Positions 1 to 64,000 of a stretch of 64,000 nucleotides of DNA are shown piece by piece (position 1 is the stretch's first letter; each line of letters starts with the position of its first letter). The stretch covers positions 1-64,000 of IMG/VR virus record IMGVR_UViG_3300044630_002618; one strand, given 5' to 3'. Source of the stretch: a virus (Duplodnaviria > Caudoviricetes). The notes beneath the pieces are model-generated. The model saw only the letters and a list, made by a program, of their open reading frames with translations, did not search any database and was not told the DNA's origin. The position numbers were made by a program, and so were the translations under genes.

Positions 1-99
1 TTGGGGTTGGGGTTGGGGTTGGGGTTGGGGTTGGGGTTGGGGTTGGGGTTGGGGTTGGGGTTGGGGTTGGGGTTGGGGTTGGGGTTGGGGTTGGGGTTG
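1..99. repeat. (TTGGGG)16 tandem repeat; encodes (Gln-Pro)n on the minus strand
   Basis: 16 perfect copies at 1-96 plus TTG; reads CAA CCC in frame with the ORF starting at 507. Confidence 0.95.
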
Positions 100-507
100 T
101 ACTGGTGGGTTGGGATTAATTGGTTGATTTGGTTGTGGTGCTGGGTTATTAGGGAGACCAGCATTTGAGGATGATGCCGCAGTAGAACCATCATCATCAT
201 CGTCGTCGTCGTCTTTTTGCGGTGAGAACAACCTAGCATTTGCCCAGCGATTAAGACCTTTTCCTAATTGATTAAGTGCCTTAAACTCGGGCAAGTTCAT
301 CTTTGATCCTGACCAGTCACGCGTTATTCCTGAGTTAACTGGTGTGAATTGGCTGAAACCTGTGGATTTAGGAAATTCTATGTTTCTTTGCCTGTAGGTA
401 GCAGGTAACAGATAGTTAGTGGTAGGCATTGAGCCTTGAAAGTTTTTACGCTGACTATTGTTATTAGTGGCAGTGTAGTTATTACTTTGGTTAAAGTAAT
501 CACTCAT
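1..507 (-). CDS. Hypothetical low-complexity protein (poly-Asp, Pro/Gln/Asn-rich), runs off the window edge
   Basis: Not in ORF track. ATG at 507 overlaps the upstream TGA (ATGA); reads MSDYFNQSNNY...QKDDDDDDDDGS...PNPPVQPQPQP with no stop before base 1. Confidence 0.85.
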   Translation of the reverse strand, partial: MSDYFNQSNNYTATNNNSQRKNFQGSMPTTNYLLPATYRQRNIEFPKSTGFSQFTPVNSGITRDWSGSKMNLPEFKALNQLGKGLNRWANARLFSPQKDDDDDDDDGSTAASSSNAGLPNNPAPQPNQPINPNPPVQPQPQPQPQPQPQPQPQPQPQPQPQPQPQPQPQ

Positions 508-794
508 CCTAATGACTCCATTGAATAGCGACCAGTTCCTGTCCATTCACCCGAGGCGAGTTCTGTGCGTCGTACGGGCATGCCTGAGAGCCACGAGCGG
601 TTACTCGCGGCGTAACGGTTAATAGATAGGATGTCGTTGATACCAGCGACCATCTTAATCATTCCTCGCGTCTCAGGAAACAGTACTTGTGGGTGTGCAG
701 GGCGAATCTCACGAATAGTCTTAGGGTCGCTAATCGCGGCTTCTAGAGCCTGATCAACGAGAAACTCTTCATGCGATTGCCAAGGTTTTCCCAT
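504..794 (-). CDS. Hypothetical phage protein
   Basis: 96 aa ORF coupled to the downstream gene. Confidence 0.75.
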   Translation of the reverse strand: MGKPWQSHEEFLVDQALEAAISDPKTIREIRPAHPQVLFPETRGMIKMVAGINDILSINRYAASNRSWLSGMPVRRTELASGEWTGTGRYSMESLG

Positions 795-799
795 AAGGG

Positions 800-961
800 T
801 TACTTGTTTTGGTTCTTCTTATCGCTATCCCAGCGAACATTATCAAACCCATTCCGGAATAGTTGTTTTACATAACCAGCAAAGGGGTCTTCACTAGCGA
901 TGCGTTCTGCGTGTGCTTTACGATCTGTCTTACGCTTTGGGCTTCTTGCTTGTCCGTCCAT
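800..961 (-). CDS. Small hypothetical protein (53 aa)
   Basis: Manual translation MDGQARSPKRKTDRKAHAERIASEDPF...; AAGGAG RBS upstream. Confidence 0.7.
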   Translation of the reverse strand: MDGQARSPKRKTDRKAHAERIASEDPFAGYVKQLFRNGFDNVRWDSDKKNQNK

Positions 962-963
962 GG

Positions 964-1134
964 TTACTTCTCCTTAATCTTAAGTGTAGGTCTTTGCTTA
1001 GGTTGATTATTAAACTTGTCATGTACAGCGCCTTTAATGGCTTCGCCTACGGCTTTGAAGTCATCGCTGATTTGATCAGCAGGTACTGACTTGAGCCGTG
1101 GTCGTTGAAATTGTGGTCCATTTAGTTGGGTCAT
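964..1134 (-). CDS. Small hypothetical protein (56 aa)
   Basis: Manual translation MTQLNGPQFQRPRLKSVPADQ...; fills the gap in a tightly packed operon. Confidence 0.65.
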   Translation of the reverse strand: MTQLNGPQFQRPRLKSVPADQISDDFKAVGEAIKGAVHDKFNNQPKQRPTLKIKEK

Positions 1135-1138
1135 TAAT

Positions 1139-1318
1139 TTAATAATCCTCTTCCAAATCTCGTCGGTTTGACATTCTGTTCATGGCGCTACGGCGTGTAT
1201 CGGGGTCCATGTCGTCGTCCCAGTCACCAGTACCGTAATACTCATCGTTTTTACTGGTACGCGTGTTATGTGCGTAACGGTCTGTCTTGCGGTTTGGGTT
1301 TAATGATTGTGGGTCCAT
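1139..1318 (-). CDS. Small hypothetical protein (59 aa)
   Basis: MDPQSLNPNRKTDRYAH...; TAATG coupling with the upstream gene. Confidence 0.7.
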   Translation of the reverse strand: MDPQSLNPNRKTDRYAHNTRTSKNDEYYGTGDWDDDMDPDTRRSAMNRMSNRRDLEEDY

Positions 1319-1566
1319 TAGTACAACCTACCTTGTTCGTAATAGTTATTTGCTGGTACCACACCTTTGGATTCAGCATGACCAGTGCGGAAATGAACTT
1401 GGCGTGGGTTTAAAGAACGCTCGTCCCACTGTCGTGGTTCACGCCAGTCACCACTTGAGTTATCGCGGTCGTTGGGAGTGGTCGGTGGCTTTTTACGACC
1501 ACCACCGCTACCCATACTTCCACCAGCAAGTGGCTGTAGTTCTGTGATGTCCTTAATGACCTGCAT
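1318..1566 (-). CDS. Hypothetical protein ending in QGRLY
   Basis: 82 aa ORF in the operon. Confidence 0.7.
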   Translation of the reverse strand: MQVIKDITELQPLAGGSMGSGGGRKKPPTTPNDRDNSSGDWREPRQWDERSLNPRQVHFRTGHAESKGVVPANNYYEQGRLY

Positions 1567-1572
1567 GAGTTA

Positions 1573-1860
1573 TTACTTCTTACAATCGCAGTTGGGCTTA
1601 CCGCATTCACAGTCTTTTTTGCTGGTCATTGGGTATGACGGACCAGTGGGCGTTGGTGTGTCCATGTAGCCTTGCATAGCAATGGCTTCAGCCTGTGATT
1701 CAACGGGACCCCAAGCCTCATCGTACATACTGTCACCTTGTTCATAGTCATCGCCAAAGTAGGCTTGACTGCCACCGTAGGCAGGTGCGTTTACAGAGGT
1801 GCCCCATGCTTGTCCATGTTCACGATTACGGCGATGGACGCCACGCATTACTTTTGCCAT
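1573..1860 (-). CDS. Hypothetical protein with C-terminal Cys cluster
   Basis: AAGGAG RBS; ends CECGKPNCDCKK. Confidence 0.75.
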   Translation of the reverse strand: MAKVMRGVHRRNREHGQAWGTSVNAPAYGGSQAYFGDDYEQGDSMYDEAWGPVESQAEAIAMQGYMDTPTPTGPSYPMTSKKDCECGKPNCDCKK

Positions 1861-1883
1861 GATAATTACTCCTTAGTATGTGT

Positions 1884-2372
1884 TTACTTCCACATTGGTG
1901 CAAGTGATTTTAGCATGCTTCTTCGTTGCATATCTATAATTTGCTTGTCGGGTCGCTCTAAACCACGCGGAATACCGCGAGGTCCTGCCTTACCGTCATT
2001 GGTTAATCGGACTGGTTCTGCTCCTGGGGGCGCAAACTTCTTACCCTTAGATTCAAGCATGATTCCAGTTAAAAGATTAAATTCTTGAGGCCAAATATAA
2101 TCTCCAGCATTAATCCGCTCTCCTTTATGAACTCCGCGGGAATATGCTCGCTGATTGGCACGAACCGCGGCGTTAGTCAGTTTGTCCTGACGGCGGTTGC
2201 TGGACATGGTCCCAAGATACCCATCGGGGTATTGGGTGTCAGGACCAACTCCAAATGCAGAGATGCGCTGATCTTTGGCGCTACGGAATACAGGCGTTGG
2301 ACCCGTTCCCGAGACCATGCCTGATTCAGGGCTAGATGATGGGGACTGCCAGTTGGCAAATGAGGTAGCCAC
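1884..2372 (-). CDS. Hypothetical phage protein
   Basis: 162 aa ORF, GTG start coupled to the upstream stop. Confidence 0.75.
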   Translation of the reverse strand: MATSFANWQSPSSSPESGMVSGTGPTPVFRSAKDQRISAFGVGPDTQYPDGYLGTMSSNRRQDKLTNAAVRANQRAYSRGVHKGERINAGDYIWPQEFNLLTGIMLESKGKKFAPPGAEPVRLTNDGKAGPRGIPRGLERPDKQIIDMQRRSMLKSLAPMWK

Positions 2373-2509
2373 TAGCCACCAAATCCTGGAGATGTACCAG
2401 TAAACATGCCACCCTGACCGCCACCAAAAGGTTCTACGGGGCGTGGCTTTTTAATTCCTCGCTTGATGAACTCGTTGCGAGGGTCGGGTCGGTATGTTTT
2501 CTTTGCCAT
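2372..2509 (-). CDS. Small hypothetical protein (45 aa)
   Basis: MAKKTYRPDPRNEF...GGGQGGMFTGTSPGFGG; TGATG coupling. Confidence 0.6.
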   Translation of the reverse strand: MAKKTYRPDPRNEFIKRGIKKPRPVEPFGGGQGGMFTGTSPGFGG

Positions 2510-2670
2510 CAGTCGTAATCGTCCCATTCATAATCTTTAACTTTGGGTTTAACTTTGCTCTTATCTTTAGATGCTTTTCTTACATAGTAAAGATCGTCAT
2601 CTTCATCATCAGTTGAGTATCCCAAATTGTCCAGCATGTCATCCCATGAGGGTGGGTCTAGCGGTGCCAT
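2509..2670 (-). CDS. Small acidic/basic hypothetical protein (53 aa)
   Basis: MAPLDPPSWDDMLDNLGYSTDDEDDDLYY... Confidence 0.6.
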   Translation of the reverse strand: MAPLDPPSWDDMLDNLGYSTDDEDDDLYYVRKASKDKSKVKPKVKDYEWDDYD

Positions 2671-2686
2671 ATTGTTAGCCTTTTAT

Positions 2687-3478
2687 TTACTTATTTTTCT
2701 TTGGACGACCGACTGCCTTCTTAGGGGCAGTCTCTTTCTTGGGGCGACCAACAGCCTTTTTAGGTGCTGGGGTGGTGTCTTTCTTAGGACGACCACCCTT
2801 GTTTGGTCCTTTAGGTTTATCGTTGGCTTGAACCTTAGTCTTAGCCTTCATATCAATTACATTGCCCTCAGCATCTCGGACATCTCGCGTAAGTTCACTC
2901 TGTCGCCTTGATGCTTCTCTATCTCGTTGTGCCATTCCAGCGTCCATACCTTCAGAACGCTGGGGTGCACGGTAAATAGGTGCGCCAGTATCTGTCATCA
3001 TGTCTTCTATTGCCGCTCGGCTACGGAGTATTCCTTCATAAAGAGCCGCATCTTCCGAACGAGCCTGAACTGGGTCAACGCGTGGGCTGGTAATGATACG
3101 AGGAACACCAGGACCAACAAGACTTGTGCTTTCAGTTAGAGGTGATCTTGGTTCCGAACTTGGGGTTGGGGTTTTACGCAATGCTTTTGGAAACACTACA
3201 TTTCGTTCATCACCTTGTACGGGTATTGCTCCTGTTACAACATCTGTTGGCACTCCCCCAGTACTTACTGGAGTACCACTGCGACCTTCAGCAAGTCGGG
3301 CACGAACTTCTTCATCCGAACCTAACTGGGCTACGGGATCAGCACTGGGTACGGTTCCCCGTCCTAAGAAGAAGTGTGAGTTCCTATTGATTTGACCGCG
3401 AAGGCGTTCAAATTGAGCAGAACCAGTAGGGCGGCTGGAATCATTCTCAGAGGTATTAAAGTTAATGTTATCAGCCAT
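2687..3478 (-). CDS. Disordered protein with a Lys-rich tail carrying three AT-hook-like GRPKK motifs
   Basis: GGRPKK and APKKAVGRPKK x2 at the C-terminus. Confidence 0.7.
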   Translation of the reverse strand: MADNINFNTSENDSSRPTGSAQFERLRGQINRNSHFFLGRGTVPSADPVAQLGSDEEVRARLAEGRSGTPVSTGGVPTDVVTGAIPVQGDERNVVFPKALRKTPTPSSEPRSPLTESTSLVGPGVPRIITSPRVDPVQARSEDAALYEGILRSRAAIEDMMTDTGAPIYRAPQRSEGMDAGMAQRDREASRRQSELTRDVRDAEGNVIDMKAKTKVQANDKPKGPNKGGRPKKDTTPAPKKAVGRPKKETAPKKAVGRPKKNK

Positions 3479-3481
3479 TAT

Positions 3482-3772
3482 TTACCTTTCTACAGGTTTG
3501 AAGGACATAGCACTTATTGTAGTACCATTTTCGCCTTCAATGTCATCAAAACCTATGACAAAGGTAAGGTCAACACCGCGTGGTGCAACAAAACCACGGG
3601 CAATAGCGCAAGCCTTGACGGCTTGGTTAACGGCTGATGCTCCGATAGCGCGAATCTTAGGTTGCTGTTTAGCGATAACTGCACGAGCAACGATTGAGCC
3701 GACACTTTGGGGATTACTGCTACCTGACACTTTAATAATGTCCTCTAGCGGCGCATTTAATTCTTGAGACAT
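3482..3772 (-). CDS. spoVS: Stage V sporulation protein S family (Alba-like fold)
   Basis: IKVS.SS.P.SV...AIGASAVNQAVKACAIARGFVAPRGVDL closely matches the SpoVS signature. Confidence 0.9.
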   Translation of the reverse strand: MSQELNAPLEDIIKVSGSSNPQSVGSIVARAVIAKQQPKIRAIGASAVNQAVKACAIARGFVAPRGVDLTFVIGFDDIEGENGTTISAMSFKPVER

Positions 3773-3812
3773 TTGTACTCCAATTTAAAAGGGTTTGTTT
3801 AACCCCCTTATC

Positions 3813-4178
3813 TTAGAAGTAATTAGCCTCTTTAAGCAGTTCTATAAGGTCATCAAGGCGTAAGACAGCATAAGTATCACCTAGTGAATTAACTCCCTTA
3901 TTTGGTCGTTTAACTACTAGAGCAGGAATTGCGTCACCCTTTTGCTTGGCTTGTTCTACTGTGGCATCAAGCCACTGGCTGAGTTGGAATTGCCGTTGGT
4001 TCTTACATTGAACAATAGCATTTCTACCAGTTACTCGGTTTTTAATACCGTTGATATCGCCAGTATCAGCACCACCCTTGAGTGGTGTGCGCTCTGCGTC
4101 GGGGAAGCCATGCTCATTGAGGTAGTTCTTAATCATCGTTTCAAACGATGTACCTTTTTGTTTGGATGGATTAGCCAC
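3813..4178 (-). CDS. Holliday junction resolvase (Hjc-like PD-(D/E)xK)
   Basis: SKQKGTSFE...GDI...VQCKN pattern of phage Hjc-type resolvases. Confidence 0.8.
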   Translation of the reverse strand: MANPSKQKGTSFETMIKNYLNEHGFPDAERTPLKGGADTGDINGIKNRVTGRNAIVQCKNQRQFQLSQWLDATVEQAKQKGDAIPALVVKRPNKGVNSLGDTYAVLRLDDLIELLKEANYF

Positions 4179-4180
4179 CG

Positions 4181-4390
4181 TTAGACCTTTTTGAAAGCCT
4201 TGAGGATGTCATCAGTGCTCTTGTCAGTCCATTTATACATTGATGCAATGATCTGCGCCAGTTTGTCACGGTCAGCCATAAGGGTCTCAATGAGATGAAC
4301 CGCCTCAGCAAACTTGGTGACATCATAAGAGACGCCTGAAGCCGTGTTGATGGTTTGCTTGTTCTTGAGCCATTCGTAGATGTCACTCAC
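4181..4390 (-). CDS. Hypothetical protein
   Basis: 69 aa, GTGA overlap with the upstream gene. Confidence 0.65.
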   Translation of the reverse strand: MSDIYEWLKNKQTINTASGVSYDVTKFAEAVHLIETLMADRDKLAQIIASMYKWTDKSTDDILKAFKKV

Positions 4391-4887
4391 GCTGTGTACC
4401 TTGCCATTCTGTTGTCCTTACTACCAAGACCGATACGCCGTGATAGTTCGCGGGATAATAGTTGCGCCCCGCGTTCGCAGGTATCAAACATAGTCTGTAC
4501 CAGTTTACGATATGCGCGAGCAACTTGGTATGCCTCCTGCTGTGCAACCACTGCTGGGTCTACATCGCGTCGTGCTTTAGCCAAGGTTACTCGGTCAGCC
4601 TTGTCGGCTGAGTTCCACTGGCTAATGAGGACCATGGACTCAGACAGTCGGCACTTGTGGGACTGCTTGTCTTCGTCAATCTCAGCCTTGACTAACTCAG
4701 CCTGTGAATACGAGACCCAACCCATGAACTCTCTATAGAGATTCATCAGATCGGCGTCTGACAACCCGTCTAGGTCCCTCGGTATCTCGGGTGGGGATTC
4801 CGCTGGTCTCGCTGGGAGACTGAACTTGTCCGTGAACCTCTCCAACGGATCGTTGGACGGTACTGATCTGATTATTCGTGTCATCAT
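4387..4887 (-). CDS. Helical protein, possible UvsY-like recombination mediator
   Basis: Coiled-coil pattern ending LSRELSRR; lies in the RecA/exonuclease block. Confidence 0.5.
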   Translation of the reverse strand: MMTRIIRSVPSNDPLERFTDKFSLPARPAESPPEIPRDLDGLSDADLMNLYREFMGWVSYSQAELVKAEIDEDKQSHKCRLSESMVLISQWNSADKADRVTLAKARRDVDPAVVAQQEAYQVARAYRKLVQTMFDTCERGAQLLSRELSRRIGLGSKDNRMARYTA

Positions 4888-5752
4888 CTTCTCCCCAGCA
4901 TTTGTTTTTGTATGGGCATTTCTTGCATGTTGCGTTGTCTATTCCTGACGCCCAAACTGGGCGCATTGGTGGTCTCTTGCCTTCAAGATGAGAGACCACA
5001 TCTTTACATCCTTCAAGGATACTCTCAATAATCTCAGGTTGGAACCTGACATTGAATTCTTTTACATCCTGCGTTGGCTTCCACTCGTATATAAATGCCA
5101 GTTCGTGAATACCCATACAGAACATGTACATGTTTGCTTGGCGGAGATGGGATGGGAATGGCTTACGAATGCGATTCCATAATTCATCTATGGTTATTTC
5201 ACCCTTAGAGTAAGGTACGAATAACTCAGGAGCCTCAAATCTAATAGTCCCAGTGCCGACACTCTTAATCTCAATCAAAAGTTGACCGTTTGCGTCTTCA
5301 ACGATTCCGTCTGCATGACCCGTGATGTTGTATTCCTCATTACGGATCGGGACTTCTGCGTAACGGATACTGTTGGAACCACAACTACATAATGAAAAGT
5401 CTTCTTCTGAGACAGTCCCACAGGCATTGCACTTGAATAGTCCCCGTAGAACTCCAGCGTTCCGTAACCACTGTTGCCACTTATGGTGGATGGCGTTACC
5501 TTCAGCAAAAATGTTAAGGCGACCAAAGGTGAGTGTCTCGGCTGGTTTAGGGAAACCCTTAATCGCATACCATGACGAGCGCGGACACCAATCCTTCTTG
5601 CAGATTTCGCTGGGGTGTAAGCCTAAGGTATCGCGTTTAGCCTGACCATTGACATTCTCTAATGACGCCTGGACTCGGACAATTGGTACGATCCGTCCAG
5701 TTGATTTGGCATTTTCTTTGAACTGGTCTAATAACCATTTACTGCTACTCAC
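4733..5752 (-). CDS. Cas4/RecB-like PD-(D/E)xK exonuclease
   Basis: HPSE...CPR, GHADG, IEIKS, QANMY, C-terminal CxxCPYxxxC. Confidence 0.85.
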   Translation of the reverse strand: MSSSKWLLDQFKENAKSTGRIVPIVRVQASLENVNGQAKRDTLGLHPSEICKKDWCPRSSWYAIKGFPKPAETLTFGRLNIFAEGNAIHHKWQQWLRNAGVLRGLFKCNACGTVSEEDFSLCSCGSNSIRYAEVPIRNEEYNITGHADGIVEDANGQLLIEIKSVGTGTIRFEAPELFVPYSKGEITIDELWNRIRKPFPSHLRQANMYMFCMGIHELAFIYEWKPTQDVKEFNVRFQPEIIESILEGCKDVVSHLEGKRPPMRPVWASGIDNATCKKCPYKNKCWGEDDDTNNQISTVQRSVGEVHGQVQSPSETSGIPTRDTEGPRRVVRRRSDESL

Positions 5753-6077
5753 TGATCATCTCCAAAAAGTCGTCTTCGCGCAGGATGACATACCTCTTGC
5801 CACCTAAGTCAAATTGTAATACTGGTGTTCGGTCTTCTTTGATAGCCACAGTTTCTAGATCACGGAGGTCCGTAAACTTGATTGAGTAAGACTTAAGGTT
5901 ATCTGTAAACTTATTCTCAATAAGAAAATGTTCTGATCTGACATCATTCTTACGCAACCAACCCGATCCTGACCCAGCGTTACGGCTCCCCTTATAGGCA
6001 GACGCTGTTCGGTCTTCTTGCTTGCGCGATTTCTTCTGAATGTATCGCTTTTCGCTACCGTCTGAGCCAATAATCAT
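5745..6077 (-). CDS. Small PD-(D/E)xK nuclease / resolvase-like protein
   Basis: QE...GSGSGW.RKNDV....LIENK motif. Confidence 0.65.
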   Translation of the reverse strand: MIIGSDGSEKRYIQKKSRKQEDRTASAYKGSRNAGSGSGWLRKNDVRSEHFLIENKFTDNLKSYSIKFTDLRDLETVAIKEDRTPVLQFDLGGKRYVILREDDFLEMISE

Positions 6078-7087
6078 TTGACAGCGAAATGGTTTCGTGC
6101 GACTTCAGTGAGGGCATCCCTAAGACCGAGGTCTTCACGAACTGACGCAAGGACGGCATCCTTGCCCTGCCATTTCTGACCGTTGAACGAGTAGAACGCA
6201 CCAGCGCGTGTGATGGCGTTAATAGCAATAGCAATATTAACGATATCTTTAATGGTGTCAAACTCTCCGAGTTTAAAACCACTGGCGCTACCGTCCGCGA
6301 AGTAAAAGTCAACTTGTGCTGTCTGTTGTGGGCGGTAAGTCTTATTCTTTAAAGTACGCGCTTTGATGACCTGACCAAAGGCTTCGTCTTTTTCTTTGAT
6401 CCACTCATCGCGTTTAACTTCCACACGAGTGAAGTAATGGTAGTTCTTAGCCTTACCCCCAGGGGTAGTTCGTGGGTCACCATACATAACACCAATCTTT
6501 TCGCGCCACTGGTTAATCATTAAACCTGTGCAACCACGGTCGGCATTAACCATTGAACGCTTCTGAGCCTTGGCGCTCTTCTTCATAAACTTGCTGGTGA
6601 GTCGGGCACCGAGACCTACGGTGAACTCTTCCATCATCTTTTCGTTCTCATCATTGGGGATAAGGGCTGGGAATGAGTCAACCACGATGCAGTCCACGGC
6701 TCGGTTATCTAGAGCCTTGGTGATGAGGTCATATGCCTGTTCCATAATGTTGGTCTCAACGATCCAAATGCGCTCTAAGTCAATGCCAATTGCTTGGGCA
6801 TACTCGGGAACGAACTCTTCAGCCGCGATCCATAGGACGACCCACTCAGGGTCTAAGGCTTGATTAGCCGCGATTGTCTTGAGAACAAGAGCAGTCTTAC
6901 CTGATGATTCATCTCCAATGATCTCAGACCATTGGTTGACAGGCCAACCGCCACCGAGCATGAGGTCAAATGCTAAGACTCCCGTAGTAATACGGGGAAG
7001 TTCTTGGCGCATCTCTGAACCCTTGATGATGGTATTAGCGCCATGCTTCTTATTGATGATGTCCTTGATTGATTCAAAAGTGTCCAT
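6074..7087 (-). CDS. recA: RecA/UvsX recombinase
   Basis: GGGWP...EIIGDESSGKT Walker A, IVVDS Walker B, INQWREKIGVMYGDPRTTPGG. Confidence 0.95.
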   Translation of the reverse strand: MDTFESIKDIINKKHGANTIIKGSEMRQELPRITTGVLAFDLMLGGGWPVNQWSEIIGDESSGKTALVLKTIAANQALDPEWVVLWIAAEEFVPEYAQAIGIDLERIWIVETNIMEQAYDLITKALDNRAVDCIVVDSFPALIPNDENEKMMEEFTVGLGARLTSKFMKKSAKAQKRSMVNADRGCTGLMINQWREKIGVMYGDPRTTPGGKAKNYHYFTRVEVKRDEWIKEKDEAFGQVIKARTLKNKTYRPQQTAQVDFYFADGSASGFKLGEFDTIKDIVNIAIAINAITRAGAFYSFNGQKWQGKDAVLASVREDLGLRDALTEVARNHFAVK

Positions 7088-7102
7088 CTTGTTTTCCGTT
7101 TG

Positions 7103-7474
7103 TTAGATAGACCAAGAAGATTGGTCTGCTTGTGAGTATTTACCATTCCATCCGCAACAGTAACAGCGAGGTGCAGGTGAATGACCATTGATCATTCCTT
7201 TTGATCGGCTGAAGACTAGGCTACTGCCACATTCAGGGCAATCATGTGTTTCGCGCCGAGCGGCTTCGCCACCCTTCCATGAACGAATTGCTTCGCCCAT
7301 GTTGATTTCACCGTTTGCGTCAACAGATGCTTGAACTTGTGAATGTGCCTGTGGTGCAGGTTGTTGAACCTGAGGAAACCTAATGTTGCTCGGGCTGGAC
7401 GGCATAGTTGACGGGGGCGTCCGAGGTGGGGGTGAGGGTTGATTACCTATTTTTCTTGACCACCAGTCACTCAT
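7103..7474 (-). CDS. Zinc-ribbon protein
   Basis: Start re-called at MSDWW (7474, overlapping the upstream stop); CPECG...CYCCG. Confidence 0.7.
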   Translation of the reverse strand: MSDWWSRKIGNQPSPPPRTPPSTMPSSPSNIRFPQVQQPAPQAHSQVQASVDANGEINMGEAIRSWKGGEAARRETHDCPECGSSLVFSRSKGMINGHSPAPRCYCCGWNGKYSQADQSSWSI

Positions 7475-7958
7475 CGTCTTCGTCCTCCTGTTCTCCGTTG
7501 AAATATTCGTCCCATCCATCATCTTCGTCGTCGTCGTCAAAGTCAGGAGGGTCAATTGAGAACATACTAATCACTGAGATCATCTGGTTGAGTGCATCGG
7601 GTGGAATAACTAGTGGAATTTCTCCACATATTTTAATATCTTGGTTATCTAAGAGCATGGTTATAAGTGAGACACCAAACGAAGTGAAGAGGGCGACAGA
7701 AACATCAACCTCTTTTTCGTCAAGGTCATTTTGTAACTGGATGATATGGGACACCCATTCAGAGCACTTAGTTATGTCGTCAAGTAGTCCGAGAGCCTTT
7801 AGGGTAAACCACTTACCCATAACATCTGTGGTTTCTTGTTCCATGACTTCTTCTGAGGGAAGCGAGAAACCAGCCATCTCGGCAATCTCTTGACCGTCTT
7901 GTGGGGACATAGTCAGGAGAAATGTTCTGTGGTTCAGTGGTTCGTAATCTTCGTTCAT
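7467..7958 (-). CDS. Acidic hypothetical protein
   Basis: 163 aa, ATGA-coupled to the polymerase gene. Confidence 0.7.
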   Translation of the reverse strand: MNEDYEPLNHRTFLLTMSPQDGQEIAEMAGFSLPSEEVMEQETTDVMGKWFTLKALGLLDDITKCSEWVSHIIQLQNDLDEKEVDVSVALFTSFGVSLITMLLDNQDIKICGEIPLVIPPDALNQMISVISMFSIDPPDFDDDDEDDGWDEYFNGEQEDEDDE

Positions 7959-10054
7959 TTTCCCTTAGCCTCCGACCATGAGTTTGCTGAATGACAGGAT
8001 ACCTTCAATGGGATACCAGCGATAACTCGGTCTTGACCCATGGCTTGAACCATTACTTTTTGTGCTTCTTCTATGTGCTTATTTGGGACTGCTACCACTA
8101 ACTCGTCATGCACCTGTACCAATATCTTGGCATTGAATGGTTTCAGTGCTTCGTGAACATCAATCATAGCGATCTTGCAGATATCAGCCGCGGAACCTTG
8201 AACAATAGCATTGATTGCTTGGCGTTCTGCTCGTGCTCGTAAACCCTCATCACGACTTGTAAGTTCAGGTAGCCGACGACGACGACCCGACAAAGTACTC
8301 ACATAACCGCGTTGTATTGCTTTTACAATCTCAGTGTTCTTCCACGCAGATATTCCACTAAATTGTTTGTAATAGTTATTAATTACTTCTCTTGCTTTTT
8401 TTTCAGTAATGCCTGTAGTGCGAGCAAGTTTCTGTGCACCACCGCCGTACGCTGTCAGGAAGTTAACTCCCTTACCCAACTGTCGTTCCTCGGAAGTTAC
8501 ATCAGCGACTGGTTTGTTTAGGACAAGGGCGGCAGCGCCAGCATGGATGTCCTGCTCTTCAAGGAAGAACTTACTCATATTCTTATCCTTAGAAAACATG
8601 CACATAACCCTTAGTTCAATCTGATCATAGTCAGCCACGAGCAATGTATGACCGGCTGGTGCTACGAACAAACTCCGGATGCTGGAATCTCTTGGAATGT
8701 TTTGAAGATTGGGGTTACTAGAAGACAGGCGACCAGTTGCAGTTCTGTGGAGATGGTATGAGGGGTGAAGGCTATTGTTGACCAACTTTAGAAGAAGGCT
8801 GTCAACATAGGTTGACTTCATCTTCTTTACTTCTTGCCACTCAAGTAGTAATGGGATGAGTGGGTGGGCGTTTTCAATGAAGCGCAATGCTTCTTCGTCA
8901 ACAGATGACGCACCCTTGGCAGTCTGCTTGTGGGACTTTAGACCAAGACCACCATCTGCTTTGCTTTTAAATAAGAACTCTTGCTTACTCTTGTTGCTAT
9001 CGGGATTGAACCCTAAGGGGGTGAACTGGGACATCTCATTTAAGAGATCGCGCATGCGACCATCCAGTTCCCGACCAAGGACAACCATGGCACTTTTTTT
9101 GACAGGAATACCAATGTCTTCCATGTCCATAATGACACGGAGTACAACCATGTCTTGATCAAGGGCGTTCCGTAGACCTTCTTTGTTCTTGATCTTGTTC
9201 CACAGTCGCTTGTAAAGCATCCATGTCCAGCGGACATCTAGGTGGACATATTTGGTAGCCGATGAGAACGCCACGGTATTGATGATCTTGCCGAGTTTGC
9301 CCTCTTTGTAATAGGCGTCGTGCCCGTCATAATTGTGGGCGATTAAATCTGTCAGGCTGTAGCCACGGAGATTCTCATTCACGATGTGTTGCATGAGCAT
9401 CGTGTCCATAAATCCTGACAAAGGTAACTCAACATTTAGATACTTGCGAATAGAGCGGGCGTCAAACTTGACATTGTGACCCACCTTGATGATATTTGGG
9501 TCAGAGAATAAGGGTTCTAATGCTGTAAACACATCAGAACGAGATAGTTGTTCGGGTGGTGCGCTGAATACAGCGGGGATACGGTAACGAATCTTTGCCT
9601 CGGACTCAGTCCCATCCTTTTTTAGTTTGCGGTAGCCAGTAGGGGGAACGGTTGAACCGTCGCCAACTTCTTCGGGGACAATGATCTCACCGCATAAATG
9701 TCCCATTGGTATAGCCCAGGAATGACCATCGGTGGCTATACCAATCCAAAAGACTTCGTTACGCAAGGGATCAAGGGCGATGATACCTCGCCACTTTTCC
9801 ATCAGTCGTTCTTGCGTGGCTTCTCTAACCGCTGGGGAAGTAGTTACCATGTCGGCTAGGTGTTGCTTGAGTTCAGTGTTAAATGCATTCATGGCGTCAG
9901 CATGACGCTCAACTATTCCGCGTGTCTCCACATCAAATGCAAAAGCACCTACGCTTTGCACGATCTTAACGATCTCATGGATTTCTTCAATCGTAGAAAC
10001 AACAAGGGGAGGGGCTGTTAGACCCCTCCCCTCGCTACGAATATCTACGCTCAT
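7955..10054 (-). CDS. polA: Family A DNA polymerase with 3'-5' exonuclease
   Basis: ExoI FDVET, ExoII GHNVKFD, TATGRLSSSNPNLQNIP, motif A DYDQIELR, B KGVNFLTAYG, C VHDE. Confidence 0.95.
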   Translation of the reverse strand: MSVDIRSEGRGLTAPPLVVSTIEEIHEIVKIVQSVGAFAFDVETRGIVERHADAMNAFNTELKQHLADMVTTSPAVREATQERLMEKWRGIIALDPLRNEVFWIGIATDGHSWAIPMGHLCGEIIVPEEVGDGSTVPPTGYRKLKKDGTESEAKIRYRIPAVFSAPPEQLSRSDVFTALEPLFSDPNIIKVGHNVKFDARSIRKYLNVELPLSGFMDTMLMQHIVNENLRGYSLTDLIAHNYDGHDAYYKEGKLGKIINTVAFSSATKYVHLDVRWTWMLYKRLWNKIKNKEGLRNALDQDMVVLRVIMDMEDIGIPVKKSAMVVLGRELDGRMRDLLNEMSQFTPLGFNPDSNKSKQEFLFKSKADGGLGLKSHKQTAKGASSVDEEALRFIENAHPLIPLLLEWQEVKKMKSTYVDSLLLKLVNNSLHPSYHLHRTATGRLSSSNPNLQNIPRDSSIRSLFVAPAGHTLLVADYDQIELRVMCMFSKDKNMSKFFLEEQDIHAGAAALVLNKPVADVTSEERQLGKGVNFLTAYGGGAQKLARTTGITEKKAREVINNYYKQFSGISAWKNTEIVKAIQRGYVSTLSGRRRRLPELTSRDEGLRARAERQAINAIVQGSAADICKIAMIDVHEALKPFNAKILVQVHDELVVAVPNKHIEEAQKVMVQAMGQDRVIAGIPLKVSCHSANSWSEAKGK

Positions 10055-10776
10055 TCTTCAGACGAAATGGCGAGTAATTCTTTGCGGTTGGGAATCGGGA
10101 TAATCTCTTCCGTATAAGCACTCCGAAGAAACTTGCCTAATTCATCATCGCTCAAGTCCTGAACGCCCCATTCCTCTTCAAGGTCACGAGCCTTTACCAA
10201 CTGATGGTTGGTAGCGGTGGTCGCACCCTTGCCTGAGCGTGAAACCGCCCAGTAGTGCTTGGGCAGAGGTCCTTGGCGAGGATCATCATTGAAGTTCTTC
10301 AACTGGTCAATGACGCGTGAGCCAACTTCGTATGAGCGAAGTACGGGTTCTTCATCTTGAGTCAACAGGACCACATTGAATGCGAACTTGTTGCTGGGCT
10401 TGTTACCTGATTCGCACAGTGGGCATCCACGATCATCAATATTGGCGATGCAAGTGAATGACTTCTGACCAGTGCGCTCCATCCAGTGTTGGCGATAGGC
10501 GGCGTATGGTGCGGCTTCAAGGAACTTGATAATGATTGGCTCTTCAGCAATCTTGAGGCGCTGTGCGTATGACGAGTCGGTAACGCTTGACTTCAACTGG
10601 GAGACGCCTTCCCAACCACCGCGAATTACTTTGCGGGGTGCGGGTTCCGCTTTTGCGGGCTTACGCACGGGGGCATCGTCGTCATCGTCATCCTCAATGG
10701 CTCGTGACTTTCGTGGGGCTTCATATGCGACTTCGTCTTTTTCAAAAGCGTCGTCGTCATCATCGTATCTGGGCAT
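10051..10776 (-). CDS. Single-stranded DNA-binding protein (T4 gp32-like)
   Basis: YRQHW...C...CPLC Zn motif, SRSGKGATTAT, acidic N-terminus, adjacent to polymerase. Confidence 0.7.
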   Translation of the reverse strand: MPRYDDDDDAFEKDEVAYEAPRKSRAIEDDDDDDAPVRKPAKAEPAPRKVIRGGWEGVSQLKSSVTDSSYAQRLKIAEEPIIIKFLEAAPYAAYRQHWMERTGQKSFTCIANIDDRGCPLCESGNKPSNKFAFNVVLLTQDEEPVLRSYEVGSRVIDQLKNFNDDPRQGPLPKHYWAVSRSGKGATTATNHQLVKARDLEEEWGVQDLSDDELGKFLRSAYTEEIIPIPNRKELLAISSEE

Positions 10777-10911
10777 GATTTTTCTTTCTCGTGTGTGTGT
10801 TTGTGTTTGTTGGTTACTTGTCAGGCGCCTATTGGCGACCGATAAGTTCTTGGTGACCGAGCATATCTTGCGATTTGCTGTTCGGCGCGTTTTTCTTAAT
10901 AATTTCCCAAG

Positions 10912-11340
10912 TCACTTGGGCCAATTAGTTATTGCGTAATGTCTAAAGTCATTCCAGTGCTTGGAGTTTCTGTCGTCCAAGTTGAAGCGCTGTATACAGT
11001 CTTTCAGGAATTCTACTTGCTTGCGAGTATACAGGCGACGACCCTTGGGTACTTTGTTTGGTAACTGAGATTTCCGAGGTGCGGATGTCCTGTAGTTGGT
11101 CTTTGGTATCCACCCTTGATGCTCCCACATTCTTAGTGTACTTGCTGATCGGTTGATTGCTTTTCCTGCTTCGCCAATTGTGAACATTTCTACATCTACG
11201 CCATTAATGCGATAATTCTTAGATTGTGCGCCATTAATAGTATTGACTGCAATTGGTTTGTTTTTACCTCTATTTTTAGGTGGGCGGGAACCAGGCCAGT
11301 CAGGTAATCCTCCCATTAGTTCAATTGGGTCAATCCCCAT
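10912..11340 (-). CDS. MerR-like HTH DNA-binding protein
   Basis: FTIGEAGKAINRSASTLRMWEHQGWIP...RRLYT. Confidence 0.8.
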   Translation of the reverse strand: MGIDPIELMGGLPDWPGSRPPKNRGKNKPIAVNTINGAQSKNYRINGVDVEMFTIGEAGKAINRSASTLRMWEHQGWIPKTNYRTSAPRKSQLPNKVPKGRRLYTRKQVEFLKDCIQRFNLDDRNSKHWNDFRHYAITNWPK

Positions 11341-11342
11341 TG

Positions 11343-11507
11343 TTATTCCTCGTAACTAACAATACCGTCAGCCAAATTATCGCACCATGAGACTATTCGC
11401 TCTTGTTCATCTAATGAAACACCAGTTTCAGAATCACATAATGCATTTGCTAAATCTTCAGTTGGACATATAGAAATTACTCGTAAGAGACTAACGATTG
11501 CATCCAT
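11343..11507 (-). CDS. Small hypothetical protein
   Basis: Start re-called at MDAIVS to avoid overlap with 11510-11692. Confidence 0.55.
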   Translation of the reverse strand: MDAIVSLLRVISICPTEDLANALCDSETGVSLDEQERIVSWCDNLADGIVSYEE

Positions 11508-11509
11508 TG

Positions 11510-11692
11510 TCAGGATGAACTCGGAGTCTCCTTCGCGGGCTTCTTGGTTGTCATTATGAACGGGACGACGCCACCAGTGTGTCGGGAACACAGAGGTGGT
11601 CCGTTCGTTGGGATCATCGTCTCCAGTAGAGAGCCACATTTCGGACATTCCCATCTCCCGGGAGGTACTTGATCGGTTGTTGACTTAGACAT
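11510..11692 (-). CDS. Small zinc-finger protein
   Basis: GGAGG RBS before ATG 11692; WECPKCG...CSRH. Confidence 0.65.
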   Translation of the reverse strand: MSKSTTDQVPPGRWECPKCGSLLETMIPTNGPPLCSRHTGGVVPFIMTTKKPAKETPSSS

Positions 11693-11725
11693 GACTGCCT
11701 CCCTTTGTTTTAAGGTTATCATGTA

Positions 11726-12160
11726 TTACTTTTTAGGTTCAATGACCTTAAAAGCCCACGATTCCTTTTCGGAGTACAGTTCCTGGATTTCTGATTGCAA
11801 TTCGGGGTGTTCCCAAGCCACGGTAGCGAGGGCATCTTCATCCAACATCTGAACGGTGACGGATATCTGATCCCACAGGTCGTTCTTCTCAGCCCATTCG
11901 CGGGCTGACTCATGGTTCAAGGAAACTGAGACGCGACGCTCGCGCTTTAATTGAATACCACCCTTGGTCTCAATCCACTTGCTTCCCTTGTGGTCGGCAT
12001 ATCCATCAGTGTCAACTAGCGCCGACAACTCTTTTTTCAATTCGTCGGTACGGGCAGTGGCTAAATCACTGAAGGTCTTTGACTTGAGGTATTCCTCGGT
12101 AAGCCTTTGGATGTAGTTGTCCTCAGACGGTGATGGTTCTTGTCTAATAATTTTGGGCAT
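11726..12160 (-). CDS. Coiled-coil phage protein (Gam/Gp157-like)
   Basis: AGGAGG RBS; coiled coil then LDEDAL motif; family call weak. Confidence 0.5.
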   Translation of the reverse strand: MPKIIRQEPSPSEDNYIQRLTEEYLKSKTFSDLATARTDELKKELSALVDTDGYADHKGSKWIETKGGIQLKRERRVSVSLNHESAREWAEKNDLWDQISVTVQMLDEDALATVAWEHPELQSEIQELYSEKESWAFKVIEPKK

Positions 12161-12199
12161 TTGGTCCTCCTGGGTTGATTTGTAAATATAGCGCGCAGA

Positions 12200-13117
12200 T
12201 TACCAATTCGGCATTTGCGTTGAGTTTATTAATCCGAGTTCTATTTCATTATTGGTCATGTCACCAATATCTTTGGCGGTAGTTCCCGAATAATCCCACC
12301 ACCATACACCTTTGCGGAAGTATGGCAAGGATTTAAAGAACTTCTTTGATGATTGTTTTCCAGCATCATCATTATCCATTGCGATGATTACCTTGTCAGC
12401 AACTGATGCTAAGAGACCGATCTGCTTAGAACTAACAGCCGCCCCAAAAGTCGCTAAGGCTTGTGGCTTGTCAAAGACACTGGCAAAGCGCACAACATCA
12501 AGTGGGGATTCCACCAAGATTGCTGTACCGCCCTTGAAGCGTTCAATACCAAACAGGCTCTCAGATTTCTTGACACCAACTGGGAAGTTGCGGACCCAGT
12601 CCTTAGCCTTGGTCTGCCATCCCTGTAGGTCACCAAACTGGTTAACGATGGGGATAATCCAAGCGGCTCGCTCCGTATCCCATCGGATACCATGACTTCG
12701 GGCTTGGTCGGGGTCAATTGCTCGTTTCCTGAGTTCTATTTCGGGTGCGGCACCAAACTTTGAAAATGAAATCCAATCAACTTCGGGTTTCTTTTTAACA
12801 ACTTCTACCTCAGAAGTAAGTCTTTCTAAGTTGCGGTCAATCAGAAAATGATGGACAGCCATAATCGCGTCTGGTTCTCCAGTTAATTCTGAGACCAGCA
12901 TGCTCAATGTTCCGCGGGCACCGCATGAGAAACAAATCCATAGACCAGTCTCTGCGCTCATGCTCCATGATGGGGAACCATCATCGCGTCCCGTGACGCG
13001 CTTATGCACGGGACAGCGTCCTGAGATTTCCTTGCCCTCGGCACGGCGAATATCTACGCCGAGTGACTTGAGGACATTCCCAAGATCAGTCAAATGCGTC
13101 TCCGACACCATAGCCAT
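12200..13117 (-). CDS. DNA primase (Zn finger + TOPRIM)
   Basis: CPVH...CFSCG, LVESPLD, MDNDDAG, KDIGD. Confidence 0.9.
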   Translation of the reverse strand: MAMVSETHLTDLGNVLKSLGVDIRRAEGKEISGRCPVHKRVTGRDDGSPSWSMSAETGLWICFSCGARGTLSMLVSELTGEPDAIMAVHHFLIDRNLERLTSEVEVVKKKPEVDWISFSKFGAAPEIELRKRAIDPDQARSHGIRWDTERAAWIIPIVNQFGDLQGWQTKAKDWVRNFPVGVKKSESLFGIERFKGGTAILVESPLDVVRFASVFDKPQALATFGAAVSSKQIGLLASVADKVIIAMDNDDAGKQSSKKFFKSLPYFRKGVWWWDYSGTTAKDIGDMTNNEIELGLINSTQMPNW

Positions 13118-14348
13118 CCGCAGTCACCTCCGAGAAGTCCATGTTCTCCCAGTCCCACTTGATGTGTACTTCACCTGTGGGTGCGGAACGAGCCGCGACT
13201 ACGCGAATGATTGCTTGATCGTCTAAGTCAGGGTTACGCTCAACGCCGAGTACTAGGTCTGCGTCTTGCACGAACGACGATGAGTAACCAATTGCGTCGG
13301 TAGTAATTGCTCGCGTCTTCTTGTTACCAAGTTTCCAACCAAGAGCCTGCGTCGTTGCCACAACAGGAATGTCAAGTTTCTGAGACATACGCTTTAGACC
13401 ACGGGTGATATTGGTTAATGCCTGCGGGCTTCCTTTGGCTTCACCTTCCTCATCGTCCATGAGATACACACCGTCAACGATCAATAGGTCAGGTGAGTAC
13501 TCCTTGACCTTGCCCGTAAGGGCTGAGATAGTCGTGAGTGACGAGGTGTCTTCACTGAAGATAAACGGTTGCATGTTCTTGCGTTGCATGAGGGAGCGAC
13601 GAATGCGTTCCATTTCTTTGTTATCTAACTCACCACGAAGAATCTTGTTGAATGGGGTCTTGGAGATGATTGCGTCGTAACGCGCTTCTTGTTCCTCAAT
13701 GCTCATTTCAAACGAAACGAACATGGGAATCTTGCCATGGATGTGGCAAGAGTTAGCAATAATAAGAGCAAACAAAGACTTACCACGCTTTGGCTCACCC
13801 ACGAATACAACGAACTGTTGCGGTCTGAGACCTGAAGTAATTCTGTCTAAACCAAAGAACCCTGTTGGGATACCGCGCAGGGAGTTTGGTGTGCTACGCA
13901 TTTCTTCGTAGCGCATAACGCGAGTTTCCCAGTTTTGGATGATGTCAATATCCCGCATGCGGGACACTTCAACCGCGGCTGTTTGAATACCAACCGTCAG
14001 TGTGTCTAGGGCATCTTTGGTACGACCAACATTCAACAATGGCATTGTTGTTGAGATGACCTCAATCAAACGGTGCTGAGTATGCGCCTGAAAGATTTCC
14101 TCAATGAGTCGTGAGAATGTTTCAGCCTCGGCGTCATACAACTGGATGTCGGCGTACTGTGACTTGAATACACGCGCTGTCGGTACGGCATTGTGTTCTC
14201 GGTAAAAGCCCGTAAGCCAATGCCACACGCCCTGCCATGTATCTGAAAAGTGTTCTTCCTTAACTCCGGATTTTAACGGCGTTGCAATGTCAGCAGTTTG
14301 GATGATCTTTGAAACTAGGAGATGTTCGGGGGACGACATGATTACCAC
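13086..14348 (-). CDS. dnaB: Replicative DnaB-like helicase
   Basis: GIPTGF..LD.ITSGL, GEPKRGKS, SFEMS, IVDGVYLM, QDAD. Confidence 0.92.
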   Translation of the reverse strand: MVIMSSPEHLLVSKIIQTADIATPLKSGVKEEHFSDTWQGVWHWLTGFYREHNAVPTARVFKSQYADIQLYDAEAETFSRLIEEIFQAHTQHRLIEVISTTMPLLNVGRTKDALDTLTVGIQTAAVEVSRMRDIDIIQNWETRVMRYEEMRSTPNSLRGIPTGFFGLDRITSGLRPQQFVVFVGEPKRGKSLFALIIANSCHIHGKIPMFVSFEMSIEEQEARYDAIISKTPFNKILRGELDNKEMERIRRSLMQRKNMQPFIFSEDTSSLTTISALTGKVKEYSPDLLIVDGVYLMDDEEGEAKGSPQALTNITRGLKRMSQKLDIPVVATTQALGWKLGNKKTRAITTDAIGYSSSFVQDADLVLGVERNPDLDDQAIIRVVAARSAPTGEVHIKWDWENMDFSEVTADGYGVGDAFD

Positions 14349-14776
14349 GCTCTTTCGGAACCAAGCACTGTAGCGCGTATCCCAATGATTGCTTGCTGTT
14401 CTTGGGTGGCAACATAAATAACATGAATACTTCTGTTGAAGCGTAGGTCTTCTGCCAATGTTTCAATGTCAGGGTAAGCCTCTACCGAAGTAGAAACACC
14501 TTTGCGGATTAACCAATGCTCAATTTCGGGAACTGCCTCAACTGGCATGAGCGTGTAAATCAATGTACCAATACCACGGCGGTTCACTGAATCAATTAGA
14601 GACTTCAGTGGTAGTTCGTTTGGCTTCATGGTGTTAACCAGTGTGGGCATGTCTTTGACTTTTGATGCAAACCAGTTGCGTACTGACTTTGCACCTTTTG
14701 GGTAACTTGCTAAGACTCCCTCAAACAAAACTGCTTGCTGGATTGGTGCGTATGGGGCTAGGTCATTGCCCTGCAT
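14342..14776 (-). CDS. Hypothetical protein, possible degenerate HAD-like fold
   Basis: VLFEGVL resembles HAD motif I without the catalytic Asp; sits between loader and helicase. Confidence 0.55.
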   Translation of the reverse strand: MQGNDLAPYAPIQQAVLFEGVLASYPKGAKSVRNWFASKVKDMPTLVNTMKPNELPLKSLIDSVNRRGIGTLIYTLMPVEAVPEIEHWLIRKGVSTSVEAYPDIETLAEDLRFNRSIHVIYVATQEQQAIIGIRATVLGSERAW

Positions 14777-15369
14777 CAGGACACCGTGCTGATCGTCATG
14801 TCCTCTAGAACAGTTGCAACACGATCACCGTAGCGCCGAACAAATTCGGTTGGGGACAGGCATGTTGTAATGATTGTTTTACGAAGGTCCTCATTGCGTC
14901 GGCGCAATAAACTCCCGATTTCATGTTGTGAGAATTCAGTTGATCGTTCATCCCCAACTGCATCAAGCACGACAATGTCAAAAACACCCTTGAGGTACTT
15001 GACGATGTGTGGCATGGAGTACATCTCGGGAAGTTCGTTATCGTTGTCAAACTGGTCCTTGAGCATCTCAACATAGCGATCTGCCGTAATGAACCGACCT
15101 GAAGCAGATTTGTTTGTGAGGATGTCCCGCAAGATAGATACTGCGATTGGGGTCTTGCCAGCACCGCTTGGTCCATGCAAAAACAAACCGTTGGATTCAC
15201 CGCTGATGAACTTAGCGATGGCGTTAAAGGTCTTGTCTGAAATCAGAGATTCTTCGTACTGGGCGTCTTTCCAACGCGGTGGGAAGTTGGCCCATGCAAG
15301 TCGCTCCTCAAGAGGTCGGTTCTGCCACCATCGTGCTGATTTCCATTCGGTCGGCGGTGCTGAGGTCAT
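14776..15369 (-). CDS. DnaC/IstB-like AAA+ helicase loader
   Basis: GLFLHGPSGAGKT, VVLDAVGDE, TIITT, YGDRV. Confidence 0.88.
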   Translation of the reverse strand: MTSAPPTEWKSARWWQNRPLEERLAWANFPPRWKDAQYEESLISDKTFNAIAKFISGESNGLFLHGPSGAGKTPIAVSILRDILTNKSASGRFITADRYVEMLKDQFDNDNELPEMYSMPHIVKYLKGVFDIVVLDAVGDERSTEFSQHEIGSLLRRRNEDLRKTIITTCLSPTEFVRRYGDRVATVLEDMTISTVS

Positions 15370-16616
15370 GTTGTGGTTCTCCTTGTGAGTTGATAATTAA
15401 CTACGGCTTGCTTGAGTGATGGTGCTAACTCACGCAAGTTTTTGCGGGCAAGAATATCTTCGGGGATGGCAATCCCTGCGTCGGTCAAGATACTACGCAC
15501 AGGAGCCAGTTCGTTGTCAAGCACTGTCGTGCAGTTTGTGATGAGGAAGGATGCTGACTGGATTAAAGTATCAAAAAACGAGATGTCTTCAAATGCCACT
15601 TCTGCGATACCCACCAGCAACTCGGGGTATCTGTACGCGACATCCATCCCTCGCCTCCAAATAATCTTTTGCATTTTTTGATTAATGTCTTCGTCCCATG
15701 GGAGATCGGAGCCATGCTGAAAATCGTCGGATACCCACCCCAGTATCGGGGAGTTCTGCGAGACCCCCGTCATTTTGGACATCATCCCTGTTTGGACTTC
15801 TCGGGAACAAAAGACTCGCCATGGCGCTGGGGATTCAATGTTCCGTGATAGGGCAAAGAATTCCTCGGTCATCTTGGTCAGGTCGGGGACCTTGACCCCA
15901 GCATTGATTAGGCGCTTGATCTGAGCGCGGAATGCTGGGCGCTCACCCGTGGGGGTTATCTTCCCACCAACCCTGCGGGCGGTGAGTTCAAAATGGTCTA
16001 GGACTTGTGAGACTTCACTGGTGGTTTTCTTCAGGGCGATGGTCTCATCCCATGGTCGGTCGTTGTCAGGGTCAGCACCAAAAGTGGGCATAGGTTCTCC
16101 TTGTTGTTTTTTCGGGCGAAGCCCACAAAGGAAAATGTCGTTAGACATTTTCCTTTGTACTATATCTAAAGTACTATCTATAGAGACGCGTTCCCCCTGG
16201 TCACAGCCTCGTGGGGGGTTCACTGGTGACCCCCCTGGTAGGTCACTGGTGACCCCCCCTTTGGGGGTAGGCAGGTCACTGGTGACCCCACCTTTGCGTA
16301 GGGCTAGGTCACTGGTGAACCCCCCTTTGGGCTTGCGGTAATTGACAATTATGCTCTTCCCACGGTTCGCTGAAAGTATGGTTGATGTTACTACTTTGTG
16401 TAACTCTAACCACTTAATTGATCGTTTAACCGTAGAAGGTGACAGTCCTGAGATTCCTGAGATGTCGTCAATTGTCATAATCGGATTGCCGTCAAAGGGT
16501 GTCAAGCGGATGATGCACATGAGGATATGGGAGTGGGTCGGATTGCCCTTTTTGGTGATCAAATCAATCGCCCATATTGGGACCGCGGCAAACGGTCCGT
16601 TAAGTTTTCTAGACAT
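15366..16616 (-). CDS. Replication initiator (lambda O-like; N-terminal winged HTH, internal iterons)
   Basis: HTH TIDDISGISGLSPSTVKRSIKWL; KGG.TSDL repeats encoded by DNA iterons; directly upstream of the DnaC-like gene. Confidence 0.75.
   Translation of the reverse strand: MSRKLNGPFAAVPIWAIDLITKKGNPTHSHILMCIIRLTPFDGNPIMTIDDISGISGLSPSTVKRSIKWLELHKVVTSTILSANRGKSIIVNYRKPKGGFTSDLALRKGGVTSDLPTPKGGVTSDLPGGSPVNPPRGCDQGERVSIDSTLDIVQRKMSNDIFLCGLRPKKQQGEPMPTFGADPDNDRPWDETIALKKTTSEVSQVLDHFELTARRVGGKITPTGERPAFRAQIKRLINAGVKVPDLTKMTEEFFALSRNIESPAPWRVFCSREVQTGMMSKMTGVSQNSPILGWVSDDFQHGSDLPWDEDINQKMQKIIWRRGMDVAYRYPELLVGIAEVAFEDISFFDTLIQSASFLITNCTTVLDNELAPVRSILTDAGIAIPEDILARKNLRELAPSLKQAVVNYQLTRRTTT
16141..16325. 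other. Putative replication origin: four palindromic iterons plus AT-rich tract
   Basis: GGTCACTGGTGACC-type 14-mers at 16218, 16241, 16274, 16307; AT-rich 16141-16185 with GTACTAT x2. Confidence 0.7.
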
Positions 16617-16824
16617 GGTGGCTCCTCGTGGTGTCGGAAAGCATACACAAGAAAAGGGGGAGAAGGTGTTGCGTACACTGATTTCTTTCTGTATGATCTA
16701 AACACCGAGTTGGTGGTTCTCCTCGGGTGTCGCTGATCTCCTTGCTCAGCGTGGTGGTTATGGATGGGGCGCTATAGTGTAGAGTTATGCTATAAGCGCC
16801 CCATTCCATACAAGGAGTCCACAC

Positions 16825-17268
16825 ATGGCGACAGCCCCAGCCCTTACCAAATCCCTCAAAACCCTATTATCTGACACCGTCACTTTCTACTTCATGGCGC
16901 ACGGATTTCACTGGAATGTTGAGGGTTCTGACTTCAGCCAGTACCACGGTCTCTTCGCAGAAATCTATGAAGATGCCTACACAATGATTGACCCAGTCGC
17001 TGAGAACATCCGCAAACTGGATGATTACGCACCGTTCAATCTTCAGAAGTTTATTGATCTTCGGACACTTGAATTCAAAGAAGTAAGTCCGAATCCTAAG
17101 GCAATGTCAACGGCATTGTTGAAGGCTAACGAGGCACTGATCACTCAGTTAAATGCCTCATTCAAAGAAGCAACCAAAGCCGACCAGCAGGGTATTGCAA
17201 ACTTCTTATCCGAGAGGGTTGACAGTCAAATGAAATGGTCATGGCAACTACGAGCATCGGTTAAGTGA
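16825..17268 (+). CDS. dps: Dps / DNA-protecting mini-ferritin
   Basis: HGFHWNVEG.DF..YH.LF.EIY....D.VAE.IR ferroxidase signature; AAGGAG RBS. Confidence 0.92.
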   Translation: MATAPALTKSLKTLLSDTVTFYFMAHGFHWNVEGSDFSQYHGLFAEIYEDAYTMIDPVAENIRKLDDYAPFNLQKFIDLRTLEFKEVSPNPKAMSTALLKANEALITQLNASFKEATKADQQGIANFLSERVDSQMKWSWQLRASVK

Positions 17269-17278
17269 GGTAACCATC

Positions 17279-17569
17279 ATGGTTGAAAAGAATAAATACA
17301 CACGCAGTGGAGAAACCTTCTCGGGTTATAACAAGCCGAAGGCGACACCTGATCATCCCACCAAATCACATGCGGTTCTTGCAAAACAAGGAGAGACCGT
17401 CAAGTTGATTAGGTTTGGTGAACAGGGCGCCGAGACAGCAGGTAAGCCCAAAGAGGGAGAGTCTGAGCGCATGAAGGATAAGCGCGCATCGTTTAAGGCT
17501 CGCCACGGTAAAAATATTGCTAAGGGTAAGATGAGCGCGGCTTATTGGGCCGACAAGGTGAAATGGTAA
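17279..17569 (+). CDS. Small basic phage protein
   Basis: GYNKPK...KSHAVLAK...KLIRFG...FKARH...SAAYWADKVKW; GAGGT RBS. Confidence 0.8.
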   Translation: MVEKNKYTRSGETFSGYNKPKATPDHPTKSHAVLAKQGETVKLIRFGEQGAETAGKPKEGESERMKDKRASFKARHGKNIAKGKMSAAYWADKVKW

Positions 17570-17832
17570 TGGCTCCCCGTAAAACAGAAAACCCAAAGAG
17601 AACAGCAAAGTATTACCGAGATCATCCTGAGGCTCGGGAGAAGAAGGCTGAAACAGATAAGAAATTTAACGCTAAGCCCGAACAGAAAGAGAAGCGCCGC
17701 GAACTCTCAGAAGAGCGTCGTAAGCGTGGCATCATGGGTAAGGGTGGAGATGATCTGTCCCATACCAAAGATGGTAAATTAGTTAAGGAAGACCCATCCA
17801 AGAACCGCGCCCGTAACCGAGGAAAGAAGTAA
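17569..17832 (+). CDS. Small basic protein, possible degenerate HNH
   Basis: TAATG coupling; DLSH....NRARN resembles the HNH tail. Confidence 0.7.
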   Translation: MAPRKTENPKRTAKYYRDHPEAREKKAETDKKFNAKPEQKEKRRELSEERRKRGIMGKGGDDLSHTKDGKLVKEDPSKNRARNRGKK

Positions 17833-17834
17833 TC

Positions 17835-18005
17835 ATGGCTGAGAAGAAAAAGAAAGTTTGGGAAACTAAAGACCCAACTAAGTCTGATAAGAAACTAACC
17901 CCCGATCAGAAGGCTAAGGCAAAAGCCGCCGCCAAAGCCGCAGGCCGGCCTTACCCTAATCTTGTTGACAATATGAATGCATCTAAGAAAAAAAGTGGTA
18001 AGTAG
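17835..18005 (+). CDS. Small Lys/Ala-rich protein (56 aa)
   Basis: Not in ORF track; MAEKKKKVWETKDP...AKAKAAAKAAGRPYPNLVDNM. Confidence 0.75.
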   Translation: MAEKKKKVWETKDPTKSDKKLTPDQKAKAKAAAKAAGRPYPNLVDNMNASKKKSGK

Positions 18006-18637
18006 TGCCCGAATTAAATGCAAACATTCCTGTTATTGAATGTTTTGTCCGTGGTAATTATTTGCGCGATCAGCGTGATAGCCATGATCTCAAGTTTCCA
18101 TGCATGATCTTTGGGGTAACTTCAATACAAGGAAGAAGCCCACTGTTTCATTTTCTTATGGAAGATGGTGGCGTGTGGTGGCGTATGCCAATTTCAGCCT
18201 TTTGTTCTCGTGAAGATTCTCCTGAGGTTGATATTCACGAACTTGTCCTTTGGAACTCTTTTTCGGCAAACATTGCTGTCACTGAATTTCAGGCTATGCG
18301 AAATATGCGTATGACATATGTTGCCCGTTCAGGAGAATTTGTCAACGGCAAATACCTTTTCACGCTTGATTGGCACTCTCCAGACGACAATGTGCTTAAC
18401 GGTGGTTTTTCTTTGAACCCTGGTCAGCACAAATGTGGTCATGTCATTGAAAGAGATGATGGCAACTTTGCAATCCAACCAAACAACAGAGTGCGTTTGT
18501 TTGACCCGTCATTTACCACTAAAACTGGCACCCTTATTGAGCGTCTTGTGAATACAAGAAAATGGGATACCGAAGATGCTCACAAGTGGGTAACTTCTGA
18601 TGATGACCGCTACGAATACGAAGTTAAAAAGAAGTAG
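18005..18637 (+). CDS. Hypothetical phage protein
   Basis: 210 aa globular-looking ORF, TAGTG coupling, followed by a terminator. Confidence 0.8.
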   Translation: MPELNANIPVIECFVRGNYLRDQRDSHDLKFPCMIFGVTSIQGRSPLFHFLMEDGGVWWRMPISAFCSREDSPEVDIHELVLWNSFSANIAVTEFQAMRNMRMTYVARSGEFVNGKYLFTLDWHSPDDNVLNGGFSLNPGQHKCGHVIERDDGNFAIQPNNRVRLFDPSFTTKTGTLIERLVNTRKWDTEDAHKWVTSDDDRYEYEVKKK

Positions 18638-18643
18638 ATAACA

Positions 18644-18670
18644 AAACACCCCCGTTAGGGGGTGTTTCTT
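18644..18670. terminator. Intrinsic terminator between convergent genes (probably bidirectional)
   Basis: AAACACCCCC-GTTA-GGGGGTGTTT hairpin with A/T-rich flanks. Confidence 0.85.
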
Positions 18671-18672
18671 AT

Positions 18673-18707
18673 TGTGGCTACATTTGGATGTAACTGTGGC
18701 TACATTT
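18673..18707. repeat. 13 bp direct repeat TGTGGCTACATTT x2, 22 bp period
   Basis: Copies at 18673-18685 and 18695-18707. Confidence 0.85.
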
Positions 18708-19585
18708 TAAAATGAATGTACATTGTCATCTTCTGGTGCAATCATTTGTAGAGCGCCCAATATTTGTTCAACATGGGGAATATTTTCACTAGAAAACATG
18801 TAATGCGCCAATTCATACTCAGACCTGTGCACGGTGACCTTCAAAGCAGTTACTGGCAGTTTAGTTACTGGCTCAACCAAACCAATGTCATCAAGACCAT
18901 TCAGCAGGATGCCAATGAGTTGTTCCTTGGTCGTAGTCTTTTCAATTTCAATACCAAGCAACTTAGCCTGACGGCGCAATGCAGAAATTGGTTGCATACG
19001 CAATTCTTCTTCAGTAAATGCCTCCGGTCTATATTCCTCAGCAATTTGTTTCTCTTTAATTTCATTAAGGACTTTCTCAAGTGCTTCTTCTCGGTCCGTT
19101 TTAACTGCGGGCACTTCGGGCACTTCGGGCACTTCGGGCACTTCGGGCACTTCTTTAATTTCCTGCACATCAACGACATCAATTGGCGCAAGTGCATTTG
19201 TGAGGTCAAGTAGACGGATACCAATGGCGTGAGCCTTCAGCAATGTGTCTTCAGTTTCAGGAGCGTCATCCCACAAAACGAGTAATGACTTTTCACCCGC
19301 TAGGCGTTGGACATAATTGAGTACGGCTGAGTTTGCATCTTCAGTATCTTCCCAATCTTTGGCATCTTTTAAGACTGAGCGCGGAATGCGGTTACCGACC
19401 ATGATGTACTCATGACCGAAGTCAATGATTGCGGTGTAGACGCGGTCAAGACTTTCGTCAGGCTTACCGCCATACCATGGCAGGACAAAGATACTGTCAT
19501 TGACCAGTTCGGACAATGAGTCTTCAATGATGTTGAGGCTGGCGTTACCTTTTCCGATAACACCAATAACTTTCTTGGTGGGCAT
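18707..19585 (-). CDS. Hypothetical protein with Rho-N/HEH-like domain and (EVP)5 linker
   Basis: EELRMQPISALRRQAKLLGIE....TKEQLI; GGGCACTTC x5 at 19109-19153. Confidence 0.7.
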   Translation of the reverse strand: MPTKKVIGVIGKGNASLNIIEDSLSELVNDSIFVLPWYGGKPDESLDRVYTAIIDFGHEYIMVGNRIPRSVLKDAKDWEDTEDANSAVLNYVQRLAGEKSLLVLWDDAPETEDTLLKAHAIGIRLLDLTNALAPIDVVDVQEIKEVPEVPEVPEVPEVPAVKTDREEALEKVLNEIKEKQIAEEYRPEAFTEEELRMQPISALRRQAKLLGIEIEKTTTKEQLIGILLNGLDDIGLVEPVTKLPVTALKVTVHRSEYELAHYMFSSENIPHVEQILGALQMIAPEDDNVHSF

Positions 19586-19594
19586 GTTGTTCTC

Positions 19595-19849
19595 CTATTG
19601 GAAGGACTGGCGTATTGATGAGTCACCTACGAGAGTGATCAATCGCAACACCGAGTGAGTGGCACTGGCAATTGTAGCCATAGCCAACCCACTAAACACA
19701 ACATCCTCGGAAGATATAAAGACGGAAATAATGATTCCCAGAATTGCCCCAGACAAAACAATGACCCAACCATTAAGTTTCTTTGGCAAGGCACTTGTAA
19801 TGATATGAATAACTTTATAAACGGCTAAGCCGCCTATTAGTAAGGTCAC
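19595..19849 (-). CDS. Small membrane protein (holin-like)
   Basis: Three hydrophobic segments. Confidence 0.6.
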   Translation of the reverse strand: MTLLIGGLAVYKVIHIITSALPKKLNGWVIVLSGAILGIIISVFISSEDVVFSGLAMATIASATHSVLRLITLVGDSSIRQSFQ

Positions 19850-22113
19850 AATGTTGTTTCTCCTGTGTATCCTGGGATTCGGTTAAATCTCAGGTTAGCA
19901 AGAGCATAGGTTGTTTCAGTTACGGGAACTATATGTTCAATCATTCTTTTGGTTGCCTCAACTACACGACGATAATCTGCTGTGTAGTACGAAAGATTAG
20001 TATGGGCAGAACTTGCACCCCAACGGTAATCGGATGCCCCAGCAGTTGCTGTACCACCAATCCATCCACCATTATCACTGTTACCATCAAAGTATTCACC
20101 AGGAGATGATGGTTCAAGCATTGGGCGACGAACAACTAGTGGTGATGTTGCTGTAGCCGTGGCAGTGATTTCTACATGGTACAAATATGAATTACTTGGG
20201 TACCAAGGGTAGTTATCAATAAACTCTAATTTCCACCATTTACGCTTTGAAGTACCTGAGATCGTTTTTTCAATATAAGGGGTTGTGGCTGATGCAAGGG
20301 TAATTAAACCATCCAAGTTCTTTACACTTACTTGAACAATATTATTGTTGTAATCATCAATTGATAAGAAGTAATCAGTACCACTATTAATTGGGGTGTA
20401 CTGCATACCAAAACTCGTGTTATTTACATCTGTGGATAATGTGACAGATGCCGAAAGACTTGGTGTTGCGGTAAATTGTTTAGTTCCGTTATCAACAGCG
20501 GATGTAACTGTACCAGAAGTAGTGCTTACTCTCCAATAAGCAGGTGTACTTGTTGCCTGTACTGTAGTACTTGGAGAGGCGACTGCGAATTGAGGATCAC
20601 GGAAAAGATTTAATCTACGCGAGTATACATCTATGTAATAAGGGTATTTATTTAAAGTTGTTACTCTATTAGGAATCAGATATAAAGTCCCAGTATCAGA
20701 TGACTGAGATGCAATCCAAATGTGCAGATACATATCTGTGGTACCTAACGAACCATCACCACATACACCAAGTTCTACGGGCCACTCAAAAACACTCGTA
20801 GAACCAGTCGTAGTGGTTTCAATAAAGTTAGGTAATGATGTAGAAGCACCCGTTATCGGAGCAAAAGTCACAGACGCTCCTGGAACCACAGATGCACCCA
20901 TCCAGCAACCTACAACACTTGCGCCCAAACCAGTGTATGTGGCACCAAAGTCCATGTATAAACGACTTGCTTGGCTTACACTTTGTACTTTTGCTTTCAA
21001 GCAAGCCATTTGAACACTGGCTCCGCTTGAATGGGTGATAGCCAAAGCCTTGGTCGTTTTGAACATATTGGAGTATGCATAAACACTCGCGGATGTCATG
21101 GTATGCGCCGAACTTTCCAGTAACCATTGGTTAGTAGCAGGTGCTACGGATGCAGAGGTAGTCACCGACGCCGAAGTCATAGCATGGTGAGTGCTGGTTA
21201 AAAGGTCAGGCTGGGTAGTGTTAATACGAGTGTTACATCCAGTAATAGCCGTAATGTATTCTTCCACACCAGTTAGTAGTCCCTCATTCTGGGTTAAGTA
21301 TGTAAAAGAAGAAATCAAATCACGAAGTTTTGCAGTACCTAAATCAGCCACAGTTAGAGGAAGACCAACCTCCACAGCCAGTTTTTCAATCATCTCACTG
21401 TTGGCAACAAACGGGTCTTTTTGTACCATCACATAATCAATGATTGTTTTAATAACATTAATTTCCCAACCAAAAACATCAAGCATTCGCTGTAGTGGTC
21501 CGGCTACCGTAAGTGCTTCAGGAAGGTCAGCCAGATAAGGGCTACCTAGGTTGGTTATGCCGATCTGCTCATCCTGAATTCGGTAGTGCAGGGGTATTCT
21601 TCGGAAAAGATTATCGGAGTAGCCATAATCCTTAGGTACAAGTACTTCAGTTGAGACAACTGGTTCATACCATGAGCGAGTTACAGTTGATTCATATTTT
21701 GAAAATAGTGTGTAATAAACCCATTTGCCACTAGGTAAGTTCGTATGCGTAAATGACGAAGCACTATTCTCTGCTTTTATTTCAATAAGTTCTATACCTT
21801 CAGCACGAGTTTGGGGAGGTCCAATAAGTGAATAGCACAACGATAGGCCAGTAATACTAGGTGTTTCACCTTTTGTTTCATTCAGTGCTGTTGTAATAAC
21901 CCATGATAGGTCAACCTGATCATAATCAGTTGGTGATGCTGACAAGGATGATGTAGACCCAGGAACACTTGTTGGTGTAGTGACATAACCATCACCTCGT
22001 AAGGCTGATGAGTTGTCAGCACCAATATTAGCGGAAGCGGCTTGAAGGAATGAACCAGTAGTGCTTGCCGCACTACCAACATTACTTTTTAGTGTAAAAG
22101 ATATACGGGCCAT
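19846..22113 (-). CDS. Baseplate wedge / tail protein
   Basis: LFRRIP..YR..D, LQRMLDVFG pattern of P2 gpI-like wedge proteins; follows baseplate J. Confidence 0.7.
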   Translation of the reverse strand: MARISFTLKSNVGSAASTTGSFLQAASANIGADNSSALRGDGYVTTPTSVPGSTSSLSASPTDYDQVDLSWVITTALNETKGETPSITGLSLCYSLIGPPQTRAEGIELIEIKAENSASSFTHTNLPSGKWVYYTLFSKYESTVTRSWYEPVVSTEVLVPKDYGYSDNLFRRIPLHYRIQDEQIGITNLGSPYLADLPEALTVAGPLQRMLDVFGWEINVIKTIIDYVMVQKDPFVANSEMIEKLAVEVGLPLTVADLGTAKLRDLISSFTYLTQNEGLLTGVEEYITAITGCNTRINTTQPDLLTSTHHAMTSASVTTSASVAPATNQWLLESSAHTMTSASVYAYSNMFKTTKALAITHSSGASVQMACLKAKVQSVSQASRLYMDFGATYTGLGASVVGCWMGASVVPGASVTFAPITGASTSLPNFIETTTTGSTSVFEWPVELGVCGDGSLGTTDMYLHIWIASQSSDTGTLYLIPNRVTTLNKYPYYIDVYSRRLNLFRDPQFAVASPSTTVQATSTPAYWRVSTTSGTVTSAVDNGTKQFTATPSLSASVTLSTDVNNTSFGMQYTPINSGTDYFLSIDDYNNNIVQVSVKNLDGLITLASATTPYIEKTISGTSKRKWWKLEFIDNYPWYPSNSYLYHVEITATATATSPLVVRRPMLEPSSPGEYFDGNSDNGGWIGGTATAGASDYRWGASSAHTNLSYYTADYRRVVEATKRMIEHIVPVTETTYALANLRFNRIPGYTGETTL

Positions 22114-23612
22114 TAGACTGCCGTTACCCCTCCGTTAGGCGTTATACTAACAATACCTAATTTTGGAAGTTGATTATTGGCTACAGTAATTTTTCCACTG
22201 TTGTCAATAGTAGTAGCAGGGGTTCCTGCTGTGCTGGTTGTAAATCCTTTAATGATTACATAATCAACACCTGTAATAGCCATGGCTGTTCGGTATACCT
22301 CACCCACAGTTACTGTGTCGCCAAAGGCTACATCTTCAAAAGAAAATAGAGACTCTAATGCGCTTTGTACTTCTGCTTTAACAACCGACTGAATGTAGTT
22401 AGATGTAACATATAAATCTAGATATATATAAATTTTAGTAAAACTAACTGATGAAGGAACATTAATAAGAGTTACGCCAAGCATTGCGCTATCTAGTAGT
22501 TCTCGTGAAACACGGTCACGGAGTGCCTGTGGGATACTCACAGATGCGGCACCATCCGTAAGGTATTCCGTTTGTTTGTCAATAACCGTCGCTGTAATAG
22601 AAGCACCAGTGGAAGATGACCCAAGGTAAGAAACAGTAGCCTTGGAAACACCCTGAGTTACTAGGGCAATATCGCCAAAATCCGACAAAGTTACAGCGCC
22701 ATTACGGGTACGCACGATGCTAGGAATAACTTGTTTAATAGAGTCAATTGTTTCAAAATCTAAACCACCACCAGCCGCAAAGAGGTTAGTAACATCAGTG
22801 ATTGTTGGGTACAAACTGTTACCAATAGTAGTGATTGTCTCAGCCGCGACATTACCAATAGACCCAGCGGATTGAATGTAGGTAACTGTGATTGGTGAGT
22901 TGATTGGCGGAATGCGCCCGTTGATCCCATTACCAAATACAACCTGAGTAACTCCCGAGGAGGTGACCGTTACTGAGAACACTGAATCGTCAGGACCATA
23001 CGGAATAAGACTATTAACTCGTGTCCAAGTTTTAATTTCTCCAAATGAACCCTCAGCAACATTAACAACTATAGACTCAGCATCTACACTTTGGCGATAG
23101 ATATTAAATCTTTGACTAGCGTTACCATCACTCTTAGTTGAGTTACTATTACCATCTGAAGTAACAGATTCATTTGAATACCTGACACCCTGTCGCACAA
23201 CAATAGTACTTGTTGAAGATGCTGGAATAATTGTTGATGTTTCGTTAAAGAAGTAAAGACCGTTTGTTGATACAAATGGGGTATTTTCTAAGATAGTCAC
23301 GGATGCCGCACCACTGTTGGTAAGCGTCAAAGTAGCGGTTGATGAACTCATATAATTAGGGGTATAACCATAAAGGTTTGCCATTGCCAAGACGCTTTCG
23401 CGCTGTGTAGCAGTTGACAAAAATGCTTCAGTAGATGCCCTGTCAATATAATAATGCATAATGTCTGCGTTGTACGCCCATAGGTCAATTAGCGATGACA
23501 TAAAATCTGAGGCGGCAACTCCCGACCATTCGGGAATAGAATTAGAGGCTCGTGCCTGAAGAGACGAACGAATAGCGTTGTAGTCTCGCGCTGTGTAGTC
23601 AAAATTAGGCAT
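22113..23612 (-). CDS. Baseplate J / T4 gp6-like wedge protein
   Basis: DYTARDY, EAFLSTATQRESV, FGNG.NG..P, GG.D.ET, AVT..DF. Confidence 0.9.
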   Translation of the reverse strand: MPNFDYTARDYNAIRSSLQARASNSIPEWSGVAASDFMSSLIDLWAYNADIMHYYIDRASTEAFLSTATQRESVLAMANLYGYTPNYMSSSTATLTLTNSGAASVTILENTPFVSTNGLYFFNETSTIIPASSTSTIVVRQGVRYSNESVTSDGNSNSTKSDGNASQRFNIYRQSVDAESIVVNVAEGSFGEIKTWTRVNSLIPYGPDDSVFSVTVTSSGVTQVVFGNGINGRIPPINSPITVTYIQSAGSIGNVAAETITTIGNSLYPTITDVTNLFAAGGGLDFETIDSIKQVIPSIVRTRNGAVTLSDFGDIALVTQGVSKATVSYLGSSSTGASITATVIDKQTEYLTDGAASVSIPQALRDRVSRELLDSAMLGVTLINVPSSVSFTKIYIYLDLYVTSNYIQSVVKAEVQSALESLFSFEDVAFGDTVTVGEVYRTAMAITGVDYVIIKGFTTSTAGTPATTIDNSGKITVANNQLPKLGIVSITPNGGVTAV

Positions 23613-24006
23613 AAATATCCTCGCTCAAGAAGTCGCTCACACTTAGTGTAACACTAGATTTTTGTGATGGTGATATTTCGTAAAATACAGATATATAAAC
23701 AGATGTTTGTTCGCTCCCCATTTGTTCTGGATCATTGCTTGAAATAACAATATCCATAATATTTACACCACGAACATTGTTAGAGATTTCTCGCATAGCA
23801 ACCTCTTTAAAATCTTCCCAAATAAGGGGATCAATTAATTCATAAATCATGGAGTATGCCCCAACACCATAATCAGGGTTCATGACGCGCTCTTCATTAG
23901 ACACCGATAGGACATCTAAAATTTGTTGTTTAATAATAGAATCAAAATCACCTACAGTAGCAACTGATCCATTTTTAAATTGAAATGGTAAATATATTGC
24001 TTTCAT
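23605..24006 (-). CDS. Baseplate gp25/GPW-like protein
   Basis: ERVMNPDYG motif. Confidence 0.85.
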   Translation of the reverse strand: MKAIYLPFQFKNGSVATVGDFDSIIKQQILDVLSVSNEERVMNPDYGVGAYSMIYELIDPLIWEDFKEVAMREISNNVRGVNIMDIVISSNDPEQMGSEQTSVYISVFYEISPSQKSSVTLSVSDFLSEDIYA

Positions 24007-24122
24007 TTAATATCACCTTGTGAATTCTTATATAAAGCATAGACGCACCATGAGATATAACTGCTCGTAATAAATGCTCCAATAAGTATTACTGAAAATC
24101 CTCTAAGGATTACCTTAAACAT
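24003..24122 (-). CDS. 39 aa single-TM protein
   Basis: Not in ORF track; MFKVILRGFSVILIGAFITSSYISWCVYALYKNSQGDIK; GGAGGA RBS, ATGA coupling to gp25. Confidence 0.6.
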   Translation of the reverse strand: MFKVILRGFSVILIGAFITSSYISWCVYALYKNSQGDIK

Positions 24123-25278
24123 AAATATCCTCCATTTGCCTAGATGCTCGCCAGGTGCTATCCACAAACGCCGATTCTGGCACCTCGGGCATAGTTGATT
24201 GCATGGTCATATACGCATTGATATCATTAGTGTCTTTTCGTGACACTGTTATTTGAGTAAAGAATTCATCACGAGTAACTGTATGTGTAACTTCTTTTAC
24301 ATACCAAAAACCTTCAAAATTAGATTCAAAATTAGATATGCTGACAATCCCACCTGGGAGAACTCCAGCAGTCCCAGTAAGTGATAACTGTGCGGTAAGG
24401 GTATTAATGCCACGATTGTGTGCGGACACGAGAGTGTCTGCCATAGTGGTGGAAGTTGCGTTAACACTGACGCTGTCAGTAATACCTAAATCAATCTGTT
24501 TACCAAATCCCGTGGTCTCGTTAAACTTATTTGATGTATAAGTTTTACCTTGATTATCTAATACAGTTGCTGATACTGAATGTGTGCTTAATGGCTTAAT
24601 AGAATCACCAAAAATACCCTGCATTGATAAAATTACTGCGGGGTATGTTCTAGTATCACCATTACGCGCTTTAATATTCTTGAGTTGGTGATACGAGATT
24701 TGTCGGCCCAGTGAGTTCATAGGGTTCCATACATGTATATGAGTACCATGCATTGATACAGACAATCCGTACATACTGGCAACTTTGTTTAAAAACTCCC
24801 AATCTGATTCTTCCGACTGAATGATACGGGGGTATGCGAATGGTTCAGTCACAGAAGAAACACTGAACTTATATTCGTCTGCCAAGGTTGTCGCAATATT
24901 TTGAATAGATGCGTTTTCCCACAGCCGTGTTTTCTTAGCGCGCATTTTGTATGATGCGCCCATACACACAAGTTCAACTAGTTGAAAAGTGCTTCCATTA
25001 ATCACACCATCAGAGTTTCTAAATGAAGGTTCAACCGAAGCAACATACCCACAGAATTCATGCTTGTCTATACCAAAACCCCAGTAACAAAGGACGGGCT
25101 TAGATAGGTATTCTGTGAGTAGTTGTGGTGGCACACCAGCCACACGCACACGCAGGATATCATGCTGATTTTCAGCAAGACCTAATTCAATTTGAACAAT
25201 AGACATATATCGCATAGGGGCGTTGTCTATCACAAAGTTGATGTTTGGTGATATGCGGCTATGCGATGTAAAAATCAT
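24115..25278 (-). CDS. Baseplate hub (gp27/GpD/VgrG N-terminal-like)
   Basis: Q.EESDWEFL, GFWYVKEVTH. Confidence 0.85.
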   Translation of the reverse strand: MIFTSHSRISPNINFVIDNAPMRYMSIVQIELGLAENQHDILRVRVAGVPPQLLTEYLSKPVLCYWGFGIDKHEFCGYVASVEPSFRNSDGVINGSTFQLVELVCMGASYKMRAKKTRLWENASIQNIATTLADEYKFSVSSVTEPFAYPRIIQSEESDWEFLNKVASMYGLSVSMHGTHIHVWNPMNSLGRQISYHQLKNIKARNGDTRTYPAVILSMQGIFGDSIKPLSTHSVSATVLDNQGKTYTSNKFNETTGFGKQIDLGITDSVSVNATSTTMADTLVSAHNRGINTLTAQLSLTGTAGVLPGGIVSISNFESNFEGFWYVKEVTHTVTRDEFFTQITVSRKDTNDINAYMTMQSTMPEVPESAFVDSTWRASRQMEDIYV

Positions 25279-25535
25279 TTAAGTGGAATCCGAACTAGTG
25301 TTCCCACGGGGATTTCATCAGGGAAAGGAACATGAGAGTTTATGTCTGCAATCTCCCAGTAGCGTTCTGAGTCATGAAGGGCACGGAAGGCAATGCGATC
25401 AAAGGTATCACCTTCTACTGAGGTGTATGTGTAGTACCTTGAGTTACCCCCATATCTACGGGTAGATATGTATGCCCCACTACCATCAGGCGATGATTGT
25501 GTGGAATATCGTGATATTGATTGTACAAACGCCAT
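25275..25535 (-). CDS. LysM / tail X-like baseplate protein
   Basis: GDTFDRIA.......YWEIADIN.....GTLVRIP. Confidence 0.85.
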   Translation of the reverse strand: MAFVQSISRYSTQSSPDGSGAYISTRRYGGNSRYYTYTSVEGDTFDRIAFRALHDSERYWEIADINSHVPFPDEIPVGTLVRIPLK

Positions 25536-25622
25536 ATTAGAGAGTCCAATCCCAGCATCTAGGTGTTAGTGTTTTTTTCTTTAAAATGTCGCTCATGTTT
25601 AACTTAACTGACCAATCATGAC

Positions 25623-27452
25623 TCAGATTGCGTTGAAATTGAAATGTCTGTGACATATATTGTCTGCGGTTGTTTCCGTATAAAACTTAATTATCTTTGA
25701 AAATGTTGATTTATCAGAACTACCTGGTTTAGAAATAGTTGCAGAAAAATGTACTTCAAAGTCCATAAGTATTTTTGTAGTCCTATAATTATCAGCATGA
25801 GAACCTTCTAAATATAATTTGTTGGCAAATATTTCTGACGCACCTGAATCTTTAAACACATTGTTAGGTATATTATCGTGACTCGGTATTTTATTTGTAT
25901 CATCACTTCCATACCTAGCCCATTTTTTCCATTCTTCAATAGTTGTTGCAGTTGCCTTTACTCCCTCAACATTTAATAAAAGAACATCACGAGATACACT
26001 GTACTTTTTAGTCCCTGGCCCTATTTTCTGACCTGATGTTGTTTTCTTTTCAGGGTCAGCATTTGCAAATTCTTTTTCTGTTCCTACAAATTGTCGCCAT
26101 ATTTTAACTTTTGGAGTATGCTCAATTGTTACATCGTATTGCCGGTCAAAGAACAATTTAGAAATACCCTTGTATGGTGCATTTGTTGATCCTGTTCTCA
26201 TATTTACAAACCCAGCAACTAGCAAAAAGGTACCATAATGTAATATTTCCCAAACATCCTTGTAACCTTTCCACTGTTCCCATGGTTTTAATGTGTTGAA
26301 TTCTTTGTGCTCATCGGGGTCCCCAAAAGATGCACCTGCAACTAGTTCCCCAAATGCAGGGTGATCTGGATCGCTAGTACCACCAAGTGCTATTTGGTAC
26401 ATTCCCGAATCTTTAATTGCCTTTACAAGTACATCATAATCAGCACCTTTTTTATCTTTAGGTAATGTGTCACCACCACCACCACCACCACCACCAGAGG
26501 TTGGCGGTGCGGCTTTTATTTTACCTAGTGCTTGTGTTAGATATGTATCTTTTTTAGCAAAACCAATATACTTTGCTTCAACTGTCACATTAATGGTACA
26601 CATAGTAGGAACCATTTGAGTACTAAATTTAGTGAAGTTAACAGATGATGATTGAATAAAACCATCAACCATGAACATGGCTGAGAAAACAATACGAACA
26701 GGCGTACTAACTAGAAAAGCACTGTTACCCTTAATTGATTTAAACGCATCAGATGCTACTTGTTCTGAAATATAATTAGTATTACCAGATGCACCTGATG
26801 AAGAGTCCGCAGGTTCCCAGGTACTAGAAACACTGGTAATTTTAGACAGGGCAGAAATAATATCTTCAGATATACCTTGACCAATAACACTGTCCATAAC
26901 CATTAGGTCTGCAAGCACACCAATTTGCCCTACATCCTGGGGGCCTGGTGGTTTACCTACATTCTTATCCGCTGGCCTGTCTCTGTAGTTTTTCTTATGA
27001 TTATTAACTTCCATTTCTCGGTTAAGCATGATATCAAAAGAGAAAGTGGCATTACCAGGAGTTGCTACTGAGAACTGTCCCGGGTCTTGAAATAGTATGT
27101 TTGTCATACCACTAGAAAGTGAGACACTACGCATAATACGCTCAGGGTTAAACTGAAAAAAGAAGCGTCGGTTAGGGAGACCTTTTGCTGCACTAGTTGG
27201 TACTTCATTTAATAAGCACCGCATAAACCCACGCTGTATTTTACTTGCATTTGGGGGAAATATAAATTCATCTCCGTCAAGACCAATATTTCTACGCCTA
27301 TCCTGCGCTCCAGGTACGACCGAACCCGGGAACATAAACCTAGGGTTGTCGGAAGTAGTGCGACTGAAACTATTGTGATTTCCAGGGCCAGTAACTCCAT
27401 TTTCTAAGTTGTACCACTGGTTTGTTGTATAAGACTCATTTGCCCGTGCCAT
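25623..27452 (-). CDS. Tail tube initiator/hub protein with variable C-terminal extension
   Basis: FQFNPE, GFIQSSSVNFTKFS.QMVP; position after the tape measure gene. Confidence 0.65.
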   Translation of the reverse strand: MARANESYTTNQWYNLENGVTGPGNHNSFSRTTSDNPRFMFPGSVVPGAQDRRRNIGLDGDEFIFPPNASKIQRGFMRCLLNEVPTSAAKGLPNRRFFFQFNPERIMRSVSLSSGMTNILFQDPGQFSVATPGNATFSFDIMLNREMEVNNHKKNYRDRPADKNVGKPPGPQDVGQIGVLADLMVMDSVIGQGISEDIISALSKITSVSSTWEPADSSSGASGNTNYISEQVASDAFKSIKGNSAFLVSTPVRIVFSAMFMVDGFIQSSSVNFTKFSTQMVPTMCTINVTVEAKYIGFAKKDTYLTQALGKIKAAPPTSGGGGGGGGDTLPKDKKGADYDVLVKAIKDSGMYQIALGGTSDPDHPAFGELVAGASFGDPDEHKEFNTLKPWEQWKGYKDVWEILHYGTFLLVAGFVNMRTGSTNAPYKGISKLFFDRQYDVTIEHTPKVKIWRQFVGTEKEFANADPEKKTTSGQKIGPGTKKYSVSRDVLLLNVEGVKATATTIEEWKKWARYGSDDTNKIPSHDNIPNNVFKDSGASEIFANKLYLEGSHADNYRTTKILMDFEVHFSATISKPGSSDKSTFSKIIKFYTETTADNICHRHFNFNAI

Positions 27453-30151
27453 TATGCGTTCCTCATATTCCTTAATCGCATTTCGCGCTCAATAATCATT
27501 GTTACCTCACGAGCAATAATCTGTGCGTCAGCCTGCGGATTATCACTTCCGTTTACATTAATAACTGGGGCAATATTAAAAGTTGCACCAGTTGTTAAAG
27601 TAGAAACACTCATACCACTACCTCGTGATGAGGTGCGGAGGTCAGGGTCACCTGTATCACTAAATCCTGCATTTATAACTGCCTGACGAGCCGCCTCAGG
27701 GTTAGTGCTATATAAAGCGTCTTTACCCTTATATGGACCCCACGCATAGAAGTCTTTACCGCCAGACATTTGGAAGGCGGCTTTCATGTTTATCGCTGGG
27801 TCATATAATTCTTCATTACTAGAAAGACCAAATTGCTTAAGTCGTGATGGTCCAAGAGCGCCGATCATGTTGATCTGCATGAGGCCGTACGACAAATCTT
27901 TAGTAGAGGCATTAGGGTTATACGACCCCGCATTCCACCTACTCTCACGGTAAGCAATAGCCACTGCTTTAACTAGGTTTTCACCACGGAAACCAGCGTT
28001 GTATGCATATCGTGCTACATCTTCACCAGTTAGTTGACCACCAGACTTAGTAGGCATAGTGGATGAACCAACACCACCTCGGCGCCGCGGGCTACCTTTT
28101 CCACCACTTAAACCAGTAGAACCAAGAAATCCACTTGCTCGGAACGCAGAGATAGCATCAGCCATGCTCATACCCGCAAAAGATGCAGTAGTTACGCCTG
28201 CGTTAGTGGTACCACCACCTCCGTAAGCATCATCAGTGTGTTCAGTTCTTCCAGATGAGACACCTCCTGATGACATTGGCTCACCACCCCAAGGGCGGCC
28301 CTGCTTTTCGTATTCAGTACGACCATTAGGAAGTTCCGATGGCTGGACATGCCAAGGCTCCCCCATACTTTCAAAGTGCTTCAAACCAAAGCGGGCGGCA
28401 TTAGCGGTAACCCAACTCATGTCACCAGTTAAGTCAGCCGCAAGACCAATTTCGTGCATTGAGCGACCAGGAGGAGCGGCTTGAGCACCACTCACATGCT
28501 CCCAGTAAGAGCCATCCCATTCCCAGTTCTTTTTACCTTCAGCATCCACAGGGCTAGAGGTCTTACGATAACGCGAGCGGAACATAGTTTCTTGGGCGGC
28601 TTTACTACGGTAACCTGTACCCAATCCAACTTTTCCACCAGATGCGGCAATTAGTTGATCCACACGCTGTTGCATGGTGGGGTGCATTTTCCCTGTGACA
28701 CCTGATGTATTTGGATCACCAGTTTTACCCATTGAGGGTAGATTACGACCAGGACCTGGGTCACCAGCAGGACCATCCATAGCACCACCGAATGCAGTTG
28801 CAAGACCACCAAGTATCATTAATGGCACACCAACAGCGGCGCCAACACCAGTGGTAGAAATAGCCGCACCAGCCATCATTGCGGCTGGACCTAATGCCTT
28901 AAGTACACCACCAGTCGCCTTTCGCTGAGGCTTGGTTTCAATAGCCTTACCAACAATTCCTGAAAGCCTATCCTCAAGGTCCCCAAATGCCCGTTCAAGG
29001 CTTTGAGTTGTCTTTTCAAGTTTGGCAAAGTTGTCCTGTTGACGACCATAGAAATCTTCTTCGCGCCCAGTTTTGACGCGCGTGGTTTCTTCAATCTGTG
29101 TAGCGAAGTTGTCTTCAATACCTACAAACTCCCTCTGAGACTTGCTAGAAGGGTCATACATACCCTTGCCACCCTTAGCAGCATACTGCTGGTTTGCCAT
29201 TGCATATTGGATAACTATGTCTTGAGTGGCAGAGTCAATACCCATATCTGCTAAGCGGGAACGCGTATTACTACCTTGCTGTAAGGCACCGCCAGGGTTT
29301 CTGAGATTAGTTAAACCTGATGCTCGCGCTAGGTTTTGGATAACTTCAGTACCACTACGCTGACCACCCCCAGGCATATATAGACTTTGACCAGTCATCA
29401 TGAACATGCGGTTAGTAGTTTGGGCGCTACCTAAACTAGTAAGCATATTAGTAACACCCTCAGCACCGAGGCTGTATCCCGATAGAGCATTTAAGCCCTC
29501 AACAGTGGATGCATTACCAAGAGCACTAATACCAGTAGATGCCTGCATTCCCATTAGGGCATTAATACCGTTAGTACCGAGGCGGTAGTTAGTTAATGGT
29601 TGGCGGTAAGCATTACGGACACCAGCATTACTGAGACCAGTAATTTGTTGATACATAACTGACATCTTGTCGGCTGATGATGAATATTCATAACCTCGCG
29701 CAATACGCGAATCCATTGCCGCAACACCAGCACCAACCACATTACCAATAGCCATTGCCGCACTCGTGAATGCTCCACCACGACTTTGTTGCATTATCTC
29801 CATTGCAGACATGCGGCGATTACCACCACTTGCGGCTGGATCAAGACTGTAGTTAGTGTTACTACTAGTGGTGGATGCTGGACCACTATTAACTAGTACT
29901 GGATGACCTTGGCTACCCTGAGCAACACCAGTGGTGACACCCCCAATAGCGCCAACATTAATCCCCTTTAGAGCGGCGGCGGCTTTAGTTCCTTTGGCAG
30001 TAATGGCATCTAATGATCTAGCAACACCAGCAAGAGCAACCGACAATGAAGTTGCCTCCCGTGTCATCTTTGCAAGACGACTTCCTCCGCCAGTGATTGG
30101 GGTAGGGGTAGCGCCATTTCCTGCTATGTTTGGTTCATTTGGCGGTGCCAT
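27452..30151 (-). CDS. Tape measure protein with M15 peptidase and lytic transglycosylase domains
   Basis: Ala/Gly-rich helical N-half; SMHEIGLAAD...EPWH; RESRWN...SYGLMQIN. Confidence 0.88.
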   Translation of the reverse strand: MAPPNEPNIAGNGATPTPITGGGSRLAKMTREATSLSVALAGVARSLDAITAKGTKAAAALKGINVGAIGGVTTGVAQGSQGHPVLVNSGPASTTSSNTNYSLDPAASGGNRRMSAMEIMQQSRGGAFTSAAMAIGNVVGAGVAAMDSRIARGYEYSSSADKMSVMYQQITGLSNAGVRNAYRQPLTNYRLGTNGINALMGMQASTGISALGNASTVEGLNALSGYSLGAEGVTNMLTSLGSAQTTNRMFMMTGQSLYMPGGGQRSGTEVIQNLARASGLTNLRNPGGALQQGSNTRSRLADMGIDSATQDIVIQYAMANQQYAAKGGKGMYDPSSKSQREFVGIEDNFATQIEETTRVKTGREEDFYGRQQDNFAKLEKTTQSLERAFGDLEDRLSGIVGKAIETKPQRKATGGVLKALGPAAMMAGAAISTTGVGAAVGVPLMILGGLATAFGGAMDGPAGDPGPGRNLPSMGKTGDPNTSGVTGKMHPTMQQRVDQLIAASGGKVGLGTGYRSKAAQETMFRSRYRKTSSPVDAEGKKNWEWDGSYWEHVSGAQAAPPGRSMHEIGLAADLTGDMSWVTANAARFGLKHFESMGEPWHVQPSELPNGRTEYEKQGRPWGGEPMSSGGVSSGRTEHTDDAYGGGGTTNAGVTTASFAGMSMADAISAFRASGFLGSTGLSGGKGSPRRRGGVGSSTMPTKSGGQLTGEDVARYAYNAGFRGENLVKAVAIAYRESRWNAGSYNPNASTKDLSYGLMQINMIGALGPSRLKQFGLSSNEELYDPAINMKAAFQMSGGKDFYAWGPYKGKDALYSTNPEAARQAVINAGFSDTGDPDLRTSSRGSGMSVSTLTTGATFNIAPVINVNGSDNPQADAQIIAREVTMIIEREMRLRNMRNA

Positions 30152-30153
30152 GA

Positions 30154-30306
30154 CTACCCTCCATTACTTTGCCACCGTGCTAACTTTCCCCAGAACAGCC
30201 GTTCTCTGACGGGCATGTTCTTTACCTCATTTAAAGAAAATCCTTTGTAGACAGTGGCTATGGAGTTGTATTCCCAGTATATATTATCAATATTAACCGA
30301 ATAAAA
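30154..30306 (-). CDS. Downstream frame of tail assembly chaperone (GT-like), probably reached by frameshift
   Basis: +1 frame reads FYSVNIDNIYWEYNSIATVYKGFSLNEVKNMPVRERLFWGKLARWQSNGG*; fills the gap before the TMP. Confidence 0.7.
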   Translation of the reverse strand, partial: FYSVNIDNIYWEYNSIATVYKGFSLNEVKNMPVRERLFWGKLARWQSNGG

Positions 30307-31066
30307 GTGAGACCCAGTCAAACATCAATGTAATCTCCTCATTACAGTGTCCGCACGGGGCATTCACCTCCCGAGGACTCGGGCCTACTTTGGCGTTGAA
30401 TACTGCACTGATAATGGTAGAACGATCTGCAATGCTTAGATTTCGTGCCCATTGTTCTTTATTAGTAACATCAATCTGAGCGCAACGGGCGATCATCATG
30501 GTGTTTTGTTGCGCTGTATTTTTACCTGAACGACCAATCTTGGCGCTGTCATCTGAGTTGGGGTGATTCAAGTTAAGTGTTGAACCATCCCTGAGGATAA
30601 CTTTGATTTGCTTGCGGACTGACTCTTGATCTCCCTCAATTGGGAAGTCAGAGTTCAGGTCAATAAGTAAATCGTTTGATTGATTGCAATGTGGGCACGA
30701 AACTTTGAATTCTCGCGTTTCGCCGTATGTAGCGCGAATAACTGCCAAGAATAGTAAGTCACGATCTCCAATAATCAACTCGTTAAGAACTACTGGAGTT
30801 TGCTTAATTGAGATATCACCAATTGATACAACAACGCGCTTCAACAAGGCAAGTACATACTCACCATAGTTAGAAGTTGTTCGGGCTTCCATGCTGGAAA
30901 GGAATTCTTCATCCTCACCAGTCATCTCCCGGACGATTGCATTTGTAACCCAATCACTTCCTATTTTAATTCCACGAATAAGTTCAACACCCGTATTGGG
31001 TGGCTTAGGCATGGTTGGCGCGCTCTCCATAGAGATAGCGTCAAAACTCTGGACATTTGTTGTCAT
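30293..31066 (-). CDS. Tail assembly chaperone / gp26-like hub assembly protein
   Basis: REMTGEDEE, GDRD.L.L.....TYG, CPHC, CGHC; between tube and TMP. Confidence 0.8.
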   Translation of the reverse strand: MTTNVQSFDAISMESAPTMPKPPNTGVELIRGIKIGSDWVTNAIVREMTGEDEEFLSSMEARTTSNYGEYVLALLKRVVVSIGDISIKQTPVVLNELIIGDRDLLFLAVIRATYGETREFKVSCPHCNQSNDLLIDLNSDFPIEGDQESVRKQIKVILRDGSTLNLNHPNSDDSAKIGRSGKNTAQQNTMMIARCAQIDVTNKEQWARNLSIADRSTIISAVFNAKVGPSPREVNAPCGHCNEEITLMFDWVSLLFG

Positions 31067-31118
31067 GTAATGCTCCTTGTTAGGTACTCATAATATACAC
31101 CCTAATGAGTGTTATGTA

Positions 31119-31769
31119 TCAGACTGCGACTGGGGTTGTGGTTGGGGTTGAAGTTGCGGGTTCGTTAGTTGGATTCCAGTTAATTTCAAAACCTTCATGG
31201 TTAACCGTCATCTGCTGGATCATGATTGAACTATTACCAGCGTTGAGGTCACCTAATGCATAGCCAGCGGGCCATGCATTATAGATTGTGAATTCAAGTT
31301 TCTTATTACCAGGAGAGATAACACGACCCAATGACCCTGGGTCCTGTGAATAACCCGCATTACCAGAACTATCTGCTGCTGCTGCTGTGAATGGGTGGTC
31401 ATAAACAGTAACAATAATGTTACAACGGTAATCATTACGGCTACCAGTACTACCAGCATCATCAGCAAGAGCACCTTGAGTCCAAGAATGCATGAATTGC
31501 TGCCAGCGCCACAATTGGTCTTGTCCTTCAAACACGCCACGACTGAAGGTAATGGGGTTAAAGTCTGACTGACCAATCATCTTGTGTGGATGGGTATTCA
31601 TACCACCTTCACGATAAGGGATCATTTCGTTAGTAACGCTTAGTCCAGTAACAACGGCAAAACCAAGATTACCAATGTTCGGGGTAGCATCTTCCAAAAT
31701 CCCCGTTGGGACAATCTTTACCGTGAACTTAAAGTCACGCAATGGATCGGTACGAGTTAATACTGCCAT
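31119..31769 (-). CDS. Tail tube protein (T4 gp19-like)
   Basis: DPLRDFKF, YREGG, ITFSRG, NAWP, HEG. Confidence 0.92.
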   Translation of the reverse strand: MAVLTRTDPLRDFKFTVKIVPTGILEDATPNIGNLGFAVVTGLSVTNEMIPYREGGMNTHPHKMIGQSDFNPITFSRGVFEGQDQLWRWQQFMHSWTQGALADDAGSTGSRNDYRCNIIVTVYDHPFTAAAADSSGNAGYSQDPGSLGRVISPGNKKLEFTIYNAWPAGYALGDLNAGNSSIMIQQMTVNHEGFEINWNPTNEPATSTPTTTPVAV

Positions 31770-31777
31770 GTTTCTCC

Positions 31778-33343
31778 TTAGATAGTTTCAATGGTGGTAC
31801 TTCCACCAAGCCATTGACTTACATTAATAACAATAAATTCCGCTGGGTACAACAACGATACACCAATTTGTACATTCACTTGTCCGTTACTAATAGATGT
31901 TGCTGTGTTGTTTGTGGAGTTACATACAACAAAGAATGCCTCGCTCGGGGTACGACCCTTAAGTCCACCCGATCCCCACAAATCAGCCAAAAACTTGTTA
32001 AGTTTTACAGTAATGCTTGACCACAAACGCGAATCGTTGGGTTCAAAGAGAGCAAACTGAGTGAGTTCTTTTGAACCGTTCTTAACATAGTTTAAAGTAC
32101 GACGAACAGGGATGTATTTGTCAGCCTTATTCAAGTTCAAAGTACGAGCACCTTGGATAATAATTCCAGCGCCAGGAACTGCCTTAAAAGTATTAACACC
32201 TGATTCGTACAACAATCCGACTGTTACTTCTGTGAACGGAGTAACAAGTCCGAGAGCATTACGAACCTCAAGGCTGTAACCTGCGGGAGCCTTAGCAACT
32301 GTGCGCTCTACCTCAGTACGAGCAAACATACCAGCAACTGCACCACCTGGGAATGTGTCACGGATTGCGCCAACACCAGTCTTAGTGGGATCGGTCATCT
32401 TCAACATTGGGTAATACACTGCGCCATAACCCTGATCAGAGTTATAGGTGTTAGCCACTGCTGAGATACCAACCTGCGTGGTAAGTGACGGGTCTGGGTC
32501 AATAATCACAAATGAATCACCGCGAGTAGCGGCAACTGCGAGTGCTGACTTGACAATTTCAGAACGGAATTGACCAACTGCGTTAATAATAAGAGGTTCA
32601 GGAATACTAATCAAATCATTAAAAGCCGTAGAGAATGGGGTGTCCCAATCTGCTGGTGCGGCTGATCCGACAGCGGCAGTACCAGCAGTACCACCAGTAA
32701 ATGCTTTATTTAAAGCAAATCCAGCAACGCTCGCTCCTGTGTAAGTAAACCCAGCGGATGCCGATGTCTGTGCGGCAAAATTAGTAAGATTTACATATGC
32801 AGAGTAGTTGTTAACAATAATTGGAGCATAACGGCTACTGTTTGGTGATGGACTGAGTTCATTCCATAATTCAACTTCTACACCATTTAGTTTAACCGAC
32901 AAGTTAAATGTTGGGAAGTTATTTGAAGCCACATCTAATGTGGTGGTGCCAGCAGTTGTGGTTAGCGTGATGTCATTACCAAAAGTACCTGGATCAAGCG
33001 CCGTGGCACTAAACAATGAGGCTGACGCAGTAGTGCTATTTGGCTGGTAGTACATAACTGAAGCAGCGGTGGCTTTGACTGCGTTAGCGTAAGTAACGCG
33101 AGATACATAACAACTACGACCACCATTGGCAAAGAATTGATATACGGCATAACCCAAATCATATAAGGTGTTAAGGTCACCAAATTGATTGGTATATGCG
33201 GACCATGAGGTAATCAGGGTTGGAGTAAGTGGTCCACGAGGGTTAATACCAACAAAAGCCGCAGTAGCGGTTCCGTTGTCTGCTCGTGCAATTGTCTTTA
33301 ACGGAGATTCTGTTACATAGACTCCGGGGCGGGTATAAGCCAT
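31778..33343 (-). CDS. Contractile tail sheath protein
   Basis: RPGVYV, FFANGG..CYV, KAPAG, GARTL, FEPND..LW, PAEFI. Confidence 0.95.
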   Translation of the reverse strand: MAYTRPGVYVTESPLKTIARADNGTATAAFVGINPRGPLTPTLITSWSAYTNQFGDLNTLYDLGYAVYQFFANGGRSCYVSRVTYANAVKATAASVMYYQPNSTTASASLFSATALDPGTFGNDITLTTTAGTTTLDVASNNFPTFNLSVKLNGVEVELWNELSPSPNSSRYAPIIVNNYSAYVNLTNFAAQTSASAGFTYTGASVAGFALNKAFTGGTAGTAAVGSAAPADWDTPFSTAFNDLISIPEPLIINAVGQFRSEIVKSALAVAATRGDSFVIIDPDPSLTTQVGISAVANTYNSDQGYGAVYYPMLKMTDPTKTGVGAIRDTFPGGAVAGMFARTEVERTVAKAPAGYSLEVRNALGLVTPFTEVTVGLLYESGVNTFKAVPGAGIIIQGARTLNLNKADKYIPVRRTLNYVKNGSKELTQFALFEPNDSRLWSSITVKLNKFLADLWGSGGLKGRTPSEAFFVVCNSTNNTATSISNGQVNVQIGVSLLYPAEFIVINVSQWLGGSTTIETI

Positions 33344-33365
33344 GAGTAATCCTCCAGTGGATTAT

Positions 33366-34046
33366 TTAATAGGTTTCGGTCAGGTTGGAGTTCGTATCAG
33401 AAATACTACTACTAATTGTGGCAACTCGCTTAGAGGCTACCATACTTGTAGTTGTCATTTCTGCGGACATTTTTAAAGTATACACTTTTCTAAATATCCT
33501 CTTTCGGTAGCCAGCCTCAGGGTCAAGGAGGTCGGCTGTAACCCAATCAAGGAGATCAAATCTGCGGATGGTTCCATCCTCAGGTACATCTATAAAGCCA
33601 TAACGCAAACGAGCGCGACTATGGAGCATTTGAGAACTAAGTTGGCGGTCATGCAATGCAGAGCGGGTGTAAGTAGACACCTGATATAGGATATCTACTG
33701 GTACAAATTCATTGGTGGCAACCATAGAAGCAGACGCAGCAAATTGTGTAAAATTATAGTGCTCGCTAGGCCAGTATTGAAGAGCGTTTGGCCCCGTATA
33801 TTGCAAAGAAGCGGCTCCGCTAGTGGAAGCATATAACTGTACTTCTGAATGCTGACGATCCAAGGCATGAACAATGTCAATCATTTCAATGGTAATAAAT
33901 GGGTAGGTTCGCTCTGTGTCACCCTCAGGGTAACGGAAGAACACCTGTACGGGTCGTGCGGCATTCTTATCATCTGTTACGGTCATACCCGAGAAACGGG
34001 CCTTTACAGCGGCATCTTCTGCTAAAAGGAATCCGGGGTTAGTCAT
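33366..34046 (-). CDS. Tail terminator / completion protein
   Basis: YPFITI, PVDILYQV; immediately upstream of sheath. Confidence 0.65.
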   Translation of the reverse strand: MTNPGFLLAEDAAVKARFSGMTVTDDKNAARPVQVFFRYPEGDTERTYPFITIEMIDIVHALDRQHSEVQLYASTSGAASLQYTGPNALQYWPSEHYNFTQFAASASMVATNEFVPVDILYQVSTYTRSALHDRQLSSQMLHSRARLRYGFIDVPEDGTIRRFDLLDWVTADLLDPEAGYRKRIFRKVYTLKMSAEMTTTSMVASKRVATISSSISDTNSNLTETY

Positions 34047-34453
34047 TACATAACCTCTTCTAGGGCATTGTCTAGGATTTTAGCCAGAATGTCTCCGCTA
34101 TTTGCCATTGAACGAACACGCCCACCAGCACCATTATTAGGACCACCATACTCAAGTTCCATGTACTTTTGCTCAATATCAGAGCCACCCTGTACGGAAT
34201 ATGAAAGTGATTGACCATCCGTAGAGAGTTCAACCGTGAGGTGGGAAGCAATATCAGCCCACTCGGGGTACATACTTAGATTAGAGCGCGCCTCTTTTTC
34301 GTACTTTTTAATACCGTCCATGACAGCCTTATTAAACTTATTGTTCTTACCATTAAAGAATTCAAACATCTGAACAATTGGATCATCATCAGAGATAGGT
34401 ATTAAAGAATCTCTATAAGCCATAGATTTGATGCCAAAGGTATAGAAAGACAT
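34046..34453 (-). CDS. Neck/tail-associated protein
   Basis: Start re-called at ATG 34453 (AAAGGAGGT RBS); LEYG motif. Confidence 0.6.
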   Translation of the reverse strand: MSFYTFGIKSMAYRDSLIPISDDDPIVQMFEFFNGKNNKFNKAVMDGIKKYEKEARSNLSMYPEWADIASHLTVELSTDGQSLSYSVQGGSDIEQKYMELEYGGPNNGAGGRVRSMANSGDILAKILDNALEEVM

Positions 34454-34516
34454 AACTACCTCCTTTGAGAATCTAGGCAATGTGCATTGAAGACGCGCAT
34501 CTCCAATACATGTATT

Positions 34517-35056
34517 TTATCCTAAATTTGCTATTGATGTGGGCCAAGGAAGGTCAGAAATTGAATAAGCCGCGGGACCAGGATCATTAACCATTTCCTG
34601 AGAGATGTAGGTCTCAATACCCTCAACAACGAGCATGACATCATCTCGGGCGCGACCACGGACTCGGTAGGACACCACGCTGAAATAGCGCCCGTCATAC
34701 TGGAACATGTCGTTAAGGCGGTTTTGATATTCCCAAGGGGCAGAAATACCAGCGGCTCGGAAGTCATCAATAGATGCCACAAAGTTAGTTAATTGAGTGG
34801 GTTGACGACCCTCAGGAATAGCGCGCTTCTGATCCTCAGATTCCGTAATCATCAAGACAGGAACGACTACACCAGTCTTGTAGCGACGACCGCCATTACC
34901 ATAGGTACCTTCGTCGTAAACATCATCGTAGAGGCTGGATGCTGAGGCGCTAGTGCCCAGTGGTACAAACTCATACCATACGATGGCTTCGCCAGCCTGA
35001 GAATGATATGAGCGGTAATGCTTCCTGATAACGGATAACTCTCTGCGGACATCCAT
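34517..35056 (-). CDS. Head closure / head-tail joining protein
   Basis: Position in neck block; YDGRYFSV beta pattern. Confidence 0.6.
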   Translation of the reverse strand: MDVRRELSVIRKHYRSYHSQAGEAIVWYEFVPLGTSASASSLYDDVYDEGTYGNGGRRYKTGVVVPVLMITESEDQKRAIPEGRQPTQLTNFVASIDDFRAAGISAPWEYQNRLNDMFQYDGRYFSVVSYRVRGRARDDVMLVVEGIETYISQEMVNDPGPAAYSISDLPWPTSIANLG

Positions 35057-35061
35057 GGCTA

Positions 35062-35862
35062 TCAGTAATACGCGATGTTAGAGAATGATCCAGTAGGAAT
35101 TGCGCCGTCAATAAGAACATCCGTACGGAGGTCCTCTTCCTTAGTCTCAGTTTCCACAATACCTGCATCAATGGTGGGCCATAGGCGTTCAGGCATTGTG
35201 TAATCACCAAGTTCGCGCGGGCGGTACAAGGGAACAAGGTAGTTCGTGGTACGCGAGTTACGGCGAAGGGTGAACACTTCAATACGGTCAAAGCCGATAT
35301 TAAGAGCGGCGGCATGTCGCTTGTATTCGCCTTCCCACTGCGCCAGTAATGCTTGCACCATACGGAAACGCTGGCTGGCTGGGATGTGGATTGATTCTGA
35401 GGTCATAACATCAATGTCACGACTGAACTCAGTCATTAGCGCCCAAAGTGCTTCGCAGATCGTGGCAATGCCGATGGCGTTAATAACAACATCAGACATT
35501 TCTTCAAGTTTATATTTTAGGTTAACCGTGTGTTTTTCAACGGCGCGCTGGGCGTAAAAAGAAAGATCATCTGGGGTAACCCATTCATAATAGTAACCCT
35601 CAACTAACAATGTGGTGCTTGACGACAGGGTGTTAGACAGACGAACAACACCATTACGGGAGTCAATCGTGTATTCGCTGGGAGCCAATGTTGAGGCTGA
35701 TCCTGAGCCTGAGTACTTGGCAACCCAAATAGTGCTGGTGTCAATGTTGATATGACCCAACTCATATGTACGCCCTACTACGGGAAAAGATACCTGAAAG
35801 AACTTCGGGAAATCTCGTAGATAGGTTCTTGCAATTGTTTCAACATCTGTGATGGTTGCCAT
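35062..35862 (-). CDS. Neck / head-tail adaptor protein
   Basis: YTID..NGVV, IPASQRFR; position after capsid genes. Confidence 0.6.
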   Translation of the reverse strand: MATITDVETIARTYLRDFPKFFQVSFPVVGRTYELGHINIDTSTIWVAKYSGSGSASTLAPSEYTIDSRNGVVRLSNTLSSSTTLLVEGYYYEWVTPDDLSFYAQRAVEKHTVNLKYKLEEMSDVVINAIGIATICEALWALMTEFSRDIDVMTSESIHIPASQRFRMVQALLAQWEGEYKRHAAALNIGFDRIEVFTLRRNSRTTNYLVPLYRPRELGDYTMPERLWPTIDAGIVETETKEEDLRTDVLIDGAIPTGSFSNIAYY

Positions 35863-35876
35863 GAACACCTATCTTA

Positions 35877-36032
35877 CTATTGATCGCCGGAACCTGCTCC
35901 CGGAATTGAGTCTTGGGCGGCCTGATTAACGCCAGGTTGGGTATCACGCAGTCGGTGGACCATAAAACCGCGCTTCAGAATGATCTGCTCCGCGGCAACA
36001 TTTTCAATTGGTTCAATAGGCGTATCACTCAT
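35877..36032 (-). CDS. Small hypothetical protein (51 aa)
   Basis: Not in ORF track; MSDTPIEPIENV...; ATGA coupling. Confidence 0.6.
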   Translation of the reverse strand: MSDTPIEPIENVAAEQIILKRGFMVHRLRDTQPGVNQAAQDSIPGAGSGDQ

Positions 36033-37474
36033 GTGTGGCGAATAAACCAGCGAACGCGAATGCTTTTAGAAAGGATACTGAATGCACTAGTAGAACCATT
36101 AGGGGCCGTAGTACCTGCAACAGTACCCACATCAATAGTAGTAGTTGTACTACCAACAGGAACAGTAATATTAACTGATGTTGGTAGTGTAACTGTGGGG
36201 GTGCCACCAGAACTAGTAGTGCCAGTTGTAATGTCCGTAGGTGAATCTGATGTAAGAACCATTCCAGTACCACCGTAATTACCAGGATAATAATCCGCTT
36301 CATAGTGGGGTGTATTTAGCGGAATTGATGATCTGATAGCAAAATACTTAGTACCACCTGGTACACCACCATAGGTATAGTGAGCATGTCCAGTACCAGA
36401 CATACTCCCAGTTAAAGAGTAGTTAGTTGCAGGGTTACCAGTAATATTACCAAAACTCGTTGTTCCAGATTTGTTACCAACAACGGTGCTGTATGTATGG
36501 TCGTGGGCGGGAAGTTTAGCGAGGTCTAGGGTAGCCGTATTTGCTGAACTGGCTACCTTACCGTTAGTACTGATTTCTGCTGAGGTTGCCCCAACTACAC
36601 CAGTTTCACCAGTTAAGTTTGGTAAGTAAAAAGTATCTCCACTAGTTGGGAATAAACCAGTAGATGGATTAGGAAAAGAATAACCAATAGCATTAAATAA
36701 TGATAGATATTTATTAGATTCGCCACTCTTAGATAATCCCTGACCGTTACACTCAAGATAAAAAGCGGCGTTTGGGGAGGCGGTGGTGTTATGCGTACCA
36801 GCAAAGGCAAAAATGCCACCAATGGGAATCTTTGCTCCTTCAACATCAACCGTTGTTGACAATGCCGACCAGCCACCCGAGGTCGTTCTAACATAAGTAA
36901 CGCCACCAGAGATAACAGTATCTCCAATGACATCCTTAGCATTAGTTGTAGGAGCAGACGCAGATGCATAGGTAACGGGCGCTGAGTTTATGATGCGCTT
37001 GTCCACAATATTTGCGTCAGTTAAGGAACCCGATGGGATACGATATACAGTCGCAATCAGAGCATCAGTACTTGGGTAATAATTAGAACCAACTAAAGGA
37101 CTAGTTCCACTAGCAAGAGTGTTAGTACTCTGTGGGAGCGTAGGGTTAGTATCGTTCTCAACGCCCGCTACCACCGTAAGTGCGGCGGTACTTCCTGCTA
37201 GACGAACCACAACAAGGTCAAACCGTGTCTGAGTGGCTTGGGTGGAGAGAAAATTGTCCGCCGCAAAAGAGTAGGGCACTCCATTAATAATGGCTACACC
37301 AGCGGCAACATTTACTGTGTTGCCATCTGCAACCGTAACCCCACCGCCACTACGGATATAGTTCAGAGTGTTCCCAAGTGCTTCAAAGTCAACCGAGTCG
37401 GGTTCGGCTTGGTTAATGTTTGAATACTTGTTAGAAGACCCTGTCGCAGTAGCGTTGGGGACGATCAGTGCCAT
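36029..37474 (-). CDS. Fibre protein with tail-collar domain
   Basis: PIGGIFAFAG...LECNGQ...YLSLFNAIG...TFYLPNL collar signature. Confidence 0.8.
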   Translation of the reverse strand: MALIVPNATATGSSNKYSNINQAEPDSVDFEALGNTLNYIRSGGGVTVADGNTVNVAAGVAIINGVPYSFAADNFLSTQATQTRFDLVVVRLAGSTAALTVVAGVENDTNPTLPQSTNTLASGTSPLVGSNYYPSTDALIATVYRIPSGSLTDANIVDKRIINSAPVTYASASAPTTNAKDVIGDTVISGGVTYVRTTSGGWSALSTTVDVEGAKIPIGGIFAFAGTHNTTASPNAAFYLECNGQGLSKSGESNKYLSLFNAIGYSFPNPSTGLFPTSGDTFYLPNLTGETGVVGATSAEISTNGKVASSANTATLDLAKLPAHDHTYSTVVGNKSGTTSFGNITGNPATNYSLTGSMSGTGHAHYTYGGVPGGTKYFAIRSSIPLNTPHYEADYYPGNYGGTGMVLTSDSPTDITTGTTSSGGTPTVTLPTSVNITVPVGSTTTTIDVGTVAGTTAPNGSTSAFSILSKSIRVRWFIRHT

Positions 37475-37482
37475 TAGTTACC

Positions 37483-37752
37483 TCAAACGGTGTCGTAGAT
37501 GTTGGAGTGACGAACGAGGTAGTCGTACAAGTCACGGGGGAGTTTGTAGCGCTTACCATCTACAAAATCAAAAGTAGTGCGACCCCAATACATCTTCCAT
37601 GTTCCCTTAACGCGGGCAACAACGAAGTTGTCATCAGAGTTACTTGCAGTGGCTGGTGCTACTGCCTTAGGTGTTTGTTCCAAGACTTCCACTGCTTCAT
37701 CAATGTCATCTTGTTGTTCTGCAAAAGCCATCGTATTTTTACGCGATGTCAT
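37483..37752 (-). CDS. Small capsid-associated hypothetical protein
   Basis: AGGAG RBS; directly after the major capsid gene. Confidence 0.7.
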   Translation of the reverse strand: MTSRKNTMAFAEQQDDIDEAVEVLEQTPKAVAPATASNSDDNFVVARVKGTWKMYWGRTTFDFVDGKRYKLPRDLYDYLVRHSNIYDTV

Positions 37753-37789
37753 GGGTTTCTCCTATTGTTTGTTTTATGAAATTATTAAT

Positions 37790-37811
37790 GGTGGGGGATT
37801 TCTCCCCCACC
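37790..37811 (-). terminator. Hairpin after the major capsid gene (probable terminator)
   Basis: GGTGGGGGA-TTTC-TCCCCCACC; AT-rich but weak U tract. Confidence 0.6.
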
Positions 37812-37836
37812 ACCAACATTAGTTTGATTCTAAGAA

Positions 37837-38946
37837 TCAGGAAATTGAACCACCGAGGGTGTTGATAACAACGCGGGATTCGTGAGTAATAACTCCGAAG
37901 CCCCAAATTGCGTACCAAGCCAAACCGTGTTCACGACCGAAGTCAATGACACCACCGTCACGGAGTTCCACTGGCAATGCAATGGCGTGACCAAATGCGT
38001 TGTCACCGATCATGATGGCGTTGTAAGCGTCAGCGTTCTCTTGGAAGCCCGCCGAAGCGTTGCTGTCAAGGGTTGCGCCAAGTTCGTACAACGGGGCGCC
38101 AGACGCAGTTGCGTCCAAGCCCTTCTTGACCTGCGTGGTTTCAATGAACACGACATCGTAGATACGACCGATTTCACCGAGCATGAAGTTGCCAGGTGCG
38201 GCGTACTTCGTGACTTCAATGAATTCGGGCCAGTCGCGGAGCGAACGAGCCTGTGCGGGGTGAACGAAGCAGACATAGGTGTCGCCCAAACGCGGGATGT
38301 TCTGACCAGCAAGAACTTCAACTGCGTCCTTGATGGAAGCAGGCGAGAGGTAGCCAGGTGCAGAAGCCGAGCCGAGGGTACCAGCGTCGTACGGGCTGAG
38401 TGCGCCACGAGCCGAAGCGGCGGTGCGACCGAAGACAACTGACGGAGCGACAGCAGAGCCGCCACCGAAAGGAACGCCAGCCTTGTACAGCGTGTTACGG
38501 GCCTGGATGTCCATGCTCTGTGCCATGTGGCGACCGAGCAAGCGTGAAGACGAAGCCATGACATCGTCAAATGCCGCATTAAGCAAGAGTTCCGTAACGG
38601 CAACTGCCTGACCATGTTCGGTCACTGTGATCTGAATCTGGCTTGCTGACAATGCGACAGGCTCCATACGCACACCTTCAGTGAGCGTGGCGCCTGCTGA
38701 TTCGTCAACGCTGAGGTTGTTGTATCGCATGAAGTTGATGGTCAAACCAGGCTGAACGCCCAATTCGGTCTTCTTTACTGCGAACTGCTCAAAGCGCAGA
38801 ACTGGCATGGCTTGGAACAAGATTTCCTTGGACCAAATTTGTTGAATTGCGGGTGAAAGAGTTGCGTCACTGGAATAACCGGTCGTGGTAATTGAACCAA
38901 GACCTGCTCCGGTAATCGCACCTCCTACTGGGGCGGGAAGGGCCAT
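37837..38946 (-). CDS. Major capsid protein (N4 gp56-like, HK97 fold)
   Basis: LTEGV, EHG.AV..TE, FVHPAQ, GEIGRIYDVVFIET, DFGREH.LAWY; strong codon bias. Confidence 0.92.
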   Translation of the reverse strand: MALPAPVGGAITGAGLGSITTTGYSSDATLSPAIQQIWSKEILFQAMPVLRFEQFAVKKTELGVQPGLTINFMRYNNLSVDESAGATLTEGVRMEPVALSASQIQITVTEHGQAVAVTELLLNAAFDDVMASSSRLLGRHMAQSMDIQARNTLYKAGVPFGGGSAVAPSVVFGRTAASARGALSPYDAGTLGSASAPGYLSPASIKDAVEVLAGQNIPRLGDTYVCFVHPAQARSLRDWPEFIEVTKYAAPGNFMLGEIGRIYDVVFIETTQVKKGLDATASGAPLYELGATLDSNASAGFQENADAYNAIMIGDNAFGHAIALPVELRDGGVIDFGREHGLAWYAIWGFGVITHESRVVINTLGGSIS

Positions 38947-38989
38947 TTTAATATCCTCCGTGGATAGTTAGTTGTTGGGTTATTTGGTT

Positions 38990-39775
38990 TTAGAAACGGC
39001 CTCGGGAGTTCCGAGTCGCTTGCATGAGCCGTTCGCGCATTTTCGTGTACTGATCCATCGGCATATTACGGATATCATCCGCAGACATCGTTTGGTATTC
39101 CTGTTGGTTGTCCATTGGCCCAGTCGGGGGCGCAGTTACCTGCGGTCCCCGCAGACGACCACTTTGTGAGGTTGCCTGTTGGATTGATTCAATTATAGCA
39201 CTACTACGATCACGAAGTACTGCAATACTGTTTTCAATATCTTCTTCACTATTACCCGCAATGAGGTCAATCAATTCCGGGATAATTGTTTCTTGTTCTT
39301 CCGTCAAACGACGCTGACGATAAGACTCAATTTGCTGGATGCGGCGTTCTTTTTCAAGAAGCGCTTCCTGCACCTGGCGCTGTTGTTCCATGTCTTCAAA
39401 CTTGGAACGCCATTCCTGCTCAACCTGGTTAATGCGTTGGTTGAACTCATCTTCGCGCTTGGCGAGGAGTTCTTTTGCGCTGAGTTCTTGGATTTCGCGC
39501 TGGCGGAGGATTTCAGCCTCAGTCTTGGCGCGCTCATCGGCTTCTTTGCGAGCGGCTTCGCGCTCCTGAGCGATGATGCTCAATTGCTCCTCAAGGGTCT
39601 TGACACGACCGTCAGCGTCTTCAACGCGTCGGTACAACTTGTCCTTCTCCTGACGGCGAATTGCTTCAACCTCAGTCTCAGAGAACACGCGACCCTCAGT
39701 CTTGGGGGTTTGCTGTTCTTGGGGTGTGCTTTCAACGGGGATCATAATCCCGTCACCATTAAAGGCGTTACTCAT
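38990..39775 (-). CDS. Capsid scaffolding protein
   Basis: Charged coiled coil between portal and capsid; C-terminal IRNMPMDQY. Confidence 0.8.
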   Translation of the reverse strand: MSNAFNGDGIMIPVESTPQEQQTPKTEGRVFSETEVEAIRRQEKDKLYRRVEDADGRVKTLEEQLSIIAQEREAARKEADERAKTEAEILRQREIQELSAKELLAKREDEFNQRINQVEQEWRSKFEDMEQQRQVQEALLEKERRIQQIESYRQRRLTEEQETIIPELIDLIAGNSEEDIENSIAVLRDRSSAIIESIQQATSQSGRLRGPQVTAPPTGPMDNQQEYQTMSADDIRNMPMDQYTKMRERLMQATRNSRGRF

Positions 39776-39828
39776 TTTCCTTACCTCTTTGTTGTTGGGC
39801 TTTTATTAGCAATTGTTAAATAACGGTT

Positions 39829-41502
39829 TTATTCTTCGTCGGGCACACGACGCTGGGCAAGCCTTGCTCCGTATGCTCGTTGGATTATGTTGTTAATCAT
39901 CTGTCCTTCGGCGTCACCGATCTCTCCCATAGGAGGACCTGCTTGTCCTTCGGCTGTGTTTTCACCACCAGATACTACACTATTCTCTCCACCTTGTCCG
40001 GGGAAAATACCAGTAGTAATCATTACTGCCTGTTGTATTTGAGCGCGCACCATATCTAGTGCACCTTGGTCCAATGCGTCGTCACGCAATTCCTCAAAGA
40101 TTTCAAGCAATTTCTCTCGTGGGAACTCTTCACCAAGAGCGCGCAATGCACCTTCCTTGGATTCTAAACCAAGAGCCATCTTGGCTTGAACTTCGTTAAG
40201 TTTGATAAGAACATCAACAGGCAATGGCTCAGGCCAGTGGACTTGAGTCTGGTAGGTAACGGGGTCGGCGGGGTCAAGTTCGTATGCCTGGTCAGGTTCG
40301 GGCATTGCCGCAAGGCTTGGGTTGTACTGAAGCATTTGCGATTCAAAGACAGCCGCAGTACGGATGATTACTTCATTGATCTTTTCTAGACCCTTAGTGA
40401 AGTGAATCTTCTTTTGGTTGTACTTATTCATCATTGGCTGGTATTGGATAGCCAATGCCACGCCTGATGTATTAGAGACTGGTTGGAACTGACCTAAGGC
40501 TGTTTCAGGTACGCCAGTAATTTCATGCATGGCGCGCTTAATGAACTGAATGTATTCCAGTGCACCAGCCATGTTTCCGCTGGATTCAAGGTTGAACACA
40601 CTGGCTTCCTTAGGAAGACCAGCCCAGACCTTCTTAGGTCCACGCTCCAACTGGCTTGCCTTGGCGCCAGTGATGATAGTGACTGGTGCGGCGTGGTAGT
40701 TGATGATGTCCGATACTTCGGTCATCTTTTCGTTTAGTTCGCGGTTCAGAGAGATGATGTCCCAAATGTCTGACTGACCCCATGGTGATGACGAGATAGT
40801 CATGTTAGGGATATGGACAATCGGGATAACACCAATTGCATTGTCGTACTGATCAATCAGTTCATCATTAATGTACTGCTCTACGGAATCCTCAGTCAGG
40901 ATTTCGGTAAAGGTGTACACCTGACGGGTGCCCTCAGGGCTGGTGCCCCAAAAGCGGTACTTCAACTTGAACCGCAGGATGCGATCACGGTCGTGTGGGT
41001 GATACTCGGGGAAACAATGCGCTGGGTTCAGCGGGATAATACGGATACGACCAGCATGGGTAATACCAGCAGAGTCAATAAAGGGTTCTTCGTAGGCGAC
41101 TTTGACGAAGCAGTCACCAGTTACACCAGCCAATTGACCCATTTCCCATAAGACATAGTGCTTAGAGTTATGTTGTTCCCATACTGTTTGTAGCAAATGC
41201 GGAATAATGGCTGCGTTCTGTTCTGGCGTTTTGAACTGGATACCCTTACCAAAGCAGAAGTTAGTGATGTAGTCCGACATGGTGCGGACATAGTTCATCG
41301 TGATGTTCTGTTCGCCCATCTCACGACGGTAAGACCAGTGGTGACCGAGGTACCATGCCCAGCACGATGAATAGCGGTTTAGGCGCGGTCCATGTACTTC
41401 AAATTCCTCATCGGCTAATTCCACCAAGCCCAAAGGCGAGATAGAAACCGTGAGGTCACTGGATGATGCTCTATAGGATGGTGACCAAAAGTCAACGGGC
41501 AT
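39829..41502 (-). CDS. Portal protein (SPP1 gp6-like)
   Basis: GVIPIVHIPN....WGQSDI, SGVAL. Confidence 0.9.
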   Translation of the reverse strand: MPVDFWSPSYRASSSDLTVSISPLGLVELADEEFEVHGPRLNRYSSCWAWYLGHHWSYRREMGEQNITMNYVRTMSDYITNFCFGKGIQFKTPEQNAAIIPHLLQTVWEQHNSKHYVLWEMGQLAGVTGDCFVKVAYEEPFIDSAGITHAGRIRIIPLNPAHCFPEYHPHDRDRILRFKLKYRFWGTSPEGTRQVYTFTEILTEDSVEQYINDELIDQYDNAIGVIPIVHIPNMTISSSPWGQSDIWDIISLNRELNEKMTEVSDIINYHAAPVTIITGAKASQLERGPKKVWAGLPKEASVFNLESSGNMAGALEYIQFIKRAMHEITGVPETALGQFQPVSNTSGVALAIQYQPMMNKYNQKKIHFTKGLEKINEVIIRTAAVFESQMLQYNPSLAAMPEPDQAYELDPADPVTYQTQVHWPEPLPVDVLIKLNEVQAKMALGLESKEGALRALGEEFPREKLLEIFEELRDDALDQGALDMVRAQIQQAVMITTGIFPGQGGENSVVSGGENTAEGQAGPPMGEIGDAEGQMINNIIQRAYGARLAQRRVPDEE

Positions 41503-41507
41503 TGGGG

Positions 41508-42158
41508 TTAATCCTTAGGTAATCCGAGTTGTTCGGCTAAAATTGATGCTTCTACGCCGACCATTTCTTGACGAGGTGGAAGAATGCTTACACGGCGTCG
41601 TCCCGATGTGGGGTCAATGCCCTTGTCTGTCACAAGGGGTGAAGTTCCCTCATGCCAAAATTGCTCTGGATGTAGGTGCGTAGGGATTTTTATGTCACCG
41701 ATATATGGGGTTTTGGCATTAGGGCCAACATTCCCTATGGAATCTTGACGACCCAATGCCCCAATTTGCATAGCGGCTTCAAGACCACCAGCAGTTTTTG
41801 GTAGTGCTACAGAGGTATCTTGCTGGACAATGCCAGTTGACGGGTCATGCCAGCCACCTTGAATCATATTTGCGCCTGGGGAACCCAGTACATCTGCGTT
41901 TCGTCGGTTAAAGTCAAGAAGTTGGGTAGTTGCAGGTTCAGAGGGGTCTACTGGAACTTCAGCCCCGCGACCTGATTCGGGTGCATAACCAACAGAAAGA
42001 ACATTACGAGCAGGACCACCTGCACCACGACCAGATGTGCGTATAGAAAACCCATCATCAGGCTTTTGTGGTCCATGCTTTGCAATTTCAGCGGGTGACA
42101 ATTCACCACGACGAGTATCAGCGCGTGATCCTCTATTCCTACGGCGTAGACCCATCAA
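41508..42158 (-). CDS. Hypothetical protein, weak resemblance to phage SAM lyases
   Basis: GFS, GY, GGWHD....QDTS, A...G....QDSI pattern. Confidence 0.45.
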   Translation of the reverse strand: MMGLRRRNRGSRADTRRGELSPAEIAKHGPQKPDDGFSIRTSGRGAGGPARNVLSVGYAPESGRGAEVPVDPSEPATTQLLDFNRRNADVLGSPGANMIQGGWHDPSTGIVQQDTSVALPKTAGGLEAAMQIGALGRQDSIGNVGPNAKTPYIGDIKIPTHLHPEQFWHEGTSPLVTDKGIDPTSGRRRVSILPPRQEMVGVEASILAEQLGLPKD

Positions 42159-42454
42159 CTGTCCCCTGACTTCTTTATCTTTACGGGAGTAATAGACCTA
42201 ATCATACCACGAGGAATATGCATAGGATTTGAACAAATAAGTATACCATCATCGTCATAATAGAAGGACGAGTACAAGGTCAGGTACTTCTCGGCATATT
42301 CATCTATAACCCAGCCAATAGTAATGGGGTCAATAATGCGTGGTTCGTATTTGGCTGGGTCAATCCAACCACCAGGTCCGTCAAAGGCGTCATCCCAAAC
42401 GACAACAACTGCCTTAAGGTTTTCCTTGTCAGACATACGACCCCCACCAATCAT
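42155..42454 (-). CDS. Hypothetical protein
   Basis: V.WDDA...GW...TIGW...IPRGMI pattern common in small phage proteins. Confidence 0.7.
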   Translation of the reverse strand: MIGGGRMSDKENLKAVVVVWDDAFDGPGGWIDPAKYEPRIIDPITIGWVIDEYAEKYLTLYSSFYYDDDGILICSNPMHIPRGMIRSITPVKIKKSGDS

Positions 42455-43596
42455 TCCGGAGAGTAAACCTTACCACGGAAAAAAGCGGTCTTATTATGGA
42501 TAGGTATCTGTTCATACCAAAAGGCGCCTTCACCATCCTCATAAGATACAACCGCTAGACCCTGTTGCCAGTCCTCCACAATGGTCATTGGGCGACCGTC
42601 TAGGTCAATACCGCCCTTAGTGCTGGGTACGGCACCGTCACAGCGGGCTAGTGTCCCTGGGGACGCCGCCATGATGGTCTTTGCCCCATCCCAGTCTTCT
42701 CGTGACCGTTCAGCCCATTCCCTACGGTGAATGTGCCCGTAGATGACGGATACCTTGCTGTCGTTGAGGTAGGCGTGGGCGGTTGAACCGTTAGACCTGA
42801 CCTTGTTTCCGTGGATGACTTTGAGCCTTTGATTAATCCATACTTGTCCAGCAGGGTAGCCAGCCACATAATTAACCCCGTAATCATTGAAACGGCATAG
42901 GTAAGGCACACTAAGGCAAGGCCAAGAATCCGGAGTGTTCCCCCGACGCAAGCCGAACGAAACCTTTGCATTGTCCAAGATGAAGTTGACGAGGCGTTCT
43001 TCATGGTTACCTGAAATCCAATCTATGACGGCGTTTGGTGCGACGGCTCGTAACTCAGCGCACAGAGTCGTAGCGCGGTCAATAGACGCCTGAGTGGTAA
43101 TTGCATATGCTGGGCTGAGACGGTACTTACCGAACTCAGGAAAGTCAAGGTTGTCACCGACCATGATGATTCGGTCAGGGTTCAACTTCTTGATAATCGC
43201 CATGGAGATAGAGAGAGCCTCTTCGTCATGGGTGGGTTCAAGACTCCCGTCAGCATTTCGGTAGTAACCGATCTGCATGTCAGGGAGGATAACCGCTACT
43301 TTGTATCCCTCTGTATTACTTTGTATTACTTTGCGTACTGGGAGTTTGATTGACGGCCCTGGTTGTACCACGGGCCAATCAGGTCCTTCAGCCCACTTGG
43401 GATTGAATTGGATACCCATGAGGTCGTGAACCTCAGCCTGACCTTGGTCATTCTTAGTGAGTGACTGGTAGAGGGATACGCGCTTGATTGATCCCACTTC
43501 TTCAACATCAATGTTATTGCGGTTTAATAACTCCGCAATCTTTCCCAATGTTGCTTTTGCTGGGGGTGTTCCTAGATCATCACTAAGGCTTGCCAC
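42451..43596 (-). CDS. Calcineurin-like metallophosphoesterase
   Basis: PDMQIG, GDNLD, GNHE, HG, GHIH. Confidence 0.9.
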   Translation of the reverse strand: MASLSDDLGTPPAKATLGKIAELLNRNNIDVEEVGSIKRVSLYQSLTKNDQGQAEVHDLMGIQFNPKWAEGPDWPVVQPGPSIKLPVRKVIQSNTEGYKVAVILPDMQIGYYRNADGSLEPTHDEEALSISMAIIKKLNPDRIIMVGDNLDFPEFGKYRLSPAYAITTQASIDRATTLCAELRAVAPNAVIDWISGNHEERLVNFILDNAKVSFGLRRGNTPDSWPCLSVPYLCRFNDYGVNYVAGYPAGQVWINQRLKVIHGNKVRSNGSTAHAYLNDSKVSVIYGHIHRREWAERSREDWDGAKTIMAASPGTLARCDGAVPSTKGGIDLDGRPMTIVEDWQQGLAVVSYEDGEGAFWYEQIPIHNKTAFFRGKVYSPE

Positions 43597-43849
43597 AACT
43601 GCACTTCCCCTTTATATGTCGTTCTATGGTGCTTCGGCTAATTTGATGTCCGTGCTTAACTAGCACATTCGCTAACCACATAGAAGAATATACCTTAGAC
43701 CTACCCTTACCGGGGTCAGTCATAATTCTTTCTAATGCAGTATTTAGTGCGGTTAGTTCATCTCCGTGAAGTTCGTCCCTGAGAGTGGCAATACCACACC
43801 CCCAATTAATTGGACCACGCGAGAGCAATTCATTACTTAACTCGCTCAA
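43583..43849 (-). CDS. Small HTH/Zn protein coupled to the phosphoesterase
   Basis: TTG start with AAGGAG RBS; ISRSTIERH...CSC. Confidence 0.7.
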   Translation of the reverse strand: MSELSNELLSRGPINWGCGIATLRDELHGDELTALNTALERIMTDPGKGRSKVYSSMWLANVLVKHGHQISRSTIERHIKGKCSCGKP

Positions 43850-43991
43850 CTTTCTGCTCCTTATTGTGTGACATTTTCTGGATTCCTCCAAGAACTGATA
43901 TCAACCGTAGCACCTCTTGCTCCTCTGTGTGACCACGAGGCGCAAGTCTCGTAAGATATTGTGTAATTAATGCGGCATCTGACGGGCGCAT
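43833..43991 (-). CDS. Small hypothetical protein (52 aa)
   Basis: Not in ORF track; AAGGAG RBS; MRPSDAALITQYLTRLAPRGHTEEQEVLRLI... Confidence 0.7.
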   Translation of the reverse strand: MRPSDAALITQYLTRLAPRGHTEEQEVLRLISVLGGIQKMSHNKEQKVERVK

Positions 43992-44057
43992 ACTCTCTCC
44001 TTCTACTGGGAAGGAAAGGTTATCAGAGCCTAGAAAGTACTGTTATTGCGATAACAA

Positions 44058-45455
44058 TTAGAACAATGTAAGTTGTCCTCTTTCTTCAGGAGTAGGTGGT
44101 GCTTTGACTTCTGCTACTGGTGACTTACTTGCTTCTTTGGCTGCTTTTTTGGCGTCCTTAGCAAGTTGTTTTTGGGCTGCGTTGTACTCTTCATCTTCGC
44201 CAAGTACATGTCGCCGCTCTTCCACCCATGCAATGGCTTGGGCGGCTCGGGGAGTAATATGCTCATCATCAAAACTAAAATGCTCGGCGGATTGGCGGGT
44301 GGCTTCTTCATTGTAGGCATGCCTAATCTCTTCAGTTTTAACTGACGGATCAAAGGTCTTTGTACCTTTTGCAGGCTGTACAATATTTTGTGCTTCTCTT
44401 GAGGTTGCCCCTGTAGTACCCTGTCGGGCGGCTTCTTTAGCACTTAGGTGATTCATTGCGTAATCTTCAACTGCCTCGTCAGACTTTGATGGATCAAATC
44501 CAGTTTCTTCAGCCGCGGACCATAAATGACTCTGATGAAATGTTCTTGTTCTACCTTTTCCATTGCCTTCTACAAATGTGGGTGCTTGTGCCCTTCTTCG
44601 GAATATTTCATTATTAAAAGCATTTTCTTCTGGACTAGCGAGTTGGATTGCTCGTGAGAAATTACGAGTCTTAGGGACTGCTCCTACTTGATTTACTTCA
44701 TCAAATGTTTTTCCGCGAACAACAGCAACAGCCTTAGTTGCAATCTTACGGCCCGCTGAATTTAAAGTTACTCCAGTAACTTCTCTTGAAAGGTGTCTTT
44801 CATCAAGAGGTACAGGATTATTTTGCGGTATACCGTGCTTGTCTCTAATCGCTTGACTCTCAGCATAACCAAGGTGAGCAACACCTTCATCTGATAAATC
44901 ACCAATGCGTTGTTCCCCTGCGGCAATGTCGGGATTACCCATGTGGGGAACCATCCCAGGTGTAATTTCTACCATACGATCTGGGTTTCCAGCAATACGG
45001 CCCGCCGATTCAGTGGCTATTCTTTCTTGTTTTGGTGTATTCTTGACACTTAGTACACCAGCGGCATCAACGATGCTACCAATGCGTGTGCCAGTTCTGT
45101 TAGCAACATCACGATAGCCAGATTGGTGATCTGTGTACCAATCATAACCTTCAGGAGTATATGAACCCGCGGGTAGACGCCCAATTGCGGCTTGAATGGC
45201 GTTCACACGACTTGCTACAGAATCAGCCATGAGTATTGGATGACCATACGCCTTCATACCAGCATCTGCCATTGAACGATCAATATGTTCTCTGTCTTCA
45301 ACAGGAAAATCTCTATATGATACGGCTTTTTTTGGGACAATATACCCTGGATCAACTAAACTTTCTGTATTGGTAGTATCACGCTTTGGCGTTGCCAGAC
45401 GCTTCTTTGGTGCTGCTGGTGCTGGTGCTGATGTTTCTTTTTTCTTAGCCATCAC
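44058..45455 (-). CDS. Hypothetical protein ending in QLTLF
   Basis: WY, LS..N, PKT.NF, QAIAW motifs; basic disordered termini. Confidence 0.75.
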   Translation of the reverse strand: MMAKKKETSAPAPAAPKKRLATPKRDTTNTESLVDPGYIVPKKAVSYRDFPVEDREHIDRSMADAGMKAYGHPILMADSVASRVNAIQAAIGRLPAGSYTPEGYDWYTDHQSGYRDVANRTGTRIGSIVDAAGVLSVKNTPKQERIATESAGRIAGNPDRMVEITPGMVPHMGNPDIAAGEQRIGDLSDEGVAHLGYAESQAIRDKHGIPQNNPVPLDERHLSREVTGVTLNSAGRKIATKAVAVVRGKTFDEVNQVGAVPKTRNFSRAIQLASPEENAFNNEIFRRRAQAPTFVEGNGKGRTRTFHQSHLWSAAEETGFDPSKSDEAVEDYAMNHLSAKEAARQGTTGATSREAQNIVQPAKGTKTFDPSVKTEEIRHAYNEEATRQSAEHFSFDDEHITPRAAQAIAWVEERRHVLGEDEEYNAAQKQLAKDAKKAAKEASKSPVAEVKAPPTPEERGQLTLF

Positions 45456-45925
45456 AGAACCTTAAACTTTCCTGGGGTATACAAAGCATGACCAAACTGA
45501 CCAGCAATATAAGAAGGCTTATTAGACTTATAGCGGTTGTAGGAAGTCACGCCCTTACGGCGCATTTTATTAGAATCAAACTTCTGACCTGGATTAGTGA
45601 TCATAGATTTACCGTACTTACGGCCCTCTAGGTCTAACTTTTCAGACTTGAAGTTTTGCATTGGGTCAATAATGAATTCACCAATACCTGATGCATAACG
45701 GGGCATATTTAATGACCGCTTACCACCCAAGGGGCTAGGCACAAACGGGTTAGAGACCTTGGTGGCAACACCAAAGTTCTCAGCGCGCGCCGTAACTAGT
45801 TCATTACTTTTTTGGACGCGACGAAACATCCCCGCAACTGCCTCATAAGTAGACAATTCCGGAGATGACCCAATCGTGCTACTCGGTACTGGGCCAGTTA
45901 CCGAGAAACCCTCGGCAGTGCCCAT
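45452..45925 (-). CDS. Hypothetical protein
   Basis: 157 aa ORF in operon. Confidence 0.7.
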   Translation of the reverse strand: MGTAEGFSVTGPVPSSTIGSSPELSTYEAVAGMFRRVQKSNELVTARAENFGVATKVSNPFVPSPLGGKRSLNMPRYASGIGEFIIDPMQNFKSEKLDLEGRKYGKSMITNPGQKFDSNKMRRKGVTSYNRYKSNKPSYIAGQFGHALYTPGKFKVL

Positions 45926-45927
45926 GA

Positions 45928-46329
45928 TCAGTCGTAAACGACTGTTGGGTTCGGGCGGTTCATGTGACCACCCGTGTTGTACGAGTATTCAAATTGCGGG
46001 ATGTGATCTCCAGCCATTGAACCCTGTACGAACTCACCGAGCACGGTCGGGGCCTCAATCCACGAAGCAGACCCAACATGGGCGCGCTCGCGCATTGTTT
46101 CCTCAGCGTACTTGTAGAACATCTCAGGGTTGTTATGGTTCTGTCGCATGGGCGACGGAGCGGTGTCCTCGTAAGCACCAACGCCGAAGTCATAAGGGAC
46201 ATCGGTATCGGTGGCTACGCCTTCTTCAAAGCGGAGCGGGCCACGGTTACCCGGGATGCTTGGGGCGTACGAACGCTCAAACACTGGGGTGCCTTTTTCT
46301 GGAAACATGGGAACAGGTGCAACTGCCAT
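45928..46329 (-). CDS. Probable virion-associated protein
   Basis: AGGAGG RBS; capsid-like codon bias; RGPLRFEEG.ATDTDVP, RERAHVGSASW. Confidence 0.7.
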   Translation of the reverse strand: MAVAPVPMFPEKGTPVFERSYAPSIPGNRGPLRFEEGVATDTDVPYDFGVGAYEDTAPSPMRQNHNNPEMFYKYAEETMRERAHVGSASWIEAPTVLGEFVQGSMAGDHIPQFEYSYNTGGHMNRPNPTVVYD

Positions 46330-46378
46330 CTATGGATTCCTCCTAGTAGGGGTTTATCTCCACTTATCGTAGCATAGT

Positions 46379-47953
46379 TTACCTGTAAAAGGGAGAGTTA
46401 AATGACTCTACCATTGGCATTACCTCTAGTGCTGTCATACTGCAAGCAATTGCTAGTGAATCGGGGTAGTCGTCAAACGCACCCTTCTCATCAGGGGCGG
46501 CTGCTAATAGGTACGGACCGCGGTAAATCTTTTCAAGGTCACACATCTGTTGGTTGAACTTCTTCCATGATCGGGTGCGCCGAGCCTTGGAGTGTCCAGG
46601 AATAATCAACTGTTCCCGTTGCATTAACTCGGTTAGATGGACCCATCGCTCGTTCTGAGTCTTGGCATCAGACGAAACAGCCAACACCTCAATCTCAGGG
46701 AGCAAGAGTTGTAGACGCTCGGTGACAGCGCCGCCCACACCTTGGGAGTCCACACCAATGCGGTAGACATCAAAGTTACGGATGAAGTCAATCATCTCAA
46801 AGTACTGCTGTTCCCACTCAACATTGTTAATTTCTAACCAGTCAAGGACGCGGTGCTCAAAGAAACCAAACCCATCAGGGTGGTCCCAATCAACCCATAC
46901 TGCGGTAGCCACGGTGGAGTCATTGGTTCGCGCCACATCTATACCCATGACAATGGGGCTACGCCACCACTTTTTCACAATAGCCATAGATGGGTCGTAC
47001 AGGCGCTCTAGGCGCTCCTCGGTAACAAACATACCCTTTTCCAAAATCCACTTGTTGCAGTAGGACATTTGGAACTCGTCAGAATCTTCACCAATACGGG
47101 TCTTTTCCTTAGCAATGAACTTGCCGTAGTTATCGTTGTATTTAGCGGCAACTCGCCAGTCGTACTCAAAGTGTGCCTGTCTGTGGCCCCGTCTGGCGTT
47201 TGTGTCACGGCGCTTATTAAACTGGATCATCTTATAAAAGTAAGACTTATTCCTAGTAGCCGTGCCCGTAAGAACAATAGAACCGTTGTTGAACGCCAAC
47301 ATTGGCTTAATTGACTTAGAAATCATGAACTCGTCAGCCTCTTGGGCTTCGTCAATCATGACGAAGTGGTAGGTCTTAGATTCAATCTTTGCCTTAGGGT
47401 TACAGGTCTGCATACGGCAGAGTGACCCTGACTTCTTCAGGCTGATAATGCGACCCTTACCTCGGGCGCCACCTGATGCTGCTTTGTCGTCAATCTCGGG
47501 ATCAAGCAGGAAGTTCATGGCGTGTTCGCTGGTCAACTTACTGACGATACGACCGAACACGGTGTCAGCCTGATCCTCAACGGGGGCAAACACACCGCAC
47601 CAAAAGCCCCTCTCAAACTTACCCAGCCATGTGGGATAGACCTTGGACAGGCGCGGGAGAATGACCATCATGGATGCCATGACATTAGAAAGAACCTCAG
47701 ACTTACCCGATTGGCGGGTAGCAACGAGGGTTATTTCTTCACCGTCGCCAAGGACAATTGATTCAATGATCCGATAAGCAATTGGGACCTGATAAGGGAA
47801 CAAGGTGACATTAGTGAACTCTTCGGTAAAGACGATTAACTTCATGACCAGTTGGTCAACGAATTCCGTAGATGTTTCGTCTAGTTCTTCCTCTTGGTAG
47901 TCACCAATATCTTCGTTGTATTCCGTATCTTCAATATCTGATTCTTCACTCAT
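46379..47953 (-). CDS. Terminase large subunit
   Basis: RQSGKS Walker A, IDEAQ Walker B, GIDVAR and DDYPDSLA nuclease motifs. Confidence 0.93.
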   Translation of the reverse strand: MSEESDIEDTEYNEDIGDYQEEELDETSTEFVDQLVMKLIVFTEEFTNVTLFPYQVPIAYRIIESIVLGDGEEITLVATRQSGKSEVLSNVMASMMVILPRLSKVYPTWLGKFERGFWCGVFAPVEDQADTVFGRIVSKLTSEHAMNFLLDPEIDDKAASGGARGKGRIISLKKSGSLCRMQTCNPKAKIESKTYHFVMIDEAQEADEFMISKSIKPMLAFNNGSIVLTGTATRNKSYFYKMIQFNKRRDTNARRGHRQAHFEYDWRVAAKYNDNYGKFIAKEKTRIGEDSDEFQMSYCNKWILEKGMFVTEERLERLYDPSMAIVKKWWRSPIVMGIDVARTNDSTVATAVWVDWDHPDGFGFFEHRVLDWLEINNVEWEQQYFEMIDFIRNFDVYRIGVDSQGVGGAVTERLQLLLPEIEVLAVSSDAKTQNERWVHLTELMQREQLIIPGHSKARRTRSWKKFNQQMCDLEKIYRGPYLLAAAPDEKGAFDDYPDSLAIACSMTALEVMPMVESFNSPFYR

Positions 47954-47960
47954 AAGAGTA

Positions 47961-47966
47961 AGTATA
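47961..47966 (-). promoter_or_regulatory. -10 box TATACT 7 nt before the terminase ATG (leaderless)
   Basis: TATACT-TACTCTT-ATG with no SD sequence. Confidence 0.55.
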
Positions 47967-47986
47967 AAACAAAAAGCAACATAGGG

Positions 47987-48208
47987 TTACTTACTGATAT
48001 CTCTGGAGGCGATTTCTTTTAATATCTCGTGGAATACTTCAGCGGCCTGGAGTACCTCATCGTTAGTACCATCTCGGTAGCGCCAGTTATCAAATGACTG
48101 ACAAGTGTAGATAAGGCACTGCTCTCCCCATGTGGCTAATTCTGACTTAGTCATCTTTTGGAGTCGGGCAATCTTTGGGAGATCAGACTTAGGCTTGCGT
48201 CGCATCAT
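47987..48208 (-). CDS. Hypothetical protein
   Basis: 73 aa, coupled to the upstream gene. Confidence 0.65.
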   Translation of the reverse strand: MMRRKPKSDLPKIARLQKMTKSELATWGEQCLIYTCQSFDNWRYRDGTNDEVLQAAEVFHEILKEIASRDISK

Positions 48209-48612
48209 TTCCAGTCCCTGATTTCTTTTGCTTTGTCTTTAAGGAAGCGCCCCTGAACAGCGGTCATCAGACCATCATCGTCAGACATGTCAGAACCTAC
48301 CTTAGAAATACCAATTTGGAAGGTATGTTTCCGAACTTTTATTTGGATGCCCTTACCGATGCGCCACGGCGCAGATGTTTGGCGCATAAAACCAAATGCA
48401 ATAAATGGTGTACCCACAGGTACCACATCTCTACAAATCCAATACACAGGACCTACCGCCTGGACGGCATTCATGGTGTCCTTGAATATTAGGAACGATA
48501 TGAAACAACTAATCAGTAGGGCGATTCCTGTCATGGGGGACATAAGGATAACGCTTACTATTACCCAAACGATTGACGCCAACCATGCTGACATGGCTAG
48601 AAATGCTCTCAT
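48205..48612 (-). CDS. Hypothetical protein with N-terminal hydrophobic segments
   Basis: AAGGA RBS; two predicted TM stretches. Confidence 0.6.
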   Translation of the reverse strand: MRAFLAMSAWLASIVWVIVSVILMSPMTGIALLISCFISFLIFKDTMNAVQAVGPVYWICRDVVPVGTPFIAFGFMRQTSAPWRIGKGIQIKVRKHTFQIGISKVGSDMSDDDGLMTAVQGRFLKDKAKEIRDWK

Positions 48613-48627
48613 TGTAATTCCTTGTTG

Positions 48628-49200
48628 TTAAACGGGCCAATTGCTCTTAGTGTATCCAAATGGTTCAAGAATCTGCCTAATACCCTTACCCTTAGAACTG
48701 TACTCACGATAATTGCGGTAGATGTCTAACGGCATGGGTCCATATTTGTAAACGCCACTGGTGACTCCAGCGCGGTTACGAAACATCACATACACATAGC
48801 CAAGGATGTTATATGACGATCCGCCCTTAGAGCGGTCAGTTTTTTTAATCCTAGAGAACTGCTTAGAAAGGATACTTAACCCCTCATCAACGCTGTCCCC
48901 AATGCCCATGTCTTCAGTTATTTCATCCTTAGTGGCGACAGGTACGAACACATGGGCCACGACGCAAGAACTCTTGGTCGGACCCATGTAGTACTGATCT
49001 ACTGGTTGTACCCAGTAGACACCAAAGTCATCACCGCTAGGTATGAGTTCATTCATACCTGCGTAGAGGTTTGTGGGTGGCAGACGGGCGCCCGTAGATG
49101 GATCTACACGACCAGTGGAACCGCCGTCCCGTTTTCCTTCTTCTAACCTGTCCCAGACGCTTTGAGCGCCTGGACCTAATCCTCGTTTTTTAGTCGCCAC
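48628..49200 (-). CDS. KTSC-like domain protein
   Basis: YV.F......Y.Y..MP...Y......SKG.......Y. Confidence 0.55.
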   Translation of the reverse strand: MATKKRGLGPGAQSVWDRLEEGKRDGGSTGRVDPSTGARLPPTNLYAGMNELIPSGDDFGVYWVQPVDQYYMGPTKSSCVVAHVFVPVATKDEITEDMGIGDSVDEGLSILSKQFSRIKKTDRSKGGSSYNILGYVYVMFRNRAGVTSGVYKYGPMPLDIYRNYREYSSKGKGIRQILEPFGYTKSNWPV

Positions 49201-49206
49201 TGTTTA

Positions 49207-50004
49207 TCAGCCGAACATGGCTTTCCATGTCGTCGGACCAACAACGCCATCATAAGTAAGACCCTTAGCCTTCTGCCAGTTACGGACAAGTTCATGGGTC
49301 TTGGCACCAAAGTCACCATCGGGCTTTGCGCCAACGATTGCCTGAACCAACTTGACGGAGTCACCCTTTGAACCCTGCTTAACGGGTGTTCCTGGGTAAG
49401 TAAAAGTAAGTGCGGGTGCGCCTGCAGGAGCGGCGGCTGGTGCTACGGGAGCGGGTGCGCCATTAGGGGTGGCATCACCGAGGCAGTACTGCCAGTGCCA
49501 TGCCTCAAACTCTTTTGACTTTGGGTCTGAACCCTGCAAGTAGAAACCGTATGAGGGTGCATTAGTGCACATCCACTCAAAACACTTGCCACCCATTGAG
49601 GTAAGTTTGCCGTTGACATCATAACCAAGGTCAATTGCTAGCCCCCAACCGTGGTTAGAACCTTTTAGCCCTGTTGGGTCTGGAGCGGCTGAAGGGGCTT
49701 TGCCCTTCTTGAGGTACCAAGTCTTACCGTCATACTTGCGAGTAACGCCAGTACCAGTGTCTGTCGTGACATAGCGATCCATGAACATATTCAACTGACC
49801 TTCAAATGAGCGGTAGTCGCCCACATTTTTCAATTTAAAGCCAGCGGCGAGAGCGGCGTCGTACAACTTATTGAATTGCTCTGCGACTGGTGCGTACATC
49901 TTTCCGCCAGTCTTAACGGAAGCCAAAACGCTTGGTGCTAACTGACCGTTCTTAAACTGCTTAAGTGCGGTAGGCACTACCAGTTTGATGCAGGGGTAAT
50001 TCAT
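49207..50004 (-). CDS. Endolysin: M15 peptidase plus peptidoglycan-binding domain
   Basis: YRS..Q, SNHGWGLAID, EAWH; DGDFG..T, DGVVGPTTW. Confidence 0.9.
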   Translation of the reverse strand: MNYPCIKLVVPTALKQFKNGQLAPSVLASVKTGGKMYAPVAEQFNKLYDAALAAGFKLKNVGDYRSFEGQLNMFMDRYVTTDTGTGVTRKYDGKTWYLKKGKAPSAAPDPTGLKGSNHGWGLAIDLGYDVNGKLTSMGGKCFEWMCTNAPSYGFYLQGSDPKSKEFEAWHWQYCLGDATPNGAPAPVAPAAAPAGAPALTFTYPGTPVKQGSKGDSVKLVQAIVGAKPDGDFGAKTHELVRNWQKAKGLTYDGVVGPTTWKAMFG

Positions 50005-50015
50005 AGATGTCTCCT

Positions 50016-50276
50016 TTAGGCTGAACCGCCGTCGGTTCCAGTAGTTGTCTTTAACCAGAATACATTAGAAAACTGGTCGTCGTCGCTTGCAACAATGATC
50101 ATATCACCCGGAGTAGGTACGGACCAGACACCACCAATTGCCTCCCTATCCACATAGGACAGGGGTAGATAACTATTTTCACCCATAACATGGGGCAAAG
50201 ACACATAGATTTCACCCGTGGTGCTGTCGGACGACTTAACGAGCGCCCTATAAATCTTGCCACCTGGGTTAAACAT
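50016..50276 (-). CDS. Minimal baseplate spike OB-fold (gp5/gpV N-terminal-like)
   Basis: IYRALV...D...GEI.V.LP...VP.PGD.I.V......VFW. Confidence 0.6.
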   Translation of the reverse strand: MFNPGGKIYRALVKSSDSTTGEIYVSLPHVMGENSYLPLSYVDREAIGGVWSVPTPGDMIIVASDDDQFSNVFWLKTTTGTDGGSA

Positions 50277-50278
50277 AG

Positions 50279-50419
50279 TTACTCAGTAACTTCCTCGTTA
50301 TTGGCTTTCTGTATAGCATCAATCGTAGCCTCTAGGACAGCGATACGCTGGGCCTGCTGTGAAATCTGGTTTACCAGTGATTCAACAATCTTGTTGACAT
50401 CTAGTTGTACATTGGACAT
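50279..50419 (-). CDS. Small coiled-coil protein (46 aa)
   Basis: AGGAG RBS; MSNVQLDVNKIVESLVNQISQQAQRIAVLEA... Confidence 0.7.
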   Translation of the reverse strand: MSNVQLDVNKIVESLVNQISQQAQRIAVLEATIDAIQKANNEEVTE

Positions 50420-50421
50420 TA

Positions 50422-50844
50422 TTATTCTCCTGTTGTTGGGGGTAACGCTTCATTTTCTAGTACTGGAATATCTATAATAACCCATTCTTGAGTTTCTTCG
50501 TTCCATCCCCAAGGTTCATCACCTTCTGGTCGTGGAATAGGGTAAGTCCATAATCCTGTTTCGGGGTCAACGACAAATGAGGGAAATTCTGTTGGCTTAG
50601 GTGGGATAAAAGCATCTAGTGCTTCGTCGTAAGTGTAACCAATTCCAGCATAGTTTTTCCGTACTGGTTCTTTGCCATTCTTATGAATACCACCAATAGT
50701 ATTAACTGATGTTTGAATCCATCTTCCACCAAGATTGTCAACAAACCAATCATAACCCTCATTAGGCATATTGTTATCCCCGACAAGCACATTGATAACA
50801 ATATTGTTATCGTCTATTTGTGCAAAGTGACTCATTTCAGCCAC
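50422..50844 (-). CDS. Fibre-associated protein
   Basis: HFAQID, WIQTS.N, RKNYAGIGYTYD...DAFIPPKP; typical neighbour of Gly-rich fibre tips. Confidence 0.7.
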   Translation of the reverse strand: MAEMSHFAQIDDNNIVINVLVGDNNMPNEGYDWFVDNLGGRWIQTSVNTIGGIHKNGKEPVRKNYAGIGYTYDEALDAFIPPKPTEFPSFVVDPETGLWTYPIPRPEGDEPWGWNEETQEWVIIDIPVLENEALPPTTGE

Positions 50845-51635
50845 CTTAAATAAACTATTCCGCCTGTACCTACAGAGCCAGGGCCAAAACTTGCGTCGTT
50901 TGCTCCTGAACCGCCTGCGCCACCTGAACCTTGATAACCTGAAGTGGCGTTCCTACTGTTCCAGTTACCGCCATCTCCACCTTTTCCAAATGTATTCATA
51001 ACTGTTGTTGTATTTCCACCAAGTGCGCCTACATAGTAAGTTACTAGTGCTGATGCGTTAGAGCCAGCACCTGCGCCACCTCCACCACCATTAGCAGCAC
51101 TTCCGTTATACCCATTTGTCCCTGAATATGTACCATTCCCACTGCCAGTACCACCAGAGAAGCCATATGGATAGTAAACAAAACCACCACCACCACCAGC
51201 AGGGCCAGTTCTTGAAATAGTAACTGCTGCTGGTGTCAGTATGGAAGAGGTGTTACCAGTACCACCTTGGTTACCCTGTATGAATGTACCAAAACCACCA
51301 TTAACTGCCCTAGCACCACCTGCTCCACCACCACCAACAGTTATGGTGTAGTTACCAAGTGGGGCATTTACGATGGTTGTATTATTTGCTAGTGCTCCGG
51401 CTCCACCACCGCCAGCAGAGTTATATCCATAAGTAAAATTATGGGCACCTCCTCCGCCTCCTCCTCCGCCAGCAACTACAAGAACTTCAATGTCTCTAAC
51501 ACCATTGATAATAGTAAATGTTCCACTTGACAAAAAATACACGCCATTATAGTTGCCTTGAGTGTAGGCAGTTCCTCCAGTAGTATACAAACTACTTCTA
51601 CTGCTCCCAATTAAACCAGAAACTGCACCAGCCAT
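50832..51635 (-). CDS. Glycine-rich fibre / receptor-binding protein
   Basis: F.SSGTF, LVVAGGGGGG, C-terminal G..GIVYLRW. Confidence 0.75.
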   Translation of the reverse strand: MAGAVSGLIGSSRSSLYTTGGTAYTQGNYNGVYFLSSGTFTIINGVRDIEVLVVAGGGGGGGGAHNFTYGYNSAGGGGAGALANNTTIVNAPLGNYTITVGGGGAGGARAVNGGFGTFIQGNQGGTGNTSSILTPAAVTISRTGPAGGGGGFVYYPYGFSGGTGSGNGTYSGTNGYNGSAANGGGGGAGAGSNASALVTYYVGALGGNTTTVMNTFGKGGDGGNWNSRNATSGYQGSGGAGGSGANDASFGPGSVGTGGIVYLRWLK

Positions 51636-52180
51636 CAGGTCAAGCCGTTTCCGCTAATCATCCATGTTGTTGCAGTAACTTTAACAGCAGTTGCCATACC
51701 AAATGGGGCAAGAGTTCTAGAACCAGTTGACCCACTACTAACCAAAAGTAAAGTGTCAGATGTGATTGCAATAGTTGCGGTTGCGCCTGTAGCGTTAGCA
51801 AAAGTAATAGTTGTACCAATAGGCATGGCAACGCTTGCATTAGAGGGAATGGTTATTGTGCGAGTCGCAGTGGAATAAATGTGTTTCCCAGCATCAGCCG
51901 CAACTATCGTATAAGAACCTGTGGTCGTAGCGTTTTGAGGCAGACCCATGTAACCGACACCACTCGCACCAGTTGTGGTTGTCCCATTAATAACAGTTCC
52001 AGTAATTTCAGAAGCGTCCGTAGCATACAGCAAAGATGTCCATGCCGTAGAACCAGTACCAATTTTAAGTTTTCCTGTGTCTGTCTCAAATCCCATCTCA
52101 CCTGAAGCAAGAGTTGGGTTTGTAGATGTCCAGTTAGCGGCGGTATCACGCCGTACTTGTATGAGTGCGTTACGAGCCAT
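51635..52180 (-). CDS. Fibre adaptor with Mtd/hyaluronidase-type N-terminal domain
   Basis: IQVRRDTAANWTSTNPTLASGEMGFETDTGKLKIG.G.TAW.SL.Y. Confidence 0.8.
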   Translation of the reverse strand: MARNALIQVRRDTAANWTSTNPTLASGEMGFETDTGKLKIGTGSTAWTSLLYATDASEITGTVINGTTTTGASGVGYMGLPQNATTTGSYTIVAADAGKHIYSTATRTITIPSNASVAMPIGTTITFANATGATATIAITSDTLLLVSSGSTGSRTLAPFGMATAVKVTATTWMISGNGLT

Positions 52181-52341
52181 TATTCAGCCGTCCATTCTTC
52201 GGGGGTGTTACCTTCAGCGAGCCAAGCAAGATACTTTTCATATTCAGGGTGTTCATTATGTTCAGATGTGAACGAGATTCTAAATCCGTTTTCTTCGTAC
52301 CATATCACAGTTGCATTGTTTGTTGTTTGAATGTTATACAT
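52180..52341 (-). CDS. Small fibre assembly chaperone-like protein (53 aa)
   Basis: Not in ORF track; ...EYEKYLAWLAEGNTPEEW; coupled on both sides. Confidence 0.7.
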   Translation of the reverse strand: MYNIQTTNNATVIWYEENGFRISFTSEHNEHPEYEKYLAWLAEGNTPEEWTAE

Positions 52342-53579
52342 CACAACTCCGAGTTAAAAGCGACAGATGCCGATGCGTTGTTGGTTATCAAAACTGAACC
52401 TTGCAAAGCGGTTCCAGAGGTTTCAGTGCTGTTGTAAAAATAAGCCGAGTTAGTGGATGAATACTGCAATGTGAATGAGTTAAATGTGTCTGTGGTCAAT
52501 CCATAAACAGAAGCATAATAATCTGTTCCTGATGAAGCAACAAGTGCGGGTGCAATTCTCATCGTTACAGGGAAAGGAACAACTGTAGCGACAAGTGTAG
52601 AAAAAGAATAAAACGCCATGCCTATTGGCAAGTTTGTTGCACCACGCACCAAAGAATAATAATACCGTTGACATAACGCTAGTTCTGTGCCGATAGGTCG
52701 CTGTTCAAACGGTGTAGCAACACTGCCACGCTCAACCTGAACACCCCAAATATCAAAAGTATTATTTTGAATACCAAGAGTGTTTAATCGCGCATTAAAT
52801 GAAGAACCAGCAGAAGTCCACAAGTTTACATTTAATGCTGAGTCTGAATTAGTCCCCATTGTTTTACCATTAATATTAGGAACATTTATTGTCACCGAAT
52901 ATCTTGCCCACGATGTAGACAAAGTTACTTGATCAACATAATTATTAACATCTGCCGATGGAGAACCACCCGTACCAAAAATTTGAGACAATTCAACAGT
53001 TACTTTAGGTGTGCCACTAGCGGCTTTAGCAAAAAAAGAAACAGTAACTGTACTGTTAGCAAAAGTGCGTACATCTTCAATCCGTTGTTGAAGAACAGCA
53101 AAATCTCCTGAAGCGGATTGGCTCGCAGATACTAGACGAGCAAACTTTACTGCTTCATATCCAGTTGCAGCAGGAGAACCAACAGTGAAAGATTGCGTTG
53201 AATATGTAACAGTACCGCCACCAGCAAAAAAAAGCCATCTATCAAATCCATATGTACCCGATGTTGTACTGCTAGTAAAAACTCTTTGGTTAATACCAAA
53301 GTCACCGTTAATTATCTTGTTACGGAAACCCTGATACGGACTCAAGTAATCCGTATCCTGCAAAAACTGCGTGCCCTCAATAGTACCGTTAACATCCAAC
53401 GCATACGCAGGAGACTGATTGTTGATACCAACCCTAGCGTTAGTAGCGTCAACTTTTAACACAGATGGCGAAATGTTGGCAGCATAAGAAATCCATGTTG
53501 TGCCATCCCACTGCCATGACTTACTGCCTGAGGTAAAGACCTGACCGTTAGTTGGTGATGCTGGAAAAGTAATAGCCAT
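52341..53579 (-). CDS. Tail fibre with carbohydrate-binding-like domain
   Basis: RNKIINGDF.I.QR, DRW, GVQVE.GSVATPFEQR..ELALCQRYY. Confidence 0.85.
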   Translation of the reverse strand: MAITFPASPTNGQVFTSGSKSWQWDGTTWISYAANISPSVLKVDATNARVGINNQSPAYALDVNGTIEGTQFLQDTDYLSPYQGFRNKIINGDFGINQRVFTSSTTSGTYGFDRWLFFAGGGTVTYSTQSFTVGSPAATGYEAVKFARLVSASQSASGDFAVLQQRIEDVRTFANSTVTVSFFAKAASGTPKVTVELSQIFGTGGSPSADVNNYVDQVTLSTSWARYSVTINVPNINGKTMGTNSDSALNVNLWTSAGSSFNARLNTLGIQNNTFDIWGVQVERGSVATPFEQRPIGTELALCQRYYYSLVRGATNLPIGMAFYSFSTLVATVVPFPVTMRIAPALVASSGTDYYASVYGLTTDTFNSFTLQYSSTNSAYFYNSTETSGTALQGSVLITNNASASVAFNSEL

Positions 53580-53725
53580 TATTCATCCACCTTGGGCAGT
53601 GCAAAGCCACCTTCGCTTAAAGGGGTTTGAGACAATTCTTGTAGTTTTAATAAGTTAGCGTACTCTTCATCCGTCATGGGGCGCACAAGGTCATCAATTT
53701 GAATGTTTGGTCGTTCAGTTTTCAT
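53579..53725 (-). CDS. Small fibre chaperone-like protein (48 aa)
   Basis: Not in ORF track; ...IQIDDLVRPMTDEEY... Confidence 0.65.
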   Translation of the reverse strand: MKTERPNIQIDDLVRPMTDEEYANLLKLQELSQTPLSEGGFALPKVDE

Positions 53726-53727
53726 TA

Positions 53728-54603
53728 CTAGTTCCTATATCCATAGACGCGAATTGTTCCGCCTGTAAAAGTCCCAGCAGTACTAGCCAAAGTAAACGCA
53801 GTAAACGATGTATTTGCTGAATGTACACCCGAAGCATGTCCAAAAGCAGCATCGGGATGTGCAAGGTATGCTGATGTTTCCATACGAGTGTGACGAGTTA
53901 AAAATGGGTTAAATAACTTAAAATGAGCATATGCATCGTTGCTTGAACCGCCACCAACCCAAGTAAAGGCAGACTGCACAGTACTTGCCGCTAAAGGCGT
54001 TGAATTATTGGAAACATAGACAAGAGTAGTTCTATAGTTTGCATTTGCTGAACCAAGTTGACAAGTAAATTGAGCATCAATTGTTGCTAACGATGTACCT
54101 GTATAAATAATCTCATAATTATCATATGCCGAACTAAATGCATCAGAAACAACAACAGAACTAGCCGTACCTGTTACTGCTTGACTTTTTACTAACACCA
54201 TTCCTGGTGCAAGACTAGATGACATGTTAGTAACAAGGTTGCCGTAAGTAATCTTACTAGAAGCCGTAGCACTAGCAGGATTATCAACCACAGGAAACAC
54301 ATCATCCGAAGTCAACGAAGTAACCGCACTCAAAGCAGTCACCTGACTAGGTTGCAACGCCCCAGCAATATCCGTAGCGTTACCCACCTCAACCCATGCT
54401 GTTCCAACATAGGCAAATAGGCGACCAGTGTCTGTTTCATACCAAAGATCGTTTGCGTTAGGCGAAGATGGGGGCGCATCAGATGCGCGTAAAACTGGGC
54501 TAGTACCATAAGCAGACCAATAGGTACTATTCCACTGCCAGGTCTTACCACCAGCGGTGTAGAGGTCACCTGCGGTAGGGCTATTTGGGAAGTCAATTGC
54601 CAT
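53728..54603 (-). CDS. Tail fibre / receptor-binding protein
   Basis: MAIDFPNSP N-terminal module; FSSAYDNYEI...GTIRVYGY C-terminal domain. Confidence 0.8.
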   Translation of the reverse strand: MAIDFPNSPTAGDLYTAGGKTWQWNSTYWSAYGTSPVLRASDAPPSSPNANDLWYETDTGRLFAYVGTAWVEVGNATDIAGALQPSQVTALSAVTSLTSDDVFPVVDNPASATASSKITYGNLVTNMSSSLAPGMVLVKSQAVTGTASSVVVSDAFSSAYDNYEIIYTGTSLATIDAQFTCQLGSANANYRTTLVYVSNNSTPLAASTVQSAFTWVGGGSSNDAYAHFKLFNPFLTRHTRMETSAYLAHPDAAFGHASGVHSANTSFTAFTLASTAGTFTGGTIRVYGYRN

Positions 54604-55298
54604 TATGCGCTACCTCCATCTAAAGTTGCGTAGTTTGGCGCGCTTGTGTCAATCCAGTATGAGTCATAATACACAAGAAGGTTGCCAGTATCAGATTTAA
54701 ACCACAAGTTTCCTGATGATGGCGAACCTGGCGCAGTGTCAGATACTGCCATAACTCCAGAGGCACCCGTTTCGCCTGCTAAATGGACACTAAAAGATGG
54801 GTCAAAGTCTGGTGTCCCAACAGTTACATCAGGGGCAACAGACATATAGTAAGAACCAGAAAAGAAAGAAATAGCGTAACAAGTACCAAGTATGTAATTA
54901 CTTGAATCCTCTTCCACCCGTACATAATCGCCAGACGCAAATGCTCCGACGCTACTAACCTTAAAACTCCAATCGCCAGATTCAGGGTCTTCTTCTGCTA
55001 ATTCTGCCGTGCCAATAACATAACCAAGACCTTGTGCACCAGTTGGGCCAGTTGCTCCTGTAGGGCCAACAGGACCAGTTGTATTTACCCAATTAGTCCC
55101 GTTGTACACCAATAATTGGTCTGTAGCAACAGAGGTAATAACAACATCTGTAAGGTCGTTTAATGCCGCTACTGCTGATCCACCGACAGAAGCCGCCCCA
55201 AACTTAGTTCCGTTATATACAAGGGCATCACCATTAGAGGCTCCTGCTGTATCAATTTCAACCCCCTTAACAAAGAGGGACTTTAGAAAGTTAGCCAC
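54603..55298 (-). CDS. Fibre linker protein with short collagen-like stretch
   Basis: LNDLTDV repeat, GPxGPTGATGPTGAQG, VSDTAP...LWF..DTG, C-terminal LDGGSA. Confidence 0.75.
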   Translation of the reverse strand: MANFLKSLFVKGVEIDTAGASNGDALVYNGTKFGAASVGGSAVAALNDLTDVVITSVATDQLLVYNGTNWVNTTGPVGPTGATGPTGAQGLGYVIGTAELAEEDPESGDWSFKVSSVGAFASGDYVRVEEDSSNYILGTCYAISFFSGSYYMSVAPDVTVGTPDFDPSFSVHLAGETGASGVMAVSDTAPGSPSSGNLWFKSDTGNLLVYYDSYWIDTSAPNYATLDGGSA

Positions 55299-55318
55299 TG
55301 TTGTCCTTTAATGACAGA

Positions 55319-56560
55319 TTAAGCAAGAATGACGACTCGGTACTGGTTTGAAGTGGGGGCAGTGGCAAAATATACAGTTGTTGTAGAACTGGTATTAACA
55401 ATATCAGCGTACACAACTTCTCCTGTGGAAACTTCATATACCGATACGGAAATGTCTGCGGTGCCAAGCCCATGGGTAAGTGCATAAGAAGTGGCGCTAG
55501 TGGCTAAGGTTTCAGCATGCTTCTTCTTTGTCCAAACTGGTGCGCTTGCTCCTGCGGTAAGTACATGTCCTGAAGTTCCTAACCCAAGGGTGCTTGTTGT
55601 TGCAGAACCAGTCTGATAAACAATTGAACCAGCGGCACCACCAGTAACATTGGTGGCAGTTGTAGCAGTTGAGGCATTGCCCGTGTACTCAGTTGCTGAT
55701 AATACCTGGGTACCAGCAATTTTAAGTACTTTGCCTGCCGCAAGATCAAGGTTCTCAGAAGAAGTCCATGAACTGGTTGCAGACACCCAGTTCCAGGTTT
55801 TGTCTCCATCTACACCACCTGCAACAGTGATACCTCCACCATTTGCGGTGCTGTTGGTTGGAGTAGTTACTGAACCCAGGACAATGTTTAGATCGTCTAC
55901 GGTGACAGTAGTGCTATTAATAGTAGTGGTAGTACCGTTGACCACCAAGTCACCAGCGATTGTGGTGGTGCTATTGGAAGCACCAATATTGACCGCAGTA
56001 GCCGCACCAGCAAAGTTGACAGTAGCAACTGTGGTGTTAAGCAAGTCAAAGGAAGAAGAGCCAGTTGTCAAACTGGTGGTAATGGCTGGTGAGGTGCCAA
56101 AAACAAGAGCACCAGAACCAGTCTCATCTGAAATGACACCAGCAAGGGCAGATGAGGTAGTAGCCGCAAACTGCCCAAGGGTTCCAGAAGTTACAGCCAC
56201 TCCCGTGACTGCACCAACGCTTGCGTTGACACTACTAACACCAGTACTTGAAGTTAGGTAGGTAGCGGTGTCAACTGACCAATTACTAGCACCATCGGTT
56301 TTAAGGAAGCCTGCGGTACCCGTGAGGGCGGCAATAGCCGTGAGGTCAGCATCTGCTGGTTGCCAAGTTCCTGATGCACCAGATGAGAGTTCTACCCAGG
56401 CGCTACCGTTGTAGTACTTAAGTTTATTTAACCCGCTGGCGGTATCAAAATATAAGCCACCTAGTTTTGCACTAGCGGCTGGGGCGGTACCAGTGTTATG
56501 AATTACAATATTCTGTAGTTCATTACCAGTTAGATCAATATTTGTAAGAAACTTAGACAT
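55319..56560 (-). CDS. Fibre/virion structural protein
   Basis: GDLVVNGTTTTINST.V...D; C-terminal THGLG beta-sandwich. Confidence 0.75.
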   Translation of the reverse strand: MSKFLTNIDLTGNELQNIVIHNTGTAPAASAKLGGLYFDTASGLNKLKYYNGSAWVELSSGASGTWQPADADLTAIAALTGTAGFLKTDGASNWSVDTATYLTSSTGVSSVNASVGAVTGVAVTSGTLGQFAATTSSALAGVISDETGSGALVFGTSPAITTSLTTGSSSFDLLNTTVATVNFAGAATAVNIGASNSTTTIAGDLVVNGTTTTINSTTVTVDDLNIVLGSVTTPTNSTANGGGITVAGGVDGDKTWNWVSATSSWTSSENLDLAAGKVLKIAGTQVLSATEYTGNASTATTATNVTGGAAGSIVYQTGSATTSTLGLGTSGHVLTAGASAPVWTKKKHAETLATSATSYALTHGLGTADISVSVYEVSTGEVVYADIVNTSSTTTVYFATAPTSNQYRVVILA

Positions 56561-56566
56561 GATACC

Positions 56567-56992
56567 TCACGATAAATAGGCTTTTCCACCAAAGGAAGCG
56601 TTGAATGATACGGTTACAATGTTTTGTGATACATAGTTTACATCACCTATTACATAGTTGCCCCCGCTATCCACTACGGATACGGCAGGGAAAAACCCAA
56701 GGTTATGTGTAATTGTCCAAGTTGTAGACGAAGTTATTTGGTTATGCGTGTAATTACCACCAACTGGTAGAACAAAATTAAGAGTTTGAGACGGCGCTGT
56801 ACCAGTAAGTGTTACCGCAGGAGCAGGTCCAGAAACGACTGTACCAACCGTTAGAACATTAGGTGGCCCAGCCACACCAGGGTCGTGTATCTCCAGCAGA
56901 CGATCAGCGGGTTCTGAGACCACTGAGTCTGTCTTAGTGCGGGTAACCGTAATAAATGTGCCCGCGGGCTTGGATACCTCTACAGTGCTCAT
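56567..56992 (-). CDS. Virion structural protein
   Basis: Start re-called at ATG 56992 (ATGA); W.ITHNLG..P.V.V.D domain. Confidence 0.7.
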   Translation of the reverse strand: MSTVEVSKPAGTFITVTRTKTDSVVSEPADRLLEIHDPGVAGPPNVLTVGTVVSGPAPAVTLTGTAPSQTLNFVLPVGGNYTHNQITSSTTWTITHNLGFFPAVSVVDSGGNYVIGDVNYVSQNIVTVSFNASFGGKAYLS

Positions 56993-57726
56993 GCTGGGGG
57001 CGTAGACACCGCTTGCTGGACAAATAGCGTTCCCGATGCGAGGTTGTCCCAATCTCCAGCGGAGTCCTTAACGAACAGGTCAAATGAGTGATTACCAGCG
57101 GGAATGCTGTTCTTATCAGAAATATGAATTTCTAAGGTAGCGCCAGCCTTGGGTGCAATGTAACCACGACGATTAGCCGTTAGCGCAAGAATGGTAGCCT
57201 CATTGGGAGCGGTGGCATACCAGCGTAGGTCTAGGACCGTAGTACCTGCGGCGTCTTTTGCCTGCATATATGCGTCTGTGACTGCAATAATGACACCATC
57301 TGCATCGCGCCAAGTAAAATTACGGCGGAAGTCCACATACTGTTTGAATCTGATCTCCATTTTTTGTGAGTCCTCCGAAGGCGTAATGTCATCCGATTCT
57401 GATACTGAGATAATCCCGCGGATAACTGGTTGGGTAGTTGTGGATGATTGACCAGTGTAATAAACCAAGCGGTTACAGGTAGCAATAACATCAAATTCAA
57501 GATCACCAACTGGTAATTCTCGTGTCTGTTCGGCAGTCAGGCAGATGAATATTTCACCCTTATTTGTAAGGTTTATGTCAAACTCAACAATGCTGGCGTC
57601 ACTGGTTTTGATTGACCCACGGGCCTCCTGTACCTTTACGAGTCGTCGCGTACGGCGGTCTTTGACGACAACGAGCCGTTCCCACGGCAAACCTTTAGTA
57701 AGTGTATATGCGGCCCGATTCGTCAT
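56989..57726 (-). CDS. Tandem BppU-like baseplate upper domain protein
   Basis: Two similar beta domains (GDLEFDV / GNHSFDL). Confidence 0.6.
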   Translation of the reverse strand: MTNRAAYTLTKGLPWERLVVVKDRRTRRLVKVQEARGSIKTSDASIVEFDINLTNKGEIFICLTAEQTRELPVGDLEFDVIATCNRLVYYTGQSSTTTQPVIRGIISVSESDDITPSEDSQKMEIRFKQYVDFRRNFTWRDADGVIIAVTDAYMQAKDAAGTTVLDLRWYATAPNEATILALTANRRGYIAPKAGATLEIHISDKNSIPAGNHSFDLFVKDSAGDWDNLASGTLFVQQAVSTPPA

Positions 57727-57740
57727 GGTCTAATGATACC

Positions 57741-57911
57741 TCATTCATCATCATCAGGGGTAAGTACTCCTGCCATATGAAACAACAATGATACTACTGA
57801 AATAACTACACCAAGGTCACGAGTTGACCCTGAGAGGGTAATAAGAACTAATCCAGTACCTCCAAGGGTCCAGGCCAATCCTGATGATTCTTTCCATAAT
57901 TTCTTAAACAT
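57741..57911 (-). CDS. Small 2-TM membrane protein (56 aa)
   Basis: Not in ORF track; LAWTLGGTGLVLITLSG...VVISVVSLLF. Confidence 0.7.
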   Translation of the reverse strand: MFKKLWKESSGLAWTLGGTGLVLITLSGSTRDLGVVISVVSLLFHMAGVLTPDDDE

Positions 57912-57913
57912 GG

Positions 57914-59194
57914 TTACTGCTTTCGGGTCACTGGGGCGGGCATTGCGAATATGACTGCTGTTGCCGCGACTATTGCTCGTCGTGCCCCTACTGAGACTGC
58001 TGATCCCGTTGGCACATAATTATCAAATTGTCCTCCGAACACATTAATCTGATCCTGGAATTCTTCTTTTACATCGTCAGGGGCATCTGTTAGTGCTTCT
58101 GAGAGAGCCGAAGCCTGTTCATCAGATAGTTCACTCGGGACGATGGCATCAATAAGTTGCGTTACTTGCTCATCGGATAGTTCGCTAAGTACTTCTTCGC
58201 TAAAGACAGCGGAGATTGATTCCTCGGTTAATTCACCTATATCAATAGATTCTACTAGATTAGTGATTTCTTCATCAGATAATTCGTCAATTGACGAAAC
58301 TAGTTCATCTGCTAATTGGTTAATTTCTTCAGTTGTGGGGTTATCAGGTATAACTGTTTCTTCTTCAGGTACGGTCGTTATAGGTGGCTCTGTACTCTCT
58401 GGAATCTCTGGAATCGTCGTAGGTGCAGATGTAACAGTCGGGGGCACACTCGTGCTTGATGTTGTCAGGGGTGTCGGGAAAAAGGGACTTAAAGTGGTTG
58501 TAGGAGTCAGAGAAGTTTGAGGGACCTCCACAGTACCAACAGATTGGCTCGTCGTAGGCATTGTAGAAGGAGCCACAGTAACCGCAACAGTAGTGCTCGT
58601 AATCTCCGTAGTAGTTGGGGAGTTTGTTGTCGTTGAGACTTCCGTAGTTGTCGTTGCCTCGGTGGTCGGAACTTCCGTTACAGGCACAGTCGTTGTTGGG
58701 GCAATAGTAGTACTCGTCGTCGTCGTTGAAGTTGTGGATGTTGTAGTTGGGACCCATGTTGTAGTCGTCTCCGGAATAGTGGTCGTTGTATTTACGGGAT
58801 TGCCATTAAATGATAACTCATATTGAATGTTCCAAACAACGCCGTCACGCCAAACATCTGGTTCCCAGCAACAAGTACCTGCTCGTAAGCGGTAGTTACC
58901 TGCTGGTACTTCTAAGTCAATATTAGATTGAAGACCAATGTAATCATCATTAGAAATGATTAATTCCCCAGTATCGTCGTTGTACAACCAAAGTTGGGGG
59001 TCTGACTCAAATCCAGGTGACTGATATGTTTGTGCCAAGAACTGGGTTGGTTCTGAGTATGAAAACCAGAAGTCGGTAATTTCCGTAATTATTGGGTTCG
59101 TATCAGCCTTAGCCGATGGTACCGGAAATATTGCGATGGCTATTAAAGCCCACTGTAGTGATTGTGTGATGCGCCGAAATACGGCGCGCTTCAC
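57914..59194 (-). CDS. Secreted/surface protein: signal peptide, beta domain, Thr-rich stalk, acidic repeats, hydrophobic tail
   Basis: A-K-A signal cleavage, DPQLWLY..NDD, poly-Thr/Pro, LSDEQ repeats, AIVAATAVIFAM. Confidence 0.8.
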   Translation of the reverse strand: MKRAVFRRITQSLQWALIAIAIFPVPSAKADTNPIITEITDFWFSYSEPTQFLAQTYQSPGFESDPQLWLYNDDTGELIISNDDYIGLQSNIDLEVPAGNYRLRAGTCCWEPDVWRDGVVWNIQYELSFNGNPVNTTTTIPETTTTWVPTTTSTTSTTTTSTTIAPTTTVPVTEVPTTEATTTTEVSTTTNSPTTTEITSTTVAVTVAPSTMPTTSQSVGTVEVPQTSLTPTTTLSPFFPTPLTTSSTSVPPTVTSAPTTIPEIPESTEPPITTVPEEETVIPDNPTTEEINQLADELVSSIDELSDEEITNLVESIDIGELTEESISAVFSEEVLSELSDEQVTQLIDAIVPSELSDEQASALSEALTDAPDDVKEEFQDQINVFGGQFDNYVPTGSAVSVGARRAIVAATAVIFAMPAPVTRKQ

Positions 59195-59373
59195 TTCTTC
59201 TTTTCTAAGAAGGATGCAATGTTGGGGTTACCGATAAGGGTAGACGCCCATGCCATTACAGCAGATAATGCAGGCATAAGGATAACGGCGAATTCAGGAT
59301 TATTGCGGAAGCAATATGCGATAAGTCCTAGGACTGCGCCCTTACCTGTCTGGTCAGCGATTTGGTTTTTCAT
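59191..59373 (-). CDS. Small membrane protein (holin-like)
   Basis: Two hydrophobic segments, basic C-terminus. Confidence 0.6.
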   Translation of the reverse strand: MKNQIADQTGKGAVLGLIAYCFRNNPEFAVILMPALSAVMAWASTLIGNPNIASFLEKKK

Positions 59374-59632
59374 TCCTGTCCTCCAAGTGTGTGTTAAAGC
59401 GGTTCTCTAAACGGTTTTGATCCTCACGAAGATACTTTACATCTACTTTTACTTCAGTAACGCTCGTGTGGGTATCAACAATCTTATCAGACAACTGATC
59501 TAACTTATGTTGAACGATGGCGTGATCCTTGGCATTACTCCTAGTAAATTGAGTAATCAAAGCAATTAAGATGCCACCAACTGCGGTAACTACTGAGGCT
59601 TGTACAACTTCTGATACGCCGAATGCAAACAT
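59354..59632 (-). CDS. Single-TM coiled-coil membrane protein
   Basis: N-terminal TM then coiled coil ending HL. Confidence 0.65.
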   Translation of the reverse strand: MFAFGVSEVVQASVVTAVGGILIALITQFTRSNAKDHAIVQHKLDQLSDKIVDTHTSVTEVKVDVKYLREDQNRLENRFNTHLEDRNEKPNR

Positions 59633-59635
59633 GAC

Positions 59636-59794
59636 TTAACGGGAAACGGTGAGTGTCACAGACCACGAGTTGGGTCCAACTGGGTAGGTACTCATCACTA
59701 CGACATTCCGCCAACCCTCAGCCTTGGCTCGGCGCATCGCAATAGAGCGCACATCGCCAATATATGGGGTATTAATGTCGTAGGTGATGATCAT
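59636..59794 (-). CDS. Small hypothetical protein (52 aa)
   Basis: Not in ORF track; MIITYDINTPYIGDVRSIA... Confidence 0.6.
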   Translation of the reverse strand: MIITYDINTPYIGDVRSIAMRRAKAEGWRNVVVMSTYPVGPNSWSVTLTVSR

Positions 59795-59827
59795 AAGTTA
59801 TAGCAGGTCAGTATAACCTGTTATAAA

Positions 59828-60067
59828 TCAGTAAGACCGATGATCCCGCAACCATTGATCAGCAGCATCTCCGTAACCCTCAGGGTCACCGTCTACTACT
59901 GGTACGGCTCCGTACTGGTCCTGCATTTCAACGGCTTCCTGTTCGGTAACATTGCGACCAGTGAATGCCTTACGAGCCGATCCGCGACGAGCAGATGAAC
60001 GCATGTCTTCAACGCCGTGCATCCATACGCGGGCTGTAGTGTCTTGTCCTCTATGATTCATTACCAT
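59828..60067 (-). CDS. Hypothetical protein
   Basis: GGAGGT RBS. Confidence 0.7.
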   Translation of the reverse strand: MVMNHRGQDTTARVWMHGVEDMRSSARRGSARKAFTGRNVTEQEAVEMQDQYGAVPVVDGDPEGYGDAADQWLRDHRSY

Positions 60068-60115
60068 TATAAAACCTCCGTGTTTCGGTATGGTTTTATT
60101 TTACACGATATATCA

Positions 60116-60679
60116 CTACCGTGGGTTAAACATAAATGAACCAGTATCGCCAATACCCGCTCGTTCAGCAAATACTGGTGAAGTTCGCCGTATGCCTGGT
60201 ACAGGTACTAATCCTTGTATTGGTTTTGATGTTTGCCTTGGTCGGGGTGTCCAAAGACCTGGCTGGCTTGGGGTGTGGATAATAGAAGTTGGATCATCCT
60301 CAGTACCAGCCTGCCCTGCTCTTAGGATAAGACGATGTGCCCGTGACATTTCTGTAGATGAGGGCATAGCAATTGGGTGACCCATAAGAAATGTATTTCG
60401 TGATTTTTGTCCAGTAGTGGAGTTCCAATGATCCGCTAACTGAGTTGCATCTATCCTAATACGGGGAAACTCAACAGAAGAACGAGAAACTGATCCAAAA
60501 TACCGATGCTCACCTGTATCGTCTTTGGCTAATACTGAGAATAATGGCGAACCATGTTCCTTCATGTATTTAACTCCAGATGAGCCAGAGTCTTTATGAA
60601 CTTGAACCTCAGAACCAGCGTGAGTATTGACTACTTCATCCCAATCAATAATACGCTTTGGTATTTTTCTCTTAGCCAT
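60116..60679 (-). CDS. Hypothetical protein with internal QPGLW
   Basis: GGAGG RBS, 187 aa. Confidence 0.7.
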   Translation of the reverse strand: MAKRKIPKRIIDWDEVVNTHAGSEVQVHKDSGSSGVKYMKEHGSPLFSVLAKDDTGEHRYFGSVSRSSVEFPRIRIDATQLADHWNSTTGQKSRNTFLMGHPIAMPSSTEMSRAHRLILRAGQAGTEDDPTSIIHTPSQPGLWTPRPRQTSKPIQGLVPVPGIRRTSPVFAERAGIGDTGSFMFNPR

Positions 60680-60706
60680 ATAGCCTCCAATACTTTGGAG
60701 GTTATT

Positions 60707-60973
60707 CTACCAGTCAAGAGGCATAACGACAATTGGAGTATTTTCTCCGACCCAAGCGCCAAGGATATTAAATTCAACGAACTCCACGGCGTCTTCAAAG
60801 TCCATATTGTCACGCTCTGTCAGGATTGCAATAATCTTTTCCCAACTATAAACAGCGAGCACAGGCTCATTGATTCTTTGTGATGTGCCAATAATGGCAT
60901 CATCCAGACCATCCAGTAATAGCAGGTCGTCATGGATACTTGCGAGATGTTCGCGGATAAGGTTAGAACTCAT
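60707..60973 (-). CDS. Hypothetical phage protein
   Basis: DGLDDAIIG...AVY...A.EF.EFNILGAWVGE.TP pattern common in aquatic phages. Confidence 0.75.
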   Translation of the reverse strand: MSSNLIREHLASIHDDLLLLDGLDDAIIGTSQRINEPVLAVYSWEKIIAILTERDNMDFEDAVEFVEFNILGAWVGENTPIVVMPLDW

Positions 60974-61024
60974 GTGATTCTCCTAATTGTGTAGTTTTTT
61001 CTTATATTACTTTTTAGTTACTTT

Positions 61025-61576
61025 TTATATAAAAGATGGACCGTTAATTCCAGTCACTTTTAAGTGTTCCTCCGGATTGTAGATGGTGACATCTGCGTCT
61101 GGACTCCACGCGGCGATACTATCGCGGTTGCCATGATAACCCCAACTTGAGAGTGTGTCAGCAACATTTTCAGTGTTCTTATTAGATTTTGCCCAGTTAT
61201 GGACTGCCTGATGACCCTTACCATAATGGCTCATGTCAAAGTGACCACCGTGGTCATCTAACCATTCTTCAGGATCAGATTTACCATAGTCATGGTAATC
61301 ATTCAGCGCCTGAGTAACTTGACGCTGACTCTCTAGGTGTGGGTCGTCATTAATGTCCCCATAAATACGCAATGCACGAGTTGGCTGTGTCGTGACAACA
61401 TGATCACCCCATGCACGGGCATCAACCTCACGGGTAGTCATGTATGCGCCAGGAATACCTGCGATTACATCATCACCTGAGGGTGATATACCGTGCTGAA
61501 GGATGCTCTTTACATTGTGTCCGCTGGTTCCATGGAATAGCGTTTGGTCTTTATTAATGTACTCGTGAGCAGGCAT
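61025..61576 (-). CDS. Putative ADP-ribosyltransferase (HYE/PARP-like fold)
   Basis: LFHGTS....SILQHG......G.PGAYMT.....A..W. Confidence 0.6.
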   Translation of the reverse strand: MPAHEYINKDQTLFHGTSGHNVKSILQHGISPSGDDVIAGIPGAYMTTREVDARAWGDHVVTTQPTRALRIYGDINDDPHLESQRQVTQALNDYHDYGKSDPEEWLDDHGGHFDMSHYGKGHQAVHNWAKSNKNTENVADTLSSWGYHGNRDSIAAWSPDADVTIYNPEEHLKVTGINGPSFI

Positions 61577-61821
61577 TACTCCGTCTTTTCAATTTTGTCA
61601 AACACTGAGTTGATCTCTCCAGCGTCTAACTTACCATCATCAATGTATGCCCGCGCAAGTCCTTCAATAACTGTGGACATACCACCGATACCAGCCATGA
61701 GGCAGGCTTTCCATAATGGTACACCTGCGATAGCGCCCGCTCCAACCACACCAAGTGCTGAGGCGGCAAATACTGCCAGAATCCGCATGCTGATGGCTTT
61801 AATGTTTGTAATATCGTTCAT
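61576..61821 (-). CDS. Small membrane protein (holin-like)
   Basis: Two TM segments; C-terminal DDGKLD..EIN. Confidence 0.7.
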   Translation of the reverse strand: MNDITNIKAISMRILAVFAASALGVVGAGAIAGVPLWKACLMAGIGGMSTVIEGLARAYIDDGKLDAGEINSVFDKIEKTE

Positions 61822-62501
61822 TATTGGTCCTCTCCAAACAATGATTGCTGTCCCTCAATCGGTTGACCGCGCTTAGTCTTAGGCGCTTTCTCTTCCTTAC
61901 CGCGTCGTACACGACCCACCAATGTGTTACGCGCCTCACGAACAACATCGGGGTGAATTGCTTCTACCCCTTCGTTTCCGTCATACTCGTGCATGTAGTT
62001 GCTAAAAAGAGGCATGACTCGCCCTGGTGGTACCGTTGCTCGCTTTGGCACATCGCGTTTGTCAACAACACCAAACTTTGCAAGATGGCGGACAACTCTG
62101 TGGCTGTCCCGTGTCAGAGAATGGTCAGGGATTAACGGCAAACCAGCCTCAGTGGCATCCTGGTGGGCAAGAGCCATGAGACTCATTGCCGTGGTGTTAT
62201 TACCACCCATAGTTCCAGCCATCATGGACAATTTACGGTGTGCTGGTTTACCATAGTTAGCGAATAGACGACCTTGACGGACAGTCTCTGCATTTCTATT
62301 TTTATTGTAATCCTTGGGGTAGTAAATTTTGTCTGTTGATTCTTCTTTAGTCCACTGGGTGTCATCGTGGTGTTCTACTTGAACTAACCCCAAATCTCGC
62401 TTACTATGTGGGTCAAACGCAAAATAGGTAGTTTTTGCGGGTGAACGCCTACCACCTGAATCTTGGGCTGGTGTATGGAATCTACGGTATTCAATCGGCA
62501 T
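61821..62501 (-). CDS. Hypothetical protein, paralog of 63307-64000
   Basis: Shared motifs with the downstream-coordinate gene; QGRLF and QQSLF peptides. Confidence 0.75.
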   Translation of the reverse strand: MPIEYRRFHTPAQDSGGRRSPAKTTYFAFDPHSKRDLGLVQVEHHDDTQWTKEESTDKIYYPKDYNKNRNAETVRQGRLFANYGKPAHRKLSMMAGTMGGNNTTAMSLMALAHQDATEAGLPLIPDHSLTRDSHRVVRHLAKFGVVDKRDVPKRATVPPGRVMPLFSNYMHEYDGNEGVEAIHPDVVREARNTLVGRVRRGKEEKAPKTKRGQPIEGQQSLFGEDQ

Positions 62502-62531
62502 ACGCCTAATTGTACTATATGTAGATACTTC

Positions 62532-63290
62532 CTATTTTTTAAGGATTACCCAAAACTCAAATGTATGCGGTGTAGTTGGGTACATTGTCTCAATAGAAAA
62601 GTTAATTAATCCAAGATCGCGCAAATCATGAATAATGTCGGTAAAACTTTCTGGAGTAAAATACCACGCATGGTCGTTACGGAGTTCACCGTTTAAAGCC
62701 TCATATTCTTCCATTGCCTGCTTTAAGCGTTCAATACGACCTACACCAGGAAAAATAGGATTATCAGTAAATAACCCATGGTTACCAGTCCAATGTGACC
62801 CAGGATCGTTGTGAGTCATGTATAGGCGGGATTCCAGCAGGGATGACGGTGAATGCCATTTACGCTTCTCTAGGTGGGCAGAAAGGATATCAGTAATGCG
62901 AGACTGATTCATAAAGTGATCAAAGCAGTAGCGATAGTCGGGGACTAATGCAAAGTACCTACCGCCGTCATTAAGTAACTTTTCTACCTGCTGTAGGTGA
63001 CTAACGAAGTCAGGCTGGTGCTCAATCACATGACTACTCAAGACGCTATCAAATGTCTCGTTTACAACCGATAAATCAGTTGGTTCAGCGACCCAATGAA
63101 TGTGGGGGATACCCTGCGTAGTAATACCCACCAACCCAGCCTGTTCATGTAACTCTTCTGTAGAGTACACATCCACATACTTGACATGTGCTCCATGTAA
63201 CAGCGGGCTGTTGAATGGGCCAATCTCCAAAGCGCTTTGTTGTGGGACTAGTGCGGCGAATTCACCGCGGTGAGTAACTTGTTGTGTCAT
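62532..63290 (-). CDS. Class I SAM-dependent methyltransferase
   Basis: LEIGP, YVD, FDSVLSSHVIEH.PD, LL..GG....VPD. Confidence 0.85.
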   Translation of the reverse strand: MTQQVTHRGEFAALVPQQSALEIGPFNSPLLHGAHVKYVDVYSTEELHEQAGLVGITTQGIPHIHWVAEPTDLSVVNETFDSVLSSHVIEHQPDFVSHLQQVEKLLNDGGRYFALVPDYRYCFDHFMNQSRITDILSAHLEKRKWHSPSSLLESRLYMTHNDPGSHWTGNHGLFTDNPIFPGVGRIERLKQAMEEYEALNGELRNDHAWYFTPESFTDIIHDLRDLGLINFSIETMYPTTPHTFEFWVILKK

Positions 63291-63306
63291 ACACAAACAA
63301 TAGCAG

Positions 63307-64000
63307 TTATTCGTCCCACAGGCTCAGTTGTGTATGTTGTTTACCCTTTTTAGAACTTCCGAGTAGGTCTCGTATACGGGTACGAGCGGCGGGTACTCGG
63401 GAAGATAAATCCTCTAAAGCATCCGATCCATGTGTATAAGCACCCATATGTCTATTAGCCAATACTGATCCACTGTTCCAAAATGTGTGACTATTCATCA
63501 CATCTCCTGCGGTTCTACCTTTTGGCATATCCTCAGAAGGAATATGACCCTCTGCGTGTAAACGGTCAACTAGGGCACCGCTATGGGCAGACAGGTTTTT
63601 ATCTGGTACCACATTTTTACCAATAGCCTCAGTAGAAGCATTATTAGCAATACCAATTAAATTCATAGCAGAAGTCTTACCAGCAAGGCTGTTCTCTGAA
63701 TACAGTCCAGTTACTACTCTTTTTGCAGGAACATTCCTGTGACCAAACATAACTAACTGCTCACCAGGCTCTGCATAACGAGTGTAAGGAGTGATATCCA
63801 AATTACTTTCATTAACTGGAGTGTCCGTATGCGTCATTTCATCATCCACCACAGGTTTTCCTGTGTGGAAGTTGCTTTCTTGGGTGGCACTAACCTCTGG
63901 ATGATGTTGTACAACTAATCTTGAGATAGCATCACCATCTTTATTGTGTGCTAAGTACTCCAAATATGCATCATCAGGATTACTTTCTTTATCTGATACA
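63307..64000 (-). CDS. Hypothetical protein (5' end beyond the window), paralog of 61821-62501
   Basis: Frame stays open past 63963 to the window edge; QLVMF and QLSLW peptides. Confidence 0.75.
   Translation of the reverse strand, partial: VSDKESNPDDAYLEYLAHNKDGDAISRLVVQHHPEVSATQESNFHTGKPVVDDEMTHTDTPVNESNLDITPYTRYAEPGEQLVMFGHRNVPAKRVVTGLYSENSLAGKTSAMNLIGIANNASTEAIGKNVVPDKNLSAHSGALVDRLHAEGHIPSEDMPKGRTAGDVMNSHTFWNSGSVLANRHMGAYTHGSDALEDLSSRVPAARTRIRDLLGSSKKGKQHTQLSLWDE

Follow-up and report, generated by a model that had tools for sequence, protein, structure and literature searches.

The window analysed here is a stretch of 64,000 nucleotides, positions 1-64,000 of the 91.4-kb genome IMGVR_UViG_3300044630_002618 (IMG/VR; Caudoviricetes), which is a complete phage genome (CheckV 100%, DTR). 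Two groups of genes with motifs of the beta-clamp-binding type are found in it (Table 1). Family A comprises five paralogs of ~230-300 aa, arranged in tandem at genome positions 61821-66474, and family B is represented by a 465-aa protein. The methyltransferase-like gene inside the array matches Pfam Methyltransf_23 (E 7.7e-07) and Methyltransf_11 (E 2.9e-05). The replication genes found in the phage are those for PolA, SSB, DnaB, a primase and a DnaC-like loader, its own replisome being of the PolA type. No match to the HMMs of the DnaN N- or C-terminal domain, T4 gp45 or PCNA was obtained across the complete genome, so that the absence of a clamp gene, described before for the window, extends to the whole genome for the four models tested. 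The one pointer to a host, distant relatives among the Streptomyces phages, suggests an actinobacterium.

Table 1. Genes and motifs, with positions in the window unless marked as genome positions.
Feature	Position	Strand	Remarks
QGRLY	1321-1335	minus	end of 1318-1566
QGGMF	2402-2416	minus	within 51-aa ORF 2372-2527
465-aa protein (family B)	44058..45455	minus	between large terminase and portal
QLTLF-COOH, C-terminal motif	44061..44075	minus	last 5 residues of the 465-aa protein
QSHLW, internal motif	44520..44534	minus	residues 308-312 of the 465-aa protein
QPGLW	60251-60265	minus	
Family A copy 1, 226 aa	61821..62501	minus	most divergent; BLASTP to other copies E 8e-6, 2e-4
QQSLF, C-terminal motif of copy 1	61836..61850	minus	followed by GEDQ; aligns with the family's C-terminal motif column
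QGRLF, internal motif of copy 1	62262..62276	minus	aligns with GEQLVMFG of the other copies
SAM-dependent methyltransferase-like gene	62532..63296	minus	no motif; interrupts the family A array
Family A copy 2, 243 aa	63307..64038 (window part 63307..64000)	minus	start just beyond the window end
QLSLW, C-terminal motif of copy 2	63316..63330	minus	residues 237-241, followed by DE
QLVMF, internal motif of copy 2	63745..63759	minus	residues 94-98, in GEQLVMFG
Family A copy 3	genome 64035-64787		
Family A copy 4	genome 64784-65566		
Family A copy 5	genome 65563-66474		

A preliminary description of the window had proposed a battery of six unrelated carriers of clamp-binding-like peptides; all the peptides that it named were recovered at their positions, on the minus strand. 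The motif was also enriched over shuffled proteomes. The set comprised 131 strand-consistent ORFs of the 91.4-kb genome, taken from 150 greedy calls and leaving outside 19 opposite-strand ORFs and 1318-1566, and the background was formed by 2000 residue shuffles. Q..[LM][FWY] was identified at 21 sites in 18 of the 131 proteins; the shuffles gave 6.85 +/- 2.53 proteins, and none of them reached 18. Within the last 15 residues it was identified in 4 proteins against 0.37 +/- 0.62 (P = 0.0005), and the stricter QL.L[FW] in 2 against 0.01. The independent carriers are fewer than 18, since five of the motif proteins are paralogs, and when three conserved families are set aside 11 motif proteins are left against ~7 expected, which is near chance.

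Conservation in homologs holds for families A and B and is lost in several of the other candidates. QPGLW was rejected, being K/RPGLV in orthologs; of the two orthologs of the QGRLY protein, only one retains the peptide; the match in 31778-33343 is chance-like, with Q replaced by K in one ortholog, as is the one in the lysin, which by our reading lies within the catalytic domain. The battery is also reduced by the fact that 61821-62501 and 63307-63963, two of its six members, belong to one family. The second of these genes really starts at 64038, and the set is not confined to the window, three further copies lying at genome positions 64035-66474.

The two motif-bearing families

The copies of the family A array share 34-45% identity among one another (BLASTP). 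Copy 1 matches the family profile with an hmmsearch E of 8.5e-37; its orthologs in G001, G002, G004 and G005 are 89-92% identical, and QGRLF and QQSLF are kept in these four, shown at motifs or C-ends. Copies 3-5 end in EQLQLEGFE. Copy 2 has 26 close homologs, and both motifs are present in 31 of 31 close family A sequences: the internal one is Q[LM][VA][ML]F in all close homologs, and the C-terminal one Q[LM]SLW[DG][DE] or Q.Q[LF]EGFE in all 31 aligned, with the exception of copy 1 (QQSLF). Four related phage records contain arrays of three to four full-length copies with both motifs in all of them, and the five diverged paralogs hold distinct C-terminal motif types across related phages.

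The family has no Pfam match, no PHROG match and no name. At E <= 1e-3 its profile retrieved 207 or more cluster representatives, all metagenomic, and the counts given here are those of the 150 listed. A C-terminal clamp-type motif was identified in the last 15 residues of 116 of these 150 (0.9 in shuffles); it is a pentamer in 74, hexamer-like in 25 and of x-G-F type in 17. For the internal Q..[LM]F, at a distance of 100-190 residues from the C-end, the count is 117 (4.4 in shuffles), and 96 have both motifs. Exceptions are 34 listed representatives lacking a recognisable C-terminal motif and 33 lacking the internal one at the expected distance, some of them fragments. With a core-only HMM, from which both motifs were excluded, 131 of the 150 listed were still significant, 103 of them with the C-terminal motif, 101 with the internal one and 84 with both.

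In the AF2 model of copy 2 (pLDDT 75, pTM 0.74) the motifs are disordered segments (pLDDT < 50 at residues 93-98 and 229-243) flanking a confident, weakly GNAT-like fold. The resemblance to GNAT is weak (Foldseek E 0.2-2, TM <= 0.46), and none of 60 family A members matched the Pfam acetyltransferase models. In the folded module S153 and N182 are invariant, and a conserved block, PSxDLSxHSxRLV, is present. Family A is modelled as a compact, weakly GNAT-like module with a disordered loop bearing the internal motif and a basic disordered C-terminal tail.

The 465-aa protein of family B, which probably begins with the ATG at 45452, has 14 metagenomic homologs. No Pfam family was found for it, and the sole PHROG match, to phrog_3842 of unknown function, was marginal at E 0.0063, none of its stretches passing by itself; a relationship to DUF7178, suggested by the Atlas, could not be reproduced with HMMs. 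Its AF2 model is poor (mean pLDDT 52) and found nothing in a Foldseek search. Of the window protein and its homologs P0001-P0013 and P0040, 15 of 15 end exactly in Q[LG][TS]LF, down to 34% identity, and the linker before it differs in P0013 (36-38% identity) and P0040 (34%). At the internal motif, alignment A2 shows no change of Q308 or L311, and the aromatic position is always occupied by W or F (QSHLW, QGHLW, QEHLF, QGVLF). Both motifs lie in segments of pLDDT < 50 (residues 443-465 and 299-336), and the disordered tails after basic linkers, described before for most of the peptides, are found in families A and B. When A2 was compared with the family A alignment, A4, by hhalign, just the motif aligned, with 4% probability. 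By this comparison the two families are mutually unrelated, the motif being their sole common feature and probably acquired independently; the lack of relationship once claimed for all the carriers applies to A versus B.

Motif grammar and modelled docking on DnaN

Published clamp-binding motifs have the forms Q-phi-x-[L/M]-[F/L] and Q-phi-x-[L/M]-x-[F/L] (PMC11139829, PMC4564189). In family A the pentamer (QLxLF, QGTLF, QLKLFED) and the hexamer (QLQLDL, QLELDL, QLSLPLEDY) alternate at one alignment position. In 41 of the 150 listed representatives the free carboxylate comes directly after the motif, and in 27 one to three residues, mostly acidic, come after it, endings that are described as favourable (PMC11139829). 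The W variant agrees with QLPLWG of mycobacterial ImuB (PMC10421592); a final Trp in the motif is reported to weaken binding to the clamp of E. coli (PMC11139829). EQLQLEGFE, the ending of copies 3-5, separates L and F by two residues and fits neither published form exactly.

The complex proposed in the preliminary description, of the AlphaFold-Multimer type and with an actinobacterial DnaN, was modelled from copy 2, alignment A4 and two chains of DPO3B_STRCO, a Streptomyces clamp standing in for that of the phage host. The ipSAE values were 0.68, 0.65 and 0.63 (median 0.65), against 0.00 for the best of three controls, and 0.00 where the clamp was swapped for an unrelated protein. In the tool's calibration 58 of 80 solved complexes, but also 2 of 110 mismatched pairs, reach the mark; this calibration is only roughly valid for a three-chain job with a user-made alignment, and the score may owe its height to solved clamp-peptide complexes that the model has learned. 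Partner pLDDT is at least 59 and contact agreement between runs at least 47%. The motifs were modelled in the clefts of the DnaN dimer, residues 89-102 (internal motif) in that of copy 1 of the clamp and residues 234-241 (C-terminal motif) in that of copy 2, both touching largely the same clamp residues (169, 171-174, 245, 250, 280-282, 320/322, 346, 348, 368 and 370-375).

Proposed role and comparison with known systems

Two conserved clamp-type motifs per family make docking on the host replication clamp probable. The motifs would be bacterial beta-clamp-binding short linear motifs, and the two of one protein would enter both protein-binding clefts of the host DnaN dimer; with both clefts filled by one protein, the protein would span the ring. 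The occupied clamp would exclude the host replicase, the clamp loader and the translesion and repair partners, resulting in shut-off of host replication and repair. Since PolA, DnaB, primase and SSB are encoded by the phage itself and a clamp is not, high-avidity occupation of the host clamp is the most likely consequence. We consider it rather probable that families A and B are two-motif binders of host DnaN, acting by clamp occupation. Docking in the clefts is a modelling result; that the clamp in question belongs to the host, and that it is inhibited and not used as a tether, we infer.

Tethering is a less probable alternative, in which the motifs would park proteins on loaded host clamps, as on a tool-belt, at replicating or nicked DNA. 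From there the GNAT-like module and the 465-aa protein would work on site, modifying for example a replisome or DNA-bound target, or coupling late functions to replication. Phage Mu MuC (PMC12867686) and T4 gp33/gp55 (PMC9690074), as described, are tethers; the conserved folded modules (S153, N182, PSxDLSxHSxRLV) suggest an activity beyond that of a plug, a simple competitor would hardly need 465 aa, and five paralogs with distinct C-terminal motif types fit several cargoes or affinities. Against this, both clefts are modelled as filled at once, which leaves none for a co-resident partner, as expected of an occluder; the phage's own replisome contains no recognisable clamp user, and no enzymatic family could be assigned to the carriers.

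It is unlikely that the motifs bind a different partner, either a phage protein (capsid, portal or scaffold, in packaging or injection) or another host hub. The 465-aa gene does sit between terminase and portal, EQLQLEGFE is no textbook clamp motif, the host clamp is represented by a stand-in, and short hydrophobic motifs serve many hubs. The variants across at least 150 representatives nevertheless follow both clamp-motif forms, including the preference for a carboxylate or following residues, and the complex score falls to 0.00 when the clamp is replaced by an unrelated protein. The 465-aa gene was not found in the TerL-portal interval of Streptomyces phage BRock, and its absence from this interval in BRock-type relatives indicates that it is no core morphogenetic gene. 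Random occurrence of a short degenerate pattern is the least credible explanation and very improbable: chance alone gives ~7 proteins with Q..[LM][FWY] in a proteome, and QPGLW, QGRLY, 31778-33343 and the lysin behave in that way, but chance cannot account for 15 of 15 exact C-termini in family B, for the 116 and 117 of the 150 listed in family A against 0.9 and 4.4, or for the core-only control. By conservation chance is refuted for both families; for the weak candidates it is retained.

The proposed occupation of a host clamp by such proteins has relatives among known systems, and to speak of an undescribed system, as was first suggested, is an overstatement, MuC also having two clamp motifs. 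Among cellular partners, Pol III alpha has an internal and a C-terminal motif, Hda an N-terminal hexamer and Pol IV a C-terminal hexamer (PMC11139829, PMC4564189). These and ImuB, as described, share with the phage families the motif grammar, the disordered tails or loops and the acidic or free-carboxylate ending, with the W variant known in Actinobacteria; they are replication and repair enzymes of known fold, whereas the folded parts here have no assigned function. T4 gp33 and gp55 use the gp45 clamp (PMC9690074); there too several unrelated phage proteins are sent to a clamp by short C-terminal peptides, but the clamp is the phage's own, and here the four HMMs gave no clamp gene. Gp168 of staphylococcal phage Twort inhibits the host beta-clamp (PMC8565349, PMC11139829) in a different way, occupying the DNA channel of the ring and blocking loading, and uses, in the published description, neither the clefts nor a clamp-binding motif.

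MuC binds host DnaN, and the clamp is needed to activate late transcription; either motif is needed, the motif is conserved across the MuC/Mor family, and overproduction is lethal because the clamp is withheld from its normal partners (PMC12867686). As described there, MuC is like families A and B in being phage-encoded with two clamp motifs conserved in the family; it differs in being a small transcription factor that binds DNA and has its motifs at the N- and C-termini. The carriers here, in contrast, are unrelated and without Pfam match, have one motif in an internal loop, and are encoded in 3-5-copy tandem arrays by a phage with its own polymerase. The Caulobacter toxin SocB is a chromosomal toxin-antitoxin component with, as described, a single clamp-binding motif, which fills the hydrophobic cleft and blocks replication elongation (PMC9690074); cleft occupation leading to a replication block is the outcome proposed for this phage.

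Two motif-bearing protein families

The beta-clamp-binding motif (CBM) has been described in two forms, the pentamer Q-phi-x-[L/M]-[F/L] and the hexamer Q-phi-x-[L/M]-x-[F/L], with a preference for a negative charge or a free carboxylate after it (PMC11139829; PMC4564189); an actinobacterial precedent for an ending in W is ImuB, with QLPLWG (PMC10421592). Peptides of this type are carried in the phage by a tandem family of five paralogs and by a 465-aa protein. QLTLF, QQSLF, QLVMF and QGRLF fit the published consensus, as do QLxLF, QGTLF and QLQLDL found across the tandem family (best 150 of 207 representatives). QLSLW fits only when W is allowed as in ImuB, and EQLQLEGFE is not an exact fit. 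The C-terminal variants of the tandem family (QLxLF, QGTLF, QLKLFED, QPTLWED, QLQLDL, QLELDL and QLSLPLEDY) match both published forms.

The preliminary description had taken the carriers to be unrelated, and the two in the tandem array proved to be paralogs, separated by a methyltransferase-like gene. The internal motif of the family is GEQLVMFG in four copies and QGRLF in the divergent one, and the C-termini are QLSLWDE, QQSLFGEDQ and, in three copies, EQLQLEGFE. Both motifs are kept in 26 close homologs. Four related phage records contain arrays of three to four full-length copies, each copy with both motifs and the arrays with the same set of C-terminal motif types.

A profile of the tandem family, searched against 1.84 billion cluster representatives (50% identity clusters), identified at least 207 members at E <=1e-3. 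Among the best 150 of 207, the motif lies in the last 15 residues in 116, compared with a shuffled mean of 0.9, being a pentamer in 74, hexamer-like in 25 and of the x-G-F type in 17. In the same best 150, an internal Q..[LM][FWY] located 100-190 residues from the C-end was identified in 117 (4.4 in shuffled sequences) and both motifs together in 96; the motif is exactly C-terminal in 41 and is followed by one to three residues, mostly acidic among those listed, in 27. Because the search profile contained the motif columns, a control HMM was rebuilt from the core alone (copy 2 residues 101-228). With it 131 of the best 150 of 207 stay significant at the searched collection's full size, 103 of them having the C-terminal motif, 101 the internal one and 84 both.

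The family is unannotated, with neither a Pfam nor a PHROG model. No consistent Pfam match at E <=0.1 was obtained for 60 diverse members, and PHROG matches were weak and limited to two of the 60. Ten clusters were looked up: none had an accession or organism, and two were labelled only as 'hypothetical protein'. Searches by tblastn with copy 2 and with P0133, a distant member, found no match in 50,697 GenBank phage records, and a pattern scan of bacterial genomes gave 68 pattern matches, none confirmed as a relative. In the literature searched, no description of the family was found.

Copy 2 has a fair AF2 model (pLDDT 75, pTM 0.74), with a compact fold flanked by the two motif segments (residues 93-98 and 229-243, pLDDT <50). 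The fold weakly resembles GNAT acetyltransferases in this prediction: nearly all top Foldseek PDB matches are GNATs, yet at E 0.2-2 and TM <=0.46; in BFVD the GNAT-domain proteins appear only at E >=0.06, behind three uncharacterised phage proteins; and among the Atlas feature neighbours are clusters in which Acetyltransf_1 is present in 13% and 48% of the members. Acetyltransferase Pfam families matched none of the 60 diverse members at E <=0.1. The acetyl-CoA-binding motif of GNATs is Q/R-x-x-G-x-G/A, and none was seen by eye in the family alignment. In the alignments A4 and A5 of the family, a further conserved Q-F is seen close to the N-terminus of many distant members; in a few it reads QFDLY or QFGMY (residues 5-11) and resembles a third clamp-like motif. 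As this region is a confident beta-strand in the copy 2 model, the Q-F is probably structural.

The 465-aa protein has 14 metagenomic homologs in sequence searches (34-93% identity). The conservation of its QLTLF is borne out, since all 15 sequences end in Q[LG][TS]LF, down to 34% identity, and the linker before the motif differs in the distant homologs P0013 (36-38% identity) and P0040 (34%). An internal motif, QSHLW (residues 308-312), is invariant in form, with the variants QGHLW, QEHLF and QGVLF. The AF2 model is poor overall (mean pLDDT 52), and the two motifs lie in segments of pLDDT <50 (299-336 and 443-465); the disordered tails of the preliminary description are thus recovered in both families. 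The Pfam scan of the protein gave no family, the only PHROG match is marginal (phrog_3842, unknown function, E 0.0063), tblastn against GenBank phages gave no match, and Foldseek with this poor model (pLDDT 52) returned nothing meaningful. DUF7178 (PF23802), an Atlas feature lead of 0.91, was discarded: hmmscan (E <=5) gave no match for any of the 14 members, and a search of the genome with its HMM (E <=10) was equally negative. Between its terminase and portal genes, the Streptomyces phage BRock lacks the gene for the 465-aa protein, which is therefore regarded as an accessory insertion.

Homology between the two families was rejected, as hhalign aligns 13 columns with a probability of 4%, comprising the motif only. 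The families share only the motif; the peptide was therefore acquired independently. Chance is excluded as the origin of the motifs in both families, and it is nearly certain that these are functional linear motifs.

Proteome excess and other candidate carriers

All eight peptides quoted in the preliminary description are present at their positions. The proteome set was built from 150 greedy ORFs over the whole genome, 131 being kept (local strand block) and 19 dropped. Of these 131 proteins, 18 contain Q..[LM][FWY], at 21 sites in all, against 6.85 +/- 2.53 proteins in 2000 residue shuffles, none of which reached 18. Within the last 15 residues the motif was identified in four proteins (0.37 +/- 0.62 shuffled) and QL.L[FW] in two (0.01 shuffled). 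The proposed excess over a shuffled proteome is real and is carried by few families: five of the 18 carriers are paralogs, and once the three conserved families are set aside, 11 carriers are left where ~7 are expected. Conservation holds for the tandem family and the 465-aa protein. QPGLW becomes K/RPGLV in orthologs at 27-29% identity and was rejected; QGRLY, a weak candidate, keeps its form in one of two orthologs (QGYMY), the other ending in ELGGY; and QGGMF has as sole orthologs sequences 100% identical, hence uninformative on conservation. Two related phages have orthologs (58-78% identity) of the minus-strand QGRLY ORF, which is a real gene. The longest-ORF caller wrongly preferred a somewhat longer overlapping ORF on the plus strand, and the gene so stands outside the 131-ORF set.

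Loose matches are also present in the family-A DNA polymerase (PolA), the Cas4-like exonuclease, the 899-aa protein (a tape measure, as a guess), tail proteins and the lysin, and conservation is uninformative for them because the orthologs are 81-99% identical. One of these loose matches was rejected, its Q being K in one ortholog. QLNMF of the endolysin, which is within the N-terminal part and in orthologs differs at positions 2-3 alone, was read as belonging to the fold and not as a clamp motif; the C-terminal ~60 residues of this enzyme resemble endolysins or lysins of several Gram-positive phages and are, in our reading, a wall-binding domain.

Outside the window, the 150-aa protein keeps EQLQMF in four of four orthologs at 64-83% identity and is, on sequence grounds, a possible third carrier of the clamp motif. 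It has a paralog at 31% identity, and the pair contains a GNGHHRL / KNGYHRV stretch, which resembles the 'DGHHR' motif of ParB/Srx; Pfam gave no match for either. The 144-aa protein of the replication module, a further candidate by virtue of its N-terminal QQAVLF, is without a Pfam match, and its orthologs are 95-96% identical, so that the conservation of its motif is uninformative. Finally, the 183-aa protein weakly matches PF00644 at E 0.0032 and 17.4 bits, below the cut-off of 26.7, over an N-terminal 'LFHGTSG' stretch, and may be an ADP-ribosyltransferase-like takeover gene.

Features of the phage genome named in the text (genome positions)
Feature	Position	Strand	Match or remark
Overlapping ORF	1287-1547	+	
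QGRLY gene	1318-1566	-	
QGGMF protein	2372-2527		
PDDEXK endonuclease	3813-4178	-	PF24608
Cas4-domain exonuclease	4733-5752	-	phrog_2506
UvsX-like recombinase	6074-7087	-	phrog_97
144-aa protein	14342-14776	-	QQAVLF at residues 13-18; between DnaB-like helicase and DnaC-like loader
899-aa protein	27452-30151		
Protein with rejected loose match	31778-33343		
Portal	39829-41502		SPP1_portal, E 3.9e-29
Metallophosphoesterase	42451-43596	-	phrog_20266, E 8.5e-78; between terminase and portal
465-aa protein	44058-45455	-	
Large terminase	46379-47953		PHROG 2, E 1.7e-26
Endolysin	49207-50004	-	N-terminal part resembles phage D-Ala-D-Ala carboxypeptidases
QPGLW protein	60116-60679		
183-aa protein	61025-61576	-	PARP catalytic domain PF00644, weak; just downstream of array
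Tandem family, copy 1	61821-62501	-	
Methyltransferase-like gene	62532-63296		Interrupts tandem array
Tandem family, copy 2	63307-64038	-	
Tandem family, three further copies	64035-64787, 64784-65566, 65563-66474	-	Just past window
150-aa protein	67150-67602	-	N-terminal NPEQLQMF in fully conserved segment; outside window
Paralog of 150-aa protein	67887-68309	-	Outside window
Glycosyltransferase	85721-86830	-	phrog_7162, E 6.4e-34; outside window
Queuine tRNA-ribosyltransferase-like protein	88102-89520	-	phrog_887, E 2.6e-36; outside window

Genome, relatives and replication genes

The record comprises 91,403 bp in a single contig with direct terminal repeats (CheckV completeness 100%), the window being its first 64 kb. 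GC is ~46%, most genes are on the minus strand, and no tRNA genes were identified in the window. The closest named relatives are BRock-type Streptomyces phages, with 46-47% identity in the terminase and 30-32% in the polymerase; megablast found no nucleotide-level relative of 40000-48000. From these distant Streptomyces-phage relatives only, we infer an actinobacterial host. BRock likewise has a metallo-dependent phosphatase gene near the terminase.

The complete genome has no match to models of the DnaN N- and C-terminal domains, T4 gp45 or PCNA, which extends to the whole genome the absence of a clamp gene noted earlier for the window; any clamp bound would therefore be that of the host. A family-A DNA polymerase, SSB, DnaB-like helicase, primase and DnaC-like loader are encoded, along with a UvsX-like recombinase and a Cas4-like exonuclease, and there is no obvious need for a clamp in the phage's own replication. 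The recombination and nuclease genes form a cluster on the minus strand. The queuine tRNA-ribosyltransferase-like and glycosyltransferase genes hint that the phage DNA may carry 7-deazaguanine-type or sugar modifications.

Complex model and possible roles of the motifs

The complex was modelled with copy 2, the alignment A4 and two copies of Streptomyces coelicolor DnaN, a stand-in and not the phage's own host clamp. With this stand-in the scores were 0.68, 0.65 and 0.63, against 0.00 in three of three controls. In the calibration 58 of 80 solved complexes attained this mark, as did 2 of 110 mismatched pairs; for this type of job the calibration is only rough, and a pass may reflect memory of solved complexes. 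Partner pLDDT is 59 or higher, and 47% or more of the contacts are common to the runs. Residues 89-102 of copy 2 touch one DnaN protomer and residues 234-241 the other, both motif segments contacting largely the same clamp residues: 169-174, 245, 250, 280-282, 320-322, 346-348 and 368-376. These we take to be the cleft between domains II and III and the C-terminal strand, as in E. coli clamp-peptide structures. As a prediction, the model supports binding of copy 2 to the DnaN clefts.

It is probable that the motifs of the tandem family and of the 465-aa protein bind the host beta-clamp; that they serve another binding partner is improbable. Occupation of both clefts of the host clamp would exclude host partners and lead to host shut-off, which we consider almost an even call. 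Alternatively, the motifs could tether an activity to clamps loaded on DNA, as Mu MuC and T4 gp33/gp55 do, a less likely role. On the most far-reaching reading, the tandem-family proteins would be 'clamp staples', in which two CBMs ~135-150 residues apart clasp the two DnaN clefts simultaneously and stop all host processes that depend on the clamp. In a group of phages of ~90 kb whose replication involves no clamp, their genes would have been amplified and diversified into tandem arrays, with C-terminal motif types that differ from copy to copy. The 465-aa protein, and possibly the 150-aa protein, would have acquired this peptide independently, and the host clamp would then serve a set of takeover proteins as their common address. 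Taken as a whole (a widespread unannotated class, host shut-off, arrays and shared address), this reading is tentative.

The beta-clamp, a validated antibiotic target, is the hub on which replication and repair centre in bacteria. The phage strategies against it are, to our knowledge, few, namely those of Twort Gp168 and Mu MuC. New here is a large family, still unnamed, whose defining feature is a folded module flanked by two conserved motifs; also new are its amplification in tandem arrays and the convergence by which unrelated proteins of one phage acquired the same address. If the staple reading is true, the tandem family would consist of natural cleft binders that are bivalent and of high avidity, and it would provide a sequence signature to annotate hundreds of 'hypothetical' phage proteins. 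It would also offer a testable example of convergence, in which several unrelated phage proteins use one short linear motif to reach a single host hub. The endings of the family are natural variation data on the motif forms that are kept: pentamer, hexamer, W and x-G-F.

Among the known systems, Mu MuC is described as using the host clamp via two clamp motifs, in the service of transcription (PMC12867686), and this two-motif logic is all that it has in common with the families presented here; membership of the carriers in the Mor/MuC family was rejected, the Pfam scans returning no family. The SocB toxin is described as blocking the clamp through its motif (PMC9690074). Twort Gp168 is reported to inhibit the clamp by plugging the DNA channel (PMC8565349; PMC11139829), whereas the tandem family is a candidate binder of the clefts.
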